Source: an uncultured Porphyromonas sp. (lineage in GTDB: Bacteria; Bacteroidota; Bacteroidia; Bacteroidales; Porphyromonadaceae). From it: DNA of 64,000 nt. Below, piece by piece: positions 1-64,000 of the stretch. The notes under the pieces were generated by a model. It was not told where the DNA came from, did not search any database, and worked only from the letters and a program-made list of their open reading frames with translations. Both the position numbers and the translations under genes were made by a program. The stretch spans positions 36,230 to 100,229 of the forward strand of contig CAZHWP010000001.1 in the NCBI GenBank assembly GCA_964535945.1. The letters are read 5' to 3'. Within the stretch, counting starts at the first letter, position 1. The number at the start of each line of letters is the position of its first letter.

Positions 1-158
1 TGAGTTCGCCCGACATCCGTGCAGGTATTGCCCTGCTTATTGCAGCGATGAGCGCCGAAGGTACTAGCATCATACACAATGTGGAGCAGATCGATCGTGG
101 CTATCAAAATATCGATAGCCGCTTGAATGCCCTCGGTGCTAGAATCTCTCGCCTCTAA
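1..158 (+). CDS. murA: UDP-N-acetylglucosamine 1-carboxyvinyltransferase, 3' end (truncated by window start)
   Basis: Manual translation from nt 3 gives [51 protein letters not shown], the MurA C-terminal D(I/L)RAG...IDRGY motif. TAA at 156-158. Confidence 0.93.
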
Positions 159-196
159 GTCGATACTCTACTCTTTTGCTGCACGAACTTTACCTT

Positions 197-721
197 ATGA
201 TCAACAAAATTGATTACCTGCCTATCGGGAGCATAGGCAAAGCGCATGGCGTTAGTGGCGAATGCAACGCACGCCTCACAGTCGACCTTTCGCCTCTCAT
301 GGAAGAGGGAGAGGAGCCTCTGTTCCTTTTCTTTGAGATCGATGGACTCTTGGTCCCCTTTCGACTTTTGAGCTATCGCGACAAAGGAGCCGACGCTAGT
401 TTGCTTGGATTCAAAGGGGTAGACACAAAAGAGGAGGCTGAACGCTACCTTGGCGTGCAACTATTTCTGCACCGCGACTATCTGGCCGATGAAGAGGACG
501 AGCTGTCGCTCGACCTTTTGCGAGGCTATTCACTTAGCGACCAGCATGGCCAGCCGCTCGGCACGGTGATCGATATCGACGAAAGTACGCTCAATACCTT
601 ATTGCTAATACGCAACTTCGAGGGAGAAGAGCTTCTGATTCCATTCGCCGATGAGTTAATTGTACATCTCGATAAAGCCAATCGGAGCCTTGCTCTCAAT
701 ATCCCAGACGGACTACTATAA
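197..721 (+). CDS. rimM: 16S rRNA processing protein RimM
   Basis: IGSIGKAHGVSGE N-terminal motif and a C-terminal PRC barrel (LLIPFADELIV...IPDGLL). ATG at 197 preferred over TTG at 176. Confidence 0.92.
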   Translation: MINKIDYLPIGSIGKAHGVSGECNARLTVDLSPLMEEGEEPLFLFFEIDGLLVPFRLLSYRDKGADASLLGFKGVDTKEEAERYLGVQLFLHRDYLADEEDELSLDLLRGYSLSDQHGQPLGTVIDIDESTLNTLLLIRNFEGEELLIPFADELIVHLDKANRSLALNIPDGLL

Positions 722-1882
722 ATGTCAGAGAAGAAATCATTAGCTATCCTTGGCTCTACGGGTTCTATCGGTACGCAGGCCCTCGATATTGTAAGGGCCA
801 ATAGCGATCTGTTCGATATCGTCTCACTTACTGCTGGCTCCAATGCCGATTTGCTCATCGAGCAAGCGCTGGAGTTTATGCCCGATACGGTGGTAATTGC
901 CAACGAAAGTCTGTACAGCAAGGTGCGAGATGCCTTGCAGCACTTGCCTATCAAGGTCTGGGCAGGAAGTGAAGCTGTGGCAGATGCCGCTGCTTTGCCC
1001 GATGTCGATCTGGTATTGGCTGCATTGGTAGGATATAGTGGCTTGCGCCCCACACTCCGTGCCTTAGAGGCCGAGAAGATTGTAGCGCTCGCCAATAAAG
1101 AGTCTTTGGTCGTAGCTGGAAAATTGGTGATGCAGGCATCCGCACGCCATAGAGTGCCCATTATCCCCGTCGATTCCGAACATTCTGCCATTCTGCAGTG
1201 TATGATTGGCGAGTCACAGCGTCCCGAAAAGCTGATTCTTACAGCTTCGGGTGGCCCATTCCTGCACAAAAGTGCCGAAGAGCTCAAGGCCGTAACGCCA
1301 CAGCAGGCGCTTGCTCACCCCAATTGGAGCATGGGTGCCAAGGTAAGTATCGATTCGGCTTCGCTCATGAATAAAGGCTTCGAAATGATCGAAGCACGTT
1401 GGCTATTCGATATGCAAGCGCACGAGATCGATATACTTATCCATCCTCAGAGCATCGTGCACTCCATGGTACAATATGCCGATGGCTCGGTAAAGGCACA
1501 GCTCGGAATCCCCGATATGCGCTTGCCGATTGGCTACGCCTTAGGTCTGGGCAATCGGGTTGCAAACGAGTATCCACGCCTCGACTTCCTTGCTACGCCA
1601 CTCAGCTTCGAAAAGCCAGATATGCAGCGCTTCCCCAATCTGGGCTACGCCTTCGAGGCTATTCGCCAAGATGGCAATATGCCTTGCGCACTCAATGCTG
1701 CCAACGAGGTAGCTGTAGAAGCATTCTTGCAGCATCGTCTTGCCTTTGTTGACATGAGTGGATTGATAGCCGACACCCTAGCCGCAACAGAGCATATCAA
1801 AGAGCCTACGCTCGACGAACTGATTGCCACCGATGGCGAGAGTCGCCGATTGGCTTCCGAGCTACTTGGCAAGTATTCTTGA
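722..1882 (+). CDS. dxr: 1-deoxy-D-xylulose-5-phosphate reductoisomerase
   Basis: ILGSTGSIG, LALANKESLV, PVDSEHSA, HPNWSMG and NAANEVAV motifs. Confidence 0.97.
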   Translation: MSEKKSLAILGSTGSIGTQALDIVRANSDLFDIVSLTAGSNADLLIEQALEFMPDTVVIANESLYSKVRDALQHLPIKVWAGSEAVADAAALPDVDLVLAALVGYSGLRPTLRALEAEKIVALANKESLVVAGKLVMQASARHRVPIIPVDSEHSAILQCMIGESQRPEKLILTASGGPFLHKSAEELKAVTPQQALAHPNWSMGAKVSIDSASLMNKGFEMIEARWLFDMQAHEIDILIHPQSIVHSMVQYADGSVKAQLGIPDMRLPIGYALGLGNRVANEYPRLDFLATPLSFEKPDMQRFPNLGYAFEAIRQDGNMPCALNAANEVAVEAFLQHRLAFVDMSGLIADTLAATEHIKEPTLDELIATDGESRRLASELLGKYS

Positions 1883-1926
1883 TCTAATTCTCCACTCTCC
1901 TTTCTGTCTATTATTCTTGCATCTGT

Positions 1927-3945
1927 ATGAGTTTCGAACTAATATCCCGCTTTAAGCCCACTGGCGATCAGCCCGAAGCAATACGCCAATTGGTAGAAGG
2001 ACTTCAGATGCAACTGCCTGCCCAAACGCTACTCGGTGTAACGGGCTCGGGCAAAACCTTCACCATAGCCAATGTGCTGAAGGAGATCAATAAACCGACC
2101 TTGGTGATTAGTCACAATAAGACCCTTGCTGCCCAGCTCTATGCCGAGTTTAAGGCTTTCTTTCCCCACAATGCCGTAGAGTACTTTGTGAGCTACTACG
2201 ATTACTACCAGCCCGAGGCTTATCTGCCCACTAGCGATACCTATATCGAAAAGGATATGGCTATCAATGACGAAATTGAGAAGCTGCGTCTTCGTGCTAC
2301 GGCTTCCTTGCTCTCGGGTCGCAACGATGTGTTGGTAGTCAGCTCCGTCTCATGCCTTTATGGTATGGCAGATCCTCGTGCCTTCGCCGAGAAAGTGATT
2401 TCCCTAAGGCAAGGCGATTTCGTAAAGCGCGATGAATTCATCCGCCAATTAGTAGAGGCTTATTATGTGAATAATAAGGTGGACTTTGCAAGTGGAATGT
2501 TTCGTGTCAATGGCGATACGGTCGATGTCTTTCCTGCCATCGAGGGCTACGATGGTGTGGCCTATCGCATAGAGTTTTGGGATACGGAGGTGGAGCGACT
2601 CAGCTGCTTCGATCCGATTACTGGCCGCGAGATTGGCCCCCTTAGCAATCTGCAGATTCATCCTGCCAATCTATTCGTTACTACTCCCGAGCAAGTTTCT
2701 CGTGCGCTCAATAATATAAAGATCGACCTAGCCAATCAGCGCGAGTTTCTCGAGCGTGATGGCAAAGGCTTCGAAGCGAAGCGCCTCTCGGAGCGTGTCT
2801 CCTACGATGTAGAGATGATTAAAGCGCTGGGCTACTGCTCGGGTATCGAAAACTATTCGCGCTACTTCGATGGACGTGATGCTGGCGAAAGGCCTTACTG
2901 CCTGCTCGATTATTTCCCCGAAGATTTCCTCGTTGTAATAGACGAAAGCCACGTCTGTGTGCCTCAGATACGTGCCATGTATGGAGGTGACCGTATGCGC
3001 AAGGAGAATCTGGTAAACTTTGGCTTCCGTCTGCCAGCGGCTCTCGATAATAGACCTCTCCAATACGAAGAGTTCGAGGCGCTTACGCCACAAACAATCT
3101 ACGTGAGTGCTACACCAGCCGACTTCGAGCTGATGCGTAGTGAGGGAATCGTAGTAGAGCAGATCATCCGTCCTACTGGTCTGCTCGATCCTGTCATCGA
3201 GCTACGACCCTCTATGCTGCAGGTCGATGACCTCATGGAAGAGATTGCAAAGTGCAAGGAGCAAGGCGATAGGGTATTGGTTACCACCCTTACTAAACGT
3301 ATGGCAGAGGAGTTGTGCGATTATTTCTTACGCCACGATATTGCTGCGAGCTATATTCATAGCGATGTGGTAACGCTCGAGCGAGTGAAGATCATGGAAG
3401 ATCTACGCAAAGGCGTTTACGATGTATTGATAGGTGTGAACCTACTGCGCGAGGGGCTCGACCTGCCCGAGGTGGCTCTCGTAGCTATACTCGATGCCGA
3501 TAAGGAAGGCTTCCTTCGTAGCCACCGCTCGCTCACACAGACCGTGGGGCGTGCAGCTCGTAACCTGCGGGGTAGGGTGATCTTCTATGCCGATAAGGTA
3601 ACTGAAAGTATGCGCCTTACGATGGAGGAGACCAACCGTCGCAGAGAGAAACAACTCGCCTACAATGAGGCGCATGGTATATCGCCGCAGCAGATCGTCA
3701 AGAACAGCGTTGCCATCTGGAGCCGCGATGCCGAAGTGCAAACAGCCGAAGCTGGTGCTTACGTCGAAAAAGCGGTGCTCGCTGCTGCAGATCCCTTGGT
3801 GGCCTACCTCGATAAACCTAAGTTGGAAGCGCTTATAGCACAAACCAAAAAAGCGATGCTGGCAGCAGCCAAAGAGCTCGACTTTATGGAAGCTGCTCGA
3901 CTCCGCGACGAGCTACAAGCCCTCGAAGCACGCCTCAACTCCTAA
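1927..3945 (+). CDS. uvrB: Excinuclease ABC subunit B
   Basis: GVTGSGKT Walker A, YYDYYQPEAY beta-hairpin, DESH, GRAARN and a C-terminal UVR domain. Confidence 0.98.
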   Translation: MSFELISRFKPTGDQPEAIRQLVEGLQMQLPAQTLLGVTGSGKTFTIANVLKEINKPTLVISHNKTLAAQLYAEFKAFFPHNAVEYFVSYYDYYQPEAYLPTSDTYIEKDMAINDEIEKLRLRATASLLSGRNDVLVVSSVSCLYGMADPRAFAEKVISLRQGDFVKRDEFIRQLVEAYYVNNKVDFASGMFRVNGDTVDVFPAIEGYDGVAYRIEFWDTEVERLSCFDPITGREIGPLSNLQIHPANLFVTTPEQVSRALNNIKIDLANQREFLERDGKGFEAKRLSERVSYDVEMIKALGYCSGIENYSRYFDGRDAGERPYCLLDYFPEDFLVVIDESHVCVPQIRAMYGGDRMRKENLVNFGFRLPAALDNRPLQYEEFEALTPQTIYVSATPADFELMRSEGIVVEQIIRPTGLLDPVIELRPSMLQVDDLMEEIAKCKEQGDRVLVTTLTKRMAEELCDYFLRHDIAASYIHSDVVTLERVKIMEDLRKGVYDVLIGVNLLREGLDLPEVALVAILDADKEGFLRSHRSLTQTVGRAARNLRGRVIFYADKVTESMRLTMEETNRRREKQLAYNEAHGISPQQIVKNSVAIWSRDAEVQTAEAGAYVEKAVLAAADPLVAYLDKPKLEALIAQTKKAMLAAAKELDFMEAARLRDELQALEARLNS

Positions 3946-4059
3946 GCCGTATACGCTATTTAGGAGCAGACGCCTTGTTAAAGTCCAGAAATACATATTC
4001 CCCCGCCAATCATCATCCCTCAGAGAGGCTGCTTCCCGTTTCTATCAAGTCGTTTACGC

Positions 4060-4130
4060 TACATTTGTTTTGATCACGCAAACTCTTCTACTTGCGTATA
4101 AAAAATATTGTTCGTAATATTGCGAACAAT
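4060..4130 (+). promoter_or_regulatory. ars operon promoter (-7 TACATTTG at 4060-4067) and putative ArsR operator (4107-4130)
   Basis: Matches the Bacteroidetes TAnnTTTG consensus. attgttcgtaat/attgcgaacaat is a 24-bp palindrome with one mismatched pair, 10 nt upstream of the arsR ATG. Confidence 0.65.
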
Positions 4131-4140
4131 GTCTAGGCGT

Positions 4141-4449
4141 ATGAAAATGAATTATAGCGAAGAGCAAGAGCAGTTGGCTCGTTTCTCCAAAGCATTGGCA
4201 CATCCTGCTCGCATTGCCATACTTGAATTCTTGACACTACAAGAGACCTGCTTCTTTGGCGAGATACACGAAGTGCTGCCCATTGCCAAAGCAACTGTTT
4301 CTCAGCACTTGACAGAATTGAAGTCGGCAGGGCTCATTCAAGGGGAGATCATTCCTCCCAAAGTGAAGTACTGTATCAACAGAGCAAACTGGGCTTTGGC
4401 CAAAGAGTTATTCGACGATTTGCTCGCCAAAGCTCTTCCTAAAGAGTAA
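4141..4449 (+). CDS. arsR: ArsR/SmtB family transcriptional repressor
   Basis: FSKALAHPARIAIL...ATVSQHLTELKSAGLI winged HTH. First gene of the ars cluster. Confidence 0.88.
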   Translation: MKMNYSEEQEQLARFSKALAHPARIAILEFLTLQETCFFGEIHEVLPIAKATVSQHLTELKSAGLIQGEIIPPKVKYCINRANWALAKELFDDLLAKALPKE

Positions 4450-4455
4450 TTGCCT

Positions 4456-4872
4456 ATGCAAGTAACGGTTTTAGTCTTATGTACAGGCAATAGCTGCCGT
4501 AGCCAGATTGCCGAGGCTTATCTGCGCCACTTTGCTGGCGATAAGGCTCGCATCTTTAGTGCCGGAGTAGAGGCTCATGGTGTAAATCCGTGGGCGATAG
4601 CGACGATGCAAGAGGATGGAATCGATATCTCTGCTCATCGCTCCAAGCTGATTGATGAGCTGGATATGAGCGACTTCGATTACGTCATTAGCGTTTGCGA
4701 TAAGGCTCGCGAACGCTGCCCCCTCATGCCTGCAAAAGTGAAGATGCTGCATCATAGTTTTCCCGATCCAGCTACTGCTTCTGGTAGCGATGCCATGATT
4801 GCAAATGAGTTTCGTAGGGTAAGGGAGCAAATAAAGAGCTATTGTCAAGACTTCGTGAAGGAGTATTTGTAG
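4456..4872 (+). CDS. arsC: Arsenate reductase, thioredoxin-coupled (LMW-PTP fold)
   Basis: CTGNSCRS P-loop, the VCDKARERCP redox Cys pair and FPDP. Confidence 0.9.
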   Translation: MQVTVLVLCTGNSCRSQIAEAYLRHFAGDKARIFSAGVEAHGVNPWAIATMQEDGIDISAHRSKLIDELDMSDFDYVISVCDKARERCPLMPAKVKMLHHSFPDPATASGSDAMIANEFRRVREQIKSYCQDFVKEYL

Positions 4873-4927
4873 TCTCATCCCAAGAGAAGCTTCTATCGAA
4901 TCATTCCTAATCCAATCTATAGAAATC

Positions 4928-5365
4928 ATGATTAAAAATCTCATTCTCTCCCTGCTGGCAGCTGCATTTTTCTTTAGCTGCACAGCTCCAAGTTCAAAGG
5001 ATGCATCAAGCTCGGACTCTACTGCCATAGCAAGTCAGCAAAGCGAAGCGGCCGACCTGGTGCGTGTCTATTACTTTCACGGCAAGCAACGCTGCAAGAC
5101 CTGTTTGGCCGTCGAGAAGCTGGCACGTGAGACGGTTTCAAAAAACTTTACCGATACAAGCAAAGTGCGTTTTATGGAGATCAATACCAGCGACAAGGAA
5201 CAGCAGGGCTTGGTCGAGAAGTATCAAATAACTTGGAACGCCCTCATCGTTGCTCGTGCCGAGGAGGCGGTCGATCTTACCGAAAAAGCTTTTGCAACAG
5301 CCGTAAATCAACCCGAGGAACTCGAGTCGCTACTGCTAGAGACCATAAATAGTTTACAAGACTAA
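4928..5365 (+). CDS. ArsF-like thioredoxin-fold lipoprotein (nitrophenyl compound nitroreductase subunit family)
   Basis: Lipobox FFFSC and VYYFHGKQRCKTC (CxxC). Lies next to an ArsG-like permease. Confidence 0.7.
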   Translation: MIKNLILSLLAAAFFFSCTAPSSKDASSSDSTAIASQQSEAADLVRVYYFHGKQRCKTCLAVEKLARETVSKNFTDTSKVRFMEINTSDKEQQGLVEKYQITWNALIVARAEEAVDLTEKAFATAVNQPEELESLLLETINSLQD

Positions 5366-5370
5366 GCACG

Positions 5371-6075
5371 ATGGAGTGGCTACAGGCTTTAGTAGATACA
5401 TGCAAAGGTGATCTGCCGCTATTGGCTGCCTTTGCACTGGGGCTGATGATGGCGCTGAGCCCTTGTCCTTTGGCTACGAATATCACAGCTACTGCTTATC
5501 TCAGTAAGGATATCTCCGAGAAGGGCAAAGTGCTAGCTCTGGGGCTGCTATATACCCTAGGACGAATGTTTAGCTATTCGGCACTCGGCTTGCTTTTTTA
5601 CTTCGGTGCAAGCCAGTTTAAGGTATCTCAAATCCTCCAAGGCGTTGGAGGACTCTGGTTGGGGCTTGCCCTTATAATAGCTGGTATTCTCATGCTCGAT
5701 CTAATAAAAGTGCAGATCCCTTGGCTCGACAAGTTGCAGCCTCGTATCGCCGAGGGGAAACAAGGCTCGAGCTATTGGAGCGCTTTCTTCATGGGGCTCA
5801 TCTTTGCCTTGGCTTTCTGCCCCTTTAGCGGGGTGCTTTATTTCGGAGTACTTATCCCTATGACTCTGGCATCACCCTCGGGCTTGCTTTTGCCTCCCGT
5901 CTTTGCTTTTGCTACGGGCTTGCCCGTTATGCTCTTTGCTTGGCTTATGGCCTATAGCATGGCGAGTATAGGCTCTTTTTACAATCGGCTCAAGAGCTTC
6001 GAGCGCTACTTCAAGCGTATCGTAGCCCTACTCTTTATCTTGGTAGGCATCTACTACCTATACATTAACCTCTGA
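5371..6075 (+). CDS. ArsG-like aromatic aminoarsenical efflux permease (CcdA/DsbD TM fold)
   Basis: LSPCPLATNI and LAFCPFSG Cys motifs in a multi-TM protein within the ars cluster. Confidence 0.72.
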   Translation: MEWLQALVDTCKGDLPLLAAFALGLMMALSPCPLATNITATAYLSKDISEKGKVLALGLLYTLGRMFSYSALGLLFYFGASQFKVSQILQGVGGLWLGLALIIAGILMLDLIKVQIPWLDKLQPRIAEGKQGSSYWSAFFMGLIFALAFCPFSGVLYFGVLIPMTLASPSGLLLPPVFAFATGLPVMLFAWLMAYSMASIGSFYNRLKSFERYFKRIVALLFILVGIYYLYINL

Positions 6076-6087
6076 AAAAAATAGAAC

Positions 6088-6324
6088 ATGATGGAAATAA
6101 AAGTATTAGGCCCCGGCTGTGCCAAATGCAATGCTACGATGCAGCTACTCGAGCGAGTGATTGCCGAAAACGGAATCGATGCTAAGCTCGAAAAGGTCGA
6201 AGATATCATGCAGATCATGCAGTACAATGTGATGGCTACTCCTGCCGTGCTGGTAGATGGGGTGCTGAAAATCAAAGGTCGTGTGCCCAGCGAGAAGGAA
6301 ATTAAAGAAATCCTTGGACTCTAA
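6088..6324 (+). CDS. Small thioredoxin-family protein (MTH895/ArsE-like)
   Basis: IKVLGPGCAKC and ATPAVLVDG motifs; 78 aa. Confidence 0.85.
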   Translation: MMEIKVLGPGCAKCNATMQLLERVIAENGIDAKLEKVEDIMQIMQYNVMATPAVLVDGVLKIKGRVPSEKEIKEILGL

Positions 6325-6375
6325 GCCCAATTGCCGCAATACTTCCCAAGCTATCGCAGATAAAATCGTATGTAG

Positions 6376-7722
6376 ATGGAACTGAAAAAAGAATTGAAAA
6401 TCCTCTTTTGGATCGCTGCCGTTTTCTTATTGGCTTTCTTCTTGCCTATCGAGAGCAAGAGCTTCACGACGGCAATCACAGCTAGCCTCGATCTAGCCAA
6501 GTGGTATGCTCGCGAGCATGTCGTCATGTGTCTATTGCCTGCCTTCTTTATTGCTGGGGTGATAGCCGTATTTGTAAGTCAAGCTTCGGTGATTAAGTAC
6601 TTCGGTGCCAATGCCAAGAAGTGGCTGGCCTATTCCGTAGCAGCGGTGTCGGGTACGATACTGGCTATCTGCTCCTGCACCGTCTTGCCACTGTTTTCGA
6701 GTATTTACAAGCGTGGTGCAGGCTTAGGACCCGCCATCGCATTTCTCTATTCAGGGCCAGCTATCAGTGTGCTATCGATTATCCTTACAGCACGCATACT
6801 GGGTGCCGAGATGGGGATCGCTCGTAGCCTTGGAGCGGTGGGATTCTCTATTATCATTGGATTGACGATGTCTTTCATCTTCCGAAAGGAGGAGAAAGCG
6901 AAGCGCGAAGAGCAGATGAACTTCCCTGAAATGCCCGAGAAGAGGCCGGTACAACATACGGCTTTGCATTTCTTTGCTTTGGTGGGGATACTCGTCTTTG
7001 CCAATTGGGGTAGCCCTGCTGCCACAGATAGTACGAGCCTTTGGTATTACCTCTATACATTCAAATGGCCGATAACTGCTGGCTTTGCTCTTCTGCTATG
7101 CTACTCACTGGTGAGGATACTCAAGATCCGCTGGCAGTGGGTACTTCTGTCTGCTGCTGCTACGCTCCTTGCAGCACTGCTCTCGTACCATTTTGCAGTC
7201 AATCCTGTATTTGTCCCCATCATCCCTATGCTTGTGGCTATCGCTGCACTCAGTCTGATAACGCTGCTAGATAAAAGCGATGAAGACAATCGTGAATGGA
7301 CTCTCTCCTCTTGGGCTTTTGCCAAGCAGATCATGCCCTTGCTTGCTGTAGGGGTAGTGATTGCTGGATTTTTGCTTGGTTCTACACACGAAAGCACGTC
7401 CATTGCTGGAATCATTCCCAATGAATGGGTTAGTTGGGCTTTGGGGGGCAATTCGCTCTTCTCCAATTTCATGGCGAGCTTTGCCGGTGCCTTTATGTAT
7501 TTTGCCACTCTTACCGAAGTGCCCATCGTGCAGGGTTTGTTGGCCTCGGGTATGGGCAAGGGGCCTGCACTTGCACTTCTGCTTGCTGGTCCATCGGTTT
7601 CGCTGCCCAATCTCCTCGTAATTCGCTCTGTGATGGGTACCAAGAAGACGGTAGTTTTTGCTGCCTTGGTGGTGCTGATGGCCACGGCTACGGGGATGCT
7701 CTATGGTACGTTCTTTGCTTGA
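6376..7722 (+). CDS. arsP: ArsP/DUF318 family permease
   Basis: LAICSCTVLPLF, FLYSGPAI, MYFATLTEVPI and LLLAGPSVSLP motifs; multi-TM. Confidence 0.75.
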   Translation: MELKKELKILFWIAAVFLLAFFLPIESKSFTTAITASLDLAKWYAREHVVMCLLPAFFIAGVIAVFVSQASVIKYFGANAKKWLAYSVAAVSGTILAICSCTVLPLFSSIYKRGAGLGPAIAFLYSGPAISVLSIILTARILGAEMGIARSLGAVGFSIIIGLTMSFIFRKEEKAKREEQMNFPEMPEKRPVQHTALHFFALVGILVFANWGSPAATDSTSLWYYLYTFKWPITAGFALLLCYSLVRILKIRWQWVLLSAAATLLAALLSYHFAVNPVFVPIIPMLVAIAALSLITLLDKSDEDNREWTLSSWAFAKQIMPLLAVGVVIAGFLLGSTHESTSIAGIIPNEWVSWALGGNSLFSNFMASFAGAFMYFATLTEVPIVQGLLASGMGKGPALALLLAGPSVSLPNLLVIRSVMGTKKTVVFAALVVLMATATGMLYGTFFA

Positions 7723-7790
7723 GTACAGTGCTCACTCAGTTGCAGACCAAGTGAGGCGCTTGCTGGCTGCGGCTTGCTGGTGCGCCCGTG

Positions 7791-8120
7791 CTACTCGGGT
7801 AAGTAGATGATTTCGCCATTGTCGAGCTGATAGGCCGAGCCGATGCGTTTGCCCTTGCTGCCTTCTGTCGAGCTAGCTTCGTCCGAGGCTTTGTACTTCT
7901 CTATCTTTTCACCTTTCTTGATCAAGATCTCCATGTTTTCCTTGCCCGGATTCTTCACGATGCTGTAGTCTTCTTTGCTGAAGACCTCAGTCATATTAAA
8001 CTTCGTCACCAAAGCCACCATCAGGGCAAGGGCAAAGACCATCGCTACGTCGAAGAGGTTCGATACGAGCGAAGAGGGATCGATATCTTCCTCTACAAAT
8101 TGGCGTCGTACTTTCTTCAT
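7791..8120 (-). CDS. hmuV: DUF2149 protein, HmuV
   Basis: DPSSLVSNLFDVAMVFA...GSAYQLDNGEIIYLPE. Last gene of the hmu operon. Confidence 0.85.
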   Translation of the reverse strand: MKKVRRQFVEEDIDPSSLVSNLFDVAMVFALALMVALVTKFNMTEVFSKEDYSIVKNPGKENMEILIKKGEKIEKYKASDEASSTEGSKGKRIGSAYQLDNGEIIYLPE

Positions 8121-8692
8121 GATAGCCGCTCGTCAATATAGTCTAGCCAGATGAGGTCGTGCCGATTGTAATTGCGCATCACATGCAGCGACATATAGCC
8201 TACTGCCGAGGCAAACATCCCAATTACAGTTGTGGCAAAGGCTACTTGCATATTGTAGGCCATCTGAGCGATATCGCCCGAGGAGAGTCCTACCAAGGCG
8301 GGACCCATCGGTATGAGCGTACCCATCAAGCCAAGTATGGGGCCAAATTTGCTGAGCAACTTAGCCGAGCCTAAGCGACGCTCACTTTGCAGTTCGTACT
8401 GCCCGATGAGTAGTCGACGCTTCGTATCGTCGGCTTCCAAGACGCTAGCGATAGTACGTTCGAAGGGTGCTTGCGGATGTTTTTGAGCTTCAAGCAGCAG
8501 CGCTTCTTGGTCTAAGCCTTCGCCTTCGATTATTTGTGCAAAGGCCGCTTGCCTACGACGGTAGCTCTGCCACGAGCCGAAGAGGCTTCCGAGCATGAGC
8601 AATGCTTTGATAAAGAGGAAAATGAGTCCAGCTATTACGGGTACAAGCAGCCCGTTCGAGACCCAAAACATGAGGTTGGAGAGGAGGTTCAT
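8117..8692 (-). CDS. hmuU: MotA/TolQ/ExbB proton channel family protein, HmuU
   Basis: GPILGLMGTLIPMG...VAFATTVIG motif. Overlaps hmuV by 4 nt. Confidence 0.88.
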   Translation of the reverse strand: MNLLSNLMFWVSNGLLVPVIAGLIFLFIKALLMLGSLFGSWQSYRRRQAAFAQIIEGEGLDQEALLLEAQKHPQAPFERTIASVLEADDTKRRLLIGQYELQSERRLGSAKLLSKFGPILGLMGTLIPMGPALVGLSSGDIAQMAYNMQVAFATTVIGMFASAVGYMSLHVMRNYNRHDLIWLDYIDERLS

Positions 8693-8754
8693 CTCTATTT
8701 ACGATTCTATTTGATTAGTTCTGTTTGAATTATTAGTCGCTTCATCGGATCGCC

Positions 8755-9459
8755 TTATTGCTCTTGCTTTCGCTCTCTACTTGCCAAGCTGCGGCTCTGT
8801 ATGCGCTGCCATACTCGAGGTAGGCTGTATCCAATCAGAGCCATAGCTAGCAGGCCCAAGAGTAGCCATAGCGTCTGCCAGTAGTCGGTACGAGTAGCAA
8901 CACCCTGCACTGCCGATTCGGGATGTAATACCCCAGCTGCTACTACTAAGAGAAAGGTAGATAGCGAAAGCAATACCAAAGGCTCGCGTAGGCTCGCTCT
9001 ATCCATTCCTAGGAGGCGCCAAAGCTGTGGTGCCACTATGCTCGCTGTGCCCACTACCATCGCCATTGCGATGCTTACGCCCAGAAAGGAGTAGCCGGGT
9101 AGGTAGTAGAATAGCGAGAGTCGGATGTAAAACAGGCAGGGAAAGAAGAGCAAGGGGGGTAGCTACCGCATCCAGGTGCGCCAACTGCGTATAGACTGTG
9201 GGCGATTCGTGCATTTATAGACCACGTAGAGCAGGTCTAACATCACCAGGAGTGATATGTTGCTGAGGGCTTCGGGGGTGTAAAGAGCCGCTTCAATGTC
9301 GCCACGGCTTACTTCTTGCGTTAGTAGCTGTGCTACAGCTATAGCGAGCACATAAGCCAGTGCATGCAAGCAGCGCACGAGGAGGGTGCTGTGCAGCCCC
9401 TCCTCGATCAGATACTTTATTGCCCCCAAGAGAGCTAGGCTCAAAAGCAATTCTCTCAT
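8755..9459 (-). pseudogene. hmuT: HmuT-like membrane protein interrupted by an in-frame TAG (9163-9165)
   Basis: The ORFs 9163-9459 and 8755-9153 share one frame: ...tgg atg cgg TAG cta ccc ccc ttg ctc ttc... (WMR*LPPLLFFPCLFY). The joined product is ~234 aa, hydrophobic, and lies between hmuS and hmuU. Confidence 0.75.
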
Positions 9460-12400
9460 CCTCTTTGCTTGTGTCGCTTGGCTCTGAAGAATAGGATTAG
9501 CACGATTAGCAGTAGCACAACTGCGATAGGCAGTAGCAGTTTGGGCGAGGCGATCGGGTTCTTTTCGCTGCTTTGCTGCTCCTTCTTGAGGCGTTGTCCC
9601 TCTTTGCTATCGATCGATTGCTCACGGGCTTTGCTGATTTGCTCATCGTACGCCTTTTTGCTTTGTGCATCAAGGCTCTTTCCGATAAAGTCCCTCAGCT
9701 TGGCATTGTCGCATACGAAGCCGCTGCATCCAGCGCCAGCCTCTTGCAGCGACTGGGCATGCACTTCGGCCAAGCGCTTCATCTGTTCGGGACTTGCCTT
9801 CCACATCCCCTTGCGTACAGTTTCCATCATGACGGCTGTGATCTCTTGCATGGCAGCGGGGTTTTGCTGGCGGAAAAACTCTTGCACCCCTAAGTTGTTG
9901 ACGTCGTTGATGAAGGTTGCATAGATATCTTCCCATAGCTCTTTGTCGATGGCCTTGGGCTTCATCACATTCCATCCGTAAGTATTGCGGATCGTTTCGG
10001 CTAGTCCGTTGGCTGCTCCCTGCCCCTCTTTGAGTTGCTCCTTGAGGAAGGCGGGGTTGAGTATCGTGGTGCGTGCCTCTACACCGATGGCTTGCTTGAG
10101 CTCTTGCACCCGTGTTTTATGCTTGTTGCGCAGGTCATTGAAGTAGGCTTCGGGGTCTTTGCCCGTTACCTGTCTCACCGATAGGTTTAGCCCACCCATA
10201 AATTCGTAGACGTGGTCGAGGCTCAGTGCTCCCCAGGTATTGCTCTGCCTAGGTTGTACAACGGCATCGACATGCTGTAGAGCCGCTTCGAACATACCCG
10301 CTTTGAAGTCGCCCCAGCGGCCTTCCAAGCCGTAGATAGCCCCCATATTGTTGAGGTACACATCGGCAATCTCCTTTTCGTTTTCCCAGCGATCTCCGCT
10401 CTCCACCATTTCTTGTATCCCTGTGCCGTAGTTGCCATTGACTCCGCCAAATACGCGCTGTGTAGCCATCAGACGCGCGTCGGCTGGCGAGAGCCCTTTC
10501 TCGAGCAGTACACGCTCGGCATCGACAGCACCCTTAGCCACTTCATTGTCGGCTTCGTCTTTCTGGGCTGCAGCCAGATCGACTGCCTTCTGTATGAGGT
10601 AGAGTCGCGAAGCTGCTAGGTCTCTTAGCTGCCCCGAGGTTTGTACCACTACATCGATGCGCTTCCTGCCCAGCTCTTCGAGCGGAATGAGTCGGATATC
10701 CATGACACGTCCCATAGGGTCGCGTACGGGCTCTGTGCCCAGTAGGTAGAGTATCTCGGCAATGGTCGCTCCTTCGCTTTCGATGAAGCTACTGCTCCAG
10801 AGTGTAAAGCTCACTTTCTGTGGCAACTTGCCATCGTGTCGGGCGGCATAGTCGGCCAGCATATCGTCGCCCATCTTGCGCCCTTTCTCCCACGCATCGG
10901 CCGTTGGTGTCGCTTCGGCATTGATCGAATAGAGGTTTCTGCCTGTCGGTAGGGCTTGCGGATTGGCTATGTAGTCGCCACCAGGGCTTGGGGGCGTGAA
11001 GCCAGCAGCCAAGGCATTGACAAAAGCTTTGAGCTCGAGCGAAGGACTTTCCTTCAGATCTCTATAGTATTGAGCTATCTGGGCGATAGCACGTGCCAAT
11101 TCGTTGACGGCTGCCGCCATGGCCTTGTCTTCGGGGCTCAGCTTTGCTGGGTCGAGGCTAAGGGGAGCTGCATTTTGCTTGGGCTTCGCCTGCTGTGCGG
11201 CAGCCTGCTTCATCATATCCATGGGCATAGTTGCTTTTTCAGGCTTTCCGCCTCCAGCACTTTCTCCTTCTGCTGCACCCTCTTGCATCGCCATCGCTGC
11301 TTGCATACGCTTCATGCTTTCTGCCATCTCCTCTTCGCTTTTACCCATGGCGGCCATAGCCTCTTTCATACGCTTCATCTTCTCGGCTTTCTCGGCCGAG
11401 GGCTCCTTGGCCTCTTCCTTCGCTGCTGGCTTTTCATCGCTTTTCATCGCTGCAGCCATGGCACGCATCCGAGCCATCTCGGAGGCAGTAGGCATGCGTC
11501 CACCGGCACCAGCCATCATTCGTTCCTGCATGGTGCTCGTACTCTTCTTGCCCGTTTGCGAGAAAGCTTTCGATTTGGCTATCTCCATGGGGCTGATGCC
11601 CAGTGAGGCGAGTGCGGCATCTACCGCTATGTTTGCCGCTCCCAGATAGCGCTCTACTATGAGCGAGGCTGGTCTGCGGTAGTGCAGTGTAAAGAATCGT
11701 TCGCTATCTTGCTGCTTTTGGCTATAGCGCCCGCGCAGTCGGTCGATAGCTGCCAGCGAGTACGCTATTGGGTCGGTACAGATCTGTTTGATCGACGAGC
11801 GCAGCTTCTCTTCGGCAAAGGCTTCGCCTGTTTTGTACATGCCTCCTGTTATTTTGCTACTGGCTAGCTCTTCTACGAAGTCGGAGAGGCCTCGTTTTAC
11901 GGCCATTTCCTTGATCTTGAGCCCTAGGCTAGCGTCATCATTGTCCGAAGCTAAGTATTGGTCTGTGAGTTTGAGAAACTCTTCCACCTCGCCCCGTAGC
12001 TTGGTCTCCATGAAGGGAGGAGCTAGGTACGAAACCGTGGCAGCGTAGCTACGACGCTTTGCCATCATCGCCTCGCCAATATTGGCAATGGTGTAGTAAT
12101 AGACATGTGGTAGGTCGTTGACCAGCCTGTCTGTCCAGTCTTCAGACGAGAGCGCAATCTGCTTGCCAGGGATGAACTCCAAACTGCCGTGTGTGCCAAA
12201 GTGTACTAAGGCATCGGCTTGGAAGGCACGTTGGCTCCACAGATACGAAGCGATGTAGGCATAGGGGGGTACGGGGTTGGAGCCGTACACGGCCTTGAAG
12301 TCGTTGGCACCAGTGCTTTGCACAGGCTGGGGGAGTAGGGCAATATTGCCAAACTCGATGCGGGTAACGCCTAGTCCAGCCTCTCCATCCTGCTGCATCG

Positions 12401-13820
12401 TGTAGTATTCGCCCGGAGCCTCGCCATAACGCTCTTTGAGGGCAGCGATCTGTGCCGGAGTAAGCACGGCTTGCATCCAAGACCTTAGCGAGTCGGCTGC
12501 CACGAAGGCTGGGTAGCCCGATTCGCTAAACTTAGCTAGGCTTCCCTCGGCATAGCTATTGAAGATGGCTCCTTGCTTCATCACCAGCTCTTCGAAGGCT
12601 TGCAGCTTGCTTGGGAGTCCCGATACGTTGTAACCCTCGGCTTGCATCTGCTTCAGTACATTGTAGATCGAGGGGAGCGTCTCCAGCCCTTGAGCCACTA
12701 GGCTATTCTGTCCAGGTCCCTTGAAGTAGTAGATCGCAATTCGTTTGTCTTTATTGGCTTTCTGCTTCAGGGCGATATACTTGTTTATCAGTCGGGTGAA
12801 GACGTCTAAGCGTCCAGGTATGGTCTTGAAGAGTTGCAGCCCCGTCTTCTCGTCTTTTTCGAGGGCTACCAAGGCAAAGGGTAGCATCGCTCCATCGAGC
12901 TCGGGGGTAGAGACGCTCTGCGCCATAAATCCTCCCACCATACCTTGCTTATCCTCTTGCCAATTCTCTCTCAACGCATTGATAGTCAGCGCCGTAATAA
13001 CGGGGATATTCTTTTCCTTGAGCCAAGCTTCTACCTCGCTCGATCTTCCTGCTGCGATGCGTCCGTGAGGCATATAGACGATTAGGTCGGGATCGACCTT
13101 CTGCAAGAATGCCAAGCGTTTTGCTCCAGCCGAGATGGGAAAGACATTGAGCCCACTGGCTTCGAACGAAGCGACGATCTCGTCGATATGATCGCGATTT
13201 GAGTTGAACGGATTGCCAAAGCCTATAAGCAGCGCAACTCGTGGAGCGCTTTCTCGGTAGCCCTTACTTTTGTAATAGCTCAGGTAACCCTCTACCGATT
13301 CGAAGATGTCGCTATCTGTCTTGCCAAAGAGCAAGTCATTGGCATACTCGATAGGGGCTTCTACTGTACCCTCGCGTAGTTTCTTCTGTAGTATCTCTCG
13401 GCGCAGGTAGTTAAAGCCCGAGCGGTAGTTGAGCGCACCACCATAACCGATGTATTTCGATAGCTCTTCGGCTTGGATGCTATCGATAGAGCAGAGCATA
13501 TTCTGCGGATTGGTAGCCGAGAATACCATATAGGGCACTCGTTTTTTGTCGAGCTCGGCAAACCGCTCCCGATCCTCGTCGCTCCACTTTGCTCCCATCC
13601 CGAAGGCTAAGATGGCATCGCAGTCTTTCATTTTATCGAGGTCATCGACCATCATTATCTTCACATTGGCAGCATCGGCCGAGAGGCTCATCCTTGCCGC
13701 CATAAATTGGGGGAAGTTTACGAGCCCTATCTTCGATGGCTGCGGACGGAACAGCCATATAGCAGCAGCCACTAGGGCTACTACGGCGATGAGTGAGAGT
13801 ACGAGTGATTTTTTCTTCAT
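9456..13820 (-). CDS. hmuS: CobN/Mg-chelatase-like protein HmuS (heme iron removal)
   Basis: HFGTHGSLEFIPGKQ, LPTGRNLYSI, RIDVVVQTSG and ALSLDHVYEFMGG motifs, N- and C-terminal TM anchors and a Met-rich insertion. Sits in its operon position after hmuR. Confidence 0.9.
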   Translation of the reverse strand: MKKKSLVLSLIAVVALVAAAIWLFRPQPSKIGLVNFPQFMAARMSLSADAANVKIMMVDDLDKMKDCDAILAFGMGAKWSDEDRERFAELDKKRVPYMVFSATNPQNMLCSIDSIQAEELSKYIGYGGALNYRSGFNYLRREILQKKLREGTVEAPIEYANDLLFGKTDSDIFESVEGYLSYYKSKGYRESAPRVALLIGFGNPFNSNRDHIDEIVASFEASGLNVFPISAGAKRLAFLQKVDPDLIVYMPHGRIAAGRSSEVEAWLKEKNIPVITALTINALRENWQEDKQGMVGGFMAQSVSTPELDGAMLPFALVALEKDEKTGLQLFKTIPGRLDVFTRLINKYIALKQKANKDKRIAIYYFKGPGQNSLVAQGLETLPSIYNVLKQMQAEGYNVSGLPSKLQAFEELVMKQGAIFNSYAEGSLAKFSESGYPAFVAADSLRSWMQAVLTPAQIAALKERYGEAPGEYYTMQQDGEAGLGVTRIEFGNIALLPQPVQSTGANDFKAVYGSNPVPPYAYIASYLWSQRAFQADALVHFGTHGSLEFIPGKQIALSSEDWTDRLVNDLPHVYYYTIANIGEAMMAKRRSYAATVSYLAPPFMETKLRGEVEEFLKLTDQYLASDNDDASLGLKIKEMAVKRGLSDFVEELASSKITGGMYKTGEAFAEEKLRSSIKQICTDPIAYSLAAIDRLRGRYSQKQQDSERFFTLHYRRPASLIVERYLGAANIAVDAALASLGISPMEIAKSKAFSQTGKKSTSTMQERMMAGAGGRMPTASEMARMRAMAAAMKSDEKPAAKEEAKEPSAEKAEKMKRMKEAMAAMGKSEEEMAESMKRMQAAMAMQEGAAEGESAGGGKPEKATMPMDMMKQAAAQQAKPKQNAAPLSLDPAKLSPEDKAMAAAVNELARAIAQIAQYYRDLKESPSLELKAFVNALAAGFTPPSPGGDYIANPQALPTGRNLYSINAEATPTADAWEKGRKMGDDMLADYAARHDGKLPQKVSFTLWSSSFIESEGATIAEILYLLGTEPVRDPMGRVMDIRLIPLEELGRKRIDVVVQTSGQLRDLAASRLYLIQKAVDLAAAQKDEADNEVAKGAVDAERVLLEKGLSPADARLMATQRVFGGVNGNYGTGIQEMVESGDRWENEKEIADVYLNNMGAIYGLEGRWGDFKAGMFEAALQHVDAVVQPRQSNTWGALSLDHVYEFMGGLNLSVRQVTGKDPEAYFNDLRNKHKTRVQELKQAIGVEARTTILNPAFLKEQLKEGQGAANGLAETIRNTYGWNVMKPKAIDKELWEDIYATFINDVNNLGVQEFFRQQNPAAMQEITAVMMETVRKGMWKASPEQMKRLAEVHAQSLQEAGAGCSGFVCDNAKLRDFIGKSLDAQSKKAYDEQISKAREQSIDSKEGQRLKKEQQSSEKNPIASPKLLLPIAVVLLLIVLILFFRAKRHKQRG

Positions 13821-13856
13821 CGGATTTCTTTGTTTTATTTAGATCTACTGTTTTTT

Positions 13857-15812
13857 TTATATTGCTATTCGTATCATCCCGAAGTAGCTTCGCCCGGGCG
13901 AGATGGGCGAGTTGAAGGCGATGCTCTTGGCTCGATAGTCAAACAGATTTTCTATCCCGAGCAGCAGTGTGTATCGTTGTTGGAATCGCATTTCGCTACT
14001 TAGCCTACACATCAGGTAGCTGGGGTAGCTGCGTGCTTCGAGTAGCTGATCGGCATTGTACGAGGCTGCTTTCAGCTGCGATAGGTAGCGTGCCGAAAAG
14101 TTGGCTGCAAGATCCCATTTGCGGTCAGCAAACTTGTAGCGGTAGCTCAGTGTGGCGGTAGCAGCATGTGGGCGCGTATTGGACGTGCTCATCTTCGTGC
14201 CAGCTTTGTCTTCGATCGTACGGCGGTCGTGCGTGTAGGTATAGGCCGCACGCAGCTCAAAGCCATAAGGTAGTAGCACGCTGCTCTGCGCCTCGATGCC
14301 AAAAATGCCCATACTACCAGGTACATTGATATAGGCGTAGTTTATGCCCTGTTTTTCGAGTTCGATACGGCTACGTATACGATTGTAAAATATATTCCCC
14401 ATTACACTCAGCTTGTCCCACCTGCTTTCGCTCGATAGCGATATCATGCGGCTTTTCTCGGGCTTTAGGTCGGGATTGCCAAGGATGTAGAAGGGTTGGT
14501 GATTGAAGAAGAAATACTGCTCTTGTAGCGATGGCGCACGATAGCCTTCGGAGTAGGAGAGTCGCTGTGTGCAGCGCCCTAAGCGATGCATAGCACTGAG
14601 GCGTGAGGTATAGAAGTTGCCAAAGCCTGAATGATTGTCGAAGCGTCCGCCGTAGCTCAGACTGAAGTCTCTGTCGATGTGGAATACATATTGACCATAG
14701 AGCACTGCACTGCGGTTGCTCTTGCCGCCAGGGCTATCGGGCGAGCTTAGTCGATCGGCTTCTACCGCATCGTACGTATATTCTGCACCTAGGTTGATCA
14801 GGTGCTTTTCGTTCAAGTCTAAGTTGTACTGCGTACGCAGGTGATGGAGCTTTTCGCTGAATATGCGACGCTTTTCTTGGTTTTCGGTTTTTACCAAGCA
14901 GGTATCTCGTACATAATTGCTGTAGTGATAGCTGAGATCCAAGCTCGAGCGCTCGTTGAGCTGCCATTGGGCCGAGCTATGGATATCGTACGAGCGGTAG
15001 AGGAAATCGATCTTGTCGTTCCAGTGCTGCGAGCGCAGGTTGGCTAGCCCCGAAACTCTGAAGCTAAGAGCCTCCGAAGCCTTTAGGTCAAAGCGTTGAC
15101 TCAATTGCCAGCTATCATTACCAGCAATATTCTGTTCGTTGTCGAGTGCATCGCTAAGCTTGTAGCCAATTTCGCGGCGGTACTGGAGCCCCGTTTTACT
15201 TGCTATCGAGTTCCAACGAGCCGTCGCCATCAAGTCGTACTTCTGCCCGAGGCGAGAGTCGATCCTGGCCGAGGCGTTTAGCTCGAGTGGTTTACGTCCC
15301 GTACGGGTGATGATATTGATGACACCCCCGATGGCATTCGAGCCGTAGAGTGCCGATGAGGCTCCACGCAGTACTTCGATTCGCTCAATGTCATCGGGAT
15401 TGATACGTTCGAAGTCGATGCCTGCACTCGTGCCCGTCGAGATGAGCTCGCCATCGATCAGGAAGAGCATCGACTTGAGGTCGAAGCCCTGAGCATTGAT
15501 TTCGTCTCGGGGGCCATGCTTGCGAAATTCTATCCCCGGCATGATATATTGTAGCAGATCGATGAAGTTGCTGGGTGCAATTTGCGCGATCTCTTTGGCC
15601 TTTACTATGCGAATAGGTGTAGGCACATCTTTGAGTAGGCGGATGGTGCGGCTACCTGTTACTACCACATCGTCGAGGCTCAGATTGGACGAGACGGTCG
15701 TGTCGATAGGGCTGACAGCAGGTGGCGTAGAAGCGTATGCTGGTAGAGCCAGTAGGGCTATATATAGCGAAAGCAGACCGCTGAGGGTCTGCTTTCTGTG
15801 TAGATTTTTCAT
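13857..15812 (-). CDS. hmuR: TonB-dependent heme receptor HmuR
   Basis: Plug motif IERIEVLRGASSALYGSNAIGGVINIIT. YRAP...H...NPDL heme-receptor motif. Directly follows hmuY. Confidence 0.88.
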   Translation of the reverse strand: MKNLHRKQTLSGLLSLYIALLALPAYASTPPAVSPIDTTVSSNLSLDDVVVTGSRTIRLLKDVPTPIRIVKAKEIAQIAPSNFIDLLQYIMPGIEFRKHGPRDEINAQGFDLKSMLFLIDGELISTGTSAGIDFERINPDDIERIEVLRGASSALYGSNAIGGVINIITRTGRKPLELNASARIDSRLGQKYDLMATARWNSIASKTGLQYRREIGYKLSDALDNEQNIAGNDSWQLSQRFDLKASEALSFRVSGLANLRSQHWNDKIDFLYRSYDIHSSAQWQLNERSSLDLSYHYSNYVRDTCLVKTENQEKRRIFSEKLHHLRTQYNLDLNEKHLINLGAEYTYDAVEADRLSSPDSPGGKSNRSAVLYGQYVFHIDRDFSLSYGGRFDNHSGFGNFYTSRLSAMHRLGRCTQRLSYSEGYRAPSLQEQYFFFNHQPFYILGNPDLKPEKSRMISLSSESRWDKLSVMGNIFYNRIRSRIELEKQGINYAYINVPGSMGIFGIEAQSSVLLPYGFELRAAYTYTHDRRTIEDKAGTKMSTSNTRPHAATATLSYRYKFADRKWDLAANFSARYLSQLKAASYNADQLLEARSYPSYLMCRLSSEMRFQQRYTLLLGIENLFDYRAKSIAFNSPISPGRSYFGMIRIAI

Positions 15813-15830
15813 TCGTCCCTCGCTTTTCGA

Positions 15831-16484
15831 TTACTTTACGGGATACGTATAGGTAAAGGTGATGTGTCCTTTCTTGAGGTCGGCGCTTTGGTAGTCTGTA
15901 AACTGGATCTTGGCGATCTTGCCATCGGCACCCTTGGCGAAATAGACCTTCTTGGAGAGTTTATACTGAGGCCCCATAGCTCCATGAGCCATCTCGAGCC
16001 AGCCACCTTGGGCAAATCCCATGGCGTTTTTCTTGCCCGTTATCTCTTCGTTGAAGCCCTGCTCTTCGGTTTCCATTTCATGGCCACCAGGCCCCATGGC
16101 ATATTTGATCGTGATGCGACCGAGCAGGTCTGTTACGTATCCGTCTGTAGGAATCGTAGTCGCTTGGTCCATCTCCGTCTTGCCCGAGTAGATCGCTCCA
16201 CCTTTTCCCTTACCGCTCTCGCCGCAGTTTAGTCGCACATCGTAGCGGTGCAGCGCCATATCCCAGCTGAGGTCGTTTTTGTAGTCGCTTACCGTTACTA
16301 CTTCGCCTTTTGCAAACGAGAAGTACTGCCAGCTTTCGTATTTCGAAGTGTCCACTGTAACAGTCTTTGTTACGGCTGTTTCTTCGGGGTTTGGCGTAGG
16401 GGGTTCATCTTTCTTCTTATCGCAGGCAGCCAGCAGGGCTATTAAAGGTAAGGCGCAGAGAGCCAAAGTAAGTTTTGTCTTCAT
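15831..16484 (-). CDS. hmuY: Heme-binding lipoprotein HmuY
   Basis: Lipobox LAAC, WDMALHRYDVRLNCG and C-terminal GHITFTYTYPVK. Closely resembles P. gingivalis HmuY as recalled. Confidence 0.93.
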   Translation of the reverse strand: MKTKLTLALCALPLIALLAACDKKKDEPPTPNPEETAVTKTVTVDTSKYESWQYFSFAKGEVVTVSDYKNDLSWDMALHRYDVRLNCGESGKGKGGAIYSGKTEMDQATTIPTDGYVTDLLGRITIKYAMGPGGHEMETEEQGFNEEITGKKNAMGFAQGGWLEMAHGAMGPQYKLSKKVYFAKGADGKIAKIQFTDYQSADLKKGHITFTYTYPVK

Positions 16485-16957
16485 TTTTGCTTGTATTTAT
16501 TGGTTTGGTTTTTCTGAGTGCAAAGTTCGTGGCTTCGCCTTATTGTCACAATCGCTATTTCTCGGTATTTGAACCGAGCTCTTTACACACTAAGTAGGTA
16601 GTTTGAGGCTGCAGTATTGCTCTTCTAATGATTCTTGATGTTTTTAGAATAGCTTGTAGTGCCACAAGCTTTTGTTTGATGCCCTTGAATTCTCTGTCCA
16701 GGATTTTCCTCGTATGTTTGCATGCCCGATGATTACATCTCCATCGATAGCCCTAGATAACGTAGAGGCGAAGATGCACCATCCAGAATTGTCATCGTCG
16801 TTTGTCTCCCCTATTCCTAGCAAAGTAGCGCTAGGATGCTAGCATAACCTGGGGCTAGAAATCAAAACCGATCTCTTCGGGGTGCTTCTTTGGCCGACGA
16901 TGGAGCAGCTCAACTTGAGGTTGCGCTACAAAGTTTAATTGTGCTCGTAGGGTGTAA

Positions 16958-17240
16958 TTTGGTGTGTTTACGTACCAAGTTGCAACGCTTCTAAAGGATA
17001 CTGCTTTTAGAACTATAGGTGATGAAAACAGGATTATTGAGCTTCCGAAAATATTCTCCGTAGATTTTTTTCAATCTTCCGTAGATTTGAAAAAATCTAC
17101 GGAAGATTGGAACTCAACTACCCTAGGTTTTTAGGGAAAATAGGGCTTGTTTTTTGGCGTACTTCGGACTGCATTTTTGCATCTCGTTGATTGTCAGCCA
17201 ATTGTAAGAATCCATTATTTTGACCCAACAGCCCCTTCGC
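16958..17240. mobile_element. MITE-like / minisatellite-containing repeat element, copy A
   Basis: Leader tttggtgtgtttacgtaccaa (16958-16978) matches 63832-63852 at 20/21 nt. It is followed by tccgtagattt units 21 nt apart and a perfect 17-bp hairpin (17072-17088/17093-17109). The right boundary is approximate. Confidence 0.55.
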
Positions 17241-17503
17241 ACGCAAATAACGCAAGGAGAGTGCTCTATTTGCCGATTTTTCGCCTCCGTTTTGTTTCAG
17301 ATAGTACGAACCGGTACTAAAATGGTGACTTTGTAAGGTGGCGAAACTAACTTGTGTTTACTGTCGCCTTATTGGGACAGATGGTGGCGTTCGTTTTTTT
17401 TCTGCTAAGGGGATATCCCTACCCCAGGATAGGAATAGGGCGAAGCCGCTTCCTTTCCTGGGCTAACATTAAAGATCTGTCCATCGGACAAGAACGGACG
17501 TGT

Positions 17504-17616
17504 AGGGATAAGGATCGAGCGCAGCTAGTGCTTTCGTCGCCCAAACGTGTGAAACGAAATTCAAATAAAATGCTAGGTGTATATAATATTGGGGGGACTG
17601 TGTCGAAATCTGGAGA
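17504..17616 (+). repeat. ~110-bp direct repeat, copy 1
   Basis: agggataaggatcgagcgcagctagtgctttcgtcgcccaaacgtg...ctgtgtcgaaatctggaga is nearly identical to 18333-18441. Confidence 0.9.
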
Positions 17617-17626
17617 ATTTATTTTT

Positions 17627-18334
17627 CTTGACTTCGACAATGCGTCACCCCTTAGCTTTGTGTATTGCTGACACCTAATGTGTTATAAATTCGAGCTTTC
17701 ATCTTTGGGTGATGCAATGGCGAAATTGGAAGAGTGTTCTATCCCAGAATGGGATATGCTTTGGTTTAGCCCAGGGATTAAATGACGCCCAGCGGGTGAC
17801 ATGTTCCCTGGGTAATAGTGCAGACGTAAATCCGCCACGCTAGTCTGAAAGACATTCTTGGCGCTAGATACTTCAATGCCCGCCGGGCATGTAGCTTATC
17901 AGTCGCTAAAAGGCGTTGGCGATCGTACTTACCAATTAAAACGATCACAGATAAGCTTGAATTTCATCTCTTTTGAACTGTTGCGATGCTAGCATTATGC
18001 CCTATTTCCACGAAGAATGCGAATCGAATCTATAGGGCTACATGCCTTGTCAGGCATTGAACTTTGTTCCATCAGGCAAACCTTTCAGGCTTGCCTGATG
18101 GCAGGTCGGGGCAAACATCCTTACCCAGGGAACAGCACCTCACTTCGTTCGGTGGCTTATCCCTGGGCTATTCCGAAGCGAATCCCCGTCGGGGATTTAG
18201 GCTGACGCAAGAAGGCCAGATCGTAGGCTAATAGGTCTTCCCATATTTAAAAGTATAAGTTAAGAGTCTAAGCGTCAGTTCGATTGCTGCGATTCTGAAT
18301 CGAATCAAATGGGTGACGCATTGTCGAAGTCAAG
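17627..18334. repeat. Segment bounded by perfect 24-bp inverted repeats
   Basis: cttgacttcgacaatgcgtcaccc (17627-17650) is the exact reverse complement of gggtgacgcattgtcgaagtcaag (18311-18334). Confidence 0.92.
17740..18197. repeat. Inverted pair of REP-like multi-hairpin modules (17740-17895 minus; 18037-18197 plus)
   Basis: Both read gctacatgcc..ggcattgaa, (c)tttca(g) hairpin, ttacccagggaaca..atccctgggcta, terminal hairpin. A partial third copy lies at 17421-17492. Confidence 0.8.
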
Positions 18335-18441
18335 GGATGAGGATCGAGCACAGCTAGTGCTTTCGTCGCCCAAACGTGCGAAACGAAAATCAAACAAAAG
18401 CCAGGTGTATATAAAATGGGGGCTGTGTCGAAATCTGGAGA
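18333..18441 (+). repeat. ~110-bp direct repeat, copy 2
   Basis: Matches 17504-17616 with few substitutions or indels. Confidence 0.9.
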
Positions 18442-18590
18442 TGTTATTGTTTTTGTTTTGTATTCTTGAGTGTGCAAAATGTCGGTTGAATTGTGTTTTG
18501 GAGAATACAATCTAAGGAAATCTGCTTTGACTACCTTGTGTATGCTTCCGTTAATAATGCGCAGAATGTGGTCTGGATTGCTGATAAAAT

Positions 18591-18656
18591 GAAAGGGGCT
18601 TGTCTCACGACAAGCCCCTTTCCATTAACCTTAAATCTAATACCATGAAAAACACG
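18591..18656 (-). ncRNA. Putative small RNA with Bacteroidales core GTTTTTCATGGTATTAGATTTAAGGTTAAT plus terminator
   Basis: On the minus strand: -7 element TAGATTTG (18660-18667), then the core, then a perfect 14-bp stem gaaaggggcttgtc/gacaagcccctttc (18591-18622). No ORF present. Confidence 0.6.
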
Positions 18657-18952
18657 ATGCAAATCTAAGTACAATTTTTGATATAGGTGTAGTTTTCGGC
18701 TATTTATTACGACTTTTTCTGTCTTGGATTCTGAATTTTGGTAAATAGAGCTAGATAATGTTCTTTTGAGACAGGTTTTTGGCAGAATCGGTTCAAGGCT
18801 CTTCTGTGAGTTTTAGAAAATGGCTTGCTTTTGCCTTTATTTTTTAAGACTTTGCTTTTTTGCTTATAGGCTTTGTCGATTTCTCGAATTGTATGGAGCG
18901 ACCAGTGAAGAGTCGCCAAAGAAGTACCGCGTTTGCCTGCTCTTTGCTCGTA

Positions 18953-19729
18953 CTATCTCTGCCTGCGCCTCCACTCACTAAGAATAATCGCAGTTGCTAC
19001 GCTTACATTCAAGGATTCGGCTTGCTGGCCCGATTGGTTGGGCAGTTCTGCGATGGTGATGCGCTCTGTGATCAATTGCTCTAGAGCTGGGCTAATGCCT
19101 CTACCTTCGCTCCCCATCACCAATAGGGAGGCTTCGTGGCTTGGCGGAAGTTTGGCGTCGTAAAGGTCGTTGCCATTTAGAAAGCTACCTATTACTCGCT
19201 TGCCTGTAGCGATGAGCTCTTTTAGTACAGCTTCGGTATCTGCTATGCTTATGGCTCGTACGGGGCCTAGTGAGCCCATACTTGCCTGTACGACTTTGGG
19301 GCCATAGGGATCGGCCGAGCCATGCCCTATCCATACCTCGTCCATGCCAAACCAATGTGCCGTGCGTATGATACTTCCCATATTGCCAGGGTCTTGCACT
19401 CCGTCGAGTAGTAAGGTATTGCCTTTCAACTGTAAATCGCTGTCGTTGGATGCGGGTATCTCGAATACAGCAAGCAGATTTTGCGGCGTTTCGAGATTGC
19501 TTAGCTTGGAAAACTTGAATCCCTCTTCGAGTTCGATGAGCTCTCTAACAGATTGCAGTGGGATAGTGCTTAAGCTCGTCGCTGTGCCAATTAGCATTTG
19601 GCAACGGAAGTGTGGGAGCATATCGCCAATGCATTTGGCACCTTCGGCTATGAAGGCTCCTGCTTCTTTGCGCCCTTTGCGCGTAGCAAGGCTGCGTATG
19701 TATTTGCTTTGTTTGTTGGTGATAGTCAT
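18953..19729 (-). CDS. TrmH/SpoU family RNA methyltransferase
   Basis: LLDGVQDPGNMGSIIRTA, LVMGSEGRGIS and AESLNVSVA SPOUT motifs. Confidence 0.92.
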   Translation of the reverse strand: MTITNKQSKYIRSLATRKGRKEAGAFIAEGAKCIGDMLPHFRCQMLIGTATSLSTIPLQSVRELIELEEGFKFSKLSNLETPQNLLAVFEIPASNDSDLQLKGNTLLLDGVQDPGNMGSIIRTAHWFGMDEVWIGHGSADPYGPKVVQASMGSLGPVRAISIADTEAVLKELIATGKRVIGSFLNGNDLYDAKLPPSHEASLLVMGSEGRGISPALEQLITERITIAELPNQSGQQAESLNVSVATAIILSEWRRRQR

Positions 19730-19814
19730 CGTGATTGGCTTGCTGCTTGAGCAGCTCTATTATAATATATGTGTGTGTTCGCTTAGAGCGATAGTACTCT
19801 GGGCTATGGGGGCT

Positions 19815-20573
19815 TTATTCGAATACGATCTCTTTGGGCCTGTAGCCACGCAGGCTACCATCGGCCAGTTTTAGTATGAGCTCGCCCTGTGGGCTGATCC
19901 TGTCGATAGCAGCCAGGAAGCTCCCCTCGGCATCGCTAAAAGGATGTATCCCTTGGCGCCGATAAAGGTGCGCATGGTAAAAATCTTCGACAATTCGCGA
20001 CTGCCCATTGGCTAAGCGTTTGTTGAGCCAGAGGCAGTAGTCGACTATGCGCCGAGCAATTTGATCGGTATCGTATTCTTGCCCCGTGATCATGTAGAGC
20101 GAGCAAAATTTGGGTAGATGAGCTGGTGCATTTCGCTCGTTTACGTTCAAGCCTATGCCTACGATGCTGTATTCGATTTGTCCTTGCATGAGATCGCTCT
20201 CTATGAGTACGCCTGCCATCTTACGATCGGCAAAGTAGAGGTCGTTTGGCCATTTGAGACTTAGCACTCCACTATTTTGCTGCGCTTTGGTATAGGGTCT
20301 GATGGCGAGCAATAGGGCAACGGCTACCATCCGAGAGAGGGCGAACTGCTCTTTTGCAGGTAGGTAGCTAGGGCGCAAAAGGATCGAAAGAGTCATGTTG
20401 GCTCCAGGCTCGCTATGCCAGCTATTGCCAGCCTGGCCGCGCCCGGCACTTTGCTCTCTAGTGCTAAGTACCGACCCCTCTGCTAAGCTGGGCTCTTGGC
20501 TTAGCCATTGGTACATGGCTGCGTTGGTGCTGGGGCAGCTATCTAGCTGCCTATGTGTGGGGCTAGTATTCAT
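19815..20573 (-). CDS. birA: Biotin--[acetyl-CoA-carboxylase] ligase
   Basis: STN, QSAGRGQAGNSW, LKWPNDLY, KMAGVLIE and GIGLNVN motifs. ATG at 20573 preferred because the longer ORF overlaps the upstream gene. Confidence 0.92.
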   Translation of the reverse strand: MNTSPTHRQLDSCPSTNAAMYQWLSQEPSLAEGSVLSTREQSAGRGQAGNSWHSEPGANMTLSILLRPSYLPAKEQFALSRMVAVALLLAIRPYTKAQQNSGVLSLKWPNDLYFADRKMAGVLIESDLMQGQIEYSIVGIGLNVNERNAPAHLPKFCSLYMITGQEYDTDQIARRIVDYCLWLNKRLANGQSRIVEDFYHAHLYRRQGIHPFSDAEGSFLAAIDRISPQGELILKLADGSLRGYRPKEIVFE

Positions 20574-20940
20574 CGTCGGGGTACGATAGGTATGGCTCAC
20601 GGCTGCGAATTGCTTTGGGTAGCCCTTGGATAACCAGATAGTAGGAGTGGCGGATGAGGCGTTCGATGAGCGTATCGGGCACATCGCTTTCGATCGTTAC
20701 CTGATTCCAGTGCGTTTGGTTCATATGCCATGCACCGCTAATGCCGTTGTAGTGCTGGCGTAGCTTTTCGGAGCGGTCTGGATCGCACTTTAAGGCAATC
20801 ATCTTGGGGTCCTTTTCGAGAGGAATCAGTGCAAACATCTTCCCTTCTACCTTCATTACAAGGGTTTCTTCGTCGAAAGGGAAGCTTTCACTAACGTTCG
20901 GTTGCAATAAACATAGGTCGCGAACTTGCTCAATGTTCAT
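20563..20940 (-). CDS. MmcQ/YjbR family DNA-binding protein
   Basis: FPFDEETLVMKVEGKMFAL, LKCDP and AWHMNQTHWN motifs. Confidence 0.9.
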   Translation of the reverse strand: MNIEQVRDLCLLQPNVSESFPFDEETLVMKVEGKMFALIPLEKDPKMIALKCDPDRSEKLRQHYNGISGAWHMNQTHWNQVTIESDVPDTLIERLIRHSYYLVIQGLPKAIRSREPYLSYPDDEY

Positions 20941-21067
20941 AATATCTTTAATTTTGCTTCGTTACTAATAGAGGGTATCGCTTTATGTCGCTCGAAGGAA
21001 TTTCTGCGCGAGCAATAAAACCCTCCGAATCGCTCCGCTAAGACTAGGAGCCTGATAGACAAAGTTA

Positions 21068-21652
21068 ATGGAAAAACTCATTTGTGCGAGCAATAATGCA
21101 CATAAGCTGCAGGAGATGCGGCATATACTCGAGGGACTTGCCGAGCTTGTTAGCCTCGAGGAGATAGGCTACTATGAGGAAATAGACGAGACAGCCGACA
21201 CGCTCGAAGGGAATGCCCTCATAAAGGCACGCCAAGTGTATGAAGCGACTGGCAAAGCAACTATTGCCGACGATACGGGACTCGAGGTAGAACAACTCGG
21301 TAATAGCCCCGGTGTTTACTCGGCTCGCTATGCAGGTACGCCCGTGTCGAGCGAGGCAAATATCGACAAGTTGCTTCATAATCTGAAGCAGCTGCCCAAA
21401 CCGCACAAAGCGCGCTTCAGAACGGTTATAGCCCTAGTGAGTGAAACGGAAGAACGACTCTTCGAAGGGATCGTCGAAGGGCAGATACTCGACGAAAGAC
21501 GTGGCAGCGAAGGCTTTGGTTACGACTCGGTCTTTCAGGCCACTGAGAGCGATCGTAGCTTTGCCGAGATGAGCGAAGAAGAAAAGAATAAAATCAGCCA
21601 TCGCTCTCGCGCTTTGGCAAAATTACGACAGTATATATGCAAGGAAAGCTAA
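21068..21652 (+). CDS. rdgB: Non-canonical purine NTP pyrophosphatase (RdgB/HAM1)
   Basis: SNNAHK, ADDTGLEV, PGVYSARYAG, GFGYD and KNKISHR motifs. Confidence 0.95.
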   Translation: MEKLICASNNAHKLQEMRHILEGLAELVSLEEIGYYEEIDETADTLEGNALIKARQVYEATGKATIADDTGLEVEQLGNSPGVYSARYAGTPVSSEANIDKLLHNLKQLPKPHKARFRTVIALVSETEERLFEGIVEGQILDERRGSEGFGYDSVFQATESDRSFAEMSEEEKNKISHRSRALAKLRQYICKES

Positions 21653-23958
21653 AACTATTCATACTTGCTGCACTTTTACTAGTGTTGGCTGTACCTCAGC
21701 CACTAAGGGCTCAGGCCGATGTGTGGCAATCGATCCTCTCTATAAATAATACGCAACGAGTAGCCGATACACCCAATCGAATATTCGCTTTGGCAGAGGG
21801 GGTGCTTTACTCGGTGAGTAAGGATGAGCCACACGAGGTGAAGATCTACGATAGGCTCGCTGGACTTTCGGATATGGAGGTCGTGGACTTTGCTTACGAC
21901 GATAAACTGCAGATGCTCCTAATCTATTTCAATTCGGGAAATATCGATTTGCTGACAGAGAGTGGCGTCGTAAACTTGCCGTCTATCATGAACAATACGA
22001 GCATACAACAAAAGATGCTTAATAGGATCTGCATAAGCGACGGCAAAGCCTATCTGGCTGGTACATTTGGCTTAAGTGTGGTAGGGCTTTCAGAAGGCAA
22101 GATCTTAGCAACTTACTTCCAAGGACAAAACGTATTGGATGTAATTGTGCCTAGTAGTGGTAAGATCATAGCCCTACATCGTGGGCAACTCTGGCAGGGA
22201 GATGAAGCAAACAATCTGCAAGACCCTTCGCTATGGGATCAAATACCCATGAATGGCGTGGTGGTTCCAAACGTAAAGCAAGTAGCGCTAGATGATGCAG
22301 GAGATATGTATCTGATCAACTTGACTGGTGAGCTTTACCGAGCCAGAGCAGGAGAGGCAGTACAGATCGATCAATTCGACAAAGAGGCCTATCTGAAAAT
22401 GTCTAAGGCGGGCATCTTTGTATGGGACAAAGGGCTTGCAAAACTTTATAGAGAAAGTGGTGTACAACAATTGAATGCACCAGGGGCGCAATTCTTTAGC
22501 GCCAATACCGATGCGCAAAAGGCTTGGGTGGCACTGGGCAATGATGGAATAGCTTCGCTAGACTTAAGCAACACCACAGCTGAGCTACAAGCGCTCAAGG
22601 TCGATTATGACGGACCGTCAAACAATTTTTACTGGCGTATCCGTTTTCAACACAAGAATCTATACACAGCCCGAGGCAACTGGGATGTGGTACGTACGTT
22701 TATTCCCGGTGAGGTGAAAGTCTTTGACGGGCTAAAGTGGACCATCCACTCGCAGCAATCTGTGATGGAAGCTATATCGCCCAAAGAGTTTTTCGATGTG
22801 ATAGACGTTATTGCCGATCCCAAGGATCCTAATCACTACTTTGCAGCTACCTGGGGCTGCTCGCTCTTCGAATTTGTAGATGGAAAACCTCAGAAGCAGT
22901 GGATGCCAGACAATAGTGCCTTGACCCCTGCCAATCCGCCCGACGAAGTGCGTGTAAACTCGCTGCACTACGATGCAAAAGGGAATCTGTGGATGACTGT
23001 GGGGCATACCCAACGAAATATGGTGATGCTCGATACCGACGGAAAGTGGCATAGCTTGGCTTTTCCAGAGATTGACAAATTTGATGCCTTTGGCGACTTG
23101 ATCAGCTTTAGCAACGGCACCAAGTGGGTAAGTGTATTGCACCGTGGAGGAGAGTCGACAATACGTGGTGCATTCGTGTTTAATGACAATGGTACGCCCG
23201 ATAATCAGAGCGACGACAAGTGGCGTCACTTCGATCGCTTTTACAATCGACTAGGGGTGGCTATAGAGTTTCATACCATCTACTGTATGGCAATCGATAG
23301 AAATGGTGCGGTATGGTGTGGCAATAATAATGGGATCTTCTATGTGCCTAATGGTGCAAATGTGTTGCAATCGACCAATCACCCTGTGGCAATTCGCCCA
23401 ACGGGGGGACAAGAGCCTAACCTATTCTATATGCTCAATAACCTGCCCGTGCGTGCCATTGTGATAGATAAGCTAAACAACAAATGGGTGGCTACCGAAG
23501 GGGATGGCCTATACCTGCTATCTGAAGATGGGGGTACGATACTAAAACACTTTAGAATGAATAATAGCCCGATGCTTTCCAATCACGTGATGGGGCTCGC
23601 ATTGGACGAGAATACGGGCTTGCTATACATATCGACCAAGGCTGGTCTGATGAGCTACCAGACAGGAACGGCTGTAGATGAGTCTGTGATATTCGAAGAT
23701 CTGCACGCCTATCCCAATCCGCTGCGCCCAGAGATGCCAGACGGGGTGGTAATAGCTGGTCTTTCGGCTGGTGCCAACGTAAAGATCCTAAACGTAGCGG
23801 GGCAGATCGTATTTGAGGCAGATGCCGTAGGTAGCTCGCTAAAGTGGAGTGCCAGAGGGACAGATGGTGAGCGTGTGGCAAGCGGTGTATATATGGTGAT
23901 GGTCTACGACCCTATCTCGAAGAAAAGCAAATCCATACGCATAGCTGTGATTCGTTGA
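21637..23958 (+). CDS. porZ: Type IX secretion system anionic LPS delivery protein PorZ
   Basis: Signal peptide, Reg_prop-like beta-propeller repeats and a C-terminal T9SS CTD (AYPNPLRP...GERVASGVYMV). Length of 773 aa fits PorZ. Confidence 0.85.
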   Translation: MQGKLKLFILAALLLVLAVPQPLRAQADVWQSILSINNTQRVADTPNRIFALAEGVLYSVSKDEPHEVKIYDRLAGLSDMEVVDFAYDDKLQMLLIYFNSGNIDLLTESGVVNLPSIMNNTSIQQKMLNRICISDGKAYLAGTFGLSVVGLSEGKILATYFQGQNVLDVIVPSSGKIIALHRGQLWQGDEANNLQDPSLWDQIPMNGVVVPNVKQVALDDAGDMYLINLTGELYRARAGEAVQIDQFDKEAYLKMSKAGIFVWDKGLAKLYRESGVQQLNAPGAQFFSANTDAQKAWVALGNDGIASLDLSNTTAELQALKVDYDGPSNNFYWRIRFQHKNLYTARGNWDVVRTFIPGEVKVFDGLKWTIHSQQSVMEAISPKEFFDVIDVIADPKDPNHYFAATWGCSLFEFVDGKPQKQWMPDNSALTPANPPDEVRVNSLHYDAKGNLWMTVGHTQRNMVMLDTDGKWHSLAFPEIDKFDAFGDLISFSNGTKWVSVLHRGGESTIRGAFVFNDNGTPDNQSDDKWRHFDRFYNRLGVAIEFHTIYCMAIDRNGAVWCGNNNGIFYVPNGANVLQSTNHPVAIRPTGGQEPNLFYMLNNLPVRAIVIDKLNNKWVATEGDGLYLLSEDGGTILKHFRMNNSPMLSNHVMGLALDENTGLLYISTKAGLMSYQTGTAVDESVIFEDLHAYPNPLRPEMPDGVVIAGLSAGANVKILNVAGQIVFEADAVGSSLKWSARGTDGERVASGVYMVMVYDPISKKSKSIRIAVIR

Positions 23959-24075
23959 TAGCCCAAGCTGACAAAAAACATAGAAGCTCGTTCGGAAGCC
24001 CTCCTAGGGGCACGAACGGGCTTCTTGATTGAGTGAATAATCAATATCCAACTAATAATAAACCAATTGAACGCA

Positions 24076-25470
24076 ATGAAGAATTGTATCCAGATCGCAG
24101 CTATGCTGCTTCTTGCCTTAGGTGGCGCAAGTGGTATGCTAGCGCAAAACGCCCAAGGTGGTATCAGTAAACAACAGTTAGAAAAGTGGAGCAAGGCCGT
24201 AAGTGCCAACCCCAGCGATAAGGCGCTGAGGAATGCAATCGTGGCCAACGGCATGTTTTTTATGAATGCCGATAAATCGACTTATCCCGATGGGCAGTTT
24301 AGCCATCGTGTGGAGTCGAAGGGAATCTCCGACCAACAGCGCAGTGGACGCTGCTGGCTCTTTACCGGTATGAATGTGATGCGTGCAGATATGATGGCTC
24401 GTAACGACATGGGAGAGTTTTTCTTCTCGCACAATTACAATTACTTCTACGATCAACTCGAGAAGTGCAACCTCTTCTTGCAAGGAATCATCGATACGCG
24501 TCAGAAGCCTATGGACGACAAGATGGTGGAGTGGCTCTTTAAACACCCGCTCAATGATGGTGGCCAGTTTACCGGAGTTTCGGACAATATCATGAAGTAT
24601 GGTCTGGTGCCAGCTGAGGTGATGCCCGAAACTAAAAACAGTAATAACACCGATGCTCTTAATCGTATCCTATCGCGCATGTTGCGTCAGACCGGTATGA
24701 AGCTTCGTGCCGAAAAGGGTAGTGCTGCTAAGCTACAAAGCATCAAAGAGGATGCTCTGGGCAAGATCTATCGCCTACTTGTTCTCAATCTCGGTCAGCC
24801 CCCAACGGAATTTGAGTGGTCGCTACGTGACTCGAAAGGTAATATCGTCTCTACAGAGCGTTATACACCTCAGAGTTTTTACCAACGTTATGTAGGTGCA
24901 AACCTAAAGGATGACTTCGTGATGCTGATGAACGACCCTTCGCGTCCATACTACAAACTCTTTGAAATCGATTTTGACCGCCATGCGTACGATGGCAAAA
25001 ACTGGACCTATGTGAACCTGCCGATGGAAGATATCAAGGCTATGGCCATCGCTTCGATCAAGGATAGCACGATGATGTACTATTCGTGCGATGTGGGTCG
25101 TGAGCTAAATCGTGATAAAGGTGTGATGGCACTCGACAACTTCGACTATGCTTCGCTATTAGGGGAAGACTTTACCATGAGCAAGAAAGAGCGCATCCAA
25201 AGCTTCGATAGTGGATCGACCCATGCCATGACGCTGATGGCTGTCGACCTCGATGCCAACGGAAAACCTACGAAATGGATGGTAGAGAATAGCTGGGGCC
25301 CAACGAATGGCTATAAGGGACACCTGATCATGACGGACGATTGGTTTGATGCTTATACCTTCCGTATCGTAGTAGACAAGAAGTACGTTACCGATAAGGT
25401 GCTTGAGATCTTGAAGACTACTCCTACCCGTTTGCCTGCTTGGGATCCTATGTTTGCTCCCGAGTTGTAA
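24076..25470 (+). CDS. pepC: Aminopeptidase C (C1B, bleomycin hydrolase family) with signal peptide
   Basis: DQQRSGRCWLF (catalytic Cys), THAMTL (His) and VENSWG (Asn). Confidence 0.9.
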   Translation: MKNCIQIAAMLLLALGGASGMLAQNAQGGISKQQLEKWSKAVSANPSDKALRNAIVANGMFFMNADKSTYPDGQFSHRVESKGISDQQRSGRCWLFTGMNVMRADMMARNDMGEFFFSHNYNYFYDQLEKCNLFLQGIIDTRQKPMDDKMVEWLFKHPLNDGGQFTGVSDNIMKYGLVPAEVMPETKNSNNTDALNRILSRMLRQTGMKLRAEKGSAAKLQSIKEDALGKIYRLLVLNLGQPPTEFEWSLRDSKGNIVSTERYTPQSFYQRYVGANLKDDFVMLMNDPSRPYYKLFEIDFDRHAYDGKNWTYVNLPMEDIKAMAIASIKDSTMMYYSCDVGRELNRDKGVMALDNFDYASLLGEDFTMSKKERIQSFDSGSTHAMTLMAVDLDANGKPTKWMVENSWGPTNGYKGHLIMTDDWFDAYTFRIVVDKKYVTDKVLEILKTTPTRLPAWDPMFAPEL

Positions 25471-25524
25471 GTCAAGCCTGCTGAGGCTCTTCCATAAAGA
25501 GCCCCTCGCAGAATAATAAGCACT

Positions 25525-25564
25525 AAGAGCGTGTCGGACTAGGCTGTCTGGCACGCTCTTTTTG
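25525..25564 (+). terminator. Intrinsic terminator after pepC
   Basis: aagagcgtg/cacgctctt arms followed by a T run. Confidence 0.7.
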
Positions 25565-25772
25565 CATGAAGGCGACAGAGCTGAGCTTTCTGCTTTTTCT
25601 GACTTTTGGGATAATTTTTGGCTTTTCTTAGTATGCTACTCTCAAAAGAATCTAATTCGAAAGGCTGTTTTCTTATCGATTGGAGGCAATAGGTATCTTT
25701 GCCGTATAAGTCTCTTGCAGCACATAGCTTGTTGCACTAGACAAGTAAGAAACACTAATAAAGGATATCATC

Positions 25773-26702
25773 ATGAAAAAATCAGTATTAGCATTAGCTA
25801 CACTTGGCCTTTTGGCAGTAGGATGCTCAAACGACAATGACGGCCTCGACGAGGTAGATGCATTGTCTTCGAAGATTACATTTACTACTCAGAAGGCAAT
25901 TGGCGAAACCATTACTCTCAATATCGATGCCAAACCTTCCCATAAAGCTTCTATTTGGATTGACCTGAATGGAAATGGCATCAGAGAAAAGGGTGAAAAG
26001 GTAGGTGAATTCGATGAGGATGTAAAGTACGAAGTTCAAGTACAAACGATTTCGGTATACGGATTCGTTGAAGACTTTGAGTGCGATGGCAATTTTATTG
26101 TCGATTTGGATGTGAGCAAATGCATCAGTCTTGAGGAACTAGATTGTTCGAACAACTTGCTAACAGCTTTGAACCTCAGCAACAATGCTAAATTGACCGA
26201 CTTGGATTGTTCGAACAATGAGTTTGCGAGTTTAGATCTAAGTAAGAACCTCAATCTAGAAGACTTGGATTTGCAGTATAATAAGTTCAAAGTATTGGAT
26301 CTGTCGAACAATCTAGTACTCGAAGAACTCGATGCCAATAATAACGAGCTGACTGCCCTTGATCTGAGCGAAAATCTTAAGCTCAAGAGTCTTGACCTCT
26401 CCTATAATAAGCTGAGTGCGATCGACCTGAGTCGTAATCCAAAGCTTGAAACACTCAATCTTTCGGCCAATCAGTTTAAGGCCTTGGACTTGGCGCTAAA
26501 CTCCGAACTAAAACGTGTAAGTGTTTACGCCAACTTTATCAACGAGGTGGAAATGACCAAGTTGATCGAAAGTATGCCTAGCCGCCTAATCATACACAAC
26601 GCAATTTTTATGCCTATTAGAAAGAGCAATGAGTACAATGTGTTTACTCCAGTTCATAAAGCGATGGCGTTGGCGAAAAATTGGAAGGTGATCGAGCATT
26701 GA
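25773..26702 (+). CDS. Leucine-rich repeat lipoprotein (21-aa nested IRREKO/InlJ-like repeats)
   Basis: Lipobox LAVGC and about six LxxLDxSxNxLxxLDLSxNxx units. Own -7 promoter TATCTTTG at 25694-25701. Confidence 0.85.
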   Translation: MKKSVLALATLGLLAVGCSNDNDGLDEVDALSSKITFTTQKAIGETITLNIDAKPSHKASIWIDLNGNGIREKGEKVGEFDEDVKYEVQVQTISVYGFVEDFECDGNFIVDLDVSKCISLEELDCSNNLLTALNLSNNAKLTDLDCSNNEFASLDLSKNLNLEDLDLQYNKFKVLDLSNNLVLEELDANNNELTALDLSENLKLKSLDLSYNKLSAIDLSRNPKLETLNLSANQFKALDLALNSELKRVSVYANFINEVEMTKLIESMPSRLIIHNAIFMPIRKSNEYNVFTPVHKAMALAKNWKVIEH

Positions 26703-26735
26703 TCTGAGCATTGGAGACATAGCTCATGTATATAG

Positions 26736-26786
26736 AAGAAGAGCGTGCATAGACAGAATTGTCTCGCACGCTCTTCTTTATTTTTT
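26736..26786. terminator. Bidirectional terminator between the LRR gene and ychF
   Basis: aagaagagcgtgc (26736-26748) pairs with gcacgctcttctt (26766-26778), followed by T-rich sequence. The flanking genes converge. Confidence 0.75.
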
Positions 26787-26883
26787 GCCTGATTCTTCAC
26801 AAACCGTAACTGATAGCGCTTTATTTCTTACAGATTATGAGAACTTGCTATCTAGCGCTTAGACCGGATATCGACACAAATGG

Positions 26884-27987
26884 CTATACGTTGAAGCGGA
26901 AGTGCATGATATCGCCATCTTGCACCACGTAGTCTTTGCCTTCGACACTCATCTTGCCAGCTTCTTTTACCGCTGCTTCAGATCCGTAGGCAATGAAATC
27001 TTCGTACTTGATCACCTCGGCACGGATAAAGCCTTTCTCAAAGTCGGTATGAATCACGCCAGCGCACTGTGGCGCCTTGCTGCCTTTGACGTAGGTCCAA
27101 GCGCGCACCTCTTGTACACCTGCTGTGATATAGGTTTCGAGCTGGAGTAGTTTGTAGGCTGCCTTGATGAGGCGTGACACGCCACTCTCTTCAAGGCCAA
27201 TTTCGCCGAGGAATAGCTGTCGCTCTTCGTAAGTCTCGAGCTCGGCTATCTCGCTTTCAATCTTTGCTGCTACGATCAGAATGTCGGCACCTTCGTTTGC
27301 TACGGCTTGGCGCACTTGCTCGACGTATGCATTGCCTTTGGTGGCTGAGTCTTCATCTACGTTGCATACATAGAGTACGGGCTTGGCCGTAAGGAGGTAG
27401 AGCTCTTTGGCAATGCGTTCGTCGTCTTTATTGTCGAAGCTCACGCTGCGGGCATTCAGGCCCTGGCTCAGAGCTTCTTTGTACTTGATCAGCACTTCGT
27501 AGGTTTGCTTGGCCACCTTGTCGCCACCAGTTTGTGCTTGCTTCTCGACACGCTTGATGCGCGTGTCGATGCTTTCGAGGTCTTTGAGTTGCAGCTCAGT
27601 GTCGATGATCTCTTTGTCGCGTACGGGATCGACAGTGCCATCGACGTGAGTGATGTTTTCGTCGTCGAAGCAGCGTAGCACATGCAGAATGGCATCTGTT
27701 TCGCGTATGTTTGCGAGGAACTTATTGCCCAAACCCTCGCCTTGGCTAGCCCCTTTTACCAATCCTGCAATATCGACTATCTCGACCGTTGTAGGTAGAA
27801 TACGCTTGGGATTGATCAGTTCGGCGAGCTTATTGAGCCTCTCATCGGGCACCGTTATTACGCCCACGTTGGGCTCGATGGTGCAGAAAGGGAAGTTGGC
27901 CGATTGCGCTTTTGCGTTCGAGAGACAGTTGAAGAGGGTTGATTTGCCCACGTTGGGCAGCCCCACTATACCACATTGTAGTGCCAT
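26884..27987 (-). CDS. ychF: Redox-regulated ATPase YchF
   Basis: [35 protein letters not shown] and [16 protein letters not shown] motifs. Confidence 0.98.
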
Positions 27988-28040
27988 ATGCTGATTGCTT
28001 TGTCTATAGTTTTAGCTTTATTGCTTTGAGTTTGAGCCCA

Positions 28041-28048
28041 CAAAGATA
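28041..28048 (-). promoter_or_regulatory. ychF promoter -7 element (TATCTTTG)
   Basis: caaagata on the plus strand matches TAnnTTTG on the minus strand, ~55 nt upstream of the ATG. Confidence 0.6.
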
Positions 28049-28110
28049 AAGCTTATTTATTTAATCTTACTTTTCGTAAGCTTAATAGACCGTACTCTTG
28101 CATAAGCCTC

Positions 28111-30054
28111 TTAAAGTTCGATCAGCTCGTCGAACATCAATCCACTATCGCCTTGCATTTGGCTAATCTGTTTTTGTGTCCCATACCAAGTGCATACTTG
28201 ACCATTGAGCCATCTGCTACGCTGGAAGTTGCAAACAACCTTGGTACCAACACCGAGAATTTCTTCTTCGTTTATATAGAGAGGAACTTCTTTCACGGAG
28301 CCGCTTCCTTTTTCTACTCTTAGAAGCGATGAAATTGGCCTTGCAGGTAGGTACTTGCCAATATCTGCCATGTATATTGGCATTTTTCCACGACGTAGGG
28401 CGATTTCTCTGTTAGCTTTGTCATCTTGGATGCGTTGTGGTAAGAATGGGATCCAATTGAGAGGTACAGAATTTTGCAAAATATACCTATAGTCTGCTAT
28501 CCCTGCTTTTTGTACTGCCTCTGTTTTTCCATCCTCGTTTTTGGTAATTTTTATTGCTCTATCGTCTTCTGAAAGTGGCTTATGAATGATTTCATCATTA
28601 AAGTCTTCTATAAATTGTGCAGTGCTAGCAGCTAATTGCTTACAATCTATAAAAGAGCCATATCCATCGTTCACACGGAGCTCTACCCCCCATACCATAT
28701 TTGCCATTTCGTCTCGCAAGAACTGGATCTCTTCGATAGGTTGGCTCTCAATAGTAAAGGGCAATGCTGGTGGGAAGAAAAGTGCATCGGAAGACTTTCT
28801 TGAATCTGAAGTCTCATTGAGGATGTTCATAGGAGCTTGGGTAAACAATTCCCATCGATTACCAAAGGAGTGTGCTTTGATACTGTCAGAACCAGCTCGT
28901 TCGTTGATATTAGTAGTAATGCCGAATGTGTCACGCACCTTGATGCTATTAACGCTAACTAAAGAACCAATGGTTACATCTAGGGGTATCAGCATCCAGT
29001 CATTGCCGTACATTGTCACGTATTGTAGCGTAACACCATTGGCAGTAGATTGCATTTCGTCTGAGTTGCCCATGTATACCTTTCGGTCTTCAAATTGCCA
29101 GAGCCTCTTATTGGGAGCACCTTCAAAGCGTGCCAAAGTGGGTAGGCCAACAAACTTATACTCTCTATCGGGATTGGATCCATTATTTGTTTTTTTGTGG
29201 TCGAATGAATACCAAGAAACGCGCCCCGAATGGTAATCTTCTGCCACAAAAGTGTCGTTGGAGGTTTGAGCTTCAAACTCATAACCTAGTTTTTGAGTAT
29301 TCCAAGCACTGGGTTTTGACTCAGAATGGGGTAGATAGCGGGATTCGAACCACTTAATATATAGCTCGCAGATATTTTTGGAGGCTGGATAATCTTGGCA
29401 TAGTTGAGCTTTGTTCTTCAAGTCGTGATAGAGGGATCGACCGTCGAAAGCTTTGCCAACATAGGCATTCTCGAATGTTTTTGCTTGACTATTTTGTTGC
29501 TCACTGAACTTTCTTACCTCTTCATGCTCGAGTGAAACTCTTTGCTTTTTGTTGACAAGTGGATATAGTATTTTGCAGCGCTCGTTAATTTCTTTGAAAA
29601 GAGGCTTGAGAGTACTATCATGCTTTATTAGACTTCTGAAATAGAGCGCCGATTCTACGCCTACTTGTGTCGTGAGGTCTTCGTTTATTCTCTCCACAGA
29701 AGGCTCAATTCCTGCGTCTGCTTTCATTCTTAAATCAATGCTCTGATTGCCAAAGCGTATTGTGTTCAGCTGGTGGGCCTTCAGACTAGCTGTTGCAACG
29801 ATGGCAGATCCTGCATCGTTACCTCTGAATTCACCAAACTGCCATTGTCGGGTGAGCATCCATAAGGGGTCGTGAATGCGAAAACTAAGCGAGTTGGTGA
29901 GATTTCGATTGCGAGATCTTGGCTCTAAACGATGACTAAACCTCAGTAAGTTCTCGTTTGCGTTTTTTCGCGCAAAGTCTGCATAGTTGGGATAATGGTG
30001 CTTAAGGTAGCTCTTTACCGCTATTTCGGCGTCATTATGTTGATTATAACTCAT
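28111..30054 (-). CDS. Conserved hypothetical protein, island gene 5 (647 aa)
   Basis: Long intact ORF. Motifs HDPLWMLTRQWQFGEF, YGNDWMLIP, RDEMANMVWGVE, VPLNWIPF and GDSGLMFD are recalled from hypothetical proteins encoded beside DUF6603 genes. Confidence 0.8.
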   Translation of the reverse strand: MSYNQHNDAEIAVKSYLKHHYPNYADFARKNANENLLRFSHRLEPRSRNRNLTNSLSFRIHDPLWMLTRQWQFGEFRGNDAGSAIVATASLKAHQLNTIRFGNQSIDLRMKADAGIEPSVERINEDLTTQVGVESALYFRSLIKHDSTLKPLFKEINERCKILYPLVNKKQRVSLEHEEVRKFSEQQNSQAKTFENAYVGKAFDGRSLYHDLKNKAQLCQDYPASKNICELYIKWFESRYLPHSESKPSAWNTQKLGYEFEAQTSNDTFVAEDYHSGRVSWYSFDHKKTNNGSNPDREYKFVGLPTLARFEGAPNKRLWQFEDRKVYMGNSDEMQSTANGVTLQYVTMYGNDWMLIPLDVTIGSLVSVNSIKVRDTFGITTNINERAGSDSIKAHSFGNRWELFTQAPMNILNETSDSRKSSDALFFPPALPFTIESQPIEEIQFLRDEMANMVWGVELRVNDGYGSFIDCKQLAASTAQFIEDFNDEIIHKPLSEDDRAIKITKNEDGKTEAVQKAGIADYRYILQNSVPLNWIPFLPQRIQDDKANREIALRRGKMPIYMADIGKYLPARPISSLLRVEKGSGSVKEVPLYINEEEILGVGTKVVCNFQRSRWLNGQVCTWYGTQKQISQMQGDSGLMFDELIEL

Positions 30055-30068
30055 GATGTAAGTGTCGT

Positions 30069-33000
30069 TTAGTGTTCGTTGTTGTATTTGTCTGTAGGGT
30101 ACGGCAAGAGTGGCAAGAAAGAAGACATAAAGTTGTCTTCGTAGATGTGGTCGGGCTCTACAGCACGTGATTTAACTAAGTGCATTGCACTCTTGATGGA
30201 ACGTTCAAAATCGGCTAACGACCAGTTTTTTGAAAGCCTTCTGCTAGCTGAAGAGCTGATGTTGGGAGACATAGCTAGAAGAATTGCGTGAGGAGCTTCA
30301 GCATCAGGTTGGTCGTAAGAGAATGCTAGACCTGCCGTCTGGGTCTTATAAGGAATGCGTTCTACCCAATAGTCAAGTACCAGACCAGCCATAGGACGGA
30401 ATCCTTCAGAATTAGGCACGAAGAGTTGTTCTTTATTTAACAGAACATAGGAACGCTTGTCACCAATCAGATCTTCACTTGAAAGGGTTGCTCCAATCCA
30501 TTCTCTCGATTCATTGTCGAAGGGCGTCTGCATGACGGCTAACGACACTTCGTCAAGATCGTGCCACTGTTGGAACATTCGGGCGTGTTGCAAGAGATGA
30601 ACAGGCTTCCGGACCTTAGCTGCTTCAATCATCCAGCCTTCTAAGTCGGGTGCAGAGATGTTTTTGAAGTTGAATTGGGTGTGCAGCTGTTTTTGGAATC
30701 CTTCTACATCGATCAAATTGTTGTCGACTCTGATTTTCGGAACCATTCGGAAAGTATTGGACAAGAGTTTTTGCATGCCCTTGAGATAGTCGTTAACGTT
30801 CTTCAAAGGTGATTCTTTGACAGCTGTTAGTCGATCTTGCATCAAGCGATGAATCTTCTTGAAATGAGGAATGAACGTTTTTTGAAGAGCTTCGGCTTTC
30901 AAGATTCCTTCAGGATCTTCCTCACGGGTGCGTCCTCGTTTGAAGATGTCAAACTCGATCCCGTCAAGTGCTTGAACTTCGCTAAAGCGATAGCAATCGA
31001 GCAACAAGCGGATGCCTTGCAAAAGTACTTCGTCTGACAAGATACTGTTGTCTGACAGTTCTTCCCATTGTGACATAAGTGTATCTAGCTGTTGCAATTT
31101 CTTATGTACTGCACCAAAGCGAGCTTTTATCTCGACAATGTCGTAGTCGGATGAGTCTGAGGATAAGTTTTCTTTTATCAAGTCGTCTGCCTTAAGAGCT
31201 CTACTATCTACAAGAGATTCACGCAACGATTCGATTGCCAATTGTGCTTCGGCTAAGGATATTGTATCCTCATCACCAATAGTGCAGGCTGCGTCTATTT
31301 CAGTTTGAGGAGCCTCTTGCGGTAGTGTTGAAAGACTAGTTAAATATATCCATTCGAGAAAACGGAAGAAAGAGTCGCCATTGCCAGATAGATAAACTAA
31401 TTCTGATGCACTCAAATTCAGCTGACTATCAAGCGACACGATATCGGTTATGTCATCAGACTTAAACCCTACACCGATACGTTTCAGTCCACCTAACATG
31501 CTATCGAGCCATTCGTCGATAGCTGGGTCGGCGATTTGCATAGTAGATTTTGTGTTGGGAGAGGGTACAGCAGCACTATTTAAGGCCACCATGACGCGCT
31601 GTTCTACGTGTGCACTATGCATTGGAATTTCAACCACGTCGGGAAGTGGAATGTTTCTGCCCTGCTGTACACAACTCATGAGGGCATCGACAGCCATGCG
31701 ATTGCCTTCACAGAGCTTATATACACTTTCTGTTAGAATTACATCGCTCAGTGCGTCAAATGTGTCTTCGATGCGTTGTAGTTGTTTGACAAGCAACTTG
31801 ATCTTTTTGTCGTACTTATTCACAAAGTCTTCTCCAAATACTTCATGTAGCCATGCTTTGAACTTTACAGAACTTTCTTTCTCCCAAAATAAATCGTACA
31901 ACTGTTTTTTGTCATTTCCCGCTAGATAATTGTTACGTAAGTCGTGAAGTAGGCTTTCACCATTGATTATTGTAGTATGGGAGGTTTTTTTATCTTCAGG
32001 CACAGTGGCACCGCTTCCATTAGCGAGATAAACATCTGCCACCAACGGATATTTTTGACGTAGGAAAAAGATCAAAGCATCCATTTCAATCTCATCTGTG
32101 CGATGGCATTCGTGTAGAAATCTCTCGAGGTCGGCACCAAGTACAGCTCCGACAGATAGTCCGTTTTGTAAGCCGCGAATCAATCGGAGTGCTTCTCTAA
32201 CTCGTACCGAAGATAAATTGACATTTAGACGATAATCCTCTTCCCTTCCTTCGCGAGCACGATTGTAGCTACTACGTAATACCGCGCCCGTAACTGCATG
32301 GTTGATTGAAGGTGCCAAGATGTATTCGTAGCTTTTTGCTTCTTGTTTGTCTGGTTTGAGATTGAAGACCCAACCAAATGCTCCAATTCGAACCTGGTGC
32401 TTTTGTTTACGAACTCGTTGACGTATTGCATAATTAAGCAATCCAAGCATCCAAGCATCTAGACGATATGTGAAGAGGTCATAGAACTCGGTTATAAGAA
32501 GTTCCATCTCTCTATCATCAACATTGAGATCTTTTATCAAACTTTTAAGCTCATCCCAATGAAAATCAATTTCGGACGTGAACTTCGTGTCTGAGATAGG
32601 TAAGCGATCGAAACTAGAAAGTAAATTAAGTAGTGCTTCACCAGGCTTTTTGTTGGTTTCGTCTCTGATGCCTAAAAGTGCAAAGAAGAACCTTTCTAAA
32701 TCTGCCATGGCATGGCTAAGGTTTTTATTGCCTCTGAAAAAGACTGGATTCAATAGGCTTCTTTCGCAAAGTTCTTTGCGTGAGTAAAACGATGACGAGG
32801 TTGGTGTGCAACCGATCATTTCTAAGTAGTTCTTCACGGAGTTCTCATTTGATAGATTCCCTTCATGAATTACGGATCGATTGCTAATGGCATTCCACTT
32901 TTCGGTTAGCCATAATAATAGTTGCGAAACCTTATACAGTTGATCTCCCTTAAGTTGATAATGCCTGAAGTCTGTAATAGGGAGAATGCCGTATGGTTGG

Positions 33001-35921
33001 GAGCCTATGCGAATAGGGGGGAATAGACCACGAGCGGAAACATCATCACCAACAAAACTACATACTCGTTCTACAAACCCCTTCACTTTGCGGTCATATT
33101 GGTGTAATTTATCATTTGAGATGAAGTGGGATATTAATTTCCGATTTACAGTAAGTGCTCTTTGAATCTCATGATTTGATCCATTGGAAACCCTTAGCAA
33201 CGGGTTTGTCTCGTGACTAGGATCCATGTTTAGTGCTGCAGCGAATCTGTAAGCATCTGATGTCTTATCATCAATGTTGCAGTATTTCAGATAATCTCGC
33301 TTGACATCATTCCTGTAGTGGGTTTCTGCCAATGTGACTTTAGATGTGTCATATGCAGTGGAATCACTATCGGTAAGTATGTTTGTGGGAGTGCCGATAT
33401 TGAGTAAGTTAAGACCTTCTTCGCTATAAAAGTGCGCATGAAATAAGTCATTGATGATTTTTTTAGACTCAGTTTCTGAACAATCTTTAATGCCTGTGAT
33501 GTAAATAGATTCAAAGCTCTGCCAATCTTTACCAATATCATCTAAGGGGATAGTAATGGCCATTCCCATTTTCTCGGCTTCGTAATAATTGGTCATCCAT
33601 TTGATGCCACTATTTACGGTTAGCCTGCCTGATTCGAGATTTACTTGGAATGGGTCAATGTCTGAGTTTTCGTTCAAATTCAGGCCAATCTGTAGCTCGG
33701 GGAATGTGCGACGACCATAAAAAGTGATTGTTTTACTCTTGTTTTTCGAATACCGAATCGTGCCCTCGAAAAGGAATCGATCGGGTAATGTGGGGGAAGT
33801 AGGCTTGCCGAAATCATTTGGTTGACGGTAGTTGTCAAAGTATGGGAAAACGAGGTCTTTTCCATCCTTATTTAAATGTGTTATAGCATCTTTGATCCAT
33901 GAATATGGAAGGTCTATTTTTCGTAACAATGTAATCATCTCGCCATGTAATCCGCTCATTGAAGACGGTGCCTTCAATATATCATTGCAGATAAGCTTTA
34001 GTTCGGCCAGTTGAGTGGACTCTGACTGTTCTTGACTAGATCTTCCGTCTAACCAGGCAGCAAGTCTATTCAGTAGAAGTTTATCATTGCCAAATAACAA
34101 GCGATTGACCACTTCTGTAGCTGAGCAACGAATCGAATTAAGGTGTTTGATAAATGCTTCTTTTGTTCGGAAGGGATCTGTGCTACTATCGAAAAAATCG
34201 TGTGAAAAATCGGCCTTCCCAATTAACCCTATGAGTTTATCGCAGTGATAATCGACCAAACATGTTAGTGCCTTAATCTTTCTTGGTAGCTCAGGGGTGA
34301 TAATTGCAACTTTGGGGAATCCTTTTTTTGGAACTTTCAATAAATGATAGATCCTGCGAAGAGTATTGAATGGGGCGCATTCTTTCAATTCTTTTACTGG
34401 TCGTGTTTGTCGTACAATCCAGCCCGCACGATATGCTGGATACATTTCGCATAACCCGTCCCAAGCCTCTCGCTCACGAATTGAGTCGCCAAGGGCGAGT
34501 GTGTAACGTAGCCAGAATCGTTTGCCGTCGTCTGCCTCTTGTTTGGTTAGTAGGGATACAAACTTATTGATTCCAACTTCGTCGGGATAAATGCGGACGC
34601 AGAGGCTATCCCGTTTTGCAGTAATCGTAGTGTTGTGCGGTTTTTGGTACTGTTCAAGCAGAGTCGTATCGACAGGATGACGCCGTCCGTTAGCATTCTT
34701 GTCGAAGAGTTGTTTTGTCAATGAAAGCCAATTCTTTGCATCGAACTCAATATCATTATAGGCAAGTAACACGTTAAACTGTTGAAGCATTAATACGGAT
34801 AGATTCTTCCCCTTCTGATAGTCAAAGAATACATTCTCTTTCATTCGCTTGAGTGTCTTGTAGCGATAGTAGTAGCGTTTTCCATCCTTGATCGCTAGCA
34901 GATGGTCAAGTTTCATTTTTAGTATCAAATGAATCAGATGCGTGTATCGAACTCTATTGAGCGGCTTTATGCGAATTTGTTCACGTAATTGAAGTGAAAT
35001 GCTTGAGAGCTCATCGACAATCTTGCGTACAGTGTAATGATAAGACGATAATAGTTCTTTTCCTTGTTCTTGCCACTCTATTTTACCCAATCCGAAGTTT
35101 AAATTATCCATATTCGTATTGAAGTCATCCAGCAGAGCATCCCTAACTCCTACAATTCGATGAATACAATTGTTGTATTTGGCACGCTGATTGGCCTTCA
35201 TAGAGGGGACCTTTTCAAGCTCTTCCATGATCGAATAAACAAATGATAAACTCTCCTCTAAGTGCTTGGTAATATGGTTCATCATGTTCCGATTGCCCTT
35301 CTTGGGGTTTAACACATGCTTCCCTCTGTATGGAGTGGTAGAGTAGTGAGTCAGTACTTCAATGCGTCGCACCATTTTTTCGAATTTACGAAGCAAAATA
35401 GTGGCACGATCTGCCTTGATACTCTTCACTGTAGGTATGCTTTCGGCATACTTACAGATGTCATCGCAGATCGAATTTAGTGAAGGCTGCCATTCGGCCG
35501 GAAAAACGCTGGCTATAGTATGGATATGGCGAGTAAGCTGGATAATAAGAGCTTTGTCTTCGTAGTATATCCCGTCAAGATAACCAATGAGCATTGCCAA
35601 ACGATAGAATTGTTTTGCAATATGCTTGCGGTTGGTAATCGTTTTGTATTTGATGTATACAAGGCTAGGAATATCGCCTAGCTCATTGAAGGCTGTTTCA
35701 TGTGGACATAATAAACTATGAAGAATAGCATCATTGAGTATGTGGTTCAGTTGTGAAAATACACCTGCTACCCGATGTTGCTCTTTTGTTTTGAAAGGAC
35801 GATGCTTCTTAAAGCGAGTCTCTATGCGTAGAGGAAACATGACGAATGATGTATCTCGCGACTCTGAATGCAATTGACGAGTGACGATAGCTTCTCCTAT
35901 CTGTTGAATTCTATTTTTCAT
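30069..35921 (-). CDS. Giant conserved hypothetical protein, island gene 4 (1950 aa)
   Basis: Intact ORF with motifs FPLRIETRF, VRIYPDE, LPDRF, GTPTN, YRLDAW, APSINHAVTGAVLRS and YDQPDAEAPHAILLA. No signal peptide seen. Confidence 0.8.
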   Translation of the reverse strand: MKNRIQQIGEAIVTRQLHSESRDTSFVMFPLRIETRFKKHRPFKTKEQHRVAGVFSQLNHILNDAILHSLLCPHETAFNELGDIPSLVYIKYKTITNRKHIAKQFYRLAMLIGYLDGIYYEDKALIIQLTRHIHTIASVFPAEWQPSLNSICDDICKYAESIPTVKSIKADRATILLRKFEKMVRRIEVLTHYSTTPYRGKHVLNPKKGNRNMMNHITKHLEESLSFVYSIMEELEKVPSMKANQRAKYNNCIHRIVGVRDALLDDFNTNMDNLNFGLGKIEWQEQGKELLSSYHYTVRKIVDELSSISLQLREQIRIKPLNRVRYTHLIHLILKMKLDHLLAIKDGKRYYYRYKTLKRMKENVFFDYQKGKNLSVLMLQQFNVLLAYNDIEFDAKNWLSLTKQLFDKNANGRRHPVDTTLLEQYQKPHNTTITAKRDSLCVRIYPDEVGINKFVSLLTKQEADDGKRFWLRYTLALGDSIREREAWDGLCEMYPAYRAGWIVRQTRPVKELKECAPFNTLRRIYHLLKVPKKGFPKVAIITPELPRKIKALTCLVDYHCDKLIGLIGKADFSHDFFDSSTDPFRTKEAFIKHLNSIRCSATEVVNRLLFGNDKLLLNRLAAWLDGRSSQEQSESTQLAELKLICNDILKAPSSMSGLHGEMITLLRKIDLPYSWIKDAITHLNKDGKDLVFPYFDNYRQPNDFGKPTSPTLPDRFLFEGTIRYSKNKSKTITFYGRRTFPELQIGLNLNENSDIDPFQVNLESGRLTVNSGIKWMTNYYEAEKMGMAITIPLDDIGKDWQSFESIYITGIKDCSETESKKIINDLFHAHFYSEEGLNLLNIGTPTNILTDSDSTAYDTSKVTLAETHYRNDVKRDYLKYCNIDDKTSDAYRFAAALNMDPSHETNPLLRVSNGSNHEIQRALTVNRKLISHFISNDKLHQYDRKVKGFVERVCSFVGDDVSARGLFPPIRIGSQPYGILPITDFRHYQLKGDQLYKVSQLLLWLTEKWNAISNRSVIHEGNLSNENSVKNYLEMIGCTPTSSSFYSRKELCERSLLNPVFFRGNKNLSHAMADLERFFFALLGIRDETNKKPGEALLNLLSSFDRLPISDTKFTSEIDFHWDELKSLIKDLNVDDREMELLITEFYDLFTYRLDAWMLGLLNYAIRQRVRKQKHQVRIGAFGWVFNLKPDKQEAKSYEYILAPSINHAVTGAVLRSSYNRAREGREEDYRLNVNLSSVRVREALRLIRGLQNGLSVGAVLGADLERFLHECHRTDEIEMDALIFFLRQKYPLVADVYLANGSGATVPEDKKTSHTTIINGESLLHDLRNNYLAGNDKKQLYDLFWEKESSVKFKAWLHEVFGEDFVNKYDKKIKLLVKQLQRIEDTFDALSDVILTESVYKLCEGNRMAVDALMSCVQQGRNIPLPDVVEIPMHSAHVEQRVMVALNSAAVPSPNTKSTMQIADPAIDEWLDSMLGGLKRIGVGFKSDDITDIVSLDSQLNLSASELVYLSGNGDSFFRFLEWIYLTSLSTLPQEAPQTEIDAACTIGDEDTISLAEAQLAIESLRESLVDSRALKADDLIKENLSSDSSDYDIVEIKARFGAVHKKLQQLDTLMSQWEELSDNSILSDEVLLQGIRLLLDCYRFSEVQALDGIEFDIFKRGRTREEDPEGILKAEALQKTFIPHFKKIHRLMQDRLTAVKESPLKNVNDYLKGMQKLLSNTFRMVPKIRVDNNLIDVEGFQKQLHTQFNFKNISAPDLEGWMIEAAKVRKPVHLLQHARMFQQWHDLDEVSLAVMQTPFDNESREWIGATLSSEDLIGDKRSYVLLNKEQLFVPNSEGFRPMAGLVLDYWVERIPYKTQTAGLAFSYDQPDAEAPHAILLAMSPNISSSASRRLSKNWSLADFERSIKSAMHLVKSRAVEPDHIYEDNFMSSFLPLLPYPTDKYNNEH

Positions 35922-35935
35922 GTCTGTACATGTGC

Positions 35936-38900
35936 TTAATTAATTAAGAAATCTCTGCAGGGTGCTGCCCAAATAACCGGTTGGTGTACCCTATCTTTTG
36001 CCCATGATGCGCTATCTGTAATCGTATCGCTGTTTTTGTTGTCGAAATGCAAAGCCACATCGCGTTCCTGAAAAGTTAAGTAGTGTTTTTCCTGTATCTG
36101 ATCCGCATTTGTTGGGAATCCTACAAGATAAGTGTCGTTGTTTAGCCAAGCCGACATGGATGGCATTATCACCGAATTACCAGTGTAGCCCTCTATTGGA
36201 ATTTGGGTTAAGTAGATAAATGTTTGTGGAAAGGCCTGTAGTAGCTCCCCTTTGATAGCAAATATTAGTAAGTCCTTTTTATCGTCTGCATGATTGGCTC
36301 CTAAGTGCCCCTGCCACTCATGTAAGTATTTAACATCCCAGTATGCTTCCTGGGTGGGGTCTTCTTCTGAATCCCAAAATTTTCGGAAATATGAACCACG
36401 TTCGTCTGAGGGATATTCGCGCCACAACAGCTCTCGTCCCATCTCGGTATTCATTCCACTTAAAAAGGACTCAACAAATTCGGTGTTGTTTTTGAAGAGA
36501 GAAATGCTGTTATCTGGCAGTTTGTCTACAGAAGGCAAAATGAATCGTTGCGACAACTCGCGCAAATAAAAGTAGGTGGGGTCGGGGTATTCGGGATAAA
36601 CCATAATCGGGTATTTGGATCGAAGCAAATCCTCGATTATAACTTGATCTGTCATTCCTATTCCATTATAATAGGTTTCAAGTATTTTTTTCATCTTTTC
36701 TTCGGCTTCTGCGGAAGCGTCGATCAGATCGGTACTCTGAATGTCCTTTCCTTCAATTACAGGAGCTTTCGGCTCTTGAGGTGTGAACGTAGAGCTAAAG
36801 GCATTCCACTCTTGTGCGTAACGTTTTACTACATCGATTAAATTTTTAGTAGAGGTGCCAATTTCATTGACTGCTGCAGGCCCTTCTACCAGCTCCCATG
36901 CGCTATATGTTGTGCTGGCTTCATCAATCTCAATATACTCTGGTTCATAAAAGATACTAGCAAATTCGTCCAAAGCACTGATTGCATTTTTTATTTCTGG
37001 CAATAATCCAGTCTTCCCATCTTCAGATTTTATTGTTAAGTTACAGGTGTTTTTGTCTATCATTTCGAGCAATCCTAGAGAGATAGCATTATGGAAACAA
37101 ACTTGATGAATTCCTTTCCTTGTGTCGTGTAATTCAACTCTGCCTTTTTTGAATACTCGGAAGTAGAGCCCTTTTACACCTTTGATGCTAACATCAACAT
37201 ATGTACCAATTTGGAAAAAACGTATTGTGATCTTTGGTTTGTTATTAAAGTTTTCCTCAAAAATCCTTTCGTAGTGCTTCAACGTTTTGTAACGTGACAT
37301 ATATTTGAGCGGATCCTCAGCTTTACCCATTACAAACTCGTGATCGTCACGATCTATGTCACCAACATTCCGAAGGTCGTATCCTTTTGATACTGATCCT
37401 TTTACGTATTCAGATTGAAGCATGCCGATATGGTAATCGGCTTCTATATCGAACGAACTTCCATTGAACTGAAGTTTTGAAACACCATATTTTTTATACC
37501 AATCCTGTGGAAGTAAGAAGGAAGAAAAATATGGAAATTTCCTGATATAGCAAGTTGATTTTTTGTTTGTTATTATACTTACGGGGTAGAAAAAAACTAC
37601 GGACGATTCTGTTTCTGAGCTTGTATATCGTACTCCGACTCCCCCACTAATATTGTGTTTTTTTATAAACGTGCCAAAGATTCGTTGAAAGGTGGGGTCG
37701 GGTAATAGATAAGCATTTTGAGTTTCGTTTTTAGTGGTGGTAACTGGAACAGGCAGTATGTTATCTAATAAACGATTAGAACCACTTACTTTTTCTTTTT
37801 GCTCGTATGATCTTAGCAAGTAATCTTTATGTAGCTTGTTGTAGTTGCGTACTTTCTCCATGAAGTTGGGTAAGTCGCAATGCTCGTCGTAATAATCCTT
37901 GTAGCCATCTAAATCATCGAAGCCACTAAGCCATACCAAAATTTGCTGAACATCACCATTGTTCAATGCGGAGCCCCTGAAAGCTGGTCCTTGATTGAAG
38001 GCAAATTCGAAAGGGTGCTTCAGATCATCGATAGTAATGTTTTGCGTTTTGTGATTGTAGCTGAGTCCATTATACTCGACTTTCAATAACCCATCGAATG
38101 CCTTCGCCAATGGATAATTGACAGAGATGCTTTCGTAAGGGTTTCCTCTCTTTACGTTGTATGCCTTGTTGAGTACCTCATTTTGAAAGATTACTACTTT
38201 GGCTGCATTGTCATATAATGGTAGTTCGGTAATGTCGTCATTGGGCGCTTTTAGCAAAGTATTCATAAAAGCTTCATCCACACCTGTTTGTTGGATGTAA
38301 TTTGGCTTGTCGTATTCATTTACAGCTTCAAGGTTCAACACAATGTTGTCAGCTGTTAGATCTTTTTGATTTGATAGATTGACCGTCCTAATAAAGCTGT
38401 CTGTACTAAGACCGCTGATTTCGCCAACTTTCTTTACAGCCTGCTTGGTTTTGTTCAATTTTTTGTTGACATGCTTCTTGGAGGTGGCTCGTTCGGTATT
38501 AGCTATTGCTAAGCGCTCACGGAGCTGCTGATTTAAACTGTTGATACGCTCTACTTGCAACCAAGCTCGCTGTACGAACTGTTCTTGGTATGTTTGAACA
38601 ACTTTCTTACCTAGACCTCCTGAGGCGCGGTTGCGGATAGCTAGGTTTTGCTGACTTACCCAATCCTCGTGATAAGAATCGAGCGATGTAGAAAGTGCAT
38701 GTTTGGCTCCATAAATCGGGGGTGTAACCCAGGGATCTTCTTCCATATTGGCTACTTGCCCAGTCCCTTCTTGTATGAGCCTATTTTCTTCGAAGACAGG
38801 ACTTAAATCAAGTAAATCCTTTAAGTCTTTGCGTACATGGTCACTTTCTTGCCTTAGGGTGCTGCTATCAAGCTTCGTATTTGGTAAAATGCAAGCAACG

Positions 38901-39892
38901 GGTACATCGATGACTGGAGCTGCTGATGTAGATTGGGGGCTGTAGCTACATGAAGGGATACCACAGTTTGATAAATCCGCGCTCAGACTATTCGGTAATT
39001 TGTTTAGAACATTTTTGTCAATGGGATTCAGTTTCTTAGCCAATTTGAAAAAGACATTGCCACCAGCCGAAAAACTCCATTGATAATATATAGGGAATTC
39101 AGAGTTGCGAGTTCTCTTCTGTTGCTCTTCAAATGTTTTTGCCCATGCTCCAGTTTGTGTATCCGCTCCTTCAAGCTTTTCACCTAATCCATTCAGCCGT
39201 CCAAGTTCGAATGAAGGGATCAAGAACGCTGCATATCGTGTTGCTGAATTTTTAATCAGCCCTTCTAACTTTCTTGGTGCAAAAATACGTGATAGTCCAG
39301 CCTCGGGATTTTGGGCTAAAAATATGTTTAGCCACGAATTGTCTACCACATTGAACTGTTCAATTGTTGATAGTTGCACGTGTGCAAACAAGTGCAATTG
39401 ATCAATAGGGGGTAATATTTGATTGTAATTCTCCTTAGTGAGATTTAGTTTCAGTACCTGAGATCCATCGGATTGGTTTTGAAGGCTATACTCGCCATCT
39501 TTACAAACAATTAGAGCCATCCATGGTCTAAGCTTTTTGTCGTCTGCAGCTAGTGGAGTATAACGCCAAGGTAGATCTTCTTCAAAAAATTCGATGCATG
39601 GCAGATAATCAGAACAATATGCCTCCGTGCCATCTAGTGGTACTGTTTGCAATACAGCGCTTGGGCTTATGCTTTTTACATCGACGTTGCCCACCAAATC
39701 GAACGAAAAAGATTCTTTTTTTTCACTTACATCGTTACCCACTGTTTTTCGTTTGAAATCAAAGTCGATATTGACAGATCCGCGAAGGCTTGTAGAAGAC
39801 TCAGTTGCGGTTCCCAACTTGTCTATTTCCGTTATGTAGGTATTCAAACCTTTTCGCAGAAAGGGGAGAAAGGTATAATAGTTTGTTGACAT
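35936..39892 (-). CDS. Large conserved hypothetical protein, island gene 3 (1318 aa)
   Basis: Intact ORF. N-terminal YTFLPFLRKGL, IEFFEEDLPWRYTP and LRPWMALIV; C-terminal ELLWREYPSDERGSYFRKFWD. Confidence 0.8.
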   Translation of the reverse strand: MSTNYYTFLPFLRKGLNTYITEIDKLGTATESSTSLRGSVNIDFDFKRKTVGNDVSEKKESFSFDLVGNVDVKSISPSAVLQTVPLDGTEAYCSDYLPCIEFFEEDLPWRYTPLAADDKKLRPWMALIVCKDGEYSLQNQSDGSQVLKLNLTKENYNQILPPIDQLHLFAHVQLSTIEQFNVVDNSWLNIFLAQNPEAGLSRIFAPRKLEGLIKNSATRYAAFLIPSFELGRLNGLGEKLEGADTQTGAWAKTFEEQQKRTRNSEFPIYYQWSFSAGGNVFFKLAKKLNPIDKNVLNKLPNSLSADLSNCGIPSCSYSPQSTSAAPVIDVPVACILPNTKLDSSTLRQESDHVRKDLKDLLDLSPVFEENRLIQEGTGQVANMEEDPWVTPPIYGAKHALSTSLDSYHEDWVSQQNLAIRNRASGGLGKKVVQTYQEQFVQRAWLQVERINSLNQQLRERLAIANTERATSKKHVNKKLNKTKQAVKKVGEISGLSTDSFIRTVNLSNQKDLTADNIVLNLEAVNEYDKPNYIQQTGVDEAFMNTLLKAPNDDITELPLYDNAAKVVIFQNEVLNKAYNVKRGNPYESISVNYPLAKAFDGLLKVEYNGLSYNHKTQNITIDDLKHPFEFAFNQGPAFRGSALNNGDVQQILVWLSGFDDLDGYKDYYDEHCDLPNFMEKVRNYNKLHKDYLLRSYEQKEKVSGSNRLLDNILPVPVTTTKNETQNAYLLPDPTFQRIFGTFIKKHNISGGVGVRYTSSETESSVVFFYPVSIITNKKSTCYIRKFPYFSSFLLPQDWYKKYGVSKLQFNGSSFDIEADYHIGMLQSEYVKGSVSKGYDLRNVGDIDRDDHEFVMGKAEDPLKYMSRYKTLKHYERIFEENFNNKPKITIRFFQIGTYVDVSIKGVKGLYFRVFKKGRVELHDTRKGIHQVCFHNAISLGLLEMIDKNTCNLTIKSEDGKTGLLPEIKNAISALDEFASIFYEPEYIEIDEASTTYSAWELVEGPAAVNEIGTSTKNLIDVVKRYAQEWNAFSSTFTPQEPKAPVIEGKDIQSTDLIDASAEAEEKMKKILETYYNGIGMTDQVIIEDLLRSKYPIMVYPEYPDPTYFYLRELSQRFILPSVDKLPDNSISLFKNNTEFVESFLSGMNTEMGRELLWREYPSDERGSYFRKFWDSEEDPTQEAYWDVKYLHEWQGHLGANHADDKKDLLIFAIKGELLQAFPQTFIYLTQIPIEGYTGNSVIMPSMSAWLNNDTYLVGFPTNADQIQEKHYLTFQERDVALHFDNKNSDTITDSASWAKDRVHQPVIWAAPCRDFLIN

Positions 39893-39905
39893 TCCGATGG
39901 TGGTA

Positions 39906-42356
39906 TTAATGTTGATTTATTGACTCTATCAATTCCTTGAATTTGCTCTCTTTCTGTATATCCAGAATAGTCATGTGGTGATCGAAAGAGGTCTTGTCAC
40001 GACGTGCGTAGCCTAATCTGAATATCTGATTGTTGCTAGTATCCGATGTGTTTGTATTGGAGCTGTCAGTATTATCAACACTCTTTATTTCAGTTATATA
40101 CTCAACTGCAGTTTGCTTATGACTATTATCAGGGGTATGATAAGAATTGAGCTGAGATAAAGTAAAGCCACAGCGCCATTGCAAATAGGAGGGCGATTCT
40201 AGCTTTTGCTCCAATGAAAGGTTTTGGTAGAGTGAGGGGGCGAAGTCTGCATGTTCATATTCGTATTCGATCGGATTGTTATTGATCGATATATTCTCGA
40301 GATTGATAGCCGAGAAATCGATTGGTAACATCCCATTATACAACTCCATCTTTTCCAGAGCATTGGAGTCTGTCTCTTCGTTTTCGTTACAGAAAGGGAC
40401 TGCAGACTGCTTGAATGAAATCTGATCGTAGGGCTGTAGTACAATTCGATCCGTAGTCTGTGTCATTTCTCCAAAGTTCACTTGCATGTCTGTTAGCAAG
40501 TTCTCTTTTACTGTCCAGTTTCGTGAGTTATGGAGCTCGGCGATAAGCAATGGATATACTTCTACAGTCTTTTCTGGAAGAGACTGAGCTTCATCGCCCC
40601 AAACGAGGTCAAAAGAAATTGGAATTGGAATAAGGAGAAGCCAGAACTTGGCTGTGCCTTTGATACGCCATGGCTGAGGCCCTTCGATGCCAAGCGCTAG
40701 GTCGATAGATAACAATTTAACCGAGCCAATTTTAACAGCCATTCCAGCATAGAGATCGAACATAAACATGAACGGATCGAATTGGAATAAGCAATCAAAG
40801 CCAGCATAACCACTAATGCCAAATTTTTTCCATCCTACCAACAGATCTAGCCTAGCACCTATTTGGAAAGTGTTTGATGTTATGGCAAGGTAGGTCTGCA
40901 GAGAGATTTTTAAAATCTTATAGTCAAGCTGCATTCCCACTCGTTTCATGTCTGAAACCATCATGCCTTTTTCGGGAGTGTATGAAGGGTGGAAGCCCCC
41001 TAGAGATAGTATGAAGCCTCTGGTCTTGCCACCCCAAAAGAGTCGGAAGGCCATGTCACCAAACAACTGTATCCCTACAATATGTGAGTTGACGATGGAG
41101 GCATCAAACCAAATGCCCTCGACGAAATTAATTCCTCCAGCAAAGCAAACATTCAATTCGATGACATCTTCGGCATCTTCGATGCCTACGTGTAGGACGC
41201 CTACAATAATAATTTCTACAGGCTTGGGCAGTTGTAGTAGAAGGCCGATGTTGACGTCTACTATTGGCTCGAAACTAATTCGAGCAAGTAATCCGAGGAA
41301 AAACTGACCCTTTTTCTCGGGGAAATAGGTTTTGACAGAGGTCTTTATCTCAGAGAGGTGCTCCTTGATGTTCTCGACAAAGAATACGCTTTGAAGGGTT
41401 CCGCTACGTACGCCTTTCATAATCCCTTCGCGGTCTAGCATACGGTTCAGCCCAAGTGCTCCACCGATACGAGTGAGTGAGAAGCCCATGCCTAACGGAA
41501 TGCCTGGTTTGAACGAAACCGATAGCATACCAACAAAACTAAATATCTGCCCTTCACGAGTGCCTAGGTTGCAAATAACCAAAGCGGACACTCCGAACTT
41601 CTTGAGAATTGTCAGTTCTATGGCTCCTATTAGCTCAGCACTTTCACTATCGTATGAAATAAAACCTCCACCTTCAACTGCTGGACACTCAATCGCAATT
41701 CCGATAGCACTTGGGAAACGGAATCGGCTATCAAAGTCCCAGTCGCCTATGCTACCACCTTTCTTCAAAAAGCTCAAACCAAATCCCAATCCGAGATCTT
41801 CGAAAGAAAAAGTTACGGCCTTGAAGTCTACCTTGAAAGATGAAAGTACATCAAAGTTGATATCTCCACCATCATCCATATCAAGTCCAGATTCGACTGA
41901 AAACTTTTCGAATGTAACAGGTCCGATCGTTTTGTGATTTAAATCAAAATCAAGTTTCAGCTTCACGTCACCTCCAAAGCTGAGCCCCTTTTGCAGATCG
42001 TAGGCGAGGGAAGTGCTAAAGCCGATTTCAATATCGTCTTTGAGAATCACTTTGAAGAAACTACTTGTTTCTTTCAGTTTTAGAGTCAGGATAGCATTTT
42101 CGATTGTGCCTTCGTATCCAACCTGAAGCGCATTCTCTTTGTACCCAACGTAAACCTCTTGAGGATAGTCTTTTATTGTGAGCTTTAAGTGTTCTTGGTC
42201 GAACACCTTCAAAGGCTTATATTCATCTTTGCGACTAAACTTAGCCCTGAGCATGATCGACAAATTGTCGGTACTTGATAACCCATGCACGCCATCGGAG
42301 TCGATGTAAAAACCGAGGCCATTTTGCAGGTTTGATTGTTCTTCGGAGTTTGGCAT
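39906..42356 (-). CDS. DUF6603-like domain protein, island gene 2 (816 aa)
   Basis: Gly/aromatic beta-strand motifs VEGGGFISYD, GMGFSLTRIGGALGLNR, YLAITSNTFQIGARL, GFDCLFQFDPF and GPQPWRIKG resemble DUF6603 as recalled; not HMM-confirmed. Confidence 0.72.
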   Translation of the reverse strand: MPNSEEQSNLQNGLGFYIDSDGVHGLSSTDNLSIMLRAKFSRKDEYKPLKVFDQEHLKLTIKDYPQEVYVGYKENALQVGYEGTIENAILTLKLKETSSFFKVILKDDIEIGFSTSLAYDLQKGLSFGGDVKLKLDFDLNHKTIGPVTFEKFSVESGLDMDDGGDINFDVLSSFKVDFKAVTFSFEDLGLGFGLSFLKKGGSIGDWDFDSRFRFPSAIGIAIECPAVEGGGFISYDSESAELIGAIELTILKKFGVSALVICNLGTREGQIFSFVGMLSVSFKPGIPLGMGFSLTRIGGALGLNRMLDREGIMKGVRSGTLQSVFFVENIKEHLSEIKTSVKTYFPEKKGQFFLGLLARISFEPIVDVNIGLLLQLPKPVEIIIVGVLHVGIEDAEDVIELNVCFAGGINFVEGIWFDASIVNSHIVGIQLFGDMAFRLFWGGKTRGFILSLGGFHPSYTPEKGMMVSDMKRVGMQLDYKILKISLQTYLAITSNTFQIGARLDLLVGWKKFGISGYAGFDCLFQFDPFMFMFDLYAGMAVKIGSVKLLSIDLALGIEGPQPWRIKGTAKFWLLLIPIPISFDLVWGDEAQSLPEKTVEVYPLLIAELHNSRNWTVKENLLTDMQVNFGEMTQTTDRIVLQPYDQISFKQSAVPFCNENEETDSNALEKMELYNGMLPIDFSAINLENISINNNPIEYEYEHADFAPSLYQNLSLEQKLESPSYLQWRCGFTLSQLNSYHTPDNSHKQTAVEYITEIKSVDNTDSSNTNTSDTSNNQIFRLGYARRDKTSFDHHMTILDIQKESKFKELIESINQH

Positions 42357-42466
42357 AGGGTGGGTGTTATTAAGGGTTTATTGTATGTTGCTATTAACAG
42401 CTATCATCAGACTTCTAAAAATCAATTCGTTTTCATTCTTTCTCTAATTCGTCGTTGCTTGTGTGC

Positions 42467-45142
42467 TTAGACACCTAGGCGATTGATGCTATCATTATAC
42501 TCATTTTCATAATTGACGTTGAACTCTACATTCGGGGAGCTCATAGCAGCCTCTACAAGTTCTGCCATTTCTCCTTCAAGCTCTATGCTAAGCAAGTGCT
42601 TGCCAAATGTGAACTTGGCTTCGGCATTTGCCGATACAATGGGTATGACGAAAAACGCTGGCTTGCCCTCCTTATTCTCCCCAATAAAAAGACAAACTTG
42701 CAATGCAGCTGCAGTGTTAAATTCAAGATGAGTATCTTCAAGTTTACCTTTTAGATTTAGAAGTGTAGCGCAGAAGAACTTAGATTCTACATCGAGTGTA
42801 TAGCCTATGTTTTTTACGTAGTCAGTGAAACCATTGGAAGGCATGTTGGGTAGTAAGTCGTAGAACGACTGCTTAGCTTCAGCTGGCATTTTTCCGAAGA
42901 AATCTTGAATAAAACGCAGTATGTCTGGCAATTTGACACTTCGAGTACTCAATCGAATAGCTTGTGGAATTACCCAACTCATCCACTTAATATAGGCGAT
43001 TGCTTCGGAGTCAAGCTCAATTTTTACCTCTTTCAAAGCATCTGTATTAGGAGCTTCGAGCGTAATAGAAGATGATTCTTGGTAGTTTTGTAACTGTTTG
43101 CCTACCTTGACCACATCTTGTACTTGCAGAATCGCAGTACTATTATCATTAATGATATCCTCAATGAAGAGGTCGGCTAGTTCATATAGTGCATCAACGA
43201 GAAGCTGCTTTAGGCACTCTGTTATCGGGGTTAGTATGCGACGTTTTATAATGTCCCATACTTCTGCAAGTTTTTCCTCGTCTAAACTCTTATGTAGATC
43301 AAGCTTTTTGCATAAGCTATCATAGTAGAGGTTGGGATTGGGAATTGCAACTTCTGAAGCAGCAGTGCGGATTATTTTTAGGTAGTCTGTTATATCTATC
43401 TCGTCAAATAAATGTCCAATTGTGCCGTTGAAATCTGCCACCAACTTCTTAGCTCCCTCTTTTGTGAAGAGGGAAGTGATGTTTTTTAGGTCGGAATCAA
43501 ACTCCTCTTTTAGCCGTAAAAATACTTTTTCGAATCGTTTTTCCCATTCAGTTGGAGATATGGTGTTTTTGAGGTCTTCCAGTGTTTCGTTACCCCAATC
43601 TTTCAACTTGTCAGCAGAGATTGATACTTCGAATAGATCGTGCAAATCTTTGCTCAATCCTTCCCAGTCGGCATTCAGGTAAGGTCGCAAATCGGGTGTA
43701 GACAAATGTTCTAACGCTTTTATTGCGAGTTCATGCTCTGAAAAGGATTCTGGTAGTTCTATCTGTATGTTTGATGGATCTATTTTGTTAAAGGCTTTTT
43801 CCAAGCGTAAACCCACCACGTTTAGCAAGGCTTTGTATTCATCCAAGAGGTCTTCTATTTTCATCTTCATCTGCTTGGCGACATCTTTCAGCATTTCAAT
43901 GATCATCCTTATCATCATCACAATTGGCTCAATATTTTTCCATAACTCTTTTACAGCTTCGGATGCAGATGTAAGAATGTGATCTTCTAGCTTATGCAGC
44001 AACGAAATGAGCATGCTTTTGATGGATGAGAAGTCTGGCACATCTGGATTAAAAACGCGTGCCACTTGCATTATTCGAGTCAGGAGTTGCTCGGCTTGTT
44101 CGAAACTATCTACCTGATATAAGCCTTTTAGGTAGTTGATTGGTTCTGCAAATAGGCTTGGCAGTTTGTCCCAATGGATGATGTCGATTGTGATGGGGTA
44201 GCTACTATGGGAAATATTCTTTTCGGCATATTGCAAAAGACTGCTGGGACTCACACCTATTAAATCGGCACTAAGCTGAAGAGGTTTCGGTAGATCTGCG
44301 ACGTTTTTCTTTAGATCGTTTATACTGTTTAAGACACTATCTGGTATTTTCAATCGGATGGTGGTAGTACCCATCAGACCAAGAAGATCGAGAATAGCGT
44401 AGATGCCGTTCACTGTGCGAGATACCTTCAGGTAAAAATCGGGATCCATTCCATCCTCTATTTGTTGCTCCAGAATTTCCGCCTGCTCACCTAGCCGATT
44501 TTTTACTTCATCTGCGCGTTGGGCAGCTTCGGACAATAGAAGACGTGCATTATTGCTCAGCTCGGATGTCGCATCTTGTAATTGATTGCGAACGTCAGAT
44601 GCTAACTGCTTGCAGTAGCTAATTTCGTCGGCAAACACGTTACGTAGATTTCGTAGTAGGGTGATTAGGATGTGATCTAATAAGCGCTTACCCATCCGTT
44701 TTCCTAGCTCTTTCAACTTGTCAGGTGAAGCTTCATCAGACAGCTCTTCCATGACCTTTTCGAACTCTATATTTGTAAACGACTTAATTAGCTCTGTTAC
44801 TCCTTTGATTGTTTCCAATAGGTCTTTGCCAATGGCAGTCCAATCTGGATCTTCTTCTTTACTAACTTTGTTGAACAAAGTCCCCAGCTTCTCAGTCAGC
44901 TTAAATAGACCTTTCAGGAGATCTTTTAACTCTTTCGTCTCATCATGGTGGCAGATGTCGAATCCTATACGCGCGAATATCGCTTCGATGAAAATCGTTA
45001 CGGTCTCAAAGTCAGGTTCATCTTTTTGTGGATCTTCGGATTGTTTTCGTATTGACACGAATTCTTGCTCCAAGTCTTGGAGTAGAGCTTCTTTCGTCTT
45101 CGATAGTACCAAAAGAACTTTGGAGAGAATCGTAGTTTCCAT
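42467..45142 (-). CDS. Helical/coiled-coil hypothetical protein, island gene 1 (891 aa); probably the N-terminal part of a split DUF6603 protein
   Basis: Acidic, Leu/Lys/Glu-rich and helical. IYAILDLLGL and IHWDKLPSLFAEPINYLKGLY resemble N-terminal regions of DUF6603 proteins. Ends in beta-strand-like sequence. Confidence 0.7.
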   Translation of the reverse strand: METTILSKVLLVLSKTKEALLQDLEQEFVSIRKQSEDPQKDEPDFETVTIFIEAIFARIGFDICHHDETKELKDLLKGLFKLTEKLGTLFNKVSKEEDPDWTAIGKDLLETIKGVTELIKSFTNIEFEKVMEELSDEASPDKLKELGKRMGKRLLDHILITLLRNLRNVFADEISYCKQLASDVRNQLQDATSELSNNARLLLSEAAQRADEVKNRLGEQAEILEQQIEDGMDPDFYLKVSRTVNGIYAILDLLGLMGTTTIRLKIPDSVLNSINDLKKNVADLPKPLQLSADLIGVSPSSLLQYAEKNISHSSYPITIDIIHWDKLPSLFAEPINYLKGLYQVDSFEQAEQLLTRIMQVARVFNPDVPDFSSIKSMLISLLHKLEDHILTSASEAVKELWKNIEPIVMMIRMIIEMLKDVAKQMKMKIEDLLDEYKALLNVVGLRLEKAFNKIDPSNIQIELPESFSEHELAIKALEHLSTPDLRPYLNADWEGLSKDLHDLFEVSISADKLKDWGNETLEDLKNTISPTEWEKRFEKVFLRLKEEFDSDLKNITSLFTKEGAKKLVADFNGTIGHLFDEIDITDYLKIIRTAASEVAIPNPNLYYDSLCKKLDLHKSLDEEKLAEVWDIIKRRILTPITECLKQLLVDALYELADLFIEDIINDNSTAILQVQDVVKVGKQLQNYQESSSITLEAPNTDALKEVKIELDSEAIAYIKWMSWVIPQAIRLSTRSVKLPDILRFIQDFFGKMPAEAKQSFYDLLPNMPSNGFTDYVKNIGYTLDVESKFFCATLLNLKGKLEDTHLEFNTAAALQVCLFIGENKEGKPAFFVIPIVSANAEAKFTFGKHLLSIELEGEMAELVEAAMSSPNVEFNVNYENEYNDSINRLGV

Positions 45143-45283
45143 GCTGAAAATATGTGTAAATTAATTGAGGCAATAAGTCAAAATCTGAAGCCTAATAAAA
45201 ACAAGAAGAAAAAAACGACGATTTGTGTGAACAAAACAAGCTGAGACTAAATAATCGTAGTTGTTCTCTTCTGAAGAGGTAAA

Positions 45284-45314
45284 AAAGACGGCGATTTTCA
45301 AAATCGCCGTCTTT
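45284..45314 (-). terminator. Intrinsic terminator upstream of the island operon
   Basis: Perfect 14-bp stem aaagacggcgattt/aaatcgccgtcttt. A T run follows on the minus strand. Confidence 0.7.
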
Positions 45315-46263
45315 GCCAGTCTAAAATAGTGACCGCTTTAATTGTGCGCGGAATCTAAAGGTTGCCGTTCATTTCTGAGATGCGTATAGCGATACCACCG
45401 CCCTTTGTTTGATCATAGTTAAAGCTGTTTTGAAAAAATCGAAATCCTCAAAAAACAATAACTCCCATTCTCCGTTTGCTAGTCCTAACACGTCAGAGCC
45501 CATACACTTTTACTTGGCATATTGTCTTTTTTCTCCTTTCTTGTAAGACTTCGAGCCCGCGTCCAATCACCCTGCAAGATATTCACTGTTGAGACTTTCG
45601 TCTCAAACTAAACTGCTCCAAGTCACCAAACGCTGTTGGCAATTCTAGTCAGTTTATGTTCAGCGACATCACTCTTCCGTTGCTACGAAAGAGGGCTGTA
45701 TCATTTAACACAGTCTGCTAACGTTGTAAGCAGACTTCCGCACCTGCAGAATGATACATAACTCAACCAACTCTCTGTTCCTGAAAAGCAACTTCGACTA
45801 GGTTGATGCTGTAAAGATATGAAGATGTTTTTAATAAACAAGCGTTTTTGGCAGTTTTTTTTGTCATTTTTTTTGCTTGAATTCTGATTCATACCATGAT
45901 TGTATCTGTTGTGTTTAATATTCGGCCTGTCTTTGCTCCATTTCTGATGCTACAAATTCTTTGATCTTAGTTCTTTTCGAAGTGTTTATTTTGAGAATTT
46001 CTCCAGCTACGAGTGTGTTGCGTTTTTCTTACTTTTTTTATTTTCGGATTATTAGAAGATAAAGGTGGATTTGTGCCATAGTGTGGGTGTTGCCATACTC
46101 AATAATCTATAACATCCTCGATCGATCTATGCCTAAAGGGCATCCAATTCGATTCTGTGATTTTTCTGTATCTTTGATGCCAACTGAGCGCTGCCGTAAA
46201 GGAGCTTGCCTTGTGCAAAGCCTTTCGTGCAGGGGGCGAGGCCGATAGCCGAGAACTCGAAGA

Positions 46264-47529
46264 ATGAAGATAGCAAAGAATAGCCTTACCATAAATAGCC
46301 TGAAGCTGATAAGTGCCGGAAGTTTGGTGCAGCTGTTTGCCTTGCTGTTACTGCCCTTGGTGGGGCGCATTTTCGATGCCGATGAGCAGGGGGTGATTAC
46401 TCTTTTGCTCGGTATCAGTGGTACGCTGGCCGTACTGGCTAATGCACGCTACGAACCAGCTATCGTCATCGCTCCCAGTCCTTATCGCTCCTATTTACTA
46501 CTCGGTTTTTCCTTCGTTGTCAATACGGCTTTCTCGCTATTTCTTCTCTTGCTTTGCTTCATCGCTCGACCCTTGCTTTTAGATTCGTCGCAAGCGGTCT
46601 TGGCGGCTTATATCTTCTACATTCCCTTGCTTGTATGGCTTTCGGCCTTGCTTAGTGCTGGCTTTGCATGGGCAAATAGAGAGAAACAGTACAACCGAAT
46701 GGGCACCGCTCAGGTATGCCAGGGGGTAGTGAATAATAGCCTCAAAGTGGGACTGGGATTTGCTGGGATGAGTGTCTTGGCTTTGCTTTATTCCTATCTC
46801 TTAGGGCTTCTGTCAGGTCTTTTCGTACTGGGAGGTAAGCAGCGTTTCTTGGCGATGCGTAGGCATCTGACGTTTCGTAGAATGGCTGTGGCTGCCAAGG
46901 CTTATTCAAACTTTCCTCGCTATTCGATCTTTCAGAACCTGATCGATACGCTTATGGGTAGTCTCCTTATCTTTATGCTACCTCTGCAATACGAGATGAA
47001 GATGCTTGGCTTCTTAGGGATGGCTCAGATGCTCTTGCGGAGACCTATGCAGTTGCTCTCGGAGGCTTTGAGTAGGGTCTTCTTTCAGCGAATGGTCGAG
47101 ATGAAGCAAGCGGGCGAGCAGCTCAGTCCACTCTTCAGACGCTTTGCACTACGCATTTTGCTCTTGGCACTGCCTCTCATCGTAGGATTGCCCTGGATCA
47201 TGAAGCCACTTATAGTTTTCGTGCTGGGTGCCAAGTGGGCTCCTACAGCCTACATCGTTAGTGCCATGCTTCCATTGGTGAGCATCAACTTTCTGACGGC
47301 AATTTTCAACTTCATCCCCGATATCTTTGCTATGCAACGGGCGCATCTTCATGTTCAAGTGTGGATGCTGCTCTTTGAGTTTACACTCATCTTGGTAGCA
47401 TCGTATTTCTTACCTTTCGAACGCTTTATCATCCTATATTATATCCTAGTATGTATCGAAATGGCACTTTTGCTTCGTTGGTACTACAAGATTATCCGAC
47501 GTTATGACACTAAAAGTTTACGACAATAA
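46264..47529 (+). CDS. Polysaccharide/O-antigen flippase (Wzx, PorS-like)
   Basis: Multi-TM protein with ARYEPAI, WANREKQY and YSNFPRY motifs typical of Bacteroidetes flippases. Confidence 0.82.
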   Translation: MKIAKNSLTINSLKLISAGSLVQLFALLLLPLVGRIFDADEQGVITLLLGISGTLAVLANARYEPAIVIAPSPYRSYLLLGFSFVVNTAFSLFLLLLCFIARPLLLDSSQAVLAAYIFYIPLLVWLSALLSAGFAWANREKQYNRMGTAQVCQGVVNNSLKVGLGFAGMSVLALLYSYLLGLLSGLFVLGGKQRFLAMRRHLTFRRMAVAAKAYSNFPRYSIFQNLIDTLMGSLLIFMLPLQYEMKMLGFLGMAQMLLRRPMQLLSEALSRVFFQRMVEMKQAGEQLSPLFRRFALRILLLALPLIVGLPWIMKPLIVFVLGAKWAPTAYIVSAMLPLVSINFLTAIFNFIPDIFAMQRAHLHVQVWMLLFEFTLILVASYFLPFERFIILYYILVCIEMALLLRWYYKIIRRYDTKSLRQ

Positions 47530-49084
47530 AGACTACGCTGCGCTTGCCCCTAGGCTCTATGGATCTGGCTACGCTACGCTTCATGATGAGCTTTTGAGCC
47601 AAAGCCCAGCCCAGTACCTTGCCGCTGCCGAGAATTTCGCAGATTTGCAGGCAAGAGCACACCGCTTGAATGGCCATTGGGCTTATATCGAGGAGCGTGA
47701 CGACGCTATTTGGGCGGCTGTCGATCGTAGCTGTTCACGCCCTATCTATTACCGACAAACGGTGGAGGGAATCGAATTTAGTAGCAACGGCTACGATTTG
47801 CTTAGCTCTGGCGATGAGGTGGACGAGGATGCAGCTTTTTTCTTCCGTTACAAGGGCTTTTGCTCAGGTTCATCGACTCTTGCCAAGAGTATCAAGCGCA
47901 TTCCGCCTGGGCACTGTCTCTGTATGACTAGTGGAGGGAAGATCGAATTGTCTTCGTATTTTCCCTGTGGAGGCGAGCTGCTCGATATTAGCTACTACGA
48001 TGCCAAAGAGATGGCGAAGCAAATGCTGATGCAGGCGGCCGGACGATTTTTGAAACTGATAGGCAATCGACCTATGATCTTGCTGCTTTCGGCTGGCCTA
48101 GATTCACGCTTTGTGGCCTATGCTTTAGCCGCAGCTGGTAAGTCCGATCAGGTGCTTGCTCTTACCTACGGCCGTCCCGACGATAAGAACCCCGAGCTGA
48201 AGAAGGCGCGATTGGTGGCGGAACGACTGGGCTTGAAGCACCGTTTTGTAAGTAGCTTGGGGTCTGAACCCGTACAGCCTTACCTATACGACGAGGAGTC
48301 GCTACGCTTCATAGACTATCTAAGTGGATTGGGATCGAGCTACTACTATCAAGACTACCGTCCCGCTAAGCAGCTACTTGCCGAGGGTGTACTGACGCCA
48401 GATACTTTTGTGCTGCCTGGGCATAAGGGCGATATGCTCGGAGGGGTAGATATGCTGTTTCATTTCTTGCATCAGGAGGTGAAAGATGAGCATCTAGCTT
48501 ATGCTTTGCTCAATTATGAGAAGTTCAACCAACAAGTAGCTGCAGGTGATAAGTCACGACTCTTTGAGTGTTTCCTCGATCTGCAGGGAGAGTATAATGA
48601 TAAGCATGCCTTCCAGCGTTACGAACGCTTTTTCGAAACCGAGCAAGCACCCAAATATACTTTCAATAGCTCCCGTGCATGGCGTTACTTTGGTGCCGAG
48701 CCAGCTCTGCTATTCGATGATATTGAGCTTAGCCAGTTCTTTTACAATCTCCCCTTCGAGTATCGTTGGGGCAAACGCATCTACTTCGAGGCGCTGCGCG
48801 ATCTGTTTCAAGAGAAGTCTGTAAGCTTTGCCGACGATCGCGATCTGCTCCGCACGCTTAGCTCGCCCAGTCGTCGCATCAAAAACTTATTGCGTCCGCT
48901 ATTGGATCCTTTGCTAGCCAAGCGGTCTATGTGGCGCTACGATCCTATGGGATTTAAGCAGCTGATGGCCCCGATGCCAGCCGTTGTGGCGAAAGATGGG
49001 CGCTTCAAGCCTGCTACTATCAATGGTCTCTCCTTTGCTTGGAACTACCTGCGTGCCGAGACGAAGATCAGAGAGGCTCGCTGA
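47504..49084 (+). CDS. Asparagine synthase-related amidotransferase, probably for glycan amidation (WbpS-like)
   Basis: LLLSAGLDSR ATP-pyrophosphatase loop, LPGHKGD and a degenerate Ntn domain (AVDRSCSRPIYY). Translationally overlaps the flippase. Confidence 0.75.
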   Translation: MTLKVYDNKDYAALAPRLYGSGYATLHDELLSQSPAQYLAAAENFADLQARAHRLNGHWAYIEERDDAIWAAVDRSCSRPIYYRQTVEGIEFSSNGYDLLSSGDEVDEDAAFFFRYKGFCSGSSTLAKSIKRIPPGHCLCMTSGGKIELSSYFPCGGELLDISYYDAKEMAKQMLMQAAGRFLKLIGNRPMILLLSAGLDSRFVAYALAAAGKSDQVLALTYGRPDDKNPELKKARLVAERLGLKHRFVSSLGSEPVQPYLYDEESLRFIDYLSGLGSSYYYQDYRPAKQLLAEGVLTPDTFVLPGHKGDMLGGVDMLFHFLHQEVKDEHLAYALLNYEKFNQQVAAGDKSRLFECFLDLQGEYNDKHAFQRYERFFETEQAPKYTFNSSRAWRYFGAEPALLFDDIELSQFFYNLPFEYRWGKRIYFEALRDLFQEKSVSFADDRDLLRTLSSPSRRIKNLLRPLLDPLLAKRSMWRYDPMGFKQLMAPMPAVVAKDGRFKPATINGLSFAWNYLRAETKIREAR

Positions 49085-49122
49085 TTAACTTATCTGTTGA
49101 GCTGCCGACAATAGATCTCGGG

Positions 49123-50109
49123 CTACTCGATGTCGAAGCCAAATAGTTGTGCAATGAGCTTGATAAGTAGAGCTAAGCTACCGAGGCTGAATATGAGGAG
49201 GAAGAATAGACGAAGGTACTGCGTAAGTACACGACGGAGTGTGCCCCAAAATCCATATCCAAATAGCTGCTTATAGGCATAGATCTGAATGAGTAGCACC
49301 CAGAGGATGGGTGCGTCGAAGAGGTCATTGAGGTCTCTTTTTCCAAAGAGTAGCAGCCCGATGATGGAAATGAAGCTGACAGCGCTGAGTAGGTATGACT
49401 GGAGTATAGTCCATTCGGCCCAACTGTATCCCATCTCACGGCTTTTCTTTAGAAAACTCCAACGCCCCGAAATGATGTAGAGAGGCAGCATGGCAATGAT
49501 CTTGAGTGCGATGCTCTTTTGCCAAGTGCTGTTGATGAATGCGATGCTAGCTTTCAGTTTGCTGCCGAAGGCAATTTTTTCTCCAATCTGTTTCAGGCCT
49601 AGGAGATTGGACTCGTCTGTCGCAAGGTCGATACCCATCAGTTGGGTGAGGATATAGTAAAGGGCCGAGAGGAGAAATAGCAATTCGAAGGGGTGGAGGT
49701 AACGACTGCGCTTGCCATTGAGGAAGTCGCGTATCATGTAGCCAGGCCGAATGAGCAGGTCTTTGATGCTGCGCAAAAAGCGCGTGTCAACATTGGTAAA
49801 AGCGTAGAACAGGCTACGCAGGCTATCGTTTCGCTCGAGGCGGTTTTTCTCGATAGACTGTCCGCAATTGGAGCAATAGCGCCCATCGAGCTTTTGTCCA
49901 CAATTGAGACAGTCCTGAGCTTCTACTTGTAAGGGTTTGGGTGCAGCATCGCCAGCTTTTATCTTGCTTCCGATTCTTGCTCTAAAATCCCTATACCTAG
50001 TACCCCAAGCTGCACATTTACGCGTTAGTTGTCTGCTACTTAGTCTGAGCCTCGTTGTCGACCGCGCCCAAAGACTTCGGCTTTTCTTATGCTTTGTATG
50101 TGCAGGCAT
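49123..50109 (-). CDS. DUF3667 domain membrane protein
   Basis: CLNCG...YCSNCGQ zinc motif, then LLIRPGYMIRDFLNGKR..Y.HP and TM helices. Confidence 0.85.
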   Translation of the reverse strand: MPAHTKHKKSRSLWARSTTRLRLSSRQLTRKCAAWGTRYRDFRARIGSKIKAGDAAPKPLQVEAQDCLNCGQKLDGRYCSNCGQSIEKNRLERNDSLRSLFYAFTNVDTRFLRSIKDLLIRPGYMIRDFLNGKRSRYLHPFELLFLLSALYYILTQLMGIDLATDESNLLGLKQIGEKIAFGSKLKASIAFINSTWQKSIALKIIAMLPLYIISGRWSFLKKSREMGYSWAEWTILQSYLLSAVSFISIIGLLLFGKRDLNDLFDAPILWVLLIQIYAYKQLFGYGFWGTLRRVLTQYLRLFFLLIFSLGSLALLIKLIAQLFGFDIE

Positions 50110-50125
50110 GAGCTACTTTCACCGC

Positions 50126-52024
50126 TTAGGGCTGTATTGTTTCGTTGTTGTTGCTGGTCTCGCTAGCTGTCTCTTTGCTGCTTGCCTGATTGTACTTTGC
50201 AGGGATGGTTATCTCTGATCCATCGCGCTTGGCATAATAGTGCGGCGACATGATCTCGATACCTCGTTCGTTGAAGACGTCAAGTATATTTTCGAATAGA
50301 GAAGTTAATACTCCCGATTGCCTGTTTGCCTCGTGGGTATAAACCGATAGTTTATATTCGATGTAGAAGTCTTGTAGTTTACTTTGCGTAACGAATGGTG
50401 CAGGCGATTTGAGCACAAACTTGCTGCGATTTGCCGCTTCTATCAAGGCTGCATAGACGTCGGGCCAAGGCACATCATAGCCAATGCTAATGTCTGCCGT
50501 TAGTATGAGTCCGCTTTTATTGGCATACGAGTTGTAATTGATCGTGTTTACTGCGAGCACCGTCGAGTTGGGAATTGTTATCTCTTCATTTTTGATGGTT
50601 CGTAGTCGGGTAACAAGTAGATTCTTCTCGACCACATCGCCCGAAATATCTCCAATACGAATACGATCACCCTGTTTGAAGGGCCTCATATAAGTAATTA
50701 CCAAGCCAGCCACCATATTGGCAATGGCCGATGATGAACCGAGCGAGAAGAGAATACCAATAAATACCGAAACCCCTTTGAAAATATCCGAATCGGAGCC
50801 TGGTAGATACGGAAATATCATGATGAAGGTAAAGGCGTAGAAAAGGAAGCGCACGATGCTATAGGTGGGCATGGCCCAGTCGCGATGGAAGCCTCCAATT
50901 TTGAGCTTGCCCGATTCGATCTCGCCAAAAATGTACTTCACAAAGCGTAGTAGGTAGCGCATCACGAAGAGGATGACCAGAATGGTGAAAACATTCGGAA
51001 GGTAGTCCCATACGGCCTTGCCGAGCTTGCTAAAGGGTCTGAAGAGTAGTCCAAACAAATCATCGCTCCAGCCCCGAGTAAAGGGGAATATGCTCAGCGT
51101 GATAGGAATAAGTAGATAGAGTAATATGAGTATCGCTAACCAACGTAGGGCATTGATGAATAGGTTGATAATCCGCAACTCTTGCTCGGCCGATAGAAAG
51201 GTGTAATCTTTGTAGCTGAGATCTTTAAGCCAAGTTTCCTTTTTCTGAGCAATGAAGGCTTCTAGGCGGCGGAAAGCAAAGCTAATAAGCTTAATCAGTA
51301 TTGCTCCGATGAGTAAAGTAAGAAGCACCAAGCCAATGCGAGTAAGCATACGAGGAAGGCTGTTTTCGATGGTGGCATTGCGTATCGATTGGTCAATCAG
51401 CATGCTATACTCATCGGCCAGCGCCTTGGTTTCGCTGTTGCTCCAGATAGCATCGGTGTTTGTAACCGTCATCAGTATGTCTTCGCCACAGGTAATGTCG
51501 TAATACTGGTCTGTTTCTTCTGCTTTTAGTGAGTCTTTTCTTAAGGCGTCGTTTTTGTAAATTCGTTCGATGCGACTAGTTATTACATTTGCTCTGTCTT
51601 TGGCTGAGTATGATCCTAGCCTGGCGTAGAGTACGAATATGGTGTCATTGAGAGGCCCTATTACGGGATATCCTACCGCTGTTGCTCGTAGCGAATCCAC
51701 TCGGGCTTTGCGTACCGCATAACGATCGCGCTCTCGCTGCTCGATACTCTGCAATTTTTGCAGTATCTCCTCTTTCTTGAGATTGTCGGTCGTTTTTAGC
51801 GAAGCTAGTTGCTCCTCCAACTTTGCACGATTTACGGAGTCTGACAGCCTCTGTTTTTCAATGCTCTCGAGTTGCTCTTTGTATTGTGCAAGCATCTCGG
51901 CATTGGTCGAGTCGGCCACTATTGCAGCTTGTTCCGTTTGGTCTATTTGAGTTGTGTCTGCTTGCGCTTGGGATAATTGAGGAATCATCCAAAGGAGTAG
52001 GAATAGGGCGTAGAATCTCTTCAT
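50126..52024 (-). CDS. mscS: Mechanosensitive ion channel (MscS family) with a large N-terminal domain
   Basis: SLGSSSAIANMVAG, RPFKQGDRIRIG and ITIPNS motifs. Signal-like N-terminus begins at ATG 52024; -7 promoter at 52146-52153. Confidence 0.88.
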   Translation of the reverse strand: MKRFYALFLLLWMIPQLSQAQADTTQIDQTEQAAIVADSTNAEMLAQYKEQLESIEKQRLSDSVNRAKLEEQLASLKTTDNLKKEEILQKLQSIEQRERDRYAVRKARVDSLRATAVGYPVIGPLNDTIFVLYARLGSYSAKDRANVITSRIERIYKNDALRKDSLKAEETDQYYDITCGEDILMTVTNTDAIWSNSETKALADEYSMLIDQSIRNATIENSLPRMLTRIGLVLLTLLIGAILIKLISFAFRRLEAFIAQKKETWLKDLSYKDYTFLSAEQELRIINLFINALRWLAILILLYLLIPITLSIFPFTRGWSDDLFGLLFRPFSKLGKAVWDYLPNVFTILVILFVMRYLLRFVKYIFGEIESGKLKIGGFHRDWAMPTYSIVRFLFYAFTFIMIFPYLPGSDSDIFKGVSVFIGILFSLGSSSAIANMVAGLVITYMRPFKQGDRIRIGDISGDVVEKNLLVTRLRTIKNEEITIPNSTVLAVNTINYNSYANKSGLILTADISIGYDVPWPDVYAALIEAANRSKFVLKSPAPFVTQSKLQDFYIEYKLSVYTHEANRQSGVLTSLFENILDVFNERGIEIMSPHYYAKRDGSEITIPAKYNQASSKETASETSNNNETIQP

Positions 52025-52981
52025 AGGTGTTTTCGTGTGCTTTGTTCTTTGCTCGTGGAGCTTGCATTTGTCATTTCGGTGCTCAATCTCCTTGCATATC
52101 AAAAAGTATGAACGCTCCTTAATTAGGATGCTTTTTGCATAAAAACAAAGATAATGAAAAATTGAGACGAAAAGAGCAAATTCCTTAACTCTCTCAAAAT
52201 GCTAAAGCGGAGATCTTATCCAATCGTCGTCAAATTTGCTGAAAGGACGTATTTGTCTGTTATTATGGCTTTTGAAATGTGGTCTAGTTAATACGTTCAG
52301 TTATTAAATAGTCTAGTAAAAATTCTTCGATATTTGGGTAAATTTACATATTTTGTGCTACTTTCCGATTTGTAGACAGAACCATTGTTGCATTTTATTT
52401 CTGGGTATTCTCCACAAAAGTCCTTGTTTATGATACAAAAGTTGAATTTGTATCATTTTTCGACCTGATTTTTTAATCCGTTGATATATAGTTGCTTGCG
52501 CATATACTGCGTGATTCCGACAAATCATTTGTATAAAATATTTACATGTAAGCTTGGTTTTGCATACTAATTGCGTAGTTTTACTATTGCGACTATGGAT
52601 ATTAATTCGAACTTTGTGATACAGAGACGATAGAAAATAATATTAAGTTTTGTGGGTGTTAAAAGATTCTTTTAACCTAAGCGAAGATTAGTTGGAGAGC
52701 CAAGTATAGCTTAGGATCAAAAATGTAGACCTGTTGTATTGATTGAGCAAATTGCCATTCAGTATTTTTGCTTAGTCGTGCTCCGATGGTGTAGTCCTGA
52801 ATGTACATCATAATGGAGTAATACAACTTTTTGATGGGGAGCACAGCCGCTAGTGATAGTAGCTGTGCTCAATTTTTTTTGAGTGGTCGCATGGATAAAG
52901 CTTGGCTTAGAATACGCGAGCGATAAGCGCCTTTTGCGATTTGTGGTTCTATTGATTGTTTCTGAATTCTAAATCGGGATC

Positions 52982-53887
52982 CTATTTTATTTTTGAAGTT
53001 TTGCTGAGTCGATTGGCCAGATACAATAGCTTGTATACTGAAAAGAGTTTTAGATTGGGTGACGTACCAGTAAGGTTTTTCTCTATCGCTGAGCTGAGAA
53101 GCTTCCAAGCAACGGATAGAACTGACGCAAGTCCCAGTCGTTTTAGTCGATTGTACGTGTTTAGTACCTTCACCAACCCGTTAAAGCGCTCTTCGTGAGC
53201 AGCCAAATTGTCGATATAGCGCCGCGTTGTGGCTAAGAATTGCTCAGGCGTATCATCGTGGTAATGTAAGACTGGGTTATCTATATGTAGAATACCTACG
53301 CCAGCCTTGCCGAGAGCTTCTCCAAAGAGCAAATCTTCGTATCCCATACCCATAGCTGCTGGGAATCCGTGCTTAAGCATCAACTCTCGATCTATCATAA
53401 ATGCCATTGAAATAAAGCCTTGATGAGGGCTTAGATTACGTTGCTTTGCGCTTTTACTTTCTACTTCAGTTCCGTATTTATAACGCAGGGGATTGCTCTG
53501 CAACTCTGGGTAGATAAAGCCGCCACAAACCAAGGCATCTGCTTGAGCAGCTTCGAGGTAACGCTCTAAGAACTGCGAGTCGGCAGGAAGTGTGTCGGAG
53601 TCGAGGATAAGCAATTGTTCTTTAACAGCCTCTTGGCTCAGTCGATTGCGCAGCAAGCCTGCCCCCATGTTTTGAGGAGCCTCGAAGAGTATACAAAGCC
53701 CCCTCTCGGCATAGTCTCGATAGATTCCATCGAAAGGTTCACCCGAGCAGTCATTGCCAAGGATGATTTCGTAATCCAAATCGAGCGCTTCTGCTTGGCT
53801 TTTCAAGGCTCGTAGCAAATCTTCACATGGATAGCGATAGACAGGTATTAATATAGATACCGAGGGCAAATACTTGGGTTGAGTCAT
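52982..53887 (-). CDS. Glycosyltransferase family 2
   Basis: VSILIPVY, NDCS, LILDSD (DxD) and YEDL motifs. Confidence 0.88.
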   Translation of the reverse strand: MTQPKYLPSVSILIPVYRYPCEDLLRALKSQAEALDLDYEIILGNDCSGEPFDGIYRDYAERGLCILFEAPQNMGAGLLRNRLSQEAVKEQLLILDSDTLPADSQFLERYLEAAQADALVCGGFIYPELQSNPLRYKYGTEVESKSAKQRNLSPHQGFISMAFMIDRELMLKHGFPAAMGMGYEDLLFGEALGKAGVGILHIDNPVLHYHDDTPEQFLATTRRYIDNLAAHEERFNGLVKVLNTYNRLKRLGLASVLSVAWKLLSSAIEKNLTGTSPNLKLFSVYKLLYLANRLSKTSKIK

Positions 53888-53932
53888 TGCTTTTTATGTG
53901 TAGATGGAGATTCCAATAGATCGCTTACTTAT

Positions 53933-55099
53933 TTATAGAATGGCGTACATGCCTCCTGGTAGTGCTTGTATTAAACCATCTAGCTCAAGTTCGAAGAGCT
54001 CGGTACTAATTTCGTTGATGCTTAGTCCCGTCTCTTTTACTATTTGGTTTATGCTGGCACTACCATGACGCTTTAGGCAGGCTGCCAGTGGCGTATCGGG
54101 CAACTGATCGCCTGCAAATACTAAATCTGTTTGTTCGGCCTTTTCTTGTTTTTGCTCTTTGTAGCCCAGTACTTCCAGTATATCGGCTGCATTGAATACC
54201 AAGCTGGCAATTTGCTTCTTTATCAGATCATTGCACCCAGCCGAGTATTTGTCGGTAGTTCTGCCTGGCACGGCCATTACCTCTCTGTTGTAGTCGTGTG
54301 CCAATCGGGCAGTGATGAGCGAACCTCCTTTTGCCGCCGACTCAATGATGAGTGTGGCGTCCGATAGCCCAGCTACGATGCGATTTCGGCTAACGAAGTT
54401 GAATCGGTCTGGATTGGTACCACTCGGGTAGCTCGTAAGCAAGCCACCGCAGTCGAGCATCCGTCTGGCGTCATTGCGATGGATGGCTGGGTAGATTCGA
54501 TCGAGACCGTGGGCTAAAACCCCGATAGTGGGTAGGCCGTGAGCCAAGGCGGCTCGGTGGGCAGCGATGTCGGTGCCATAGGCCAAGCCACTTATGATTA
54601 CAAGTTCGGGCAATGCTTGCGAAAGATCGGCAATGAGGCTTTCAACGAGCGAGTTGCCGTAGGGGGTGAGGTTGCGAGTACCGACTATACTTAACATCTG
54701 AGGGCTGTCGAGTGGGCTCTTACCTTTTGAGTAGAGCAGAATAGGAGCATCGATACATTGACGCAGGCGTTCGGGATAGTTCGCATCCGCTATGAAGTGC
54801 ATCTCTACGCCATGTCGCTTTATCCAGTCGAGTTCTCGCTTGGCTTGCTCCATGACGCTGGGGGAATAGATGGCGTCGAGCAGACGCTGTGCAGACCTCT
54901 TATTCAGCTTTTGCCTTAGAGCCTCGCGGTCGGCGAAGATTTGTTCGGGGCTGCCACAGAGCTCCAAGAGGTGCCCAGCAATGGCATAGCCCACACCTTT
55001 TACCAAGGTGAGGGCTATCCGAGAGAGCTCTTGCTCTTCGCTGAGTTGAATATGATTTGGCCGATTAGCTGTTTCGCTCCTCAATCCACTCATAAGCAT
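53933..55099 (-). CDS. dprA: DNA-processing protein DprA
   Basis: [27 protein letters not shown] and GGSLITA motifs, with a C-terminal wHTH. Confidence 0.95.
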
Positions 55100-58000
55100 T
55101 TCTAAAGGCTTGCATCCAAGGACTTACGTCATCTTGGCGTTTGTCTTCAGGGTAATATGCACATTGCCAAGGGAAAATGCTTCGCTCTGGGTGAGGCATC
55201 ATGGCGAGGTGGCGGCCATCGTGACTAGCAAGTGCGGCGATGGCATGTGGCGATCCATTGGGGTTGGCAGGATAGCCATCGTAGAGGTACTTGGCTGCTA
55301 CGTGATACTCTTTCAGGGGCATAGGTAGTTCGAAGCGTCCCTCGCCATGCGAGCACCAAACACCAATCTTGCAACCCGCTAAGTTGCCAAGCATCACCGA
55401 GTGGTTGCTTGGGATCTCTAGTGTCAAGAAGCTGCTCTCGAGTTTCTTCGACTCATTATGCAGCATCTTGTGCTTCTTCTCGTGATCGGGGTATAGCAAT
55501 TCGAGCTCGGCTACGAGCTGACATCCATTACACACACCGAAGCTAAGTGTATCTGGGCGACTGTAGAATTTGTCAATTGCGGCCTTTGCACGTTCGTTGT
55601 GCAAGATGCCTGCAGCCCAACCCTTTGCCGATCCTAATACGTCGCTATTGGAGAAACCTCCGCCAAATGCCAAGAAGTGAACGTCTTCTAAGGTTTCGCG
55701 GCCGCTAATCAGGTCTGTGAGGTGTACGTCTTTGACGTCAAAGCCAGCAAGGAATAGCGCGTAGGCCAGCTCACGCTCGCCATTGGTACCCTTGTCTCTG
55801 ATTACTGCAGCACGAATGCCCGTCGCTTTTTTGCGGTCTGGGTCTAGCTTTAAGCAAGCATAAGATCCATCAAAGCCTTTCGGCATGCGGAATTCAATTG
55901 GCTGTAGTTTGTAGTTTTCGAAGCGATTGCCTGCATGCAGCTGTCCGCTCTGCTCACGATCGAGCAGATACGATGAGTGGAACCACACGTCGCGCTTGTG
56001 ATCGATTCCGAAGAGGTATTCAGCTCCATCCTTTTTGATTATCAGCTGGCGTTCTTTGCTAAGCTTAGCGATAGCTAAGAAGCCTACACCAGCATCGTTG
56101 AGTATCTTTTCGGCACGCTTACGATCCTTTATTTGTAAGATGACACCAGGATTTTCGGCAAATAGAATCTTGATGAGATCCTCTTCGGCTATTTGATCTA
56201 AGTTGATATCCAAGCCGCCCTCTACATTGGCAAAGCACATTTCCAACAAGCAAGTAATCATACCACCAGCAGAAATGTCATGACCAGCCAATACGAGGTC
56301 TTCTTTGATCAATTCTTGAACAGCTTCGAAGGCGTCGCGGAAATAGGCACTGTCATTAACAGTAGGAGCCTCGCTACCAATCTTTCCAAGACTTTGTGCA
56401 AAGGCCGATCCGCCCAATGCGAGAGGAGCAAAGCTAAAGTCTATATAGTAAAGCGATCCTCCTGCTGCATTGTTGATTACAGGGCTCACGATTTGCTTCA
56501 CGTTGCTCACTTCTCCAATGGCACTGATGATGACCGTACCTGGGCTAAGCACTTTTTCGTCGCCATACTTCTGAGTCATCGATAGCGAGTCTTTGCCAGT
56601 TGGGATATTGATGCCAAGATCTATAGCAAACTCCGAGCAGGCTTCTACAGCTTGGTAGAGGCGAGCGTCTTCGCCTGGGTTTTTGCAAGGCCACATCCAG
56701 TTTGCCGAGAGGCTAACACTATCAAGCCCTTGTGCAAGAGGAGCGAATACTATGTTTGTTAGAGCTTCGGCTATAGACATTACCGATCCCTTTCTGGCAT
56801 CGGCTAGTGCTACCTGAGGAGCGTGTCCGATAGAGGTGGCGATACCTGGTCCGCCCCGCATATCCAGAGCCATTGCTCCGAGGTCGCTCAGTGGTAGCTG
56901 TATCTCTCCTTGGCATTGCTGTCTTGCCACGCGGCCCGTTACCGAGCGGTCTACCTTATTGGTGAGCCAGTCTTTACATGCTACGGCTTCCATACGCAGC
57001 ACATTTTCGAGGTATTCATCGAGCTTGGCTAGTTCATAGCTAGGCATATTATAGCTGTGACTTACGGTTTCGTCCGTCATGATGGTGCGTGGAGGCTTGC
57101 CAAACATATCTTCGAGGCGAAGGTCTATCGGACGCTTTCCATTGTCTTTTTCGAATACCAAACGTCCATCGCCAGTGCTTTCGCCTACTACATACATAAG
57201 CGCTCTTTCGCGTTCGGCAATGCGTTCTATTGTGCCTAGGTCTTCTTGCTTCACGAGCATGCCCATACGCTCTTGACTCTCATTGCCAATGATTTCTTTT
57301 GCCGATAGGGTAGGGTCTCCTACGGGCAGTCTGTCGAGCTCGAAGTGTCCGCCGCTACCTTCTACCAGTTCAGACAGGCAGTTTAGGTGTCCTCCCGCTC
57401 CATGGTCGTGGATCGAGATTACAGGATTATTGTCGCTCTCGGCCAATGCGCGTACTACATTTTGCACGCGCTTTTGCATTTCGGGATTGGCTCGCTGCAC
57501 CGCATTTAGTTCTATGCTGTCGCTAAAGTGTCCAGTATCGACCGAGCTTACAGCTCCGCCTCCCATACCGATGCGGTAGTTGTCGCCACCCAGCATTACC
57601 ACCTTCTCTCCTGGCTCGGGCTGTCCTTTTAGGGCGTGTTCCTTGCGTGCGTATCCAATACCACCAGCGAGCATGATTACTTTGTCGAATCCGTAGCGGA
57701 TGGCATCCTTTGCTTCTTGATGTTCGAAGGTTAGTAGCGAACCCGTGATCAGAGGCTGTCCAAACTTGTTGCCGAAGTCACTTGCACCGTTTGAGGCCTT
57801 GGTAAGAATCTGCTGGGGAGTCTGATAGAGCCATTTGCGTGGTTTCATGTGGCTTTCGAATGGGCGCTCGCCATCTGTGCGGCTATAGGCTGTCATATAT
57901 ACTGCTGTACCAGCCAGAGGGATACTGCTGCGTCCGCCAGCCATACGGTCTCTGATTTCTCCACCAGTACCAGTGGCTGCTCCGTTGAAGGGCTCTACCG

Positions 58001-58760
58001 TCGTGGGGAAGTTGTGCGTCTCGGCCTTTAGGCTCAACACCGTATCTATCTCTTTGGTGAAGTAATAGTCTGGCTTATCGGCCGATAGTGGTGCAAATTG
58101 TTCGGCTTTTGGTCCCTCTACGAAGGCTACATTGTCTTTGTATGCCGATACGAGTCCGTTAGGGTTGGCTGCCGATGTCGATTTGATCATAGCAAAGAGG
58201 CTGCTCTCGCGCTCTTCGCCATCGATAATAAAGGTGCCCCCAAATATTTTATGCCTACTATGCTCCGAGTTTACCTGAGCAAAGCCAAAAAGCTCACTAT
58301 CGGTAAGTGCTCTTCCTAAGCGATTGCTTAGTTCCTTGAGGTATTCGATTTCGTCTTCACTCAGAGCCAAGCCTTCTTCTTGGTTGTAGGCCTCGATATC
58401 GTCGATTTCTTTGATTGCCTCAGGCTCTCTGTCTATACGGAAAAGGTCTTGACCCAATCCCTTGTAGAGCTCTTGTAGCATGGGGTCGTAGGTAGAGTGT
58501 TGGTCTTTGACGGCATAGAACTCTTCGATGCGAGTGATGCCAGCAACGTTCATGTTTTGTGTAATCTCCACCGCGTTGGTACTCCAAGGACTTACCATTT
58601 CGCGACGAGGTCCTACATAATATCCCGCTAGTTCAGACTCTTTACAGAGTTCGGCATTGGCAAAAAGCCATACCAAGCGCTCTAGTGCTTCTTTGCTAAA
58701 AGCTTCTTTGCTCTCTACTGCATAGATCGATCCTGTGGGGTGGCGAAAAAAACTAATCAT
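55065..58760 (-). CDS. purL: Phosphoribosylformylglycinamidine synthase (large fused form)
   Basis: [37 protein letters not shown] and MMPHPER motifs. Confidence 0.97.
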
Positions 58761-58805
58761 ATTGGGGTCTATCGTTTGAGTAATTGTTTCTGTTATTAAT
58801 AGAGC

Positions 58806-59453
58806 TTATTGCTCTGTTTTTGTCTTCGACTTCCGACTCTGTTTTACGAAGATAAAGATCAGCGCTACTGCCACTATGGCGAGTATTGCATAGCCAATGA
58901 GGTGGCTGTAGCTATTTACCTTCTCGAGTAGTTGCTCGCGAGTGTTGATGCCTGGTACAAATGCCAGTGAGTAGCCAATGATGGCCAATACCACATTCCA
59001 AATACCTGCACCAATAGCTGTATAAAGAACAAACTTGCCGAAGCTCATCCGAGCCAGCCCTGCTGGGATCGAGATAAGCTGTCTGATGCCTGGTACCAAG
59101 CGGCCTACAAGGGTGGAGATAACACCGTTCTTATCGAAGTAGCGCTCGGCACGCTGCACCTTCTCTTCATTGAGTAAAAAGAGGCGTCCAACCTTGCTTT
59201 TTACAAATGCATAGACGATCGGTCTGCCCAGCCAAAGCGCAAGTGTGTAGTTGATCACTGCGCCGATTGCTGCTCCAAAAGTGGAGAAAGCCACCACCAA
59301 GTATACGTTTAGCTTCCCTTCGGTGGCAGCTAGGTAGGCTGCTGGTGGCACTACAACCTCCGAGGGGAAGGGTATGAACGAACTCTCTATGGTCATCAAG
59401 AGTGTGATGGTCCAGTAGTTGAGATTGTCCAGACACCATTCTATAAAGCCCAT
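58806..59453 (-). CDS. DedA family membrane protein
   Basis: ESSFIPFPSEVVVPPA and GRLVPGIRQLISIPAG motifs. Confidence 0.92.
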   Translation of the reverse strand: MGFIEWCLDNLNYWTITLLMTIESSFIPFPSEVVVPPAAYLAATEGKLNVYLVVAFSTFGAAIGAVINYTLALWLGRPIVYAFVKSKVGRLFLLNEEKVQRAERYFDKNGVISTLVGRLVPGIRQLISIPAGLARMSFGKFVLYTAIGAGIWNVVLAIIGYSLAFVPGINTREQLLEKVNSYSHLIGYAILAIVAVALIFIFVKQSRKSKTKTEQ

Positions 59454-59456
59454 AGC

Positions 59457-61160
59457 TTATTTCTTTTGAGCCTTTTGCCAAGTATCTTTGAGAGATGCTG
59501 TGCGATTTAGTACTAGAGCATCGGGGCGACTATCTGTGTCTACAGTAAAGTAGCCAATGCGTGTAAACTGATACTGCTCGCCTGGCTTGGCGTCCTTGAG
59601 GAAGCTTTCTACTCTTGCTACTCGGTTTATCTGTAGCGAATTTGGATTGATCATCTCTGCCAAGCTCTTGTCTTTTACCTCGGCAGGATTTTCCGTTTCG
59701 AAGAGACGGTCGTAGATTCTTAGCTCAACGGGTAGGCTATCTTGGGCCGATACCCAATGGATTGTGCCTTTTACCTTGCGGTTGCTCTGAGGCATGCCCG
59801 AGAGAGTTTCTGGGTCATACTCGGCATACACGGTCGTCACATTGCCTGCTTCATCCTTTTCGCATCCTGTACAGCGCACGATATATGCCGATCGCAAGCG
59901 CACTTCCTGGCCAGGAGTCATACGGAAGTATTTCTTGGGTGCATCTTCCATAAAGTCGTCGCGCTCAATAAATAGTTCGCGCGAGAATAGGATGCTGTGC
60001 GAGCCAGCTTCGGGATCTTCGGGGTTGTTTACAGCTTGGAGCTCCTCGGTCTTTCCCTCGGGGTAGTTGCTCAGCACCAATTTGATGGGATCGAGTACGC
60101 CCGACACACGAGTTGCGTGGGCGTTGAGGTCTTCGCGTACGCTATGCTCTAGCAATGCCATATCGATGGTGCCATCGTACTTGGTGTAGCCTATACGATC
60201 GATGAAGTTGCGGATAGCTGCCGGAGTGTAGCCGCGGCGGCGCATCCCCGATAGGGTAGGCATGCGTGGGTCGTCCCAACCGGTTACCAAACCTTCCTGT
60301 ACGAGCTGTAGCAGCTTGCGCTTGCTCATCATAGTGTAGGTTAGGTTTAGGCGGTTAAACTCGGTTTGGTAAGGGGCATAGTCGCTATCTTTTAATAACT
60401 CAATGAAATACTCGTATAGAGGGCGATGTACTTCAAATTCGAGTGTACATAGCGAGTGTGTAACCCCCTCGAAATAGTCGCTCTGGCCATGGGCAAAGTC
60501 GTACATTGGGTAGACATGCCAGTCGTTGCCCGTGCGGTGATGAGGATATTTGATGATACGATAGATAATCGGATCACGGAAGTGCATGTTGGAGTGTGCC
60601 ATATCTATTTTGGCACGCAAGGTCATGGCACCTTCTTCAAACTCGCCTGCATTCATGCGATGAAAGAGGTCCATGCTCTCCTCGGCTGGCCTATCCCGGT
60701 AAGGGCTGTTGCTGCCAGGAGTGGTAGGGGTACCTTTCTGCTGTGCAATCTGCTCGGCTGTTTGCTCATCGACGTAGGCATGTCCTTCACGGATTAGCTT
60801 TTCTGCAAAGGCAAAGAGCTGTGGAAAGTAGTCCGATGCGTAATATTCATTGGCCCACTGAAAGCCCAGCCACTGGATGTCTTCACGAATGGCGTCGATG
60901 TACTCTACATCTTCTTTTACGGGATTGGTATCGTCGAAGCGTAGGTTGCAAATGCCTCCATAACGCTCGGCTATTCCAAAGTCGAGACAGATCGCTTTGG
61001 CATGGCCTATGTGTAGATAGCCATTAGGCTCGGGTGGGAAACGTGTCTGTACGTATCCGTTGTTTTTGCCAGCCTTTAGGTCGGCTTCTACCATTTGCTC
61101 GATGAAGTTGAGACTTCTTTTACCTTCAGTGTTGCTTGTTTCCTTAGCTTGATTGCACAT
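59457..61160 (-). CDS. glnS: Glutamine--tRNA ligase
   Basis: TRFPPEPNGYLHIGH, RFDDTNP, YPMYDFAH, MSKRKL and QFTRIGYF motifs. Start set at ATG 61160; -7 element TAACTTTG at 61193-61200. Confidence 0.96.
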   Translation of the reverse strand: MCNQAKETSNTEGKRSLNFIEQMVEADLKAGKNNGYVQTRFPPEPNGYLHIGHAKAICLDFGIAERYGGICNLRFDDTNPVKEDVEYIDAIREDIQWLGFQWANEYYASDYFPQLFAFAEKLIREGHAYVDEQTAEQIAQQKGTPTTPGSNSPYRDRPAEESMDLFHRMNAGEFEEGAMTLRAKIDMAHSNMHFRDPIIYRIIKYPHHRTGNDWHVYPMYDFAHGQSDYFEGVTHSLCTLEFEVHRPLYEYFIELLKDSDYAPYQTEFNRLNLTYTMMSKRKLLQLVQEGLVTGWDDPRMPTLSGMRRRGYTPAAIRNFIDRIGYTKYDGTIDMALLEHSVREDLNAHATRVSGVLDPIKLVLSNYPEGKTEELQAVNNPEDPEAGSHSILFSRELFIERDDFMEDAPKKYFRMTPGQEVRLRSAYIVRCTGCEKDEAGNVTTVYAEYDPETLSGMPQSNRKVKGTIHWVSAQDSLPVELRIYDRLFETENPAEVKDKSLAEMINPNSLQINRVARVESFLKDAKPGEQYQFTRIGYFTVDTDSRPDALVLNRTASLKDTWQKAQKK

Positions 61161-61325
61161 GTTGCTACAGATATTTGGGTACAATTAAAAGCCAAAGTTA
61201 AGCATTTTCGCCCGATTACTTTCTCGCCACCCAGCTAAAACTGCAGAATTGTGTCGCCTAGGTCGAATCGACAGATGCAAGAAGGGGGGAAGCTTGCTCC
61301 AATCTTGTATCTTTGTAGGCACAAT

Positions 61326-62099
61326 ATGAAATCAAACGAAATGAACAGCCCTTTTGCTAAGCGACTGATCGAAGCGTGGCTACACTTCAGAAAGAGTAGC
61401 CCCAATCAAGATAGCCTTTGTCCCAAAGCTTGCTTCTTCGATATGGATGGCGTGATATTCGACTCGATGCCTATACATGCACAAAGCTGGGTGGGAGCTA
61501 CAGCACAGTATGGTATCAGAAGCTGTGAGGCCGACTTCTACCGCCTCGAGGGGCAGATAGGATCTGAGACCATTCGGCAGCTAGTGGACAGAAACTTCAA
61601 TAGGGAGGCTAGCCCCGAAGAAATCGAAGGGGTTTACAAGCTCAAAACAGAACTCTTCGTCAAGCTCGAAGGGCACGAACCAATGCTGGGTGCAGCAGAA
61701 ACGATCGAGGAAGTTCGCCGTGCAGGCTTAGGTCTGGTCTTGGTTACGGGCTCTTCGCAGTCGAGTTTGCTGCATAGGCTCGAGCGTAGTTACCCTGGCG
61801 TATTTGACCCGAGTAATATGGTTACAGGACTCGACGTGGAGCGTGGCAAGCCGCACCCCGAACCCTATCTGAAAGCCTTGGGCTTACTAGGCATACAAGC
61901 TCACGAAGCTCTGGTTGTAGAGAATGCGCCTCTGGGCATACGTGCTGCGAGAGCCGCAGGAATATTTACACTTGCGGTCAATACCGGACCATTGCCCGAC
62001 GAGCTACTAATGGAAGCTGGTGCCTCGGTACTGGCTGCCGATATGAATGAGGTGGCTGAAGGATTGCGTCTCTTTTTTGAAGAGCTCAGGCAGAGCTAA
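61326..62099 (+). CDS. HAD family hydrolase (beta-PGM-like)
   Basis: FDMDGVIFDS, GKPHPEPY and VVENAPLG motifs. -7 element TATCTTTG at 61308-61315 supports the ATG at 61326. Confidence 0.88.
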   Translation: MKSNEMNSPFAKRLIEAWLHFRKSSPNQDSLCPKACFFDMDGVIFDSMPIHAQSWVGATAQYGIRSCEADFYRLEGQIGSETIRQLVDRNFNREASPEEIEGVYKLKTELFVKLEGHEPMLGAAETIEEVRRAGLGLVLVTGSSQSSLLHRLERSYPGVFDPSNMVTGLDVERGKPHPEPYLKALGLLGIQAHEALVVENAPLGIRAARAAGIFTLAVNTGPLPDELLMEAGASVLAADMNEVAEGLRLFFEELRQS

Positions 62100-62222
62100 T
62101 CCCCTTTGCATAGGGTTTGTAGATTTTTTATCTTTGCAAGCTAAGGCCTTATACTGAGGCTAAAGATACTTGATAGGAAATCAATTGAAGGTTTCCCCAT
62201 AATGATACAAATTGCTAGAATT

Positions 62223-62858
62223 ATGCAACGCATACCATTTCTCACACTTTGCTTCTTGCTGCTCTTCGTGGGGCTTAGCAAGCTGCAGGCTCAAAAGCTG
62301 GGGCCACTATTCCTTACGATGCCTAGTGAGCTATTGCCCCAATTGCCCGACGAGCAACGGCGCCCACTAATAGATGCCAACAGCTTACCGGCCGAAGTGG
62401 AGAGCGACCTCGGAGCCAGCGTCAAACTGCTACGATTAGAACCCTACCTCGAGCTTAGCACTAGTGCTGTATCGGAGCTAACGATGCAGTTGCTTCCAGT
62501 GCAGGGTAAGCCTGCGCTGATACTACTAATAAACACGGTACTCAGCCCTTATGCCGATTCGAGGTTAAGCATTTACTCTCAAGAGTGGCAAGCCCAAAAC
62601 GTAGCAGCTTACTTCACCATGCCTAGCGTGCAGCAGTTTTTTGCACATAGACACTTGCCCGTAGCATTGCAAAAGGCTTTCGAGGCTAGACCCTATATTC
62701 GCATAAAACCGAGTGAGCAGGGCTTGGGCTTGGAGCTCGAACTCGATAAGACCATACTTTCCCAAGAGGAACAAAAGCAATATCAAAAGGAGTTGGAGCA
62801 ACCCATAAGCCTAAGCATGCGCTGGCAGAATGGAAGCTATACTCTCTTGGCTCAATAA
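62223..62858 (+). CDS. DUF3256 family exported protein
   Basis: Signal peptide, FLTMPSELLPQL and ADSRLSIYSQEW resemble DUF3256. -7 element at 62129-62136. Confidence 0.7.
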   Translation: MQRIPFLTLCFLLLFVGLSKLQAQKLGPLFLTMPSELLPQLPDEQRRPLIDANSLPAEVESDLGASVKLLRLEPYLELSTSAVSELTMQLLPVQGKPALILLINTVLSPYADSRLSIYSQEWQAQNVAAYFTMPSVQQFFAHRHLPVALQKAFEARPYIRIKPSEQGLGLELELDKTILSQEEQKQYQKELEQPISLSMRWQNGSYTLLAQ

Positions 62859-62882
62859 TTTACTATCGTATTATCGCAGAAA

Positions 62883-63806
62883 ATGGAACTTAGTAGAAAG
62901 AAAATTATCTATATGACCTCAATTCTTGGGGTATTGATCCTTCTTGTAGGTGTGTTTTATGTTATGTTGCGTCGCGAACGTGGTGCTCTAGAGCAGGATA
63001 GACAGCAGTTTGCTATGCTCGAAAAGGAGGCTATGCAAGATGAACTCGATAGACTGAGCGAGGAGTACTCACTGCAGTCCGACAAATTGTCGCTAAACTC
63101 TACCGAGATGCCACTCCGACCCAATAATGACTCGCTATTAGCCCAACTTATTGCCGAGCGTGCCAAGGTAGATAGACTATCGCAAGAGCTCAAGCAAGTA
63201 AAAGCCTCGAACGTCAAACGCATCTCGGAGCTTCGTAGCGAAGTGGCGACACTACGTGGTATATTGCGGAGTTATGTAGAGCAAGTAGACTCACTACATG
63301 CGAGCAATCAGCGCTTAATAGCCGAGAATAAAGAAGTGAAAGCCAACTACCAAGCCATGGCAGGGCAAGCTTCACAGCTAAAGAAAGAAAAAGATCAGCT
63401 TAGCGATAGGGTGCAACTCGCTGCCAAGCTCGATGCCGTGAATATCAATGTAACTTTACTGGATAGACGAGGCCGAACTGTGCAAAAGATCTCGCGTGGT
63501 AAAACCCTTGCCATGAGCTTCGCTATCCCCAAAAATATTACCGCAGAGCCAGGCGAGAAAACAATTTATGCACGCATTCTAACGCCTTCGGACGAGCTGC
63601 TTACAAAAAACGCGGGCAATCTCTTTCCTTTCGAAGGCAAGCAACTTGCTTACTCGGCTCGTAAGGTCATCGAGTATGGTGGCGAAGAGATGAGTGTACA
63701 GATCTATTGGGATATCGAAGAGGCCTTGATGGCTGGTGGCTATCGGGTCGACTTCTTTGCAGATGGCCATATTATCGGTCAAAAGCAGTTTTCACTCAAA
63801 GACTAA
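62883..63806 (+). CDS. Membrane-anchored coiled-coil protein with a C-terminal beta domain (conserved Bacteroidetes hypothetical)
   Basis: N-terminal TM helix, long heptad region and a C-terminal Ig-like stretch (GGYRVDFFADG). Confidence 0.75.
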   Translation: MELSRKKIIYMTSILGVLILLVGVFYVMLRRERGALEQDRQQFAMLEKEAMQDELDRLSEEYSLQSDKLSLNSTEMPLRPNNDSLLAQLIAERAKVDRLSQELKQVKASNVKRISELRSEVATLRGILRSYVEQVDSLHASNQRLIAENKEVKANYQAMAGQASQLKKEKDQLSDRVQLAAKLDAVNINVTLLDRRGRTVQKISRGKTLAMSFAIPKNITAEPGEKTIYARILTPSDELLTKNAGNLFPFEGKQLAYSARKVIEYGGEEMSVQIYWDIEEALMAGGYRVDFFADGHIIGQKQFSLKD

Positions 63807-63831
63807 GTAGAGAGCAGCAAGTCTGTTTTTT

Positions 63832-64000
63832 TTTGGTGCGTTTACGTACCAATTCGCTCAGCTTCAAAAGGGAGAGCTTTTTCGGAACTAGGAGCAAGAA
63901 GTTCGCTGCTTTTGCTCTTCATTTGAAAACGTCGGACATTTTGAAAAAAACGTCCGACGTTTTGAAAAAGTTCTCCTACGTTTTCAGAAAAATGTCCCAT
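63832..64000. mobile_element. MITE-like / minisatellite-containing repeat element, copy B (truncated by window end)
   Basis: Leader matches 16958-16978. tttt runs recur every 21 nt (63939, 63960, 63981). Units are palindromic, e.g. aaaacgtc-c-gacgtttt. Confidence 0.6.

Follow-up and report, generated by a model that had tools for sequence, protein, structure and literature searches.

What kind of system do the five giant genes encode that occupy ~17 kb of this Porphyromonas DNA, and does it correspond to anything already described? An ORF scan of the window, i.e., the whole 64-kb stretch of DNA analyzed here, revealed five intact ORFs with ATG starts, all co-oriented on the minus strand and together encoding 5,622 amino acids. 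They are here named P1 to P5 in order of transcription and encode proteins of 891, 816, 1318, 1950, and 647 amino acids, as reported in the initial annotation of the locus. P1 and P2 lie 110 nt apart, and the gaps P2/P3, P3/P4, and P4/P5 measure 13, 14, and 14 nt, respectively, which matches the spacing of 13 to 14 nt given before for the last four genes. From this layout, the block is well supported as a single predicted transcription unit with the following features.

P1, 42467 to 45142, minus strand: 891 amino acids, alpha-helical; split-off N-terminal module of a DUF6603 protein, variable "head"
P1-P2 spacer, 42357 to 42466, minus strand: 110 nt, site of gene fission
P2, 39906 to 42356, minus strand: 816 amino acids, short-form DUF6603 protein (PF20248)
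P3, 35936 to 39892, minus strand: 1318 amino acids, conserved N- and C-terminal domains and variable middle (alignment)
P4, 30069 to 35921, minus strand: 1950 amino acids, conserved core with two variable helical inserts (conservation profile)
P5, 28111 to 30054, minus strand: 647 amino acids, most conserved subunit (homologue search and AF2 model)
Leader/promoter region upstream of P1, 45143 to 45314, minus strand: bounded by a terminator-like hairpin
Terminator-like hairpin, 45284 to 45314: perfect 15+15-nt palindrome

The hairpin would serve as an insulator of the operon against upstream transcription. Between positions 45143 and 46263, no supported ORF of any length and no Rfam family was found; a search of the window plus the 1.1-kb upstream gap against Rfam gave FopS as the sole match, elsewhere in the window. 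A scan for sigma-70 promoters and terminators returned no more sites than shuffled sequence, and a search for an inverton upstream of P1 yielded the terminator-like palindrome only, so that this candidate was dropped. The GC content of the cassette is 41.6%, compared to 48.9% in the remaining window, and the GC3 of its genes is 0.39 to 0.45, compared to 0.51 to 0.61 in flanking genes. The block had been called more AT-rich than its flanks, and the two lines sampled for this (19/60 G+C at 37501-37560 and 37/60 at 27061-27120) proved exact. A hydropathy scan of P1 to P5 detected no signal-like N-terminal segment, as expected from the earlier reading, and no convincing transmembrane helix.

Searches of P1 to P5 against Pfam, NCBIfam, PADLOC, and PHROGs revealed DUF6603 on P2 and compositional helical matches on P1, and nothing else; no nuclease, ATPase, or integrase HMM matched, and none of these motifs had been recognized in the initial annotation. 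P3, P4, and P5 were without any match in Pfam, NCBIfam, PADLOC, or PDB sequences, and P4 also lacked one in PHROGs. In PADLOC-DB v2, P2 to P5 had no match and P1 had a weak one to ZorA, and an NCBIfam match to Upx scored 13 bits, with the cut-off at 1900. PDB sequence searches using single sequences of P2, P3, and P4 and profiles of P2 to P5 gave helical-bundle noise only, with no relative of P2 in either kind of search and none of the P5 family profile. Comparison of the four families described below with hhalign indicated no paralogy. It is thus well supported that none of the four has a solved or annotated relative. Furthermore, a literature search found no paper mentioning DUF6603 or PF20248 and no published description of the cassette, and no assigned function was known in the initial annotation either.

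Closer examination of P1 and P2 shows that the five genes are in fact four families, with the DUF6603 protein split in two. The earlier count of five giant genes therefore stands for the ORFs but not for the families, P1 being, according to blastp and hhalign, the N-terminal part of a DUF6603 protein. P2 matches Pfam DUF6603 (PF20248) with an E value of 1e-89 and 301.9 bits (cut-off, 27) over residues 141 to 656, covering positions 2 to 473 of the 502-position model, and the domain is present in all 120 listed P2 homologues (179 found at E ≤ 1e-5). Its sequence is beta-rich with abundant glycine and hydrophobic residues, and self-comparison of DUF6603 with hhalign gave no clear internal repeats. 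In blastp, P1 aligns to residues 7 to 1047 of a 1866-amino-acid DUF6603 protein (L039_1; E = 3e-82) and to the N-terminal part of 11 other long Bacteroidales DUF6603 proteins, and P2 aligns to residues ~1059 to 1797 of these long proteins. In addition, residues 312 to 364 of the P1 family match the N terminus of typical DUF6603 proteins of ~1150 amino acids with 96% hhalign probability. The same split, with a spacer of 106 nt at the same place, was found in a species whose proteins are 62 to 72% identical (L092). Since the split is conserved at 47 to 97% identity, including in L092 and L003, a fresh frameshift was rejected. Apart from this relationship, P1 has weak, compositional HMM matches to tape-measure, ZorA-tail, and apolipoprotein helices; the PADLOC ZorA match (E = 0.0058, 13.3 bits) covers a 55-residue helical stretch. 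A different type of locus, L005, has DUF6603 in a tandem array and lacks P3 to P5.

The other three families share signature motifs, all of those quoted in the initial annotation being present on invariant or near-invariant columns of the family alignments. P3 (194 homologues, without a Pfam domain except in fusions) has a conserved N-terminal domain (residues 1 to 460) and a conserved C-terminal domain (1085 to 1318) on either side of a variable middle; its segment ELLWREYPSDERGSYFRKFWD at residues 1154 to 1174 carries the family signature ELLWREYP..RGSYFR.FWD. For a minimal P3 homologue of 825 amino acids (P0140), an AF2 model with a pLDDT of 80.7 and a pTM of 0.71 was obtained, and Foldseek found no match to this P3-core model at E < 0.1 in either PDB or BFVD. 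In P4, a conservation profile of 65 homologues and the alignment place the conserved core at residues 25 to 40, 440 to 510, and 700 to 1950, with variable helical inserts at about 50 to 420 and 515 to 690 and the motifs LPDRF and GTPTN at residues 712 to 716 and 843 to 847. At E ≤ 1e-3, the P5 family comprises 3,230 representative clusters (clustered at 50% identity) and has the N-terminal motif DPLWMLTRQWQxGEF, which in the window is contained in HDPLWMLTRQWQFGEF at residues 61 to 76. The AF2 model of P5 (pLDDT, 82.2; pTM, 0.78) gave no Foldseek match in PDB at E < 0.1 and has this motif in a low-confidence N-terminal stretch; going by the model, the motif is probably a docking peptide.

To delimit the system, we defined a cassette as the DUF6603, P3, P4, and P5 families all present, co-oriented, and in that order. 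The window carries such a cassette, with P1 plus P2, P3, P4, and P5 in order on one strand and the signature motifs in place. At least 589 loci were found among 185,579 species-representative genomes, in at least eight bacterial phyla, and, among 79 that were inspected, essentially every complete locus keeps the DUF6603-P3-P4-P5 order on a single strand, as do L001, L003, L085, L090, and L092, including Flavisolibacter and rumen contigs. This agrees with the conserved gene cluster in scattered phyla described in the initial annotation. From Bacteroidota to Actinomycetota and haloarchaea, the carriers devote 14 to 20 kb to these four co-inherited giant proteins; in L090 the cassette genes overlap by 4 nt, and in P0335 P4 and P5 are completely fused into one protein. 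The cassette occurs very patchily, in well under 1% of species, among them monoderm Actinomycetota and Chloroflexota as well as haloarchaea, where it is found on a plasmid in the same order, and it is unchanged across diderms, monoderms, and haloarchaea. The cassette had also been considered unusual in a host-associated Porphyromonas, which it is not: Porphyromonas crevioricanis ATCC 55563, an uncultured Porphyromonas, Prevotella, Muribaculaceae, and many gut or rumen Bacteroidales metagenome-assembled genomes (MAGs) carry it. Since hundreds of bacterial species and some archaea have these four families in an unchanged order, and the families match no known structure or function, we conclude that they constitute a real, undescribed multi-protein system, as the initial annotation had proposed; the kind of system appears to be new. 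Whereas the Pfam entry for DUF6603 describes a single uncharacterized domain, that domain is here part of a fixed four-family cassette, of which P3 to P5 are in no family database.

Several observations bear on how the cassette is inherited. In a sister species it occupies a different chromosomal site, some genomes or contigs hold two cassettes, and megaplasmids, including archaeal ones, carry it. Judging from these sequence comparisons, the cassette was probably transferred horizontally, also between domains, so that the core of the earlier proposal of horizontal acquisition holds. Between strains, dN/dS is 0.22 to 0.38; between the two species, synonymous sites are saturated for P1 to P4, and P5, the only gene for which it could be estimated, gave 0.065. 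Purifying selection acts on the cassette genes. We rejected a pseudogene or decaying island on account of the dN/dS below 1 and of ORFs that stay intact in two species; likewise, hundreds to thousands of homologues for each protein together with this dN/dS argue that P1 to P5 are real genes and not chance ORFs. P1 and P2 differ by 3 to 4% between strains, and P3 and P4 are 99.8 to 100% identical.

We also analyzed what accompanies the cassette. Housekeeping and regulatory genes surround it in the window and in the other contexts inspected individually. A recurrent upstream accessory gene was present at 35 of 44 loci with a DUF6603 protein of 1100 to 1300 amino acids, compared to 0 of 20 with one of >1600 amino acids. 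These upstream modules include subtilases with an intact D/H/S triad, PhoD-like and M64-like proteins, and, among the hydrolase-like partner genes, alpha/beta-hydrolase modules. Within one cluster, diverse upstream proteins have in common a C-terminal domain of ~165 amino acids in one to five tandem copies; beyond it, hhalign of the accessory families against each other, P1, and DUF6603 N termini detected no common docking domain, and the head modules are mutually unrelated. The accessory proteins have no signal peptides, and Pfam searches with the longer forms of P4 and P5 and with accessory families as well as PDB searches with three accessory proteins gave little or nothing. Rare fusions link P3 to EF-Tu and an RNA polymerase alpha-CTD, an EF-Tu with degenerate G motifs to P4, and DUF6603 to two or three S1 domains; they are restricted to a small clade and absent from the 79 genome loci. 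In some relatives, P5 carries two lamin-tail domains, P4 contains a haloarchaeal BGTF surface domain, and a P5 homologue shows a weak, sub-threshold Laminin_G_3 match (20.6 bits; cut-off, 27.6). The window cassette has no enzyme-like head, no enzyme partner, and no host-protein fusion. The 25 Pfam families found most often, by raw count, in 150 neighbour ORFs at 59 loci included no restriction-modification, toxin-antitoxin, Abi, or integrase family; AbiE and PIN toxin-antitoxin genes were found near the haloarchaeal copy only.

What might such a cassette do? We infer that P1 to P5 form a complex and that it is cytoplasmic, and our tentative and weakly held preference is that this hetero-complex of four families serves in conflict or immune surveillance and is horizontally mobile. 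A conserved core of the DUF6603 domain, the P3 N- and C-terminal domains, the 1,250-amino-acid P4 core, and P5 would bear helical arms of variable length and insertion sites that present "bait" or binding surfaces. Some relatives would have as baits literal copies of host proteins attacked by phages (EF-Tu, ribosomal protein S1 domains, and the alpha-CTD of RNA polymerase), and a swappable head, encoded as a separate upstream gene or as a long N-terminal extension of DUF6603 (here P1), may provide output or specificity; all of this sensing and effector logic we infer. A complex encoded by one operon is supported by the fixed order, short gaps, overlaps in L090, P4-P5 fusion, and P5 motif left unplaced in the monomer model, and an accessory, mobile nature by the patchy loci, low GC and GC3, differing site in the sister species, megaplasmids, and double cassettes. 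Purifying selection and the greater strain divergence in P1/P2 than in P3/P4 were counted for a conflict role. The T4 enzymes Alt, ModA, and ModB are known to target EF-Tu, S1, and RNA polymerase alpha, and EF-Tu binds the Gol peptide of the T4 capsid (PMC3014915) and is a structural cofactor of the capsid sensor Avs7 (PMC13581612). Against a conflict role stand the core proteins themselves, in which no NTPase, nuclease, protease, or effector domain of another kind is recognizable and which match nothing in PADLOC, the housekeeping and regulatory neighbours, and a window cassette without any enzyme-like head. Many defence systems ride on prophages; relatives of P2, P3, and P5 were absent from 2.9 million viral contigs (IMG/VR). 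The bait fusions, limited to a small clade, could instead be nucleic-acid-binding or docking modules.

Like Druantia, Zorya, BREX, DISARM, and Lamassu, the cassette is a 12- to 17-kb operon of very large proteins with patchy horizontal spread and swappable modules, and its long helical arms recall the ZorA tail or SMC-like arms. Unlike these, it has no helicase, ATPase, methylase, or nuclease domain, shows no sign of defence islands among the 25 most frequent neighbour families, and, for P2, P3, and P5, is absent from viral contigs. As in plant NLR-IDs and Avs7, a minority of family members carry fused copies of host proteins that are pathogen targets (EF-Tu, S1, and alpha-CTD), but the cassette lacks a STAND/NLR NTPase module, and the window copy has no fusion. 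That it represents an unrecognized class of immune or conflict machine of Bacteria and Archaea, built of four giant proteins without a recognizable NTPase or nuclease and equipped in some lineages with host-hub baits (EF-Tu, S1, and alpha-CTD) for phage effectors, seems to us possible but doubtful. Similarly doubtful is that such a machine, with at least two proteins that lack a structural match (P3 core and P5), is the bacterial counterpart of plant integrated-decoy receptors.

The cassette could alternatively form a cytoplasmic assembly outside any conflict, either a giant scaffold or cage confining hydrolases or an accessory function on the translation or tRNA apparatus, which we consider rather improbable, if still worth weighing. 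Housekeeping neighbourhoods whose most frequent gene families show no mobile-element or defence-island signature, core and accessory proteins without signal peptides, hydrolase-like partner genes, and strong purifying selection would all suit such a role; furthermore, an MnmH-like (tRNA 2-selenouridine synthase-like) gene adjoins 12 of 17 loci of the long-P4 subtype, compared to 2 of 46 others, and the EF-Tu and S1 fusions point to translation. However, the patchiness, atypical GC, change of site, megaplasmids, and cross-domain transfer are more readily explained by accessory conflict genes than by a physiological machine, and the mutually unrelated heads and a window cassette without an enzyme partner also speak against it. 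An unlikely reading is a Tc- or eCIS-like toxin or adhesion complex, released by lysis or secreted non-classically, whose giant proteins deliver or display a variable enzyme module to other cells. Tc and eCIS loci are likewise giant multi-gene operons without signal peptides, and the horizontal spread, variable hydrolase genes nearby, and surface-type modules of some relatives (lamin-tail, BGTF, and the sub-threshold Laminin_G_3) would agree with it. Yet Pfam, PHROG, and NCBIfam searches and neighbour clustering revealed no homologue of TcA, TcB, TcC, RHS, sheath, tube, baseplate, or spike proteins, and no such fold emerged from the P3-core and P5 models against PDB or the P3-core model against BFVD. 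Moreover, genes for lysis, immunity, or secretion do not recur nearby, the design is identical in archaea, diderms, and monoderms, and EF-Tu, S1, and alpha-CTD fusions make little sense extracellularly.

Two further explanations lie far below the preferred conflict system. A membrane-bridging beta-groove, put forward in the initial annotation, would as a lipid or envelope transport system of the AsmA/TamB/LptA type build on the beta-rich DUF6603 domain, whose strands, rich in glycine and hydrophobic residues, are the only likeness to AsmA/TamB. It is highly improbable because the same cassette occurs in diderms, monoderm Actinomycetota and Chloroflexota, and haloarchaea, i.e., also in hosts without an outer membrane, and signal peptides and membrane anchors are absent from all subunits; in addition, the AsmA/TamB families were unmatched in the Pfam search. 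That the genes are left over from a phage, prophage, or other mobile element, or form a module of one, for example as tail, tape-measure, or baseplate-like structural genes, is hardly credible. P1 does match PHROG tape-measure families at E values of about 1e-6, and one faecal scaffold labeled "UNVERIFIED Bacteriophage sp." carries P4 and P5 homologues. The P1 matches, however, are compositional, scattered over several tape-measure phrogs in low-complexity helical sequence, IMG/VR has no relatives of P2, P3, or P5, the P3-core model has no fold match in BFVD, and no integrase, terminase, capsid, or tail gene adjoins the cassette at the 79 loci. P1 as a phage tape-measure protein was rejected on the same grounds, with no specific HMM match, no tail genes nearby, and no P2, P3, or P5 relatives on viral contigs. 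Overall, the homologues co-occur in conserved order, match no characterized system, and are under purifying selection, and the candidate machine proposed at the outset survives this scrutiny.

No function, structure, or publication was found for these giant proteins, and Foldseek found no structural relative for the confident models of the P3 core and P5. Solving the system would annotate thousands of giant genes now called "hypothetical" and would probably bring to light new folds and a new principle of assembly. Should the bait reading prove correct, the cassette would represent the first prokaryotic immune system with fused decoys. In oral, gut, and rumen Bacteroidales, it is a strain-variable island that could influence phage susceptibility or fitness.

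Five intact, co-oriented ORFs, each with an ATG start, make up the block and are numbered P1 to P5 in order of transcription:

42467-45142, minus strand, P1, 891 aa
39906-42356, minus strand, P2, 816 aa
35936-39892, minus strand, P3, 1318 aa
30069-35921, minus strand, P4, 1950 aa
28111-30054, minus strand, P5, 647 aa

From P1 to P5, the intergenic gaps measure 110, 13, 14 and 14 nt. These coordinates and gaps confirm the giant ORFs described in the initial annotation, whose two sampled G+C lines were exact and whose quoted motifs were all found, each on an invariant or near-invariant family column. The GC content of the block is 41.6%, compared with 48.9% in the remaining window, and its GC3 is 0.39 to 0.45 versus 0.51 to 0.61 in the flanking genes, which are ordinary Bacteroidales chromosome:

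one side of the block: PorZ, C1 peptidase, LRR protein and YchF
other side: polysaccharide biosynthesis protein, asparagine-synthase-like protein, DUF3667 protein and MscS

Upstream of P1, a 1.1-kb stretch of 39% GC (window 45143-46263) revealed no supported ORF, Rfam match or inverton-like repeats. A perfect 15+15-nt palindrome, terminator-like in appearance, lies at 45284-45314, about 140 nt ahead of the P1 start codon. Elsewhere in the window, an sRNA of the Bacteroidetes family FopS (Rfam) was found at 18585-18655 on the minus strand, with a score of 66.3 bits that exceeds the gathering score. Two more low-GC stretches (about 16000-19000 and 51000-54000; 0.40 to 0.45 versus about 0.49 elsewhere) may also have been acquired.

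P2 clearly belongs to the DUF6603 family (PF20248, E=1e-89). P1 aligns to the first ~1000 residues of long DUF6603 proteins (1,850 to 2,260 aa) of other Bacteroidales, and P2 to the remainder; in one such protein of 1866 aa (L039_1), the matches span residues 7 to 1047 (P1, E=3e-82) and 1059 to 1797 (P2). Profile comparison also matched P1 to the N terminus of the common ~1150-aa DUF6603 proteins with 96% probability. By alignment, P1 is the detached N-terminal part of a DUF6603 protein and no fifth family, so that the five genes represent four families. The split is old and stable, since short DUF6603 proteins of 816 to 892 aa recur at 47 to 97% identity, a species with 62 to 72% identical proteins has the same layout (890, 824, 1322, 1934 and 649 aa), and a separate P1-like gene is also present on one rumen contig. 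Overall, DUF6603 proteins fall into length classes of about 820 to 890, 1,130 to 1,230, 1,850 to 2,260 and 2,890 aa. A second kind of DUF6603 locus is L005:10001-23426, where three tandem genes (1141, 1148 and 1151 aa), each with two small ORFs downstream, have no P3-P5 beside them.

A scan with the P3 alignment, using one genome per species, matched at least 600 stretches, of which at least 589 encode a P3 relative. For the 79 best loci of the matches listed, ORFs were called and searched with the five window proteins. Essentially every long-enough locus among them carries the order DUF6603-P3-P4-P5 on one strand (here called the cassette), in Bacteroidota, Actinomycetota, Acidobacteriota, Chloroflexota, Gemmatimonadota, Planctomycetota, Ignavibacteria, Deferribacteres and Proteobacteria; carriers include Porphyromonas crevioricanis ATCC 55563, an uncultured Porphyromonas, Prevotella and Muribaculaceae. 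The P5 family alone comprises 3,230 representative clusters (50% identity, E<=1e-3), with relatives on 13 large plasmids, mostly megaplasmids, of Streptomyces, Gemmatirosa, Rhizobium, Paraburkholderia and four haloarchaea. The Salinigranum marinum plasmid harbors the entire cassette, preceded by a PhoD-like gene. One contig (L088:1-22410) carries two tandem cassettes, the P5 of the first being split (310 and 379 aa) and followed by a DUF6734 gene. In three further loci, L029 and the Porphyromonas loci L023 and L027, DUF6734 likewise comes after P5.

We infer that the cassette products physically work together, because the genes are tightly spaced or overlapping, one protein (P0335) is a complete fusion of P4 and P5, and the most conserved P5 motif (residues 61 to 76) lies in a low-confidence stretch of an otherwise confident monomer model, a behavior expected for a partner-docking peptide.

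P3, P4 and P5 matched nothing in Pfam, NCBIfam, PADLOC or PHROGs, and P1 yielded compositional helical matches only. Searches of PDB sequences returned nothing for P2, P3 and P4 (single sequence) or for P2 to P5 (profile), and the four families showed no paralogy to one another. AlphaFold2 models were obtained for P0140, a minimal 825-aa P3 homolog (pLDDT 80.7, pTM 0.71), and for the window's own P5 (pLDDT 82.2, pTM 0.78). In Foldseek searches, neither model matched the PDB, nor the P0140 model BFVD, below E=0.1. The searched literature does not mention DUF6603, PF20248 or the cassette. Across these searches, no sequence relative with a known function or structure emerged for any of the four families, and the two modeled ones, the P3 core and P5, lack a structural match. 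Since no known kind of system was matched, this one appears to be new.

Alignment of P3 revealed conserved N-terminal (1 to 460) and C-terminal (1085 to 1318) domains with a variable middle. P4 has a conserved 1,250-aa core and two short N-terminal elements with variable helical inserts between them, and P5 accommodates insertions close to residue 290 as well as extensions of either terminus. Upstream of the cassette, six recurrent co-oriented families were scored:

PhoD-like protein, ~865 aa, also present in an archaeon
M64-like protein, ~970 aa
three unknown families
a cluster with a ~165-aa C-terminal domain common to diverse N termini, in one to five tandem copies (L001:7532-9856; L037:4182-6590; tandem ORFs in L026, L038, L043, L054, L076 and L083)

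An upstream family gene is present in 35 of the 44 loci with the 1,100- to 1,300-aa DUF6603 form, but in 0 of 20 with a form longer than 1,600 aa, which suggests that a "head" module is supplied either by the long N-terminal extension (P1 in the window) or by the upstream gene. Some members of the ~165-aa domain cluster are subtilases that lack a signal peptide and retain an intact Asp/His/Ser triad; the shared domain may be a docking or adaptor domain. Neither the core nor the accessory proteins, archaeal versions included, showed a signal peptide or a convincing transmembrane helix. Furthermore, an MnmH-like gene (tRNA 2-selenouridine synthase-like, rhodanese plus P-loop; score under the NCBIfam cutoff) adjoins 12 of 17 loci with a long P4 (>=2,100 aa) versus 2 of 46 others, directly downstream of P5 on either strand (L016, L017, L018, L026, L028, L030, L046, L048, L051, L052, L053, L055, L067 and L082).

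In a gut and rumen Bacteroidales clade, the C terminus of the P3 homolog is formed by a complete EF-Tu that retains intact G motifs and contains, within its domain 3 just ahead of the final strands, an inserted RNA polymerase alpha-CTD. The adjacent P4 homolog carries an N-terminal second EF-Tu with degenerate G motifs (GLVEHGKT, DCLGY, DNCD), 52% identical to the first. Two or three S1 domains form the C terminus of other DUF6603 proteins. Loci with host-protein fusions are as follows:

L085:4538-23629 (also L086 and L087)
L088:10001-13138

These fusions are rare, with 0 among the 79 genome loci and none in the window. Among P5 homologs, further additions comprise an HhH motif and a Laminin_G_3 match that is weak and sub-threshold. 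Archaeal P5 has two lamin-tail domains and archaeal P4 a haloarchaeal surface domain, and the actinobacterial DUF6603 extension weakly matches an alpha/beta-hydrolase. The T4 ADP-ribosyltransferases Alt, ModA and ModB are documented to target EF-Tu, S1 and RNAP alpha, and the Gol peptide of the T4 capsid is bound by EF-Tu (PMC3014915). Avs7, a capsid sensor, likewise uses EF-Tu as a structural cofactor (PMC13581612).

Comparison of the window with a near-identical metagenomic contig (L098) gave dN/dS values of 0.38 (P1), 0.22 (P2) and 0.27 (P3). At the amino acid level, P1 and P2 differ by 3 to 4%, whereas P3 and P4 are 99.8 to 100% identical, a mosaic pattern (window 39906-45142) suggestive of recombination or of faster divergence in the head module. 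Against a sister species, all ORFs are intact, dS is saturated for P1 to P4 (dN 0.19 to 0.29), and dN/dS could be estimated only for P5 (0.065). The cassette occupies a different chromosomal site in the sister species and stays beside ychF in contigs of the same species as the window. Relatives of P2, P3 and P5 were absent from 2.9 million viral contigs. A record from human feces labeled "UNVERIFIED: Bacteriophage sp." (L091; MT835531.1, 10109-40042), with P4 and P5 homologs near one end, is probably a bacterial scaffold or cassette fragment. The 25 most frequent Pfam families among 150 neighboring ORFs of 59 loci included housekeeping and regulatory ones, e.g., AraC, T9SS C-terminal sorting domains, aminotransferases and PAS/histidine kinases, but no restriction-modification, toxin-antitoxin, integrase or transposase families.

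We tentatively rank a conflict or immune surveillance system first, based on the patchy cross-domain distribution, swappable heads, insertion-tolerant arms, strain-level head mosaicism and fused classic phage targets. Observations that keep this reading below an even chance are the lack of an NTPase or nuclease and of PADLOC matches, the housekeeping neighborhoods and the non-occurrence in viral contigs. A cytoplasmic scaffold outside conflict, organizing hydrolases or acting on translation, comes second and is possible though unlikely, and a toxin or adhesion particle released by lysis, ranked third, is improbable. The membrane-bridging beta-groove system proposed in the initial annotation is disfavored as very unlikely, because the cassette lacks any anchor and is the same in diderm and monoderm bacteria and in archaea; a structural module of phage origin is also disfavored, its probability being slighter still. 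The evidence supports the broader proposal, in which a conserved and horizontally acquired cluster encodes a multi-protein machine not described before, with corrections such as the count of four families instead of five. It is well supported that the locus is a real, expressed-looking and horizontally mobile operon for a predicted four-family hetero-complex.
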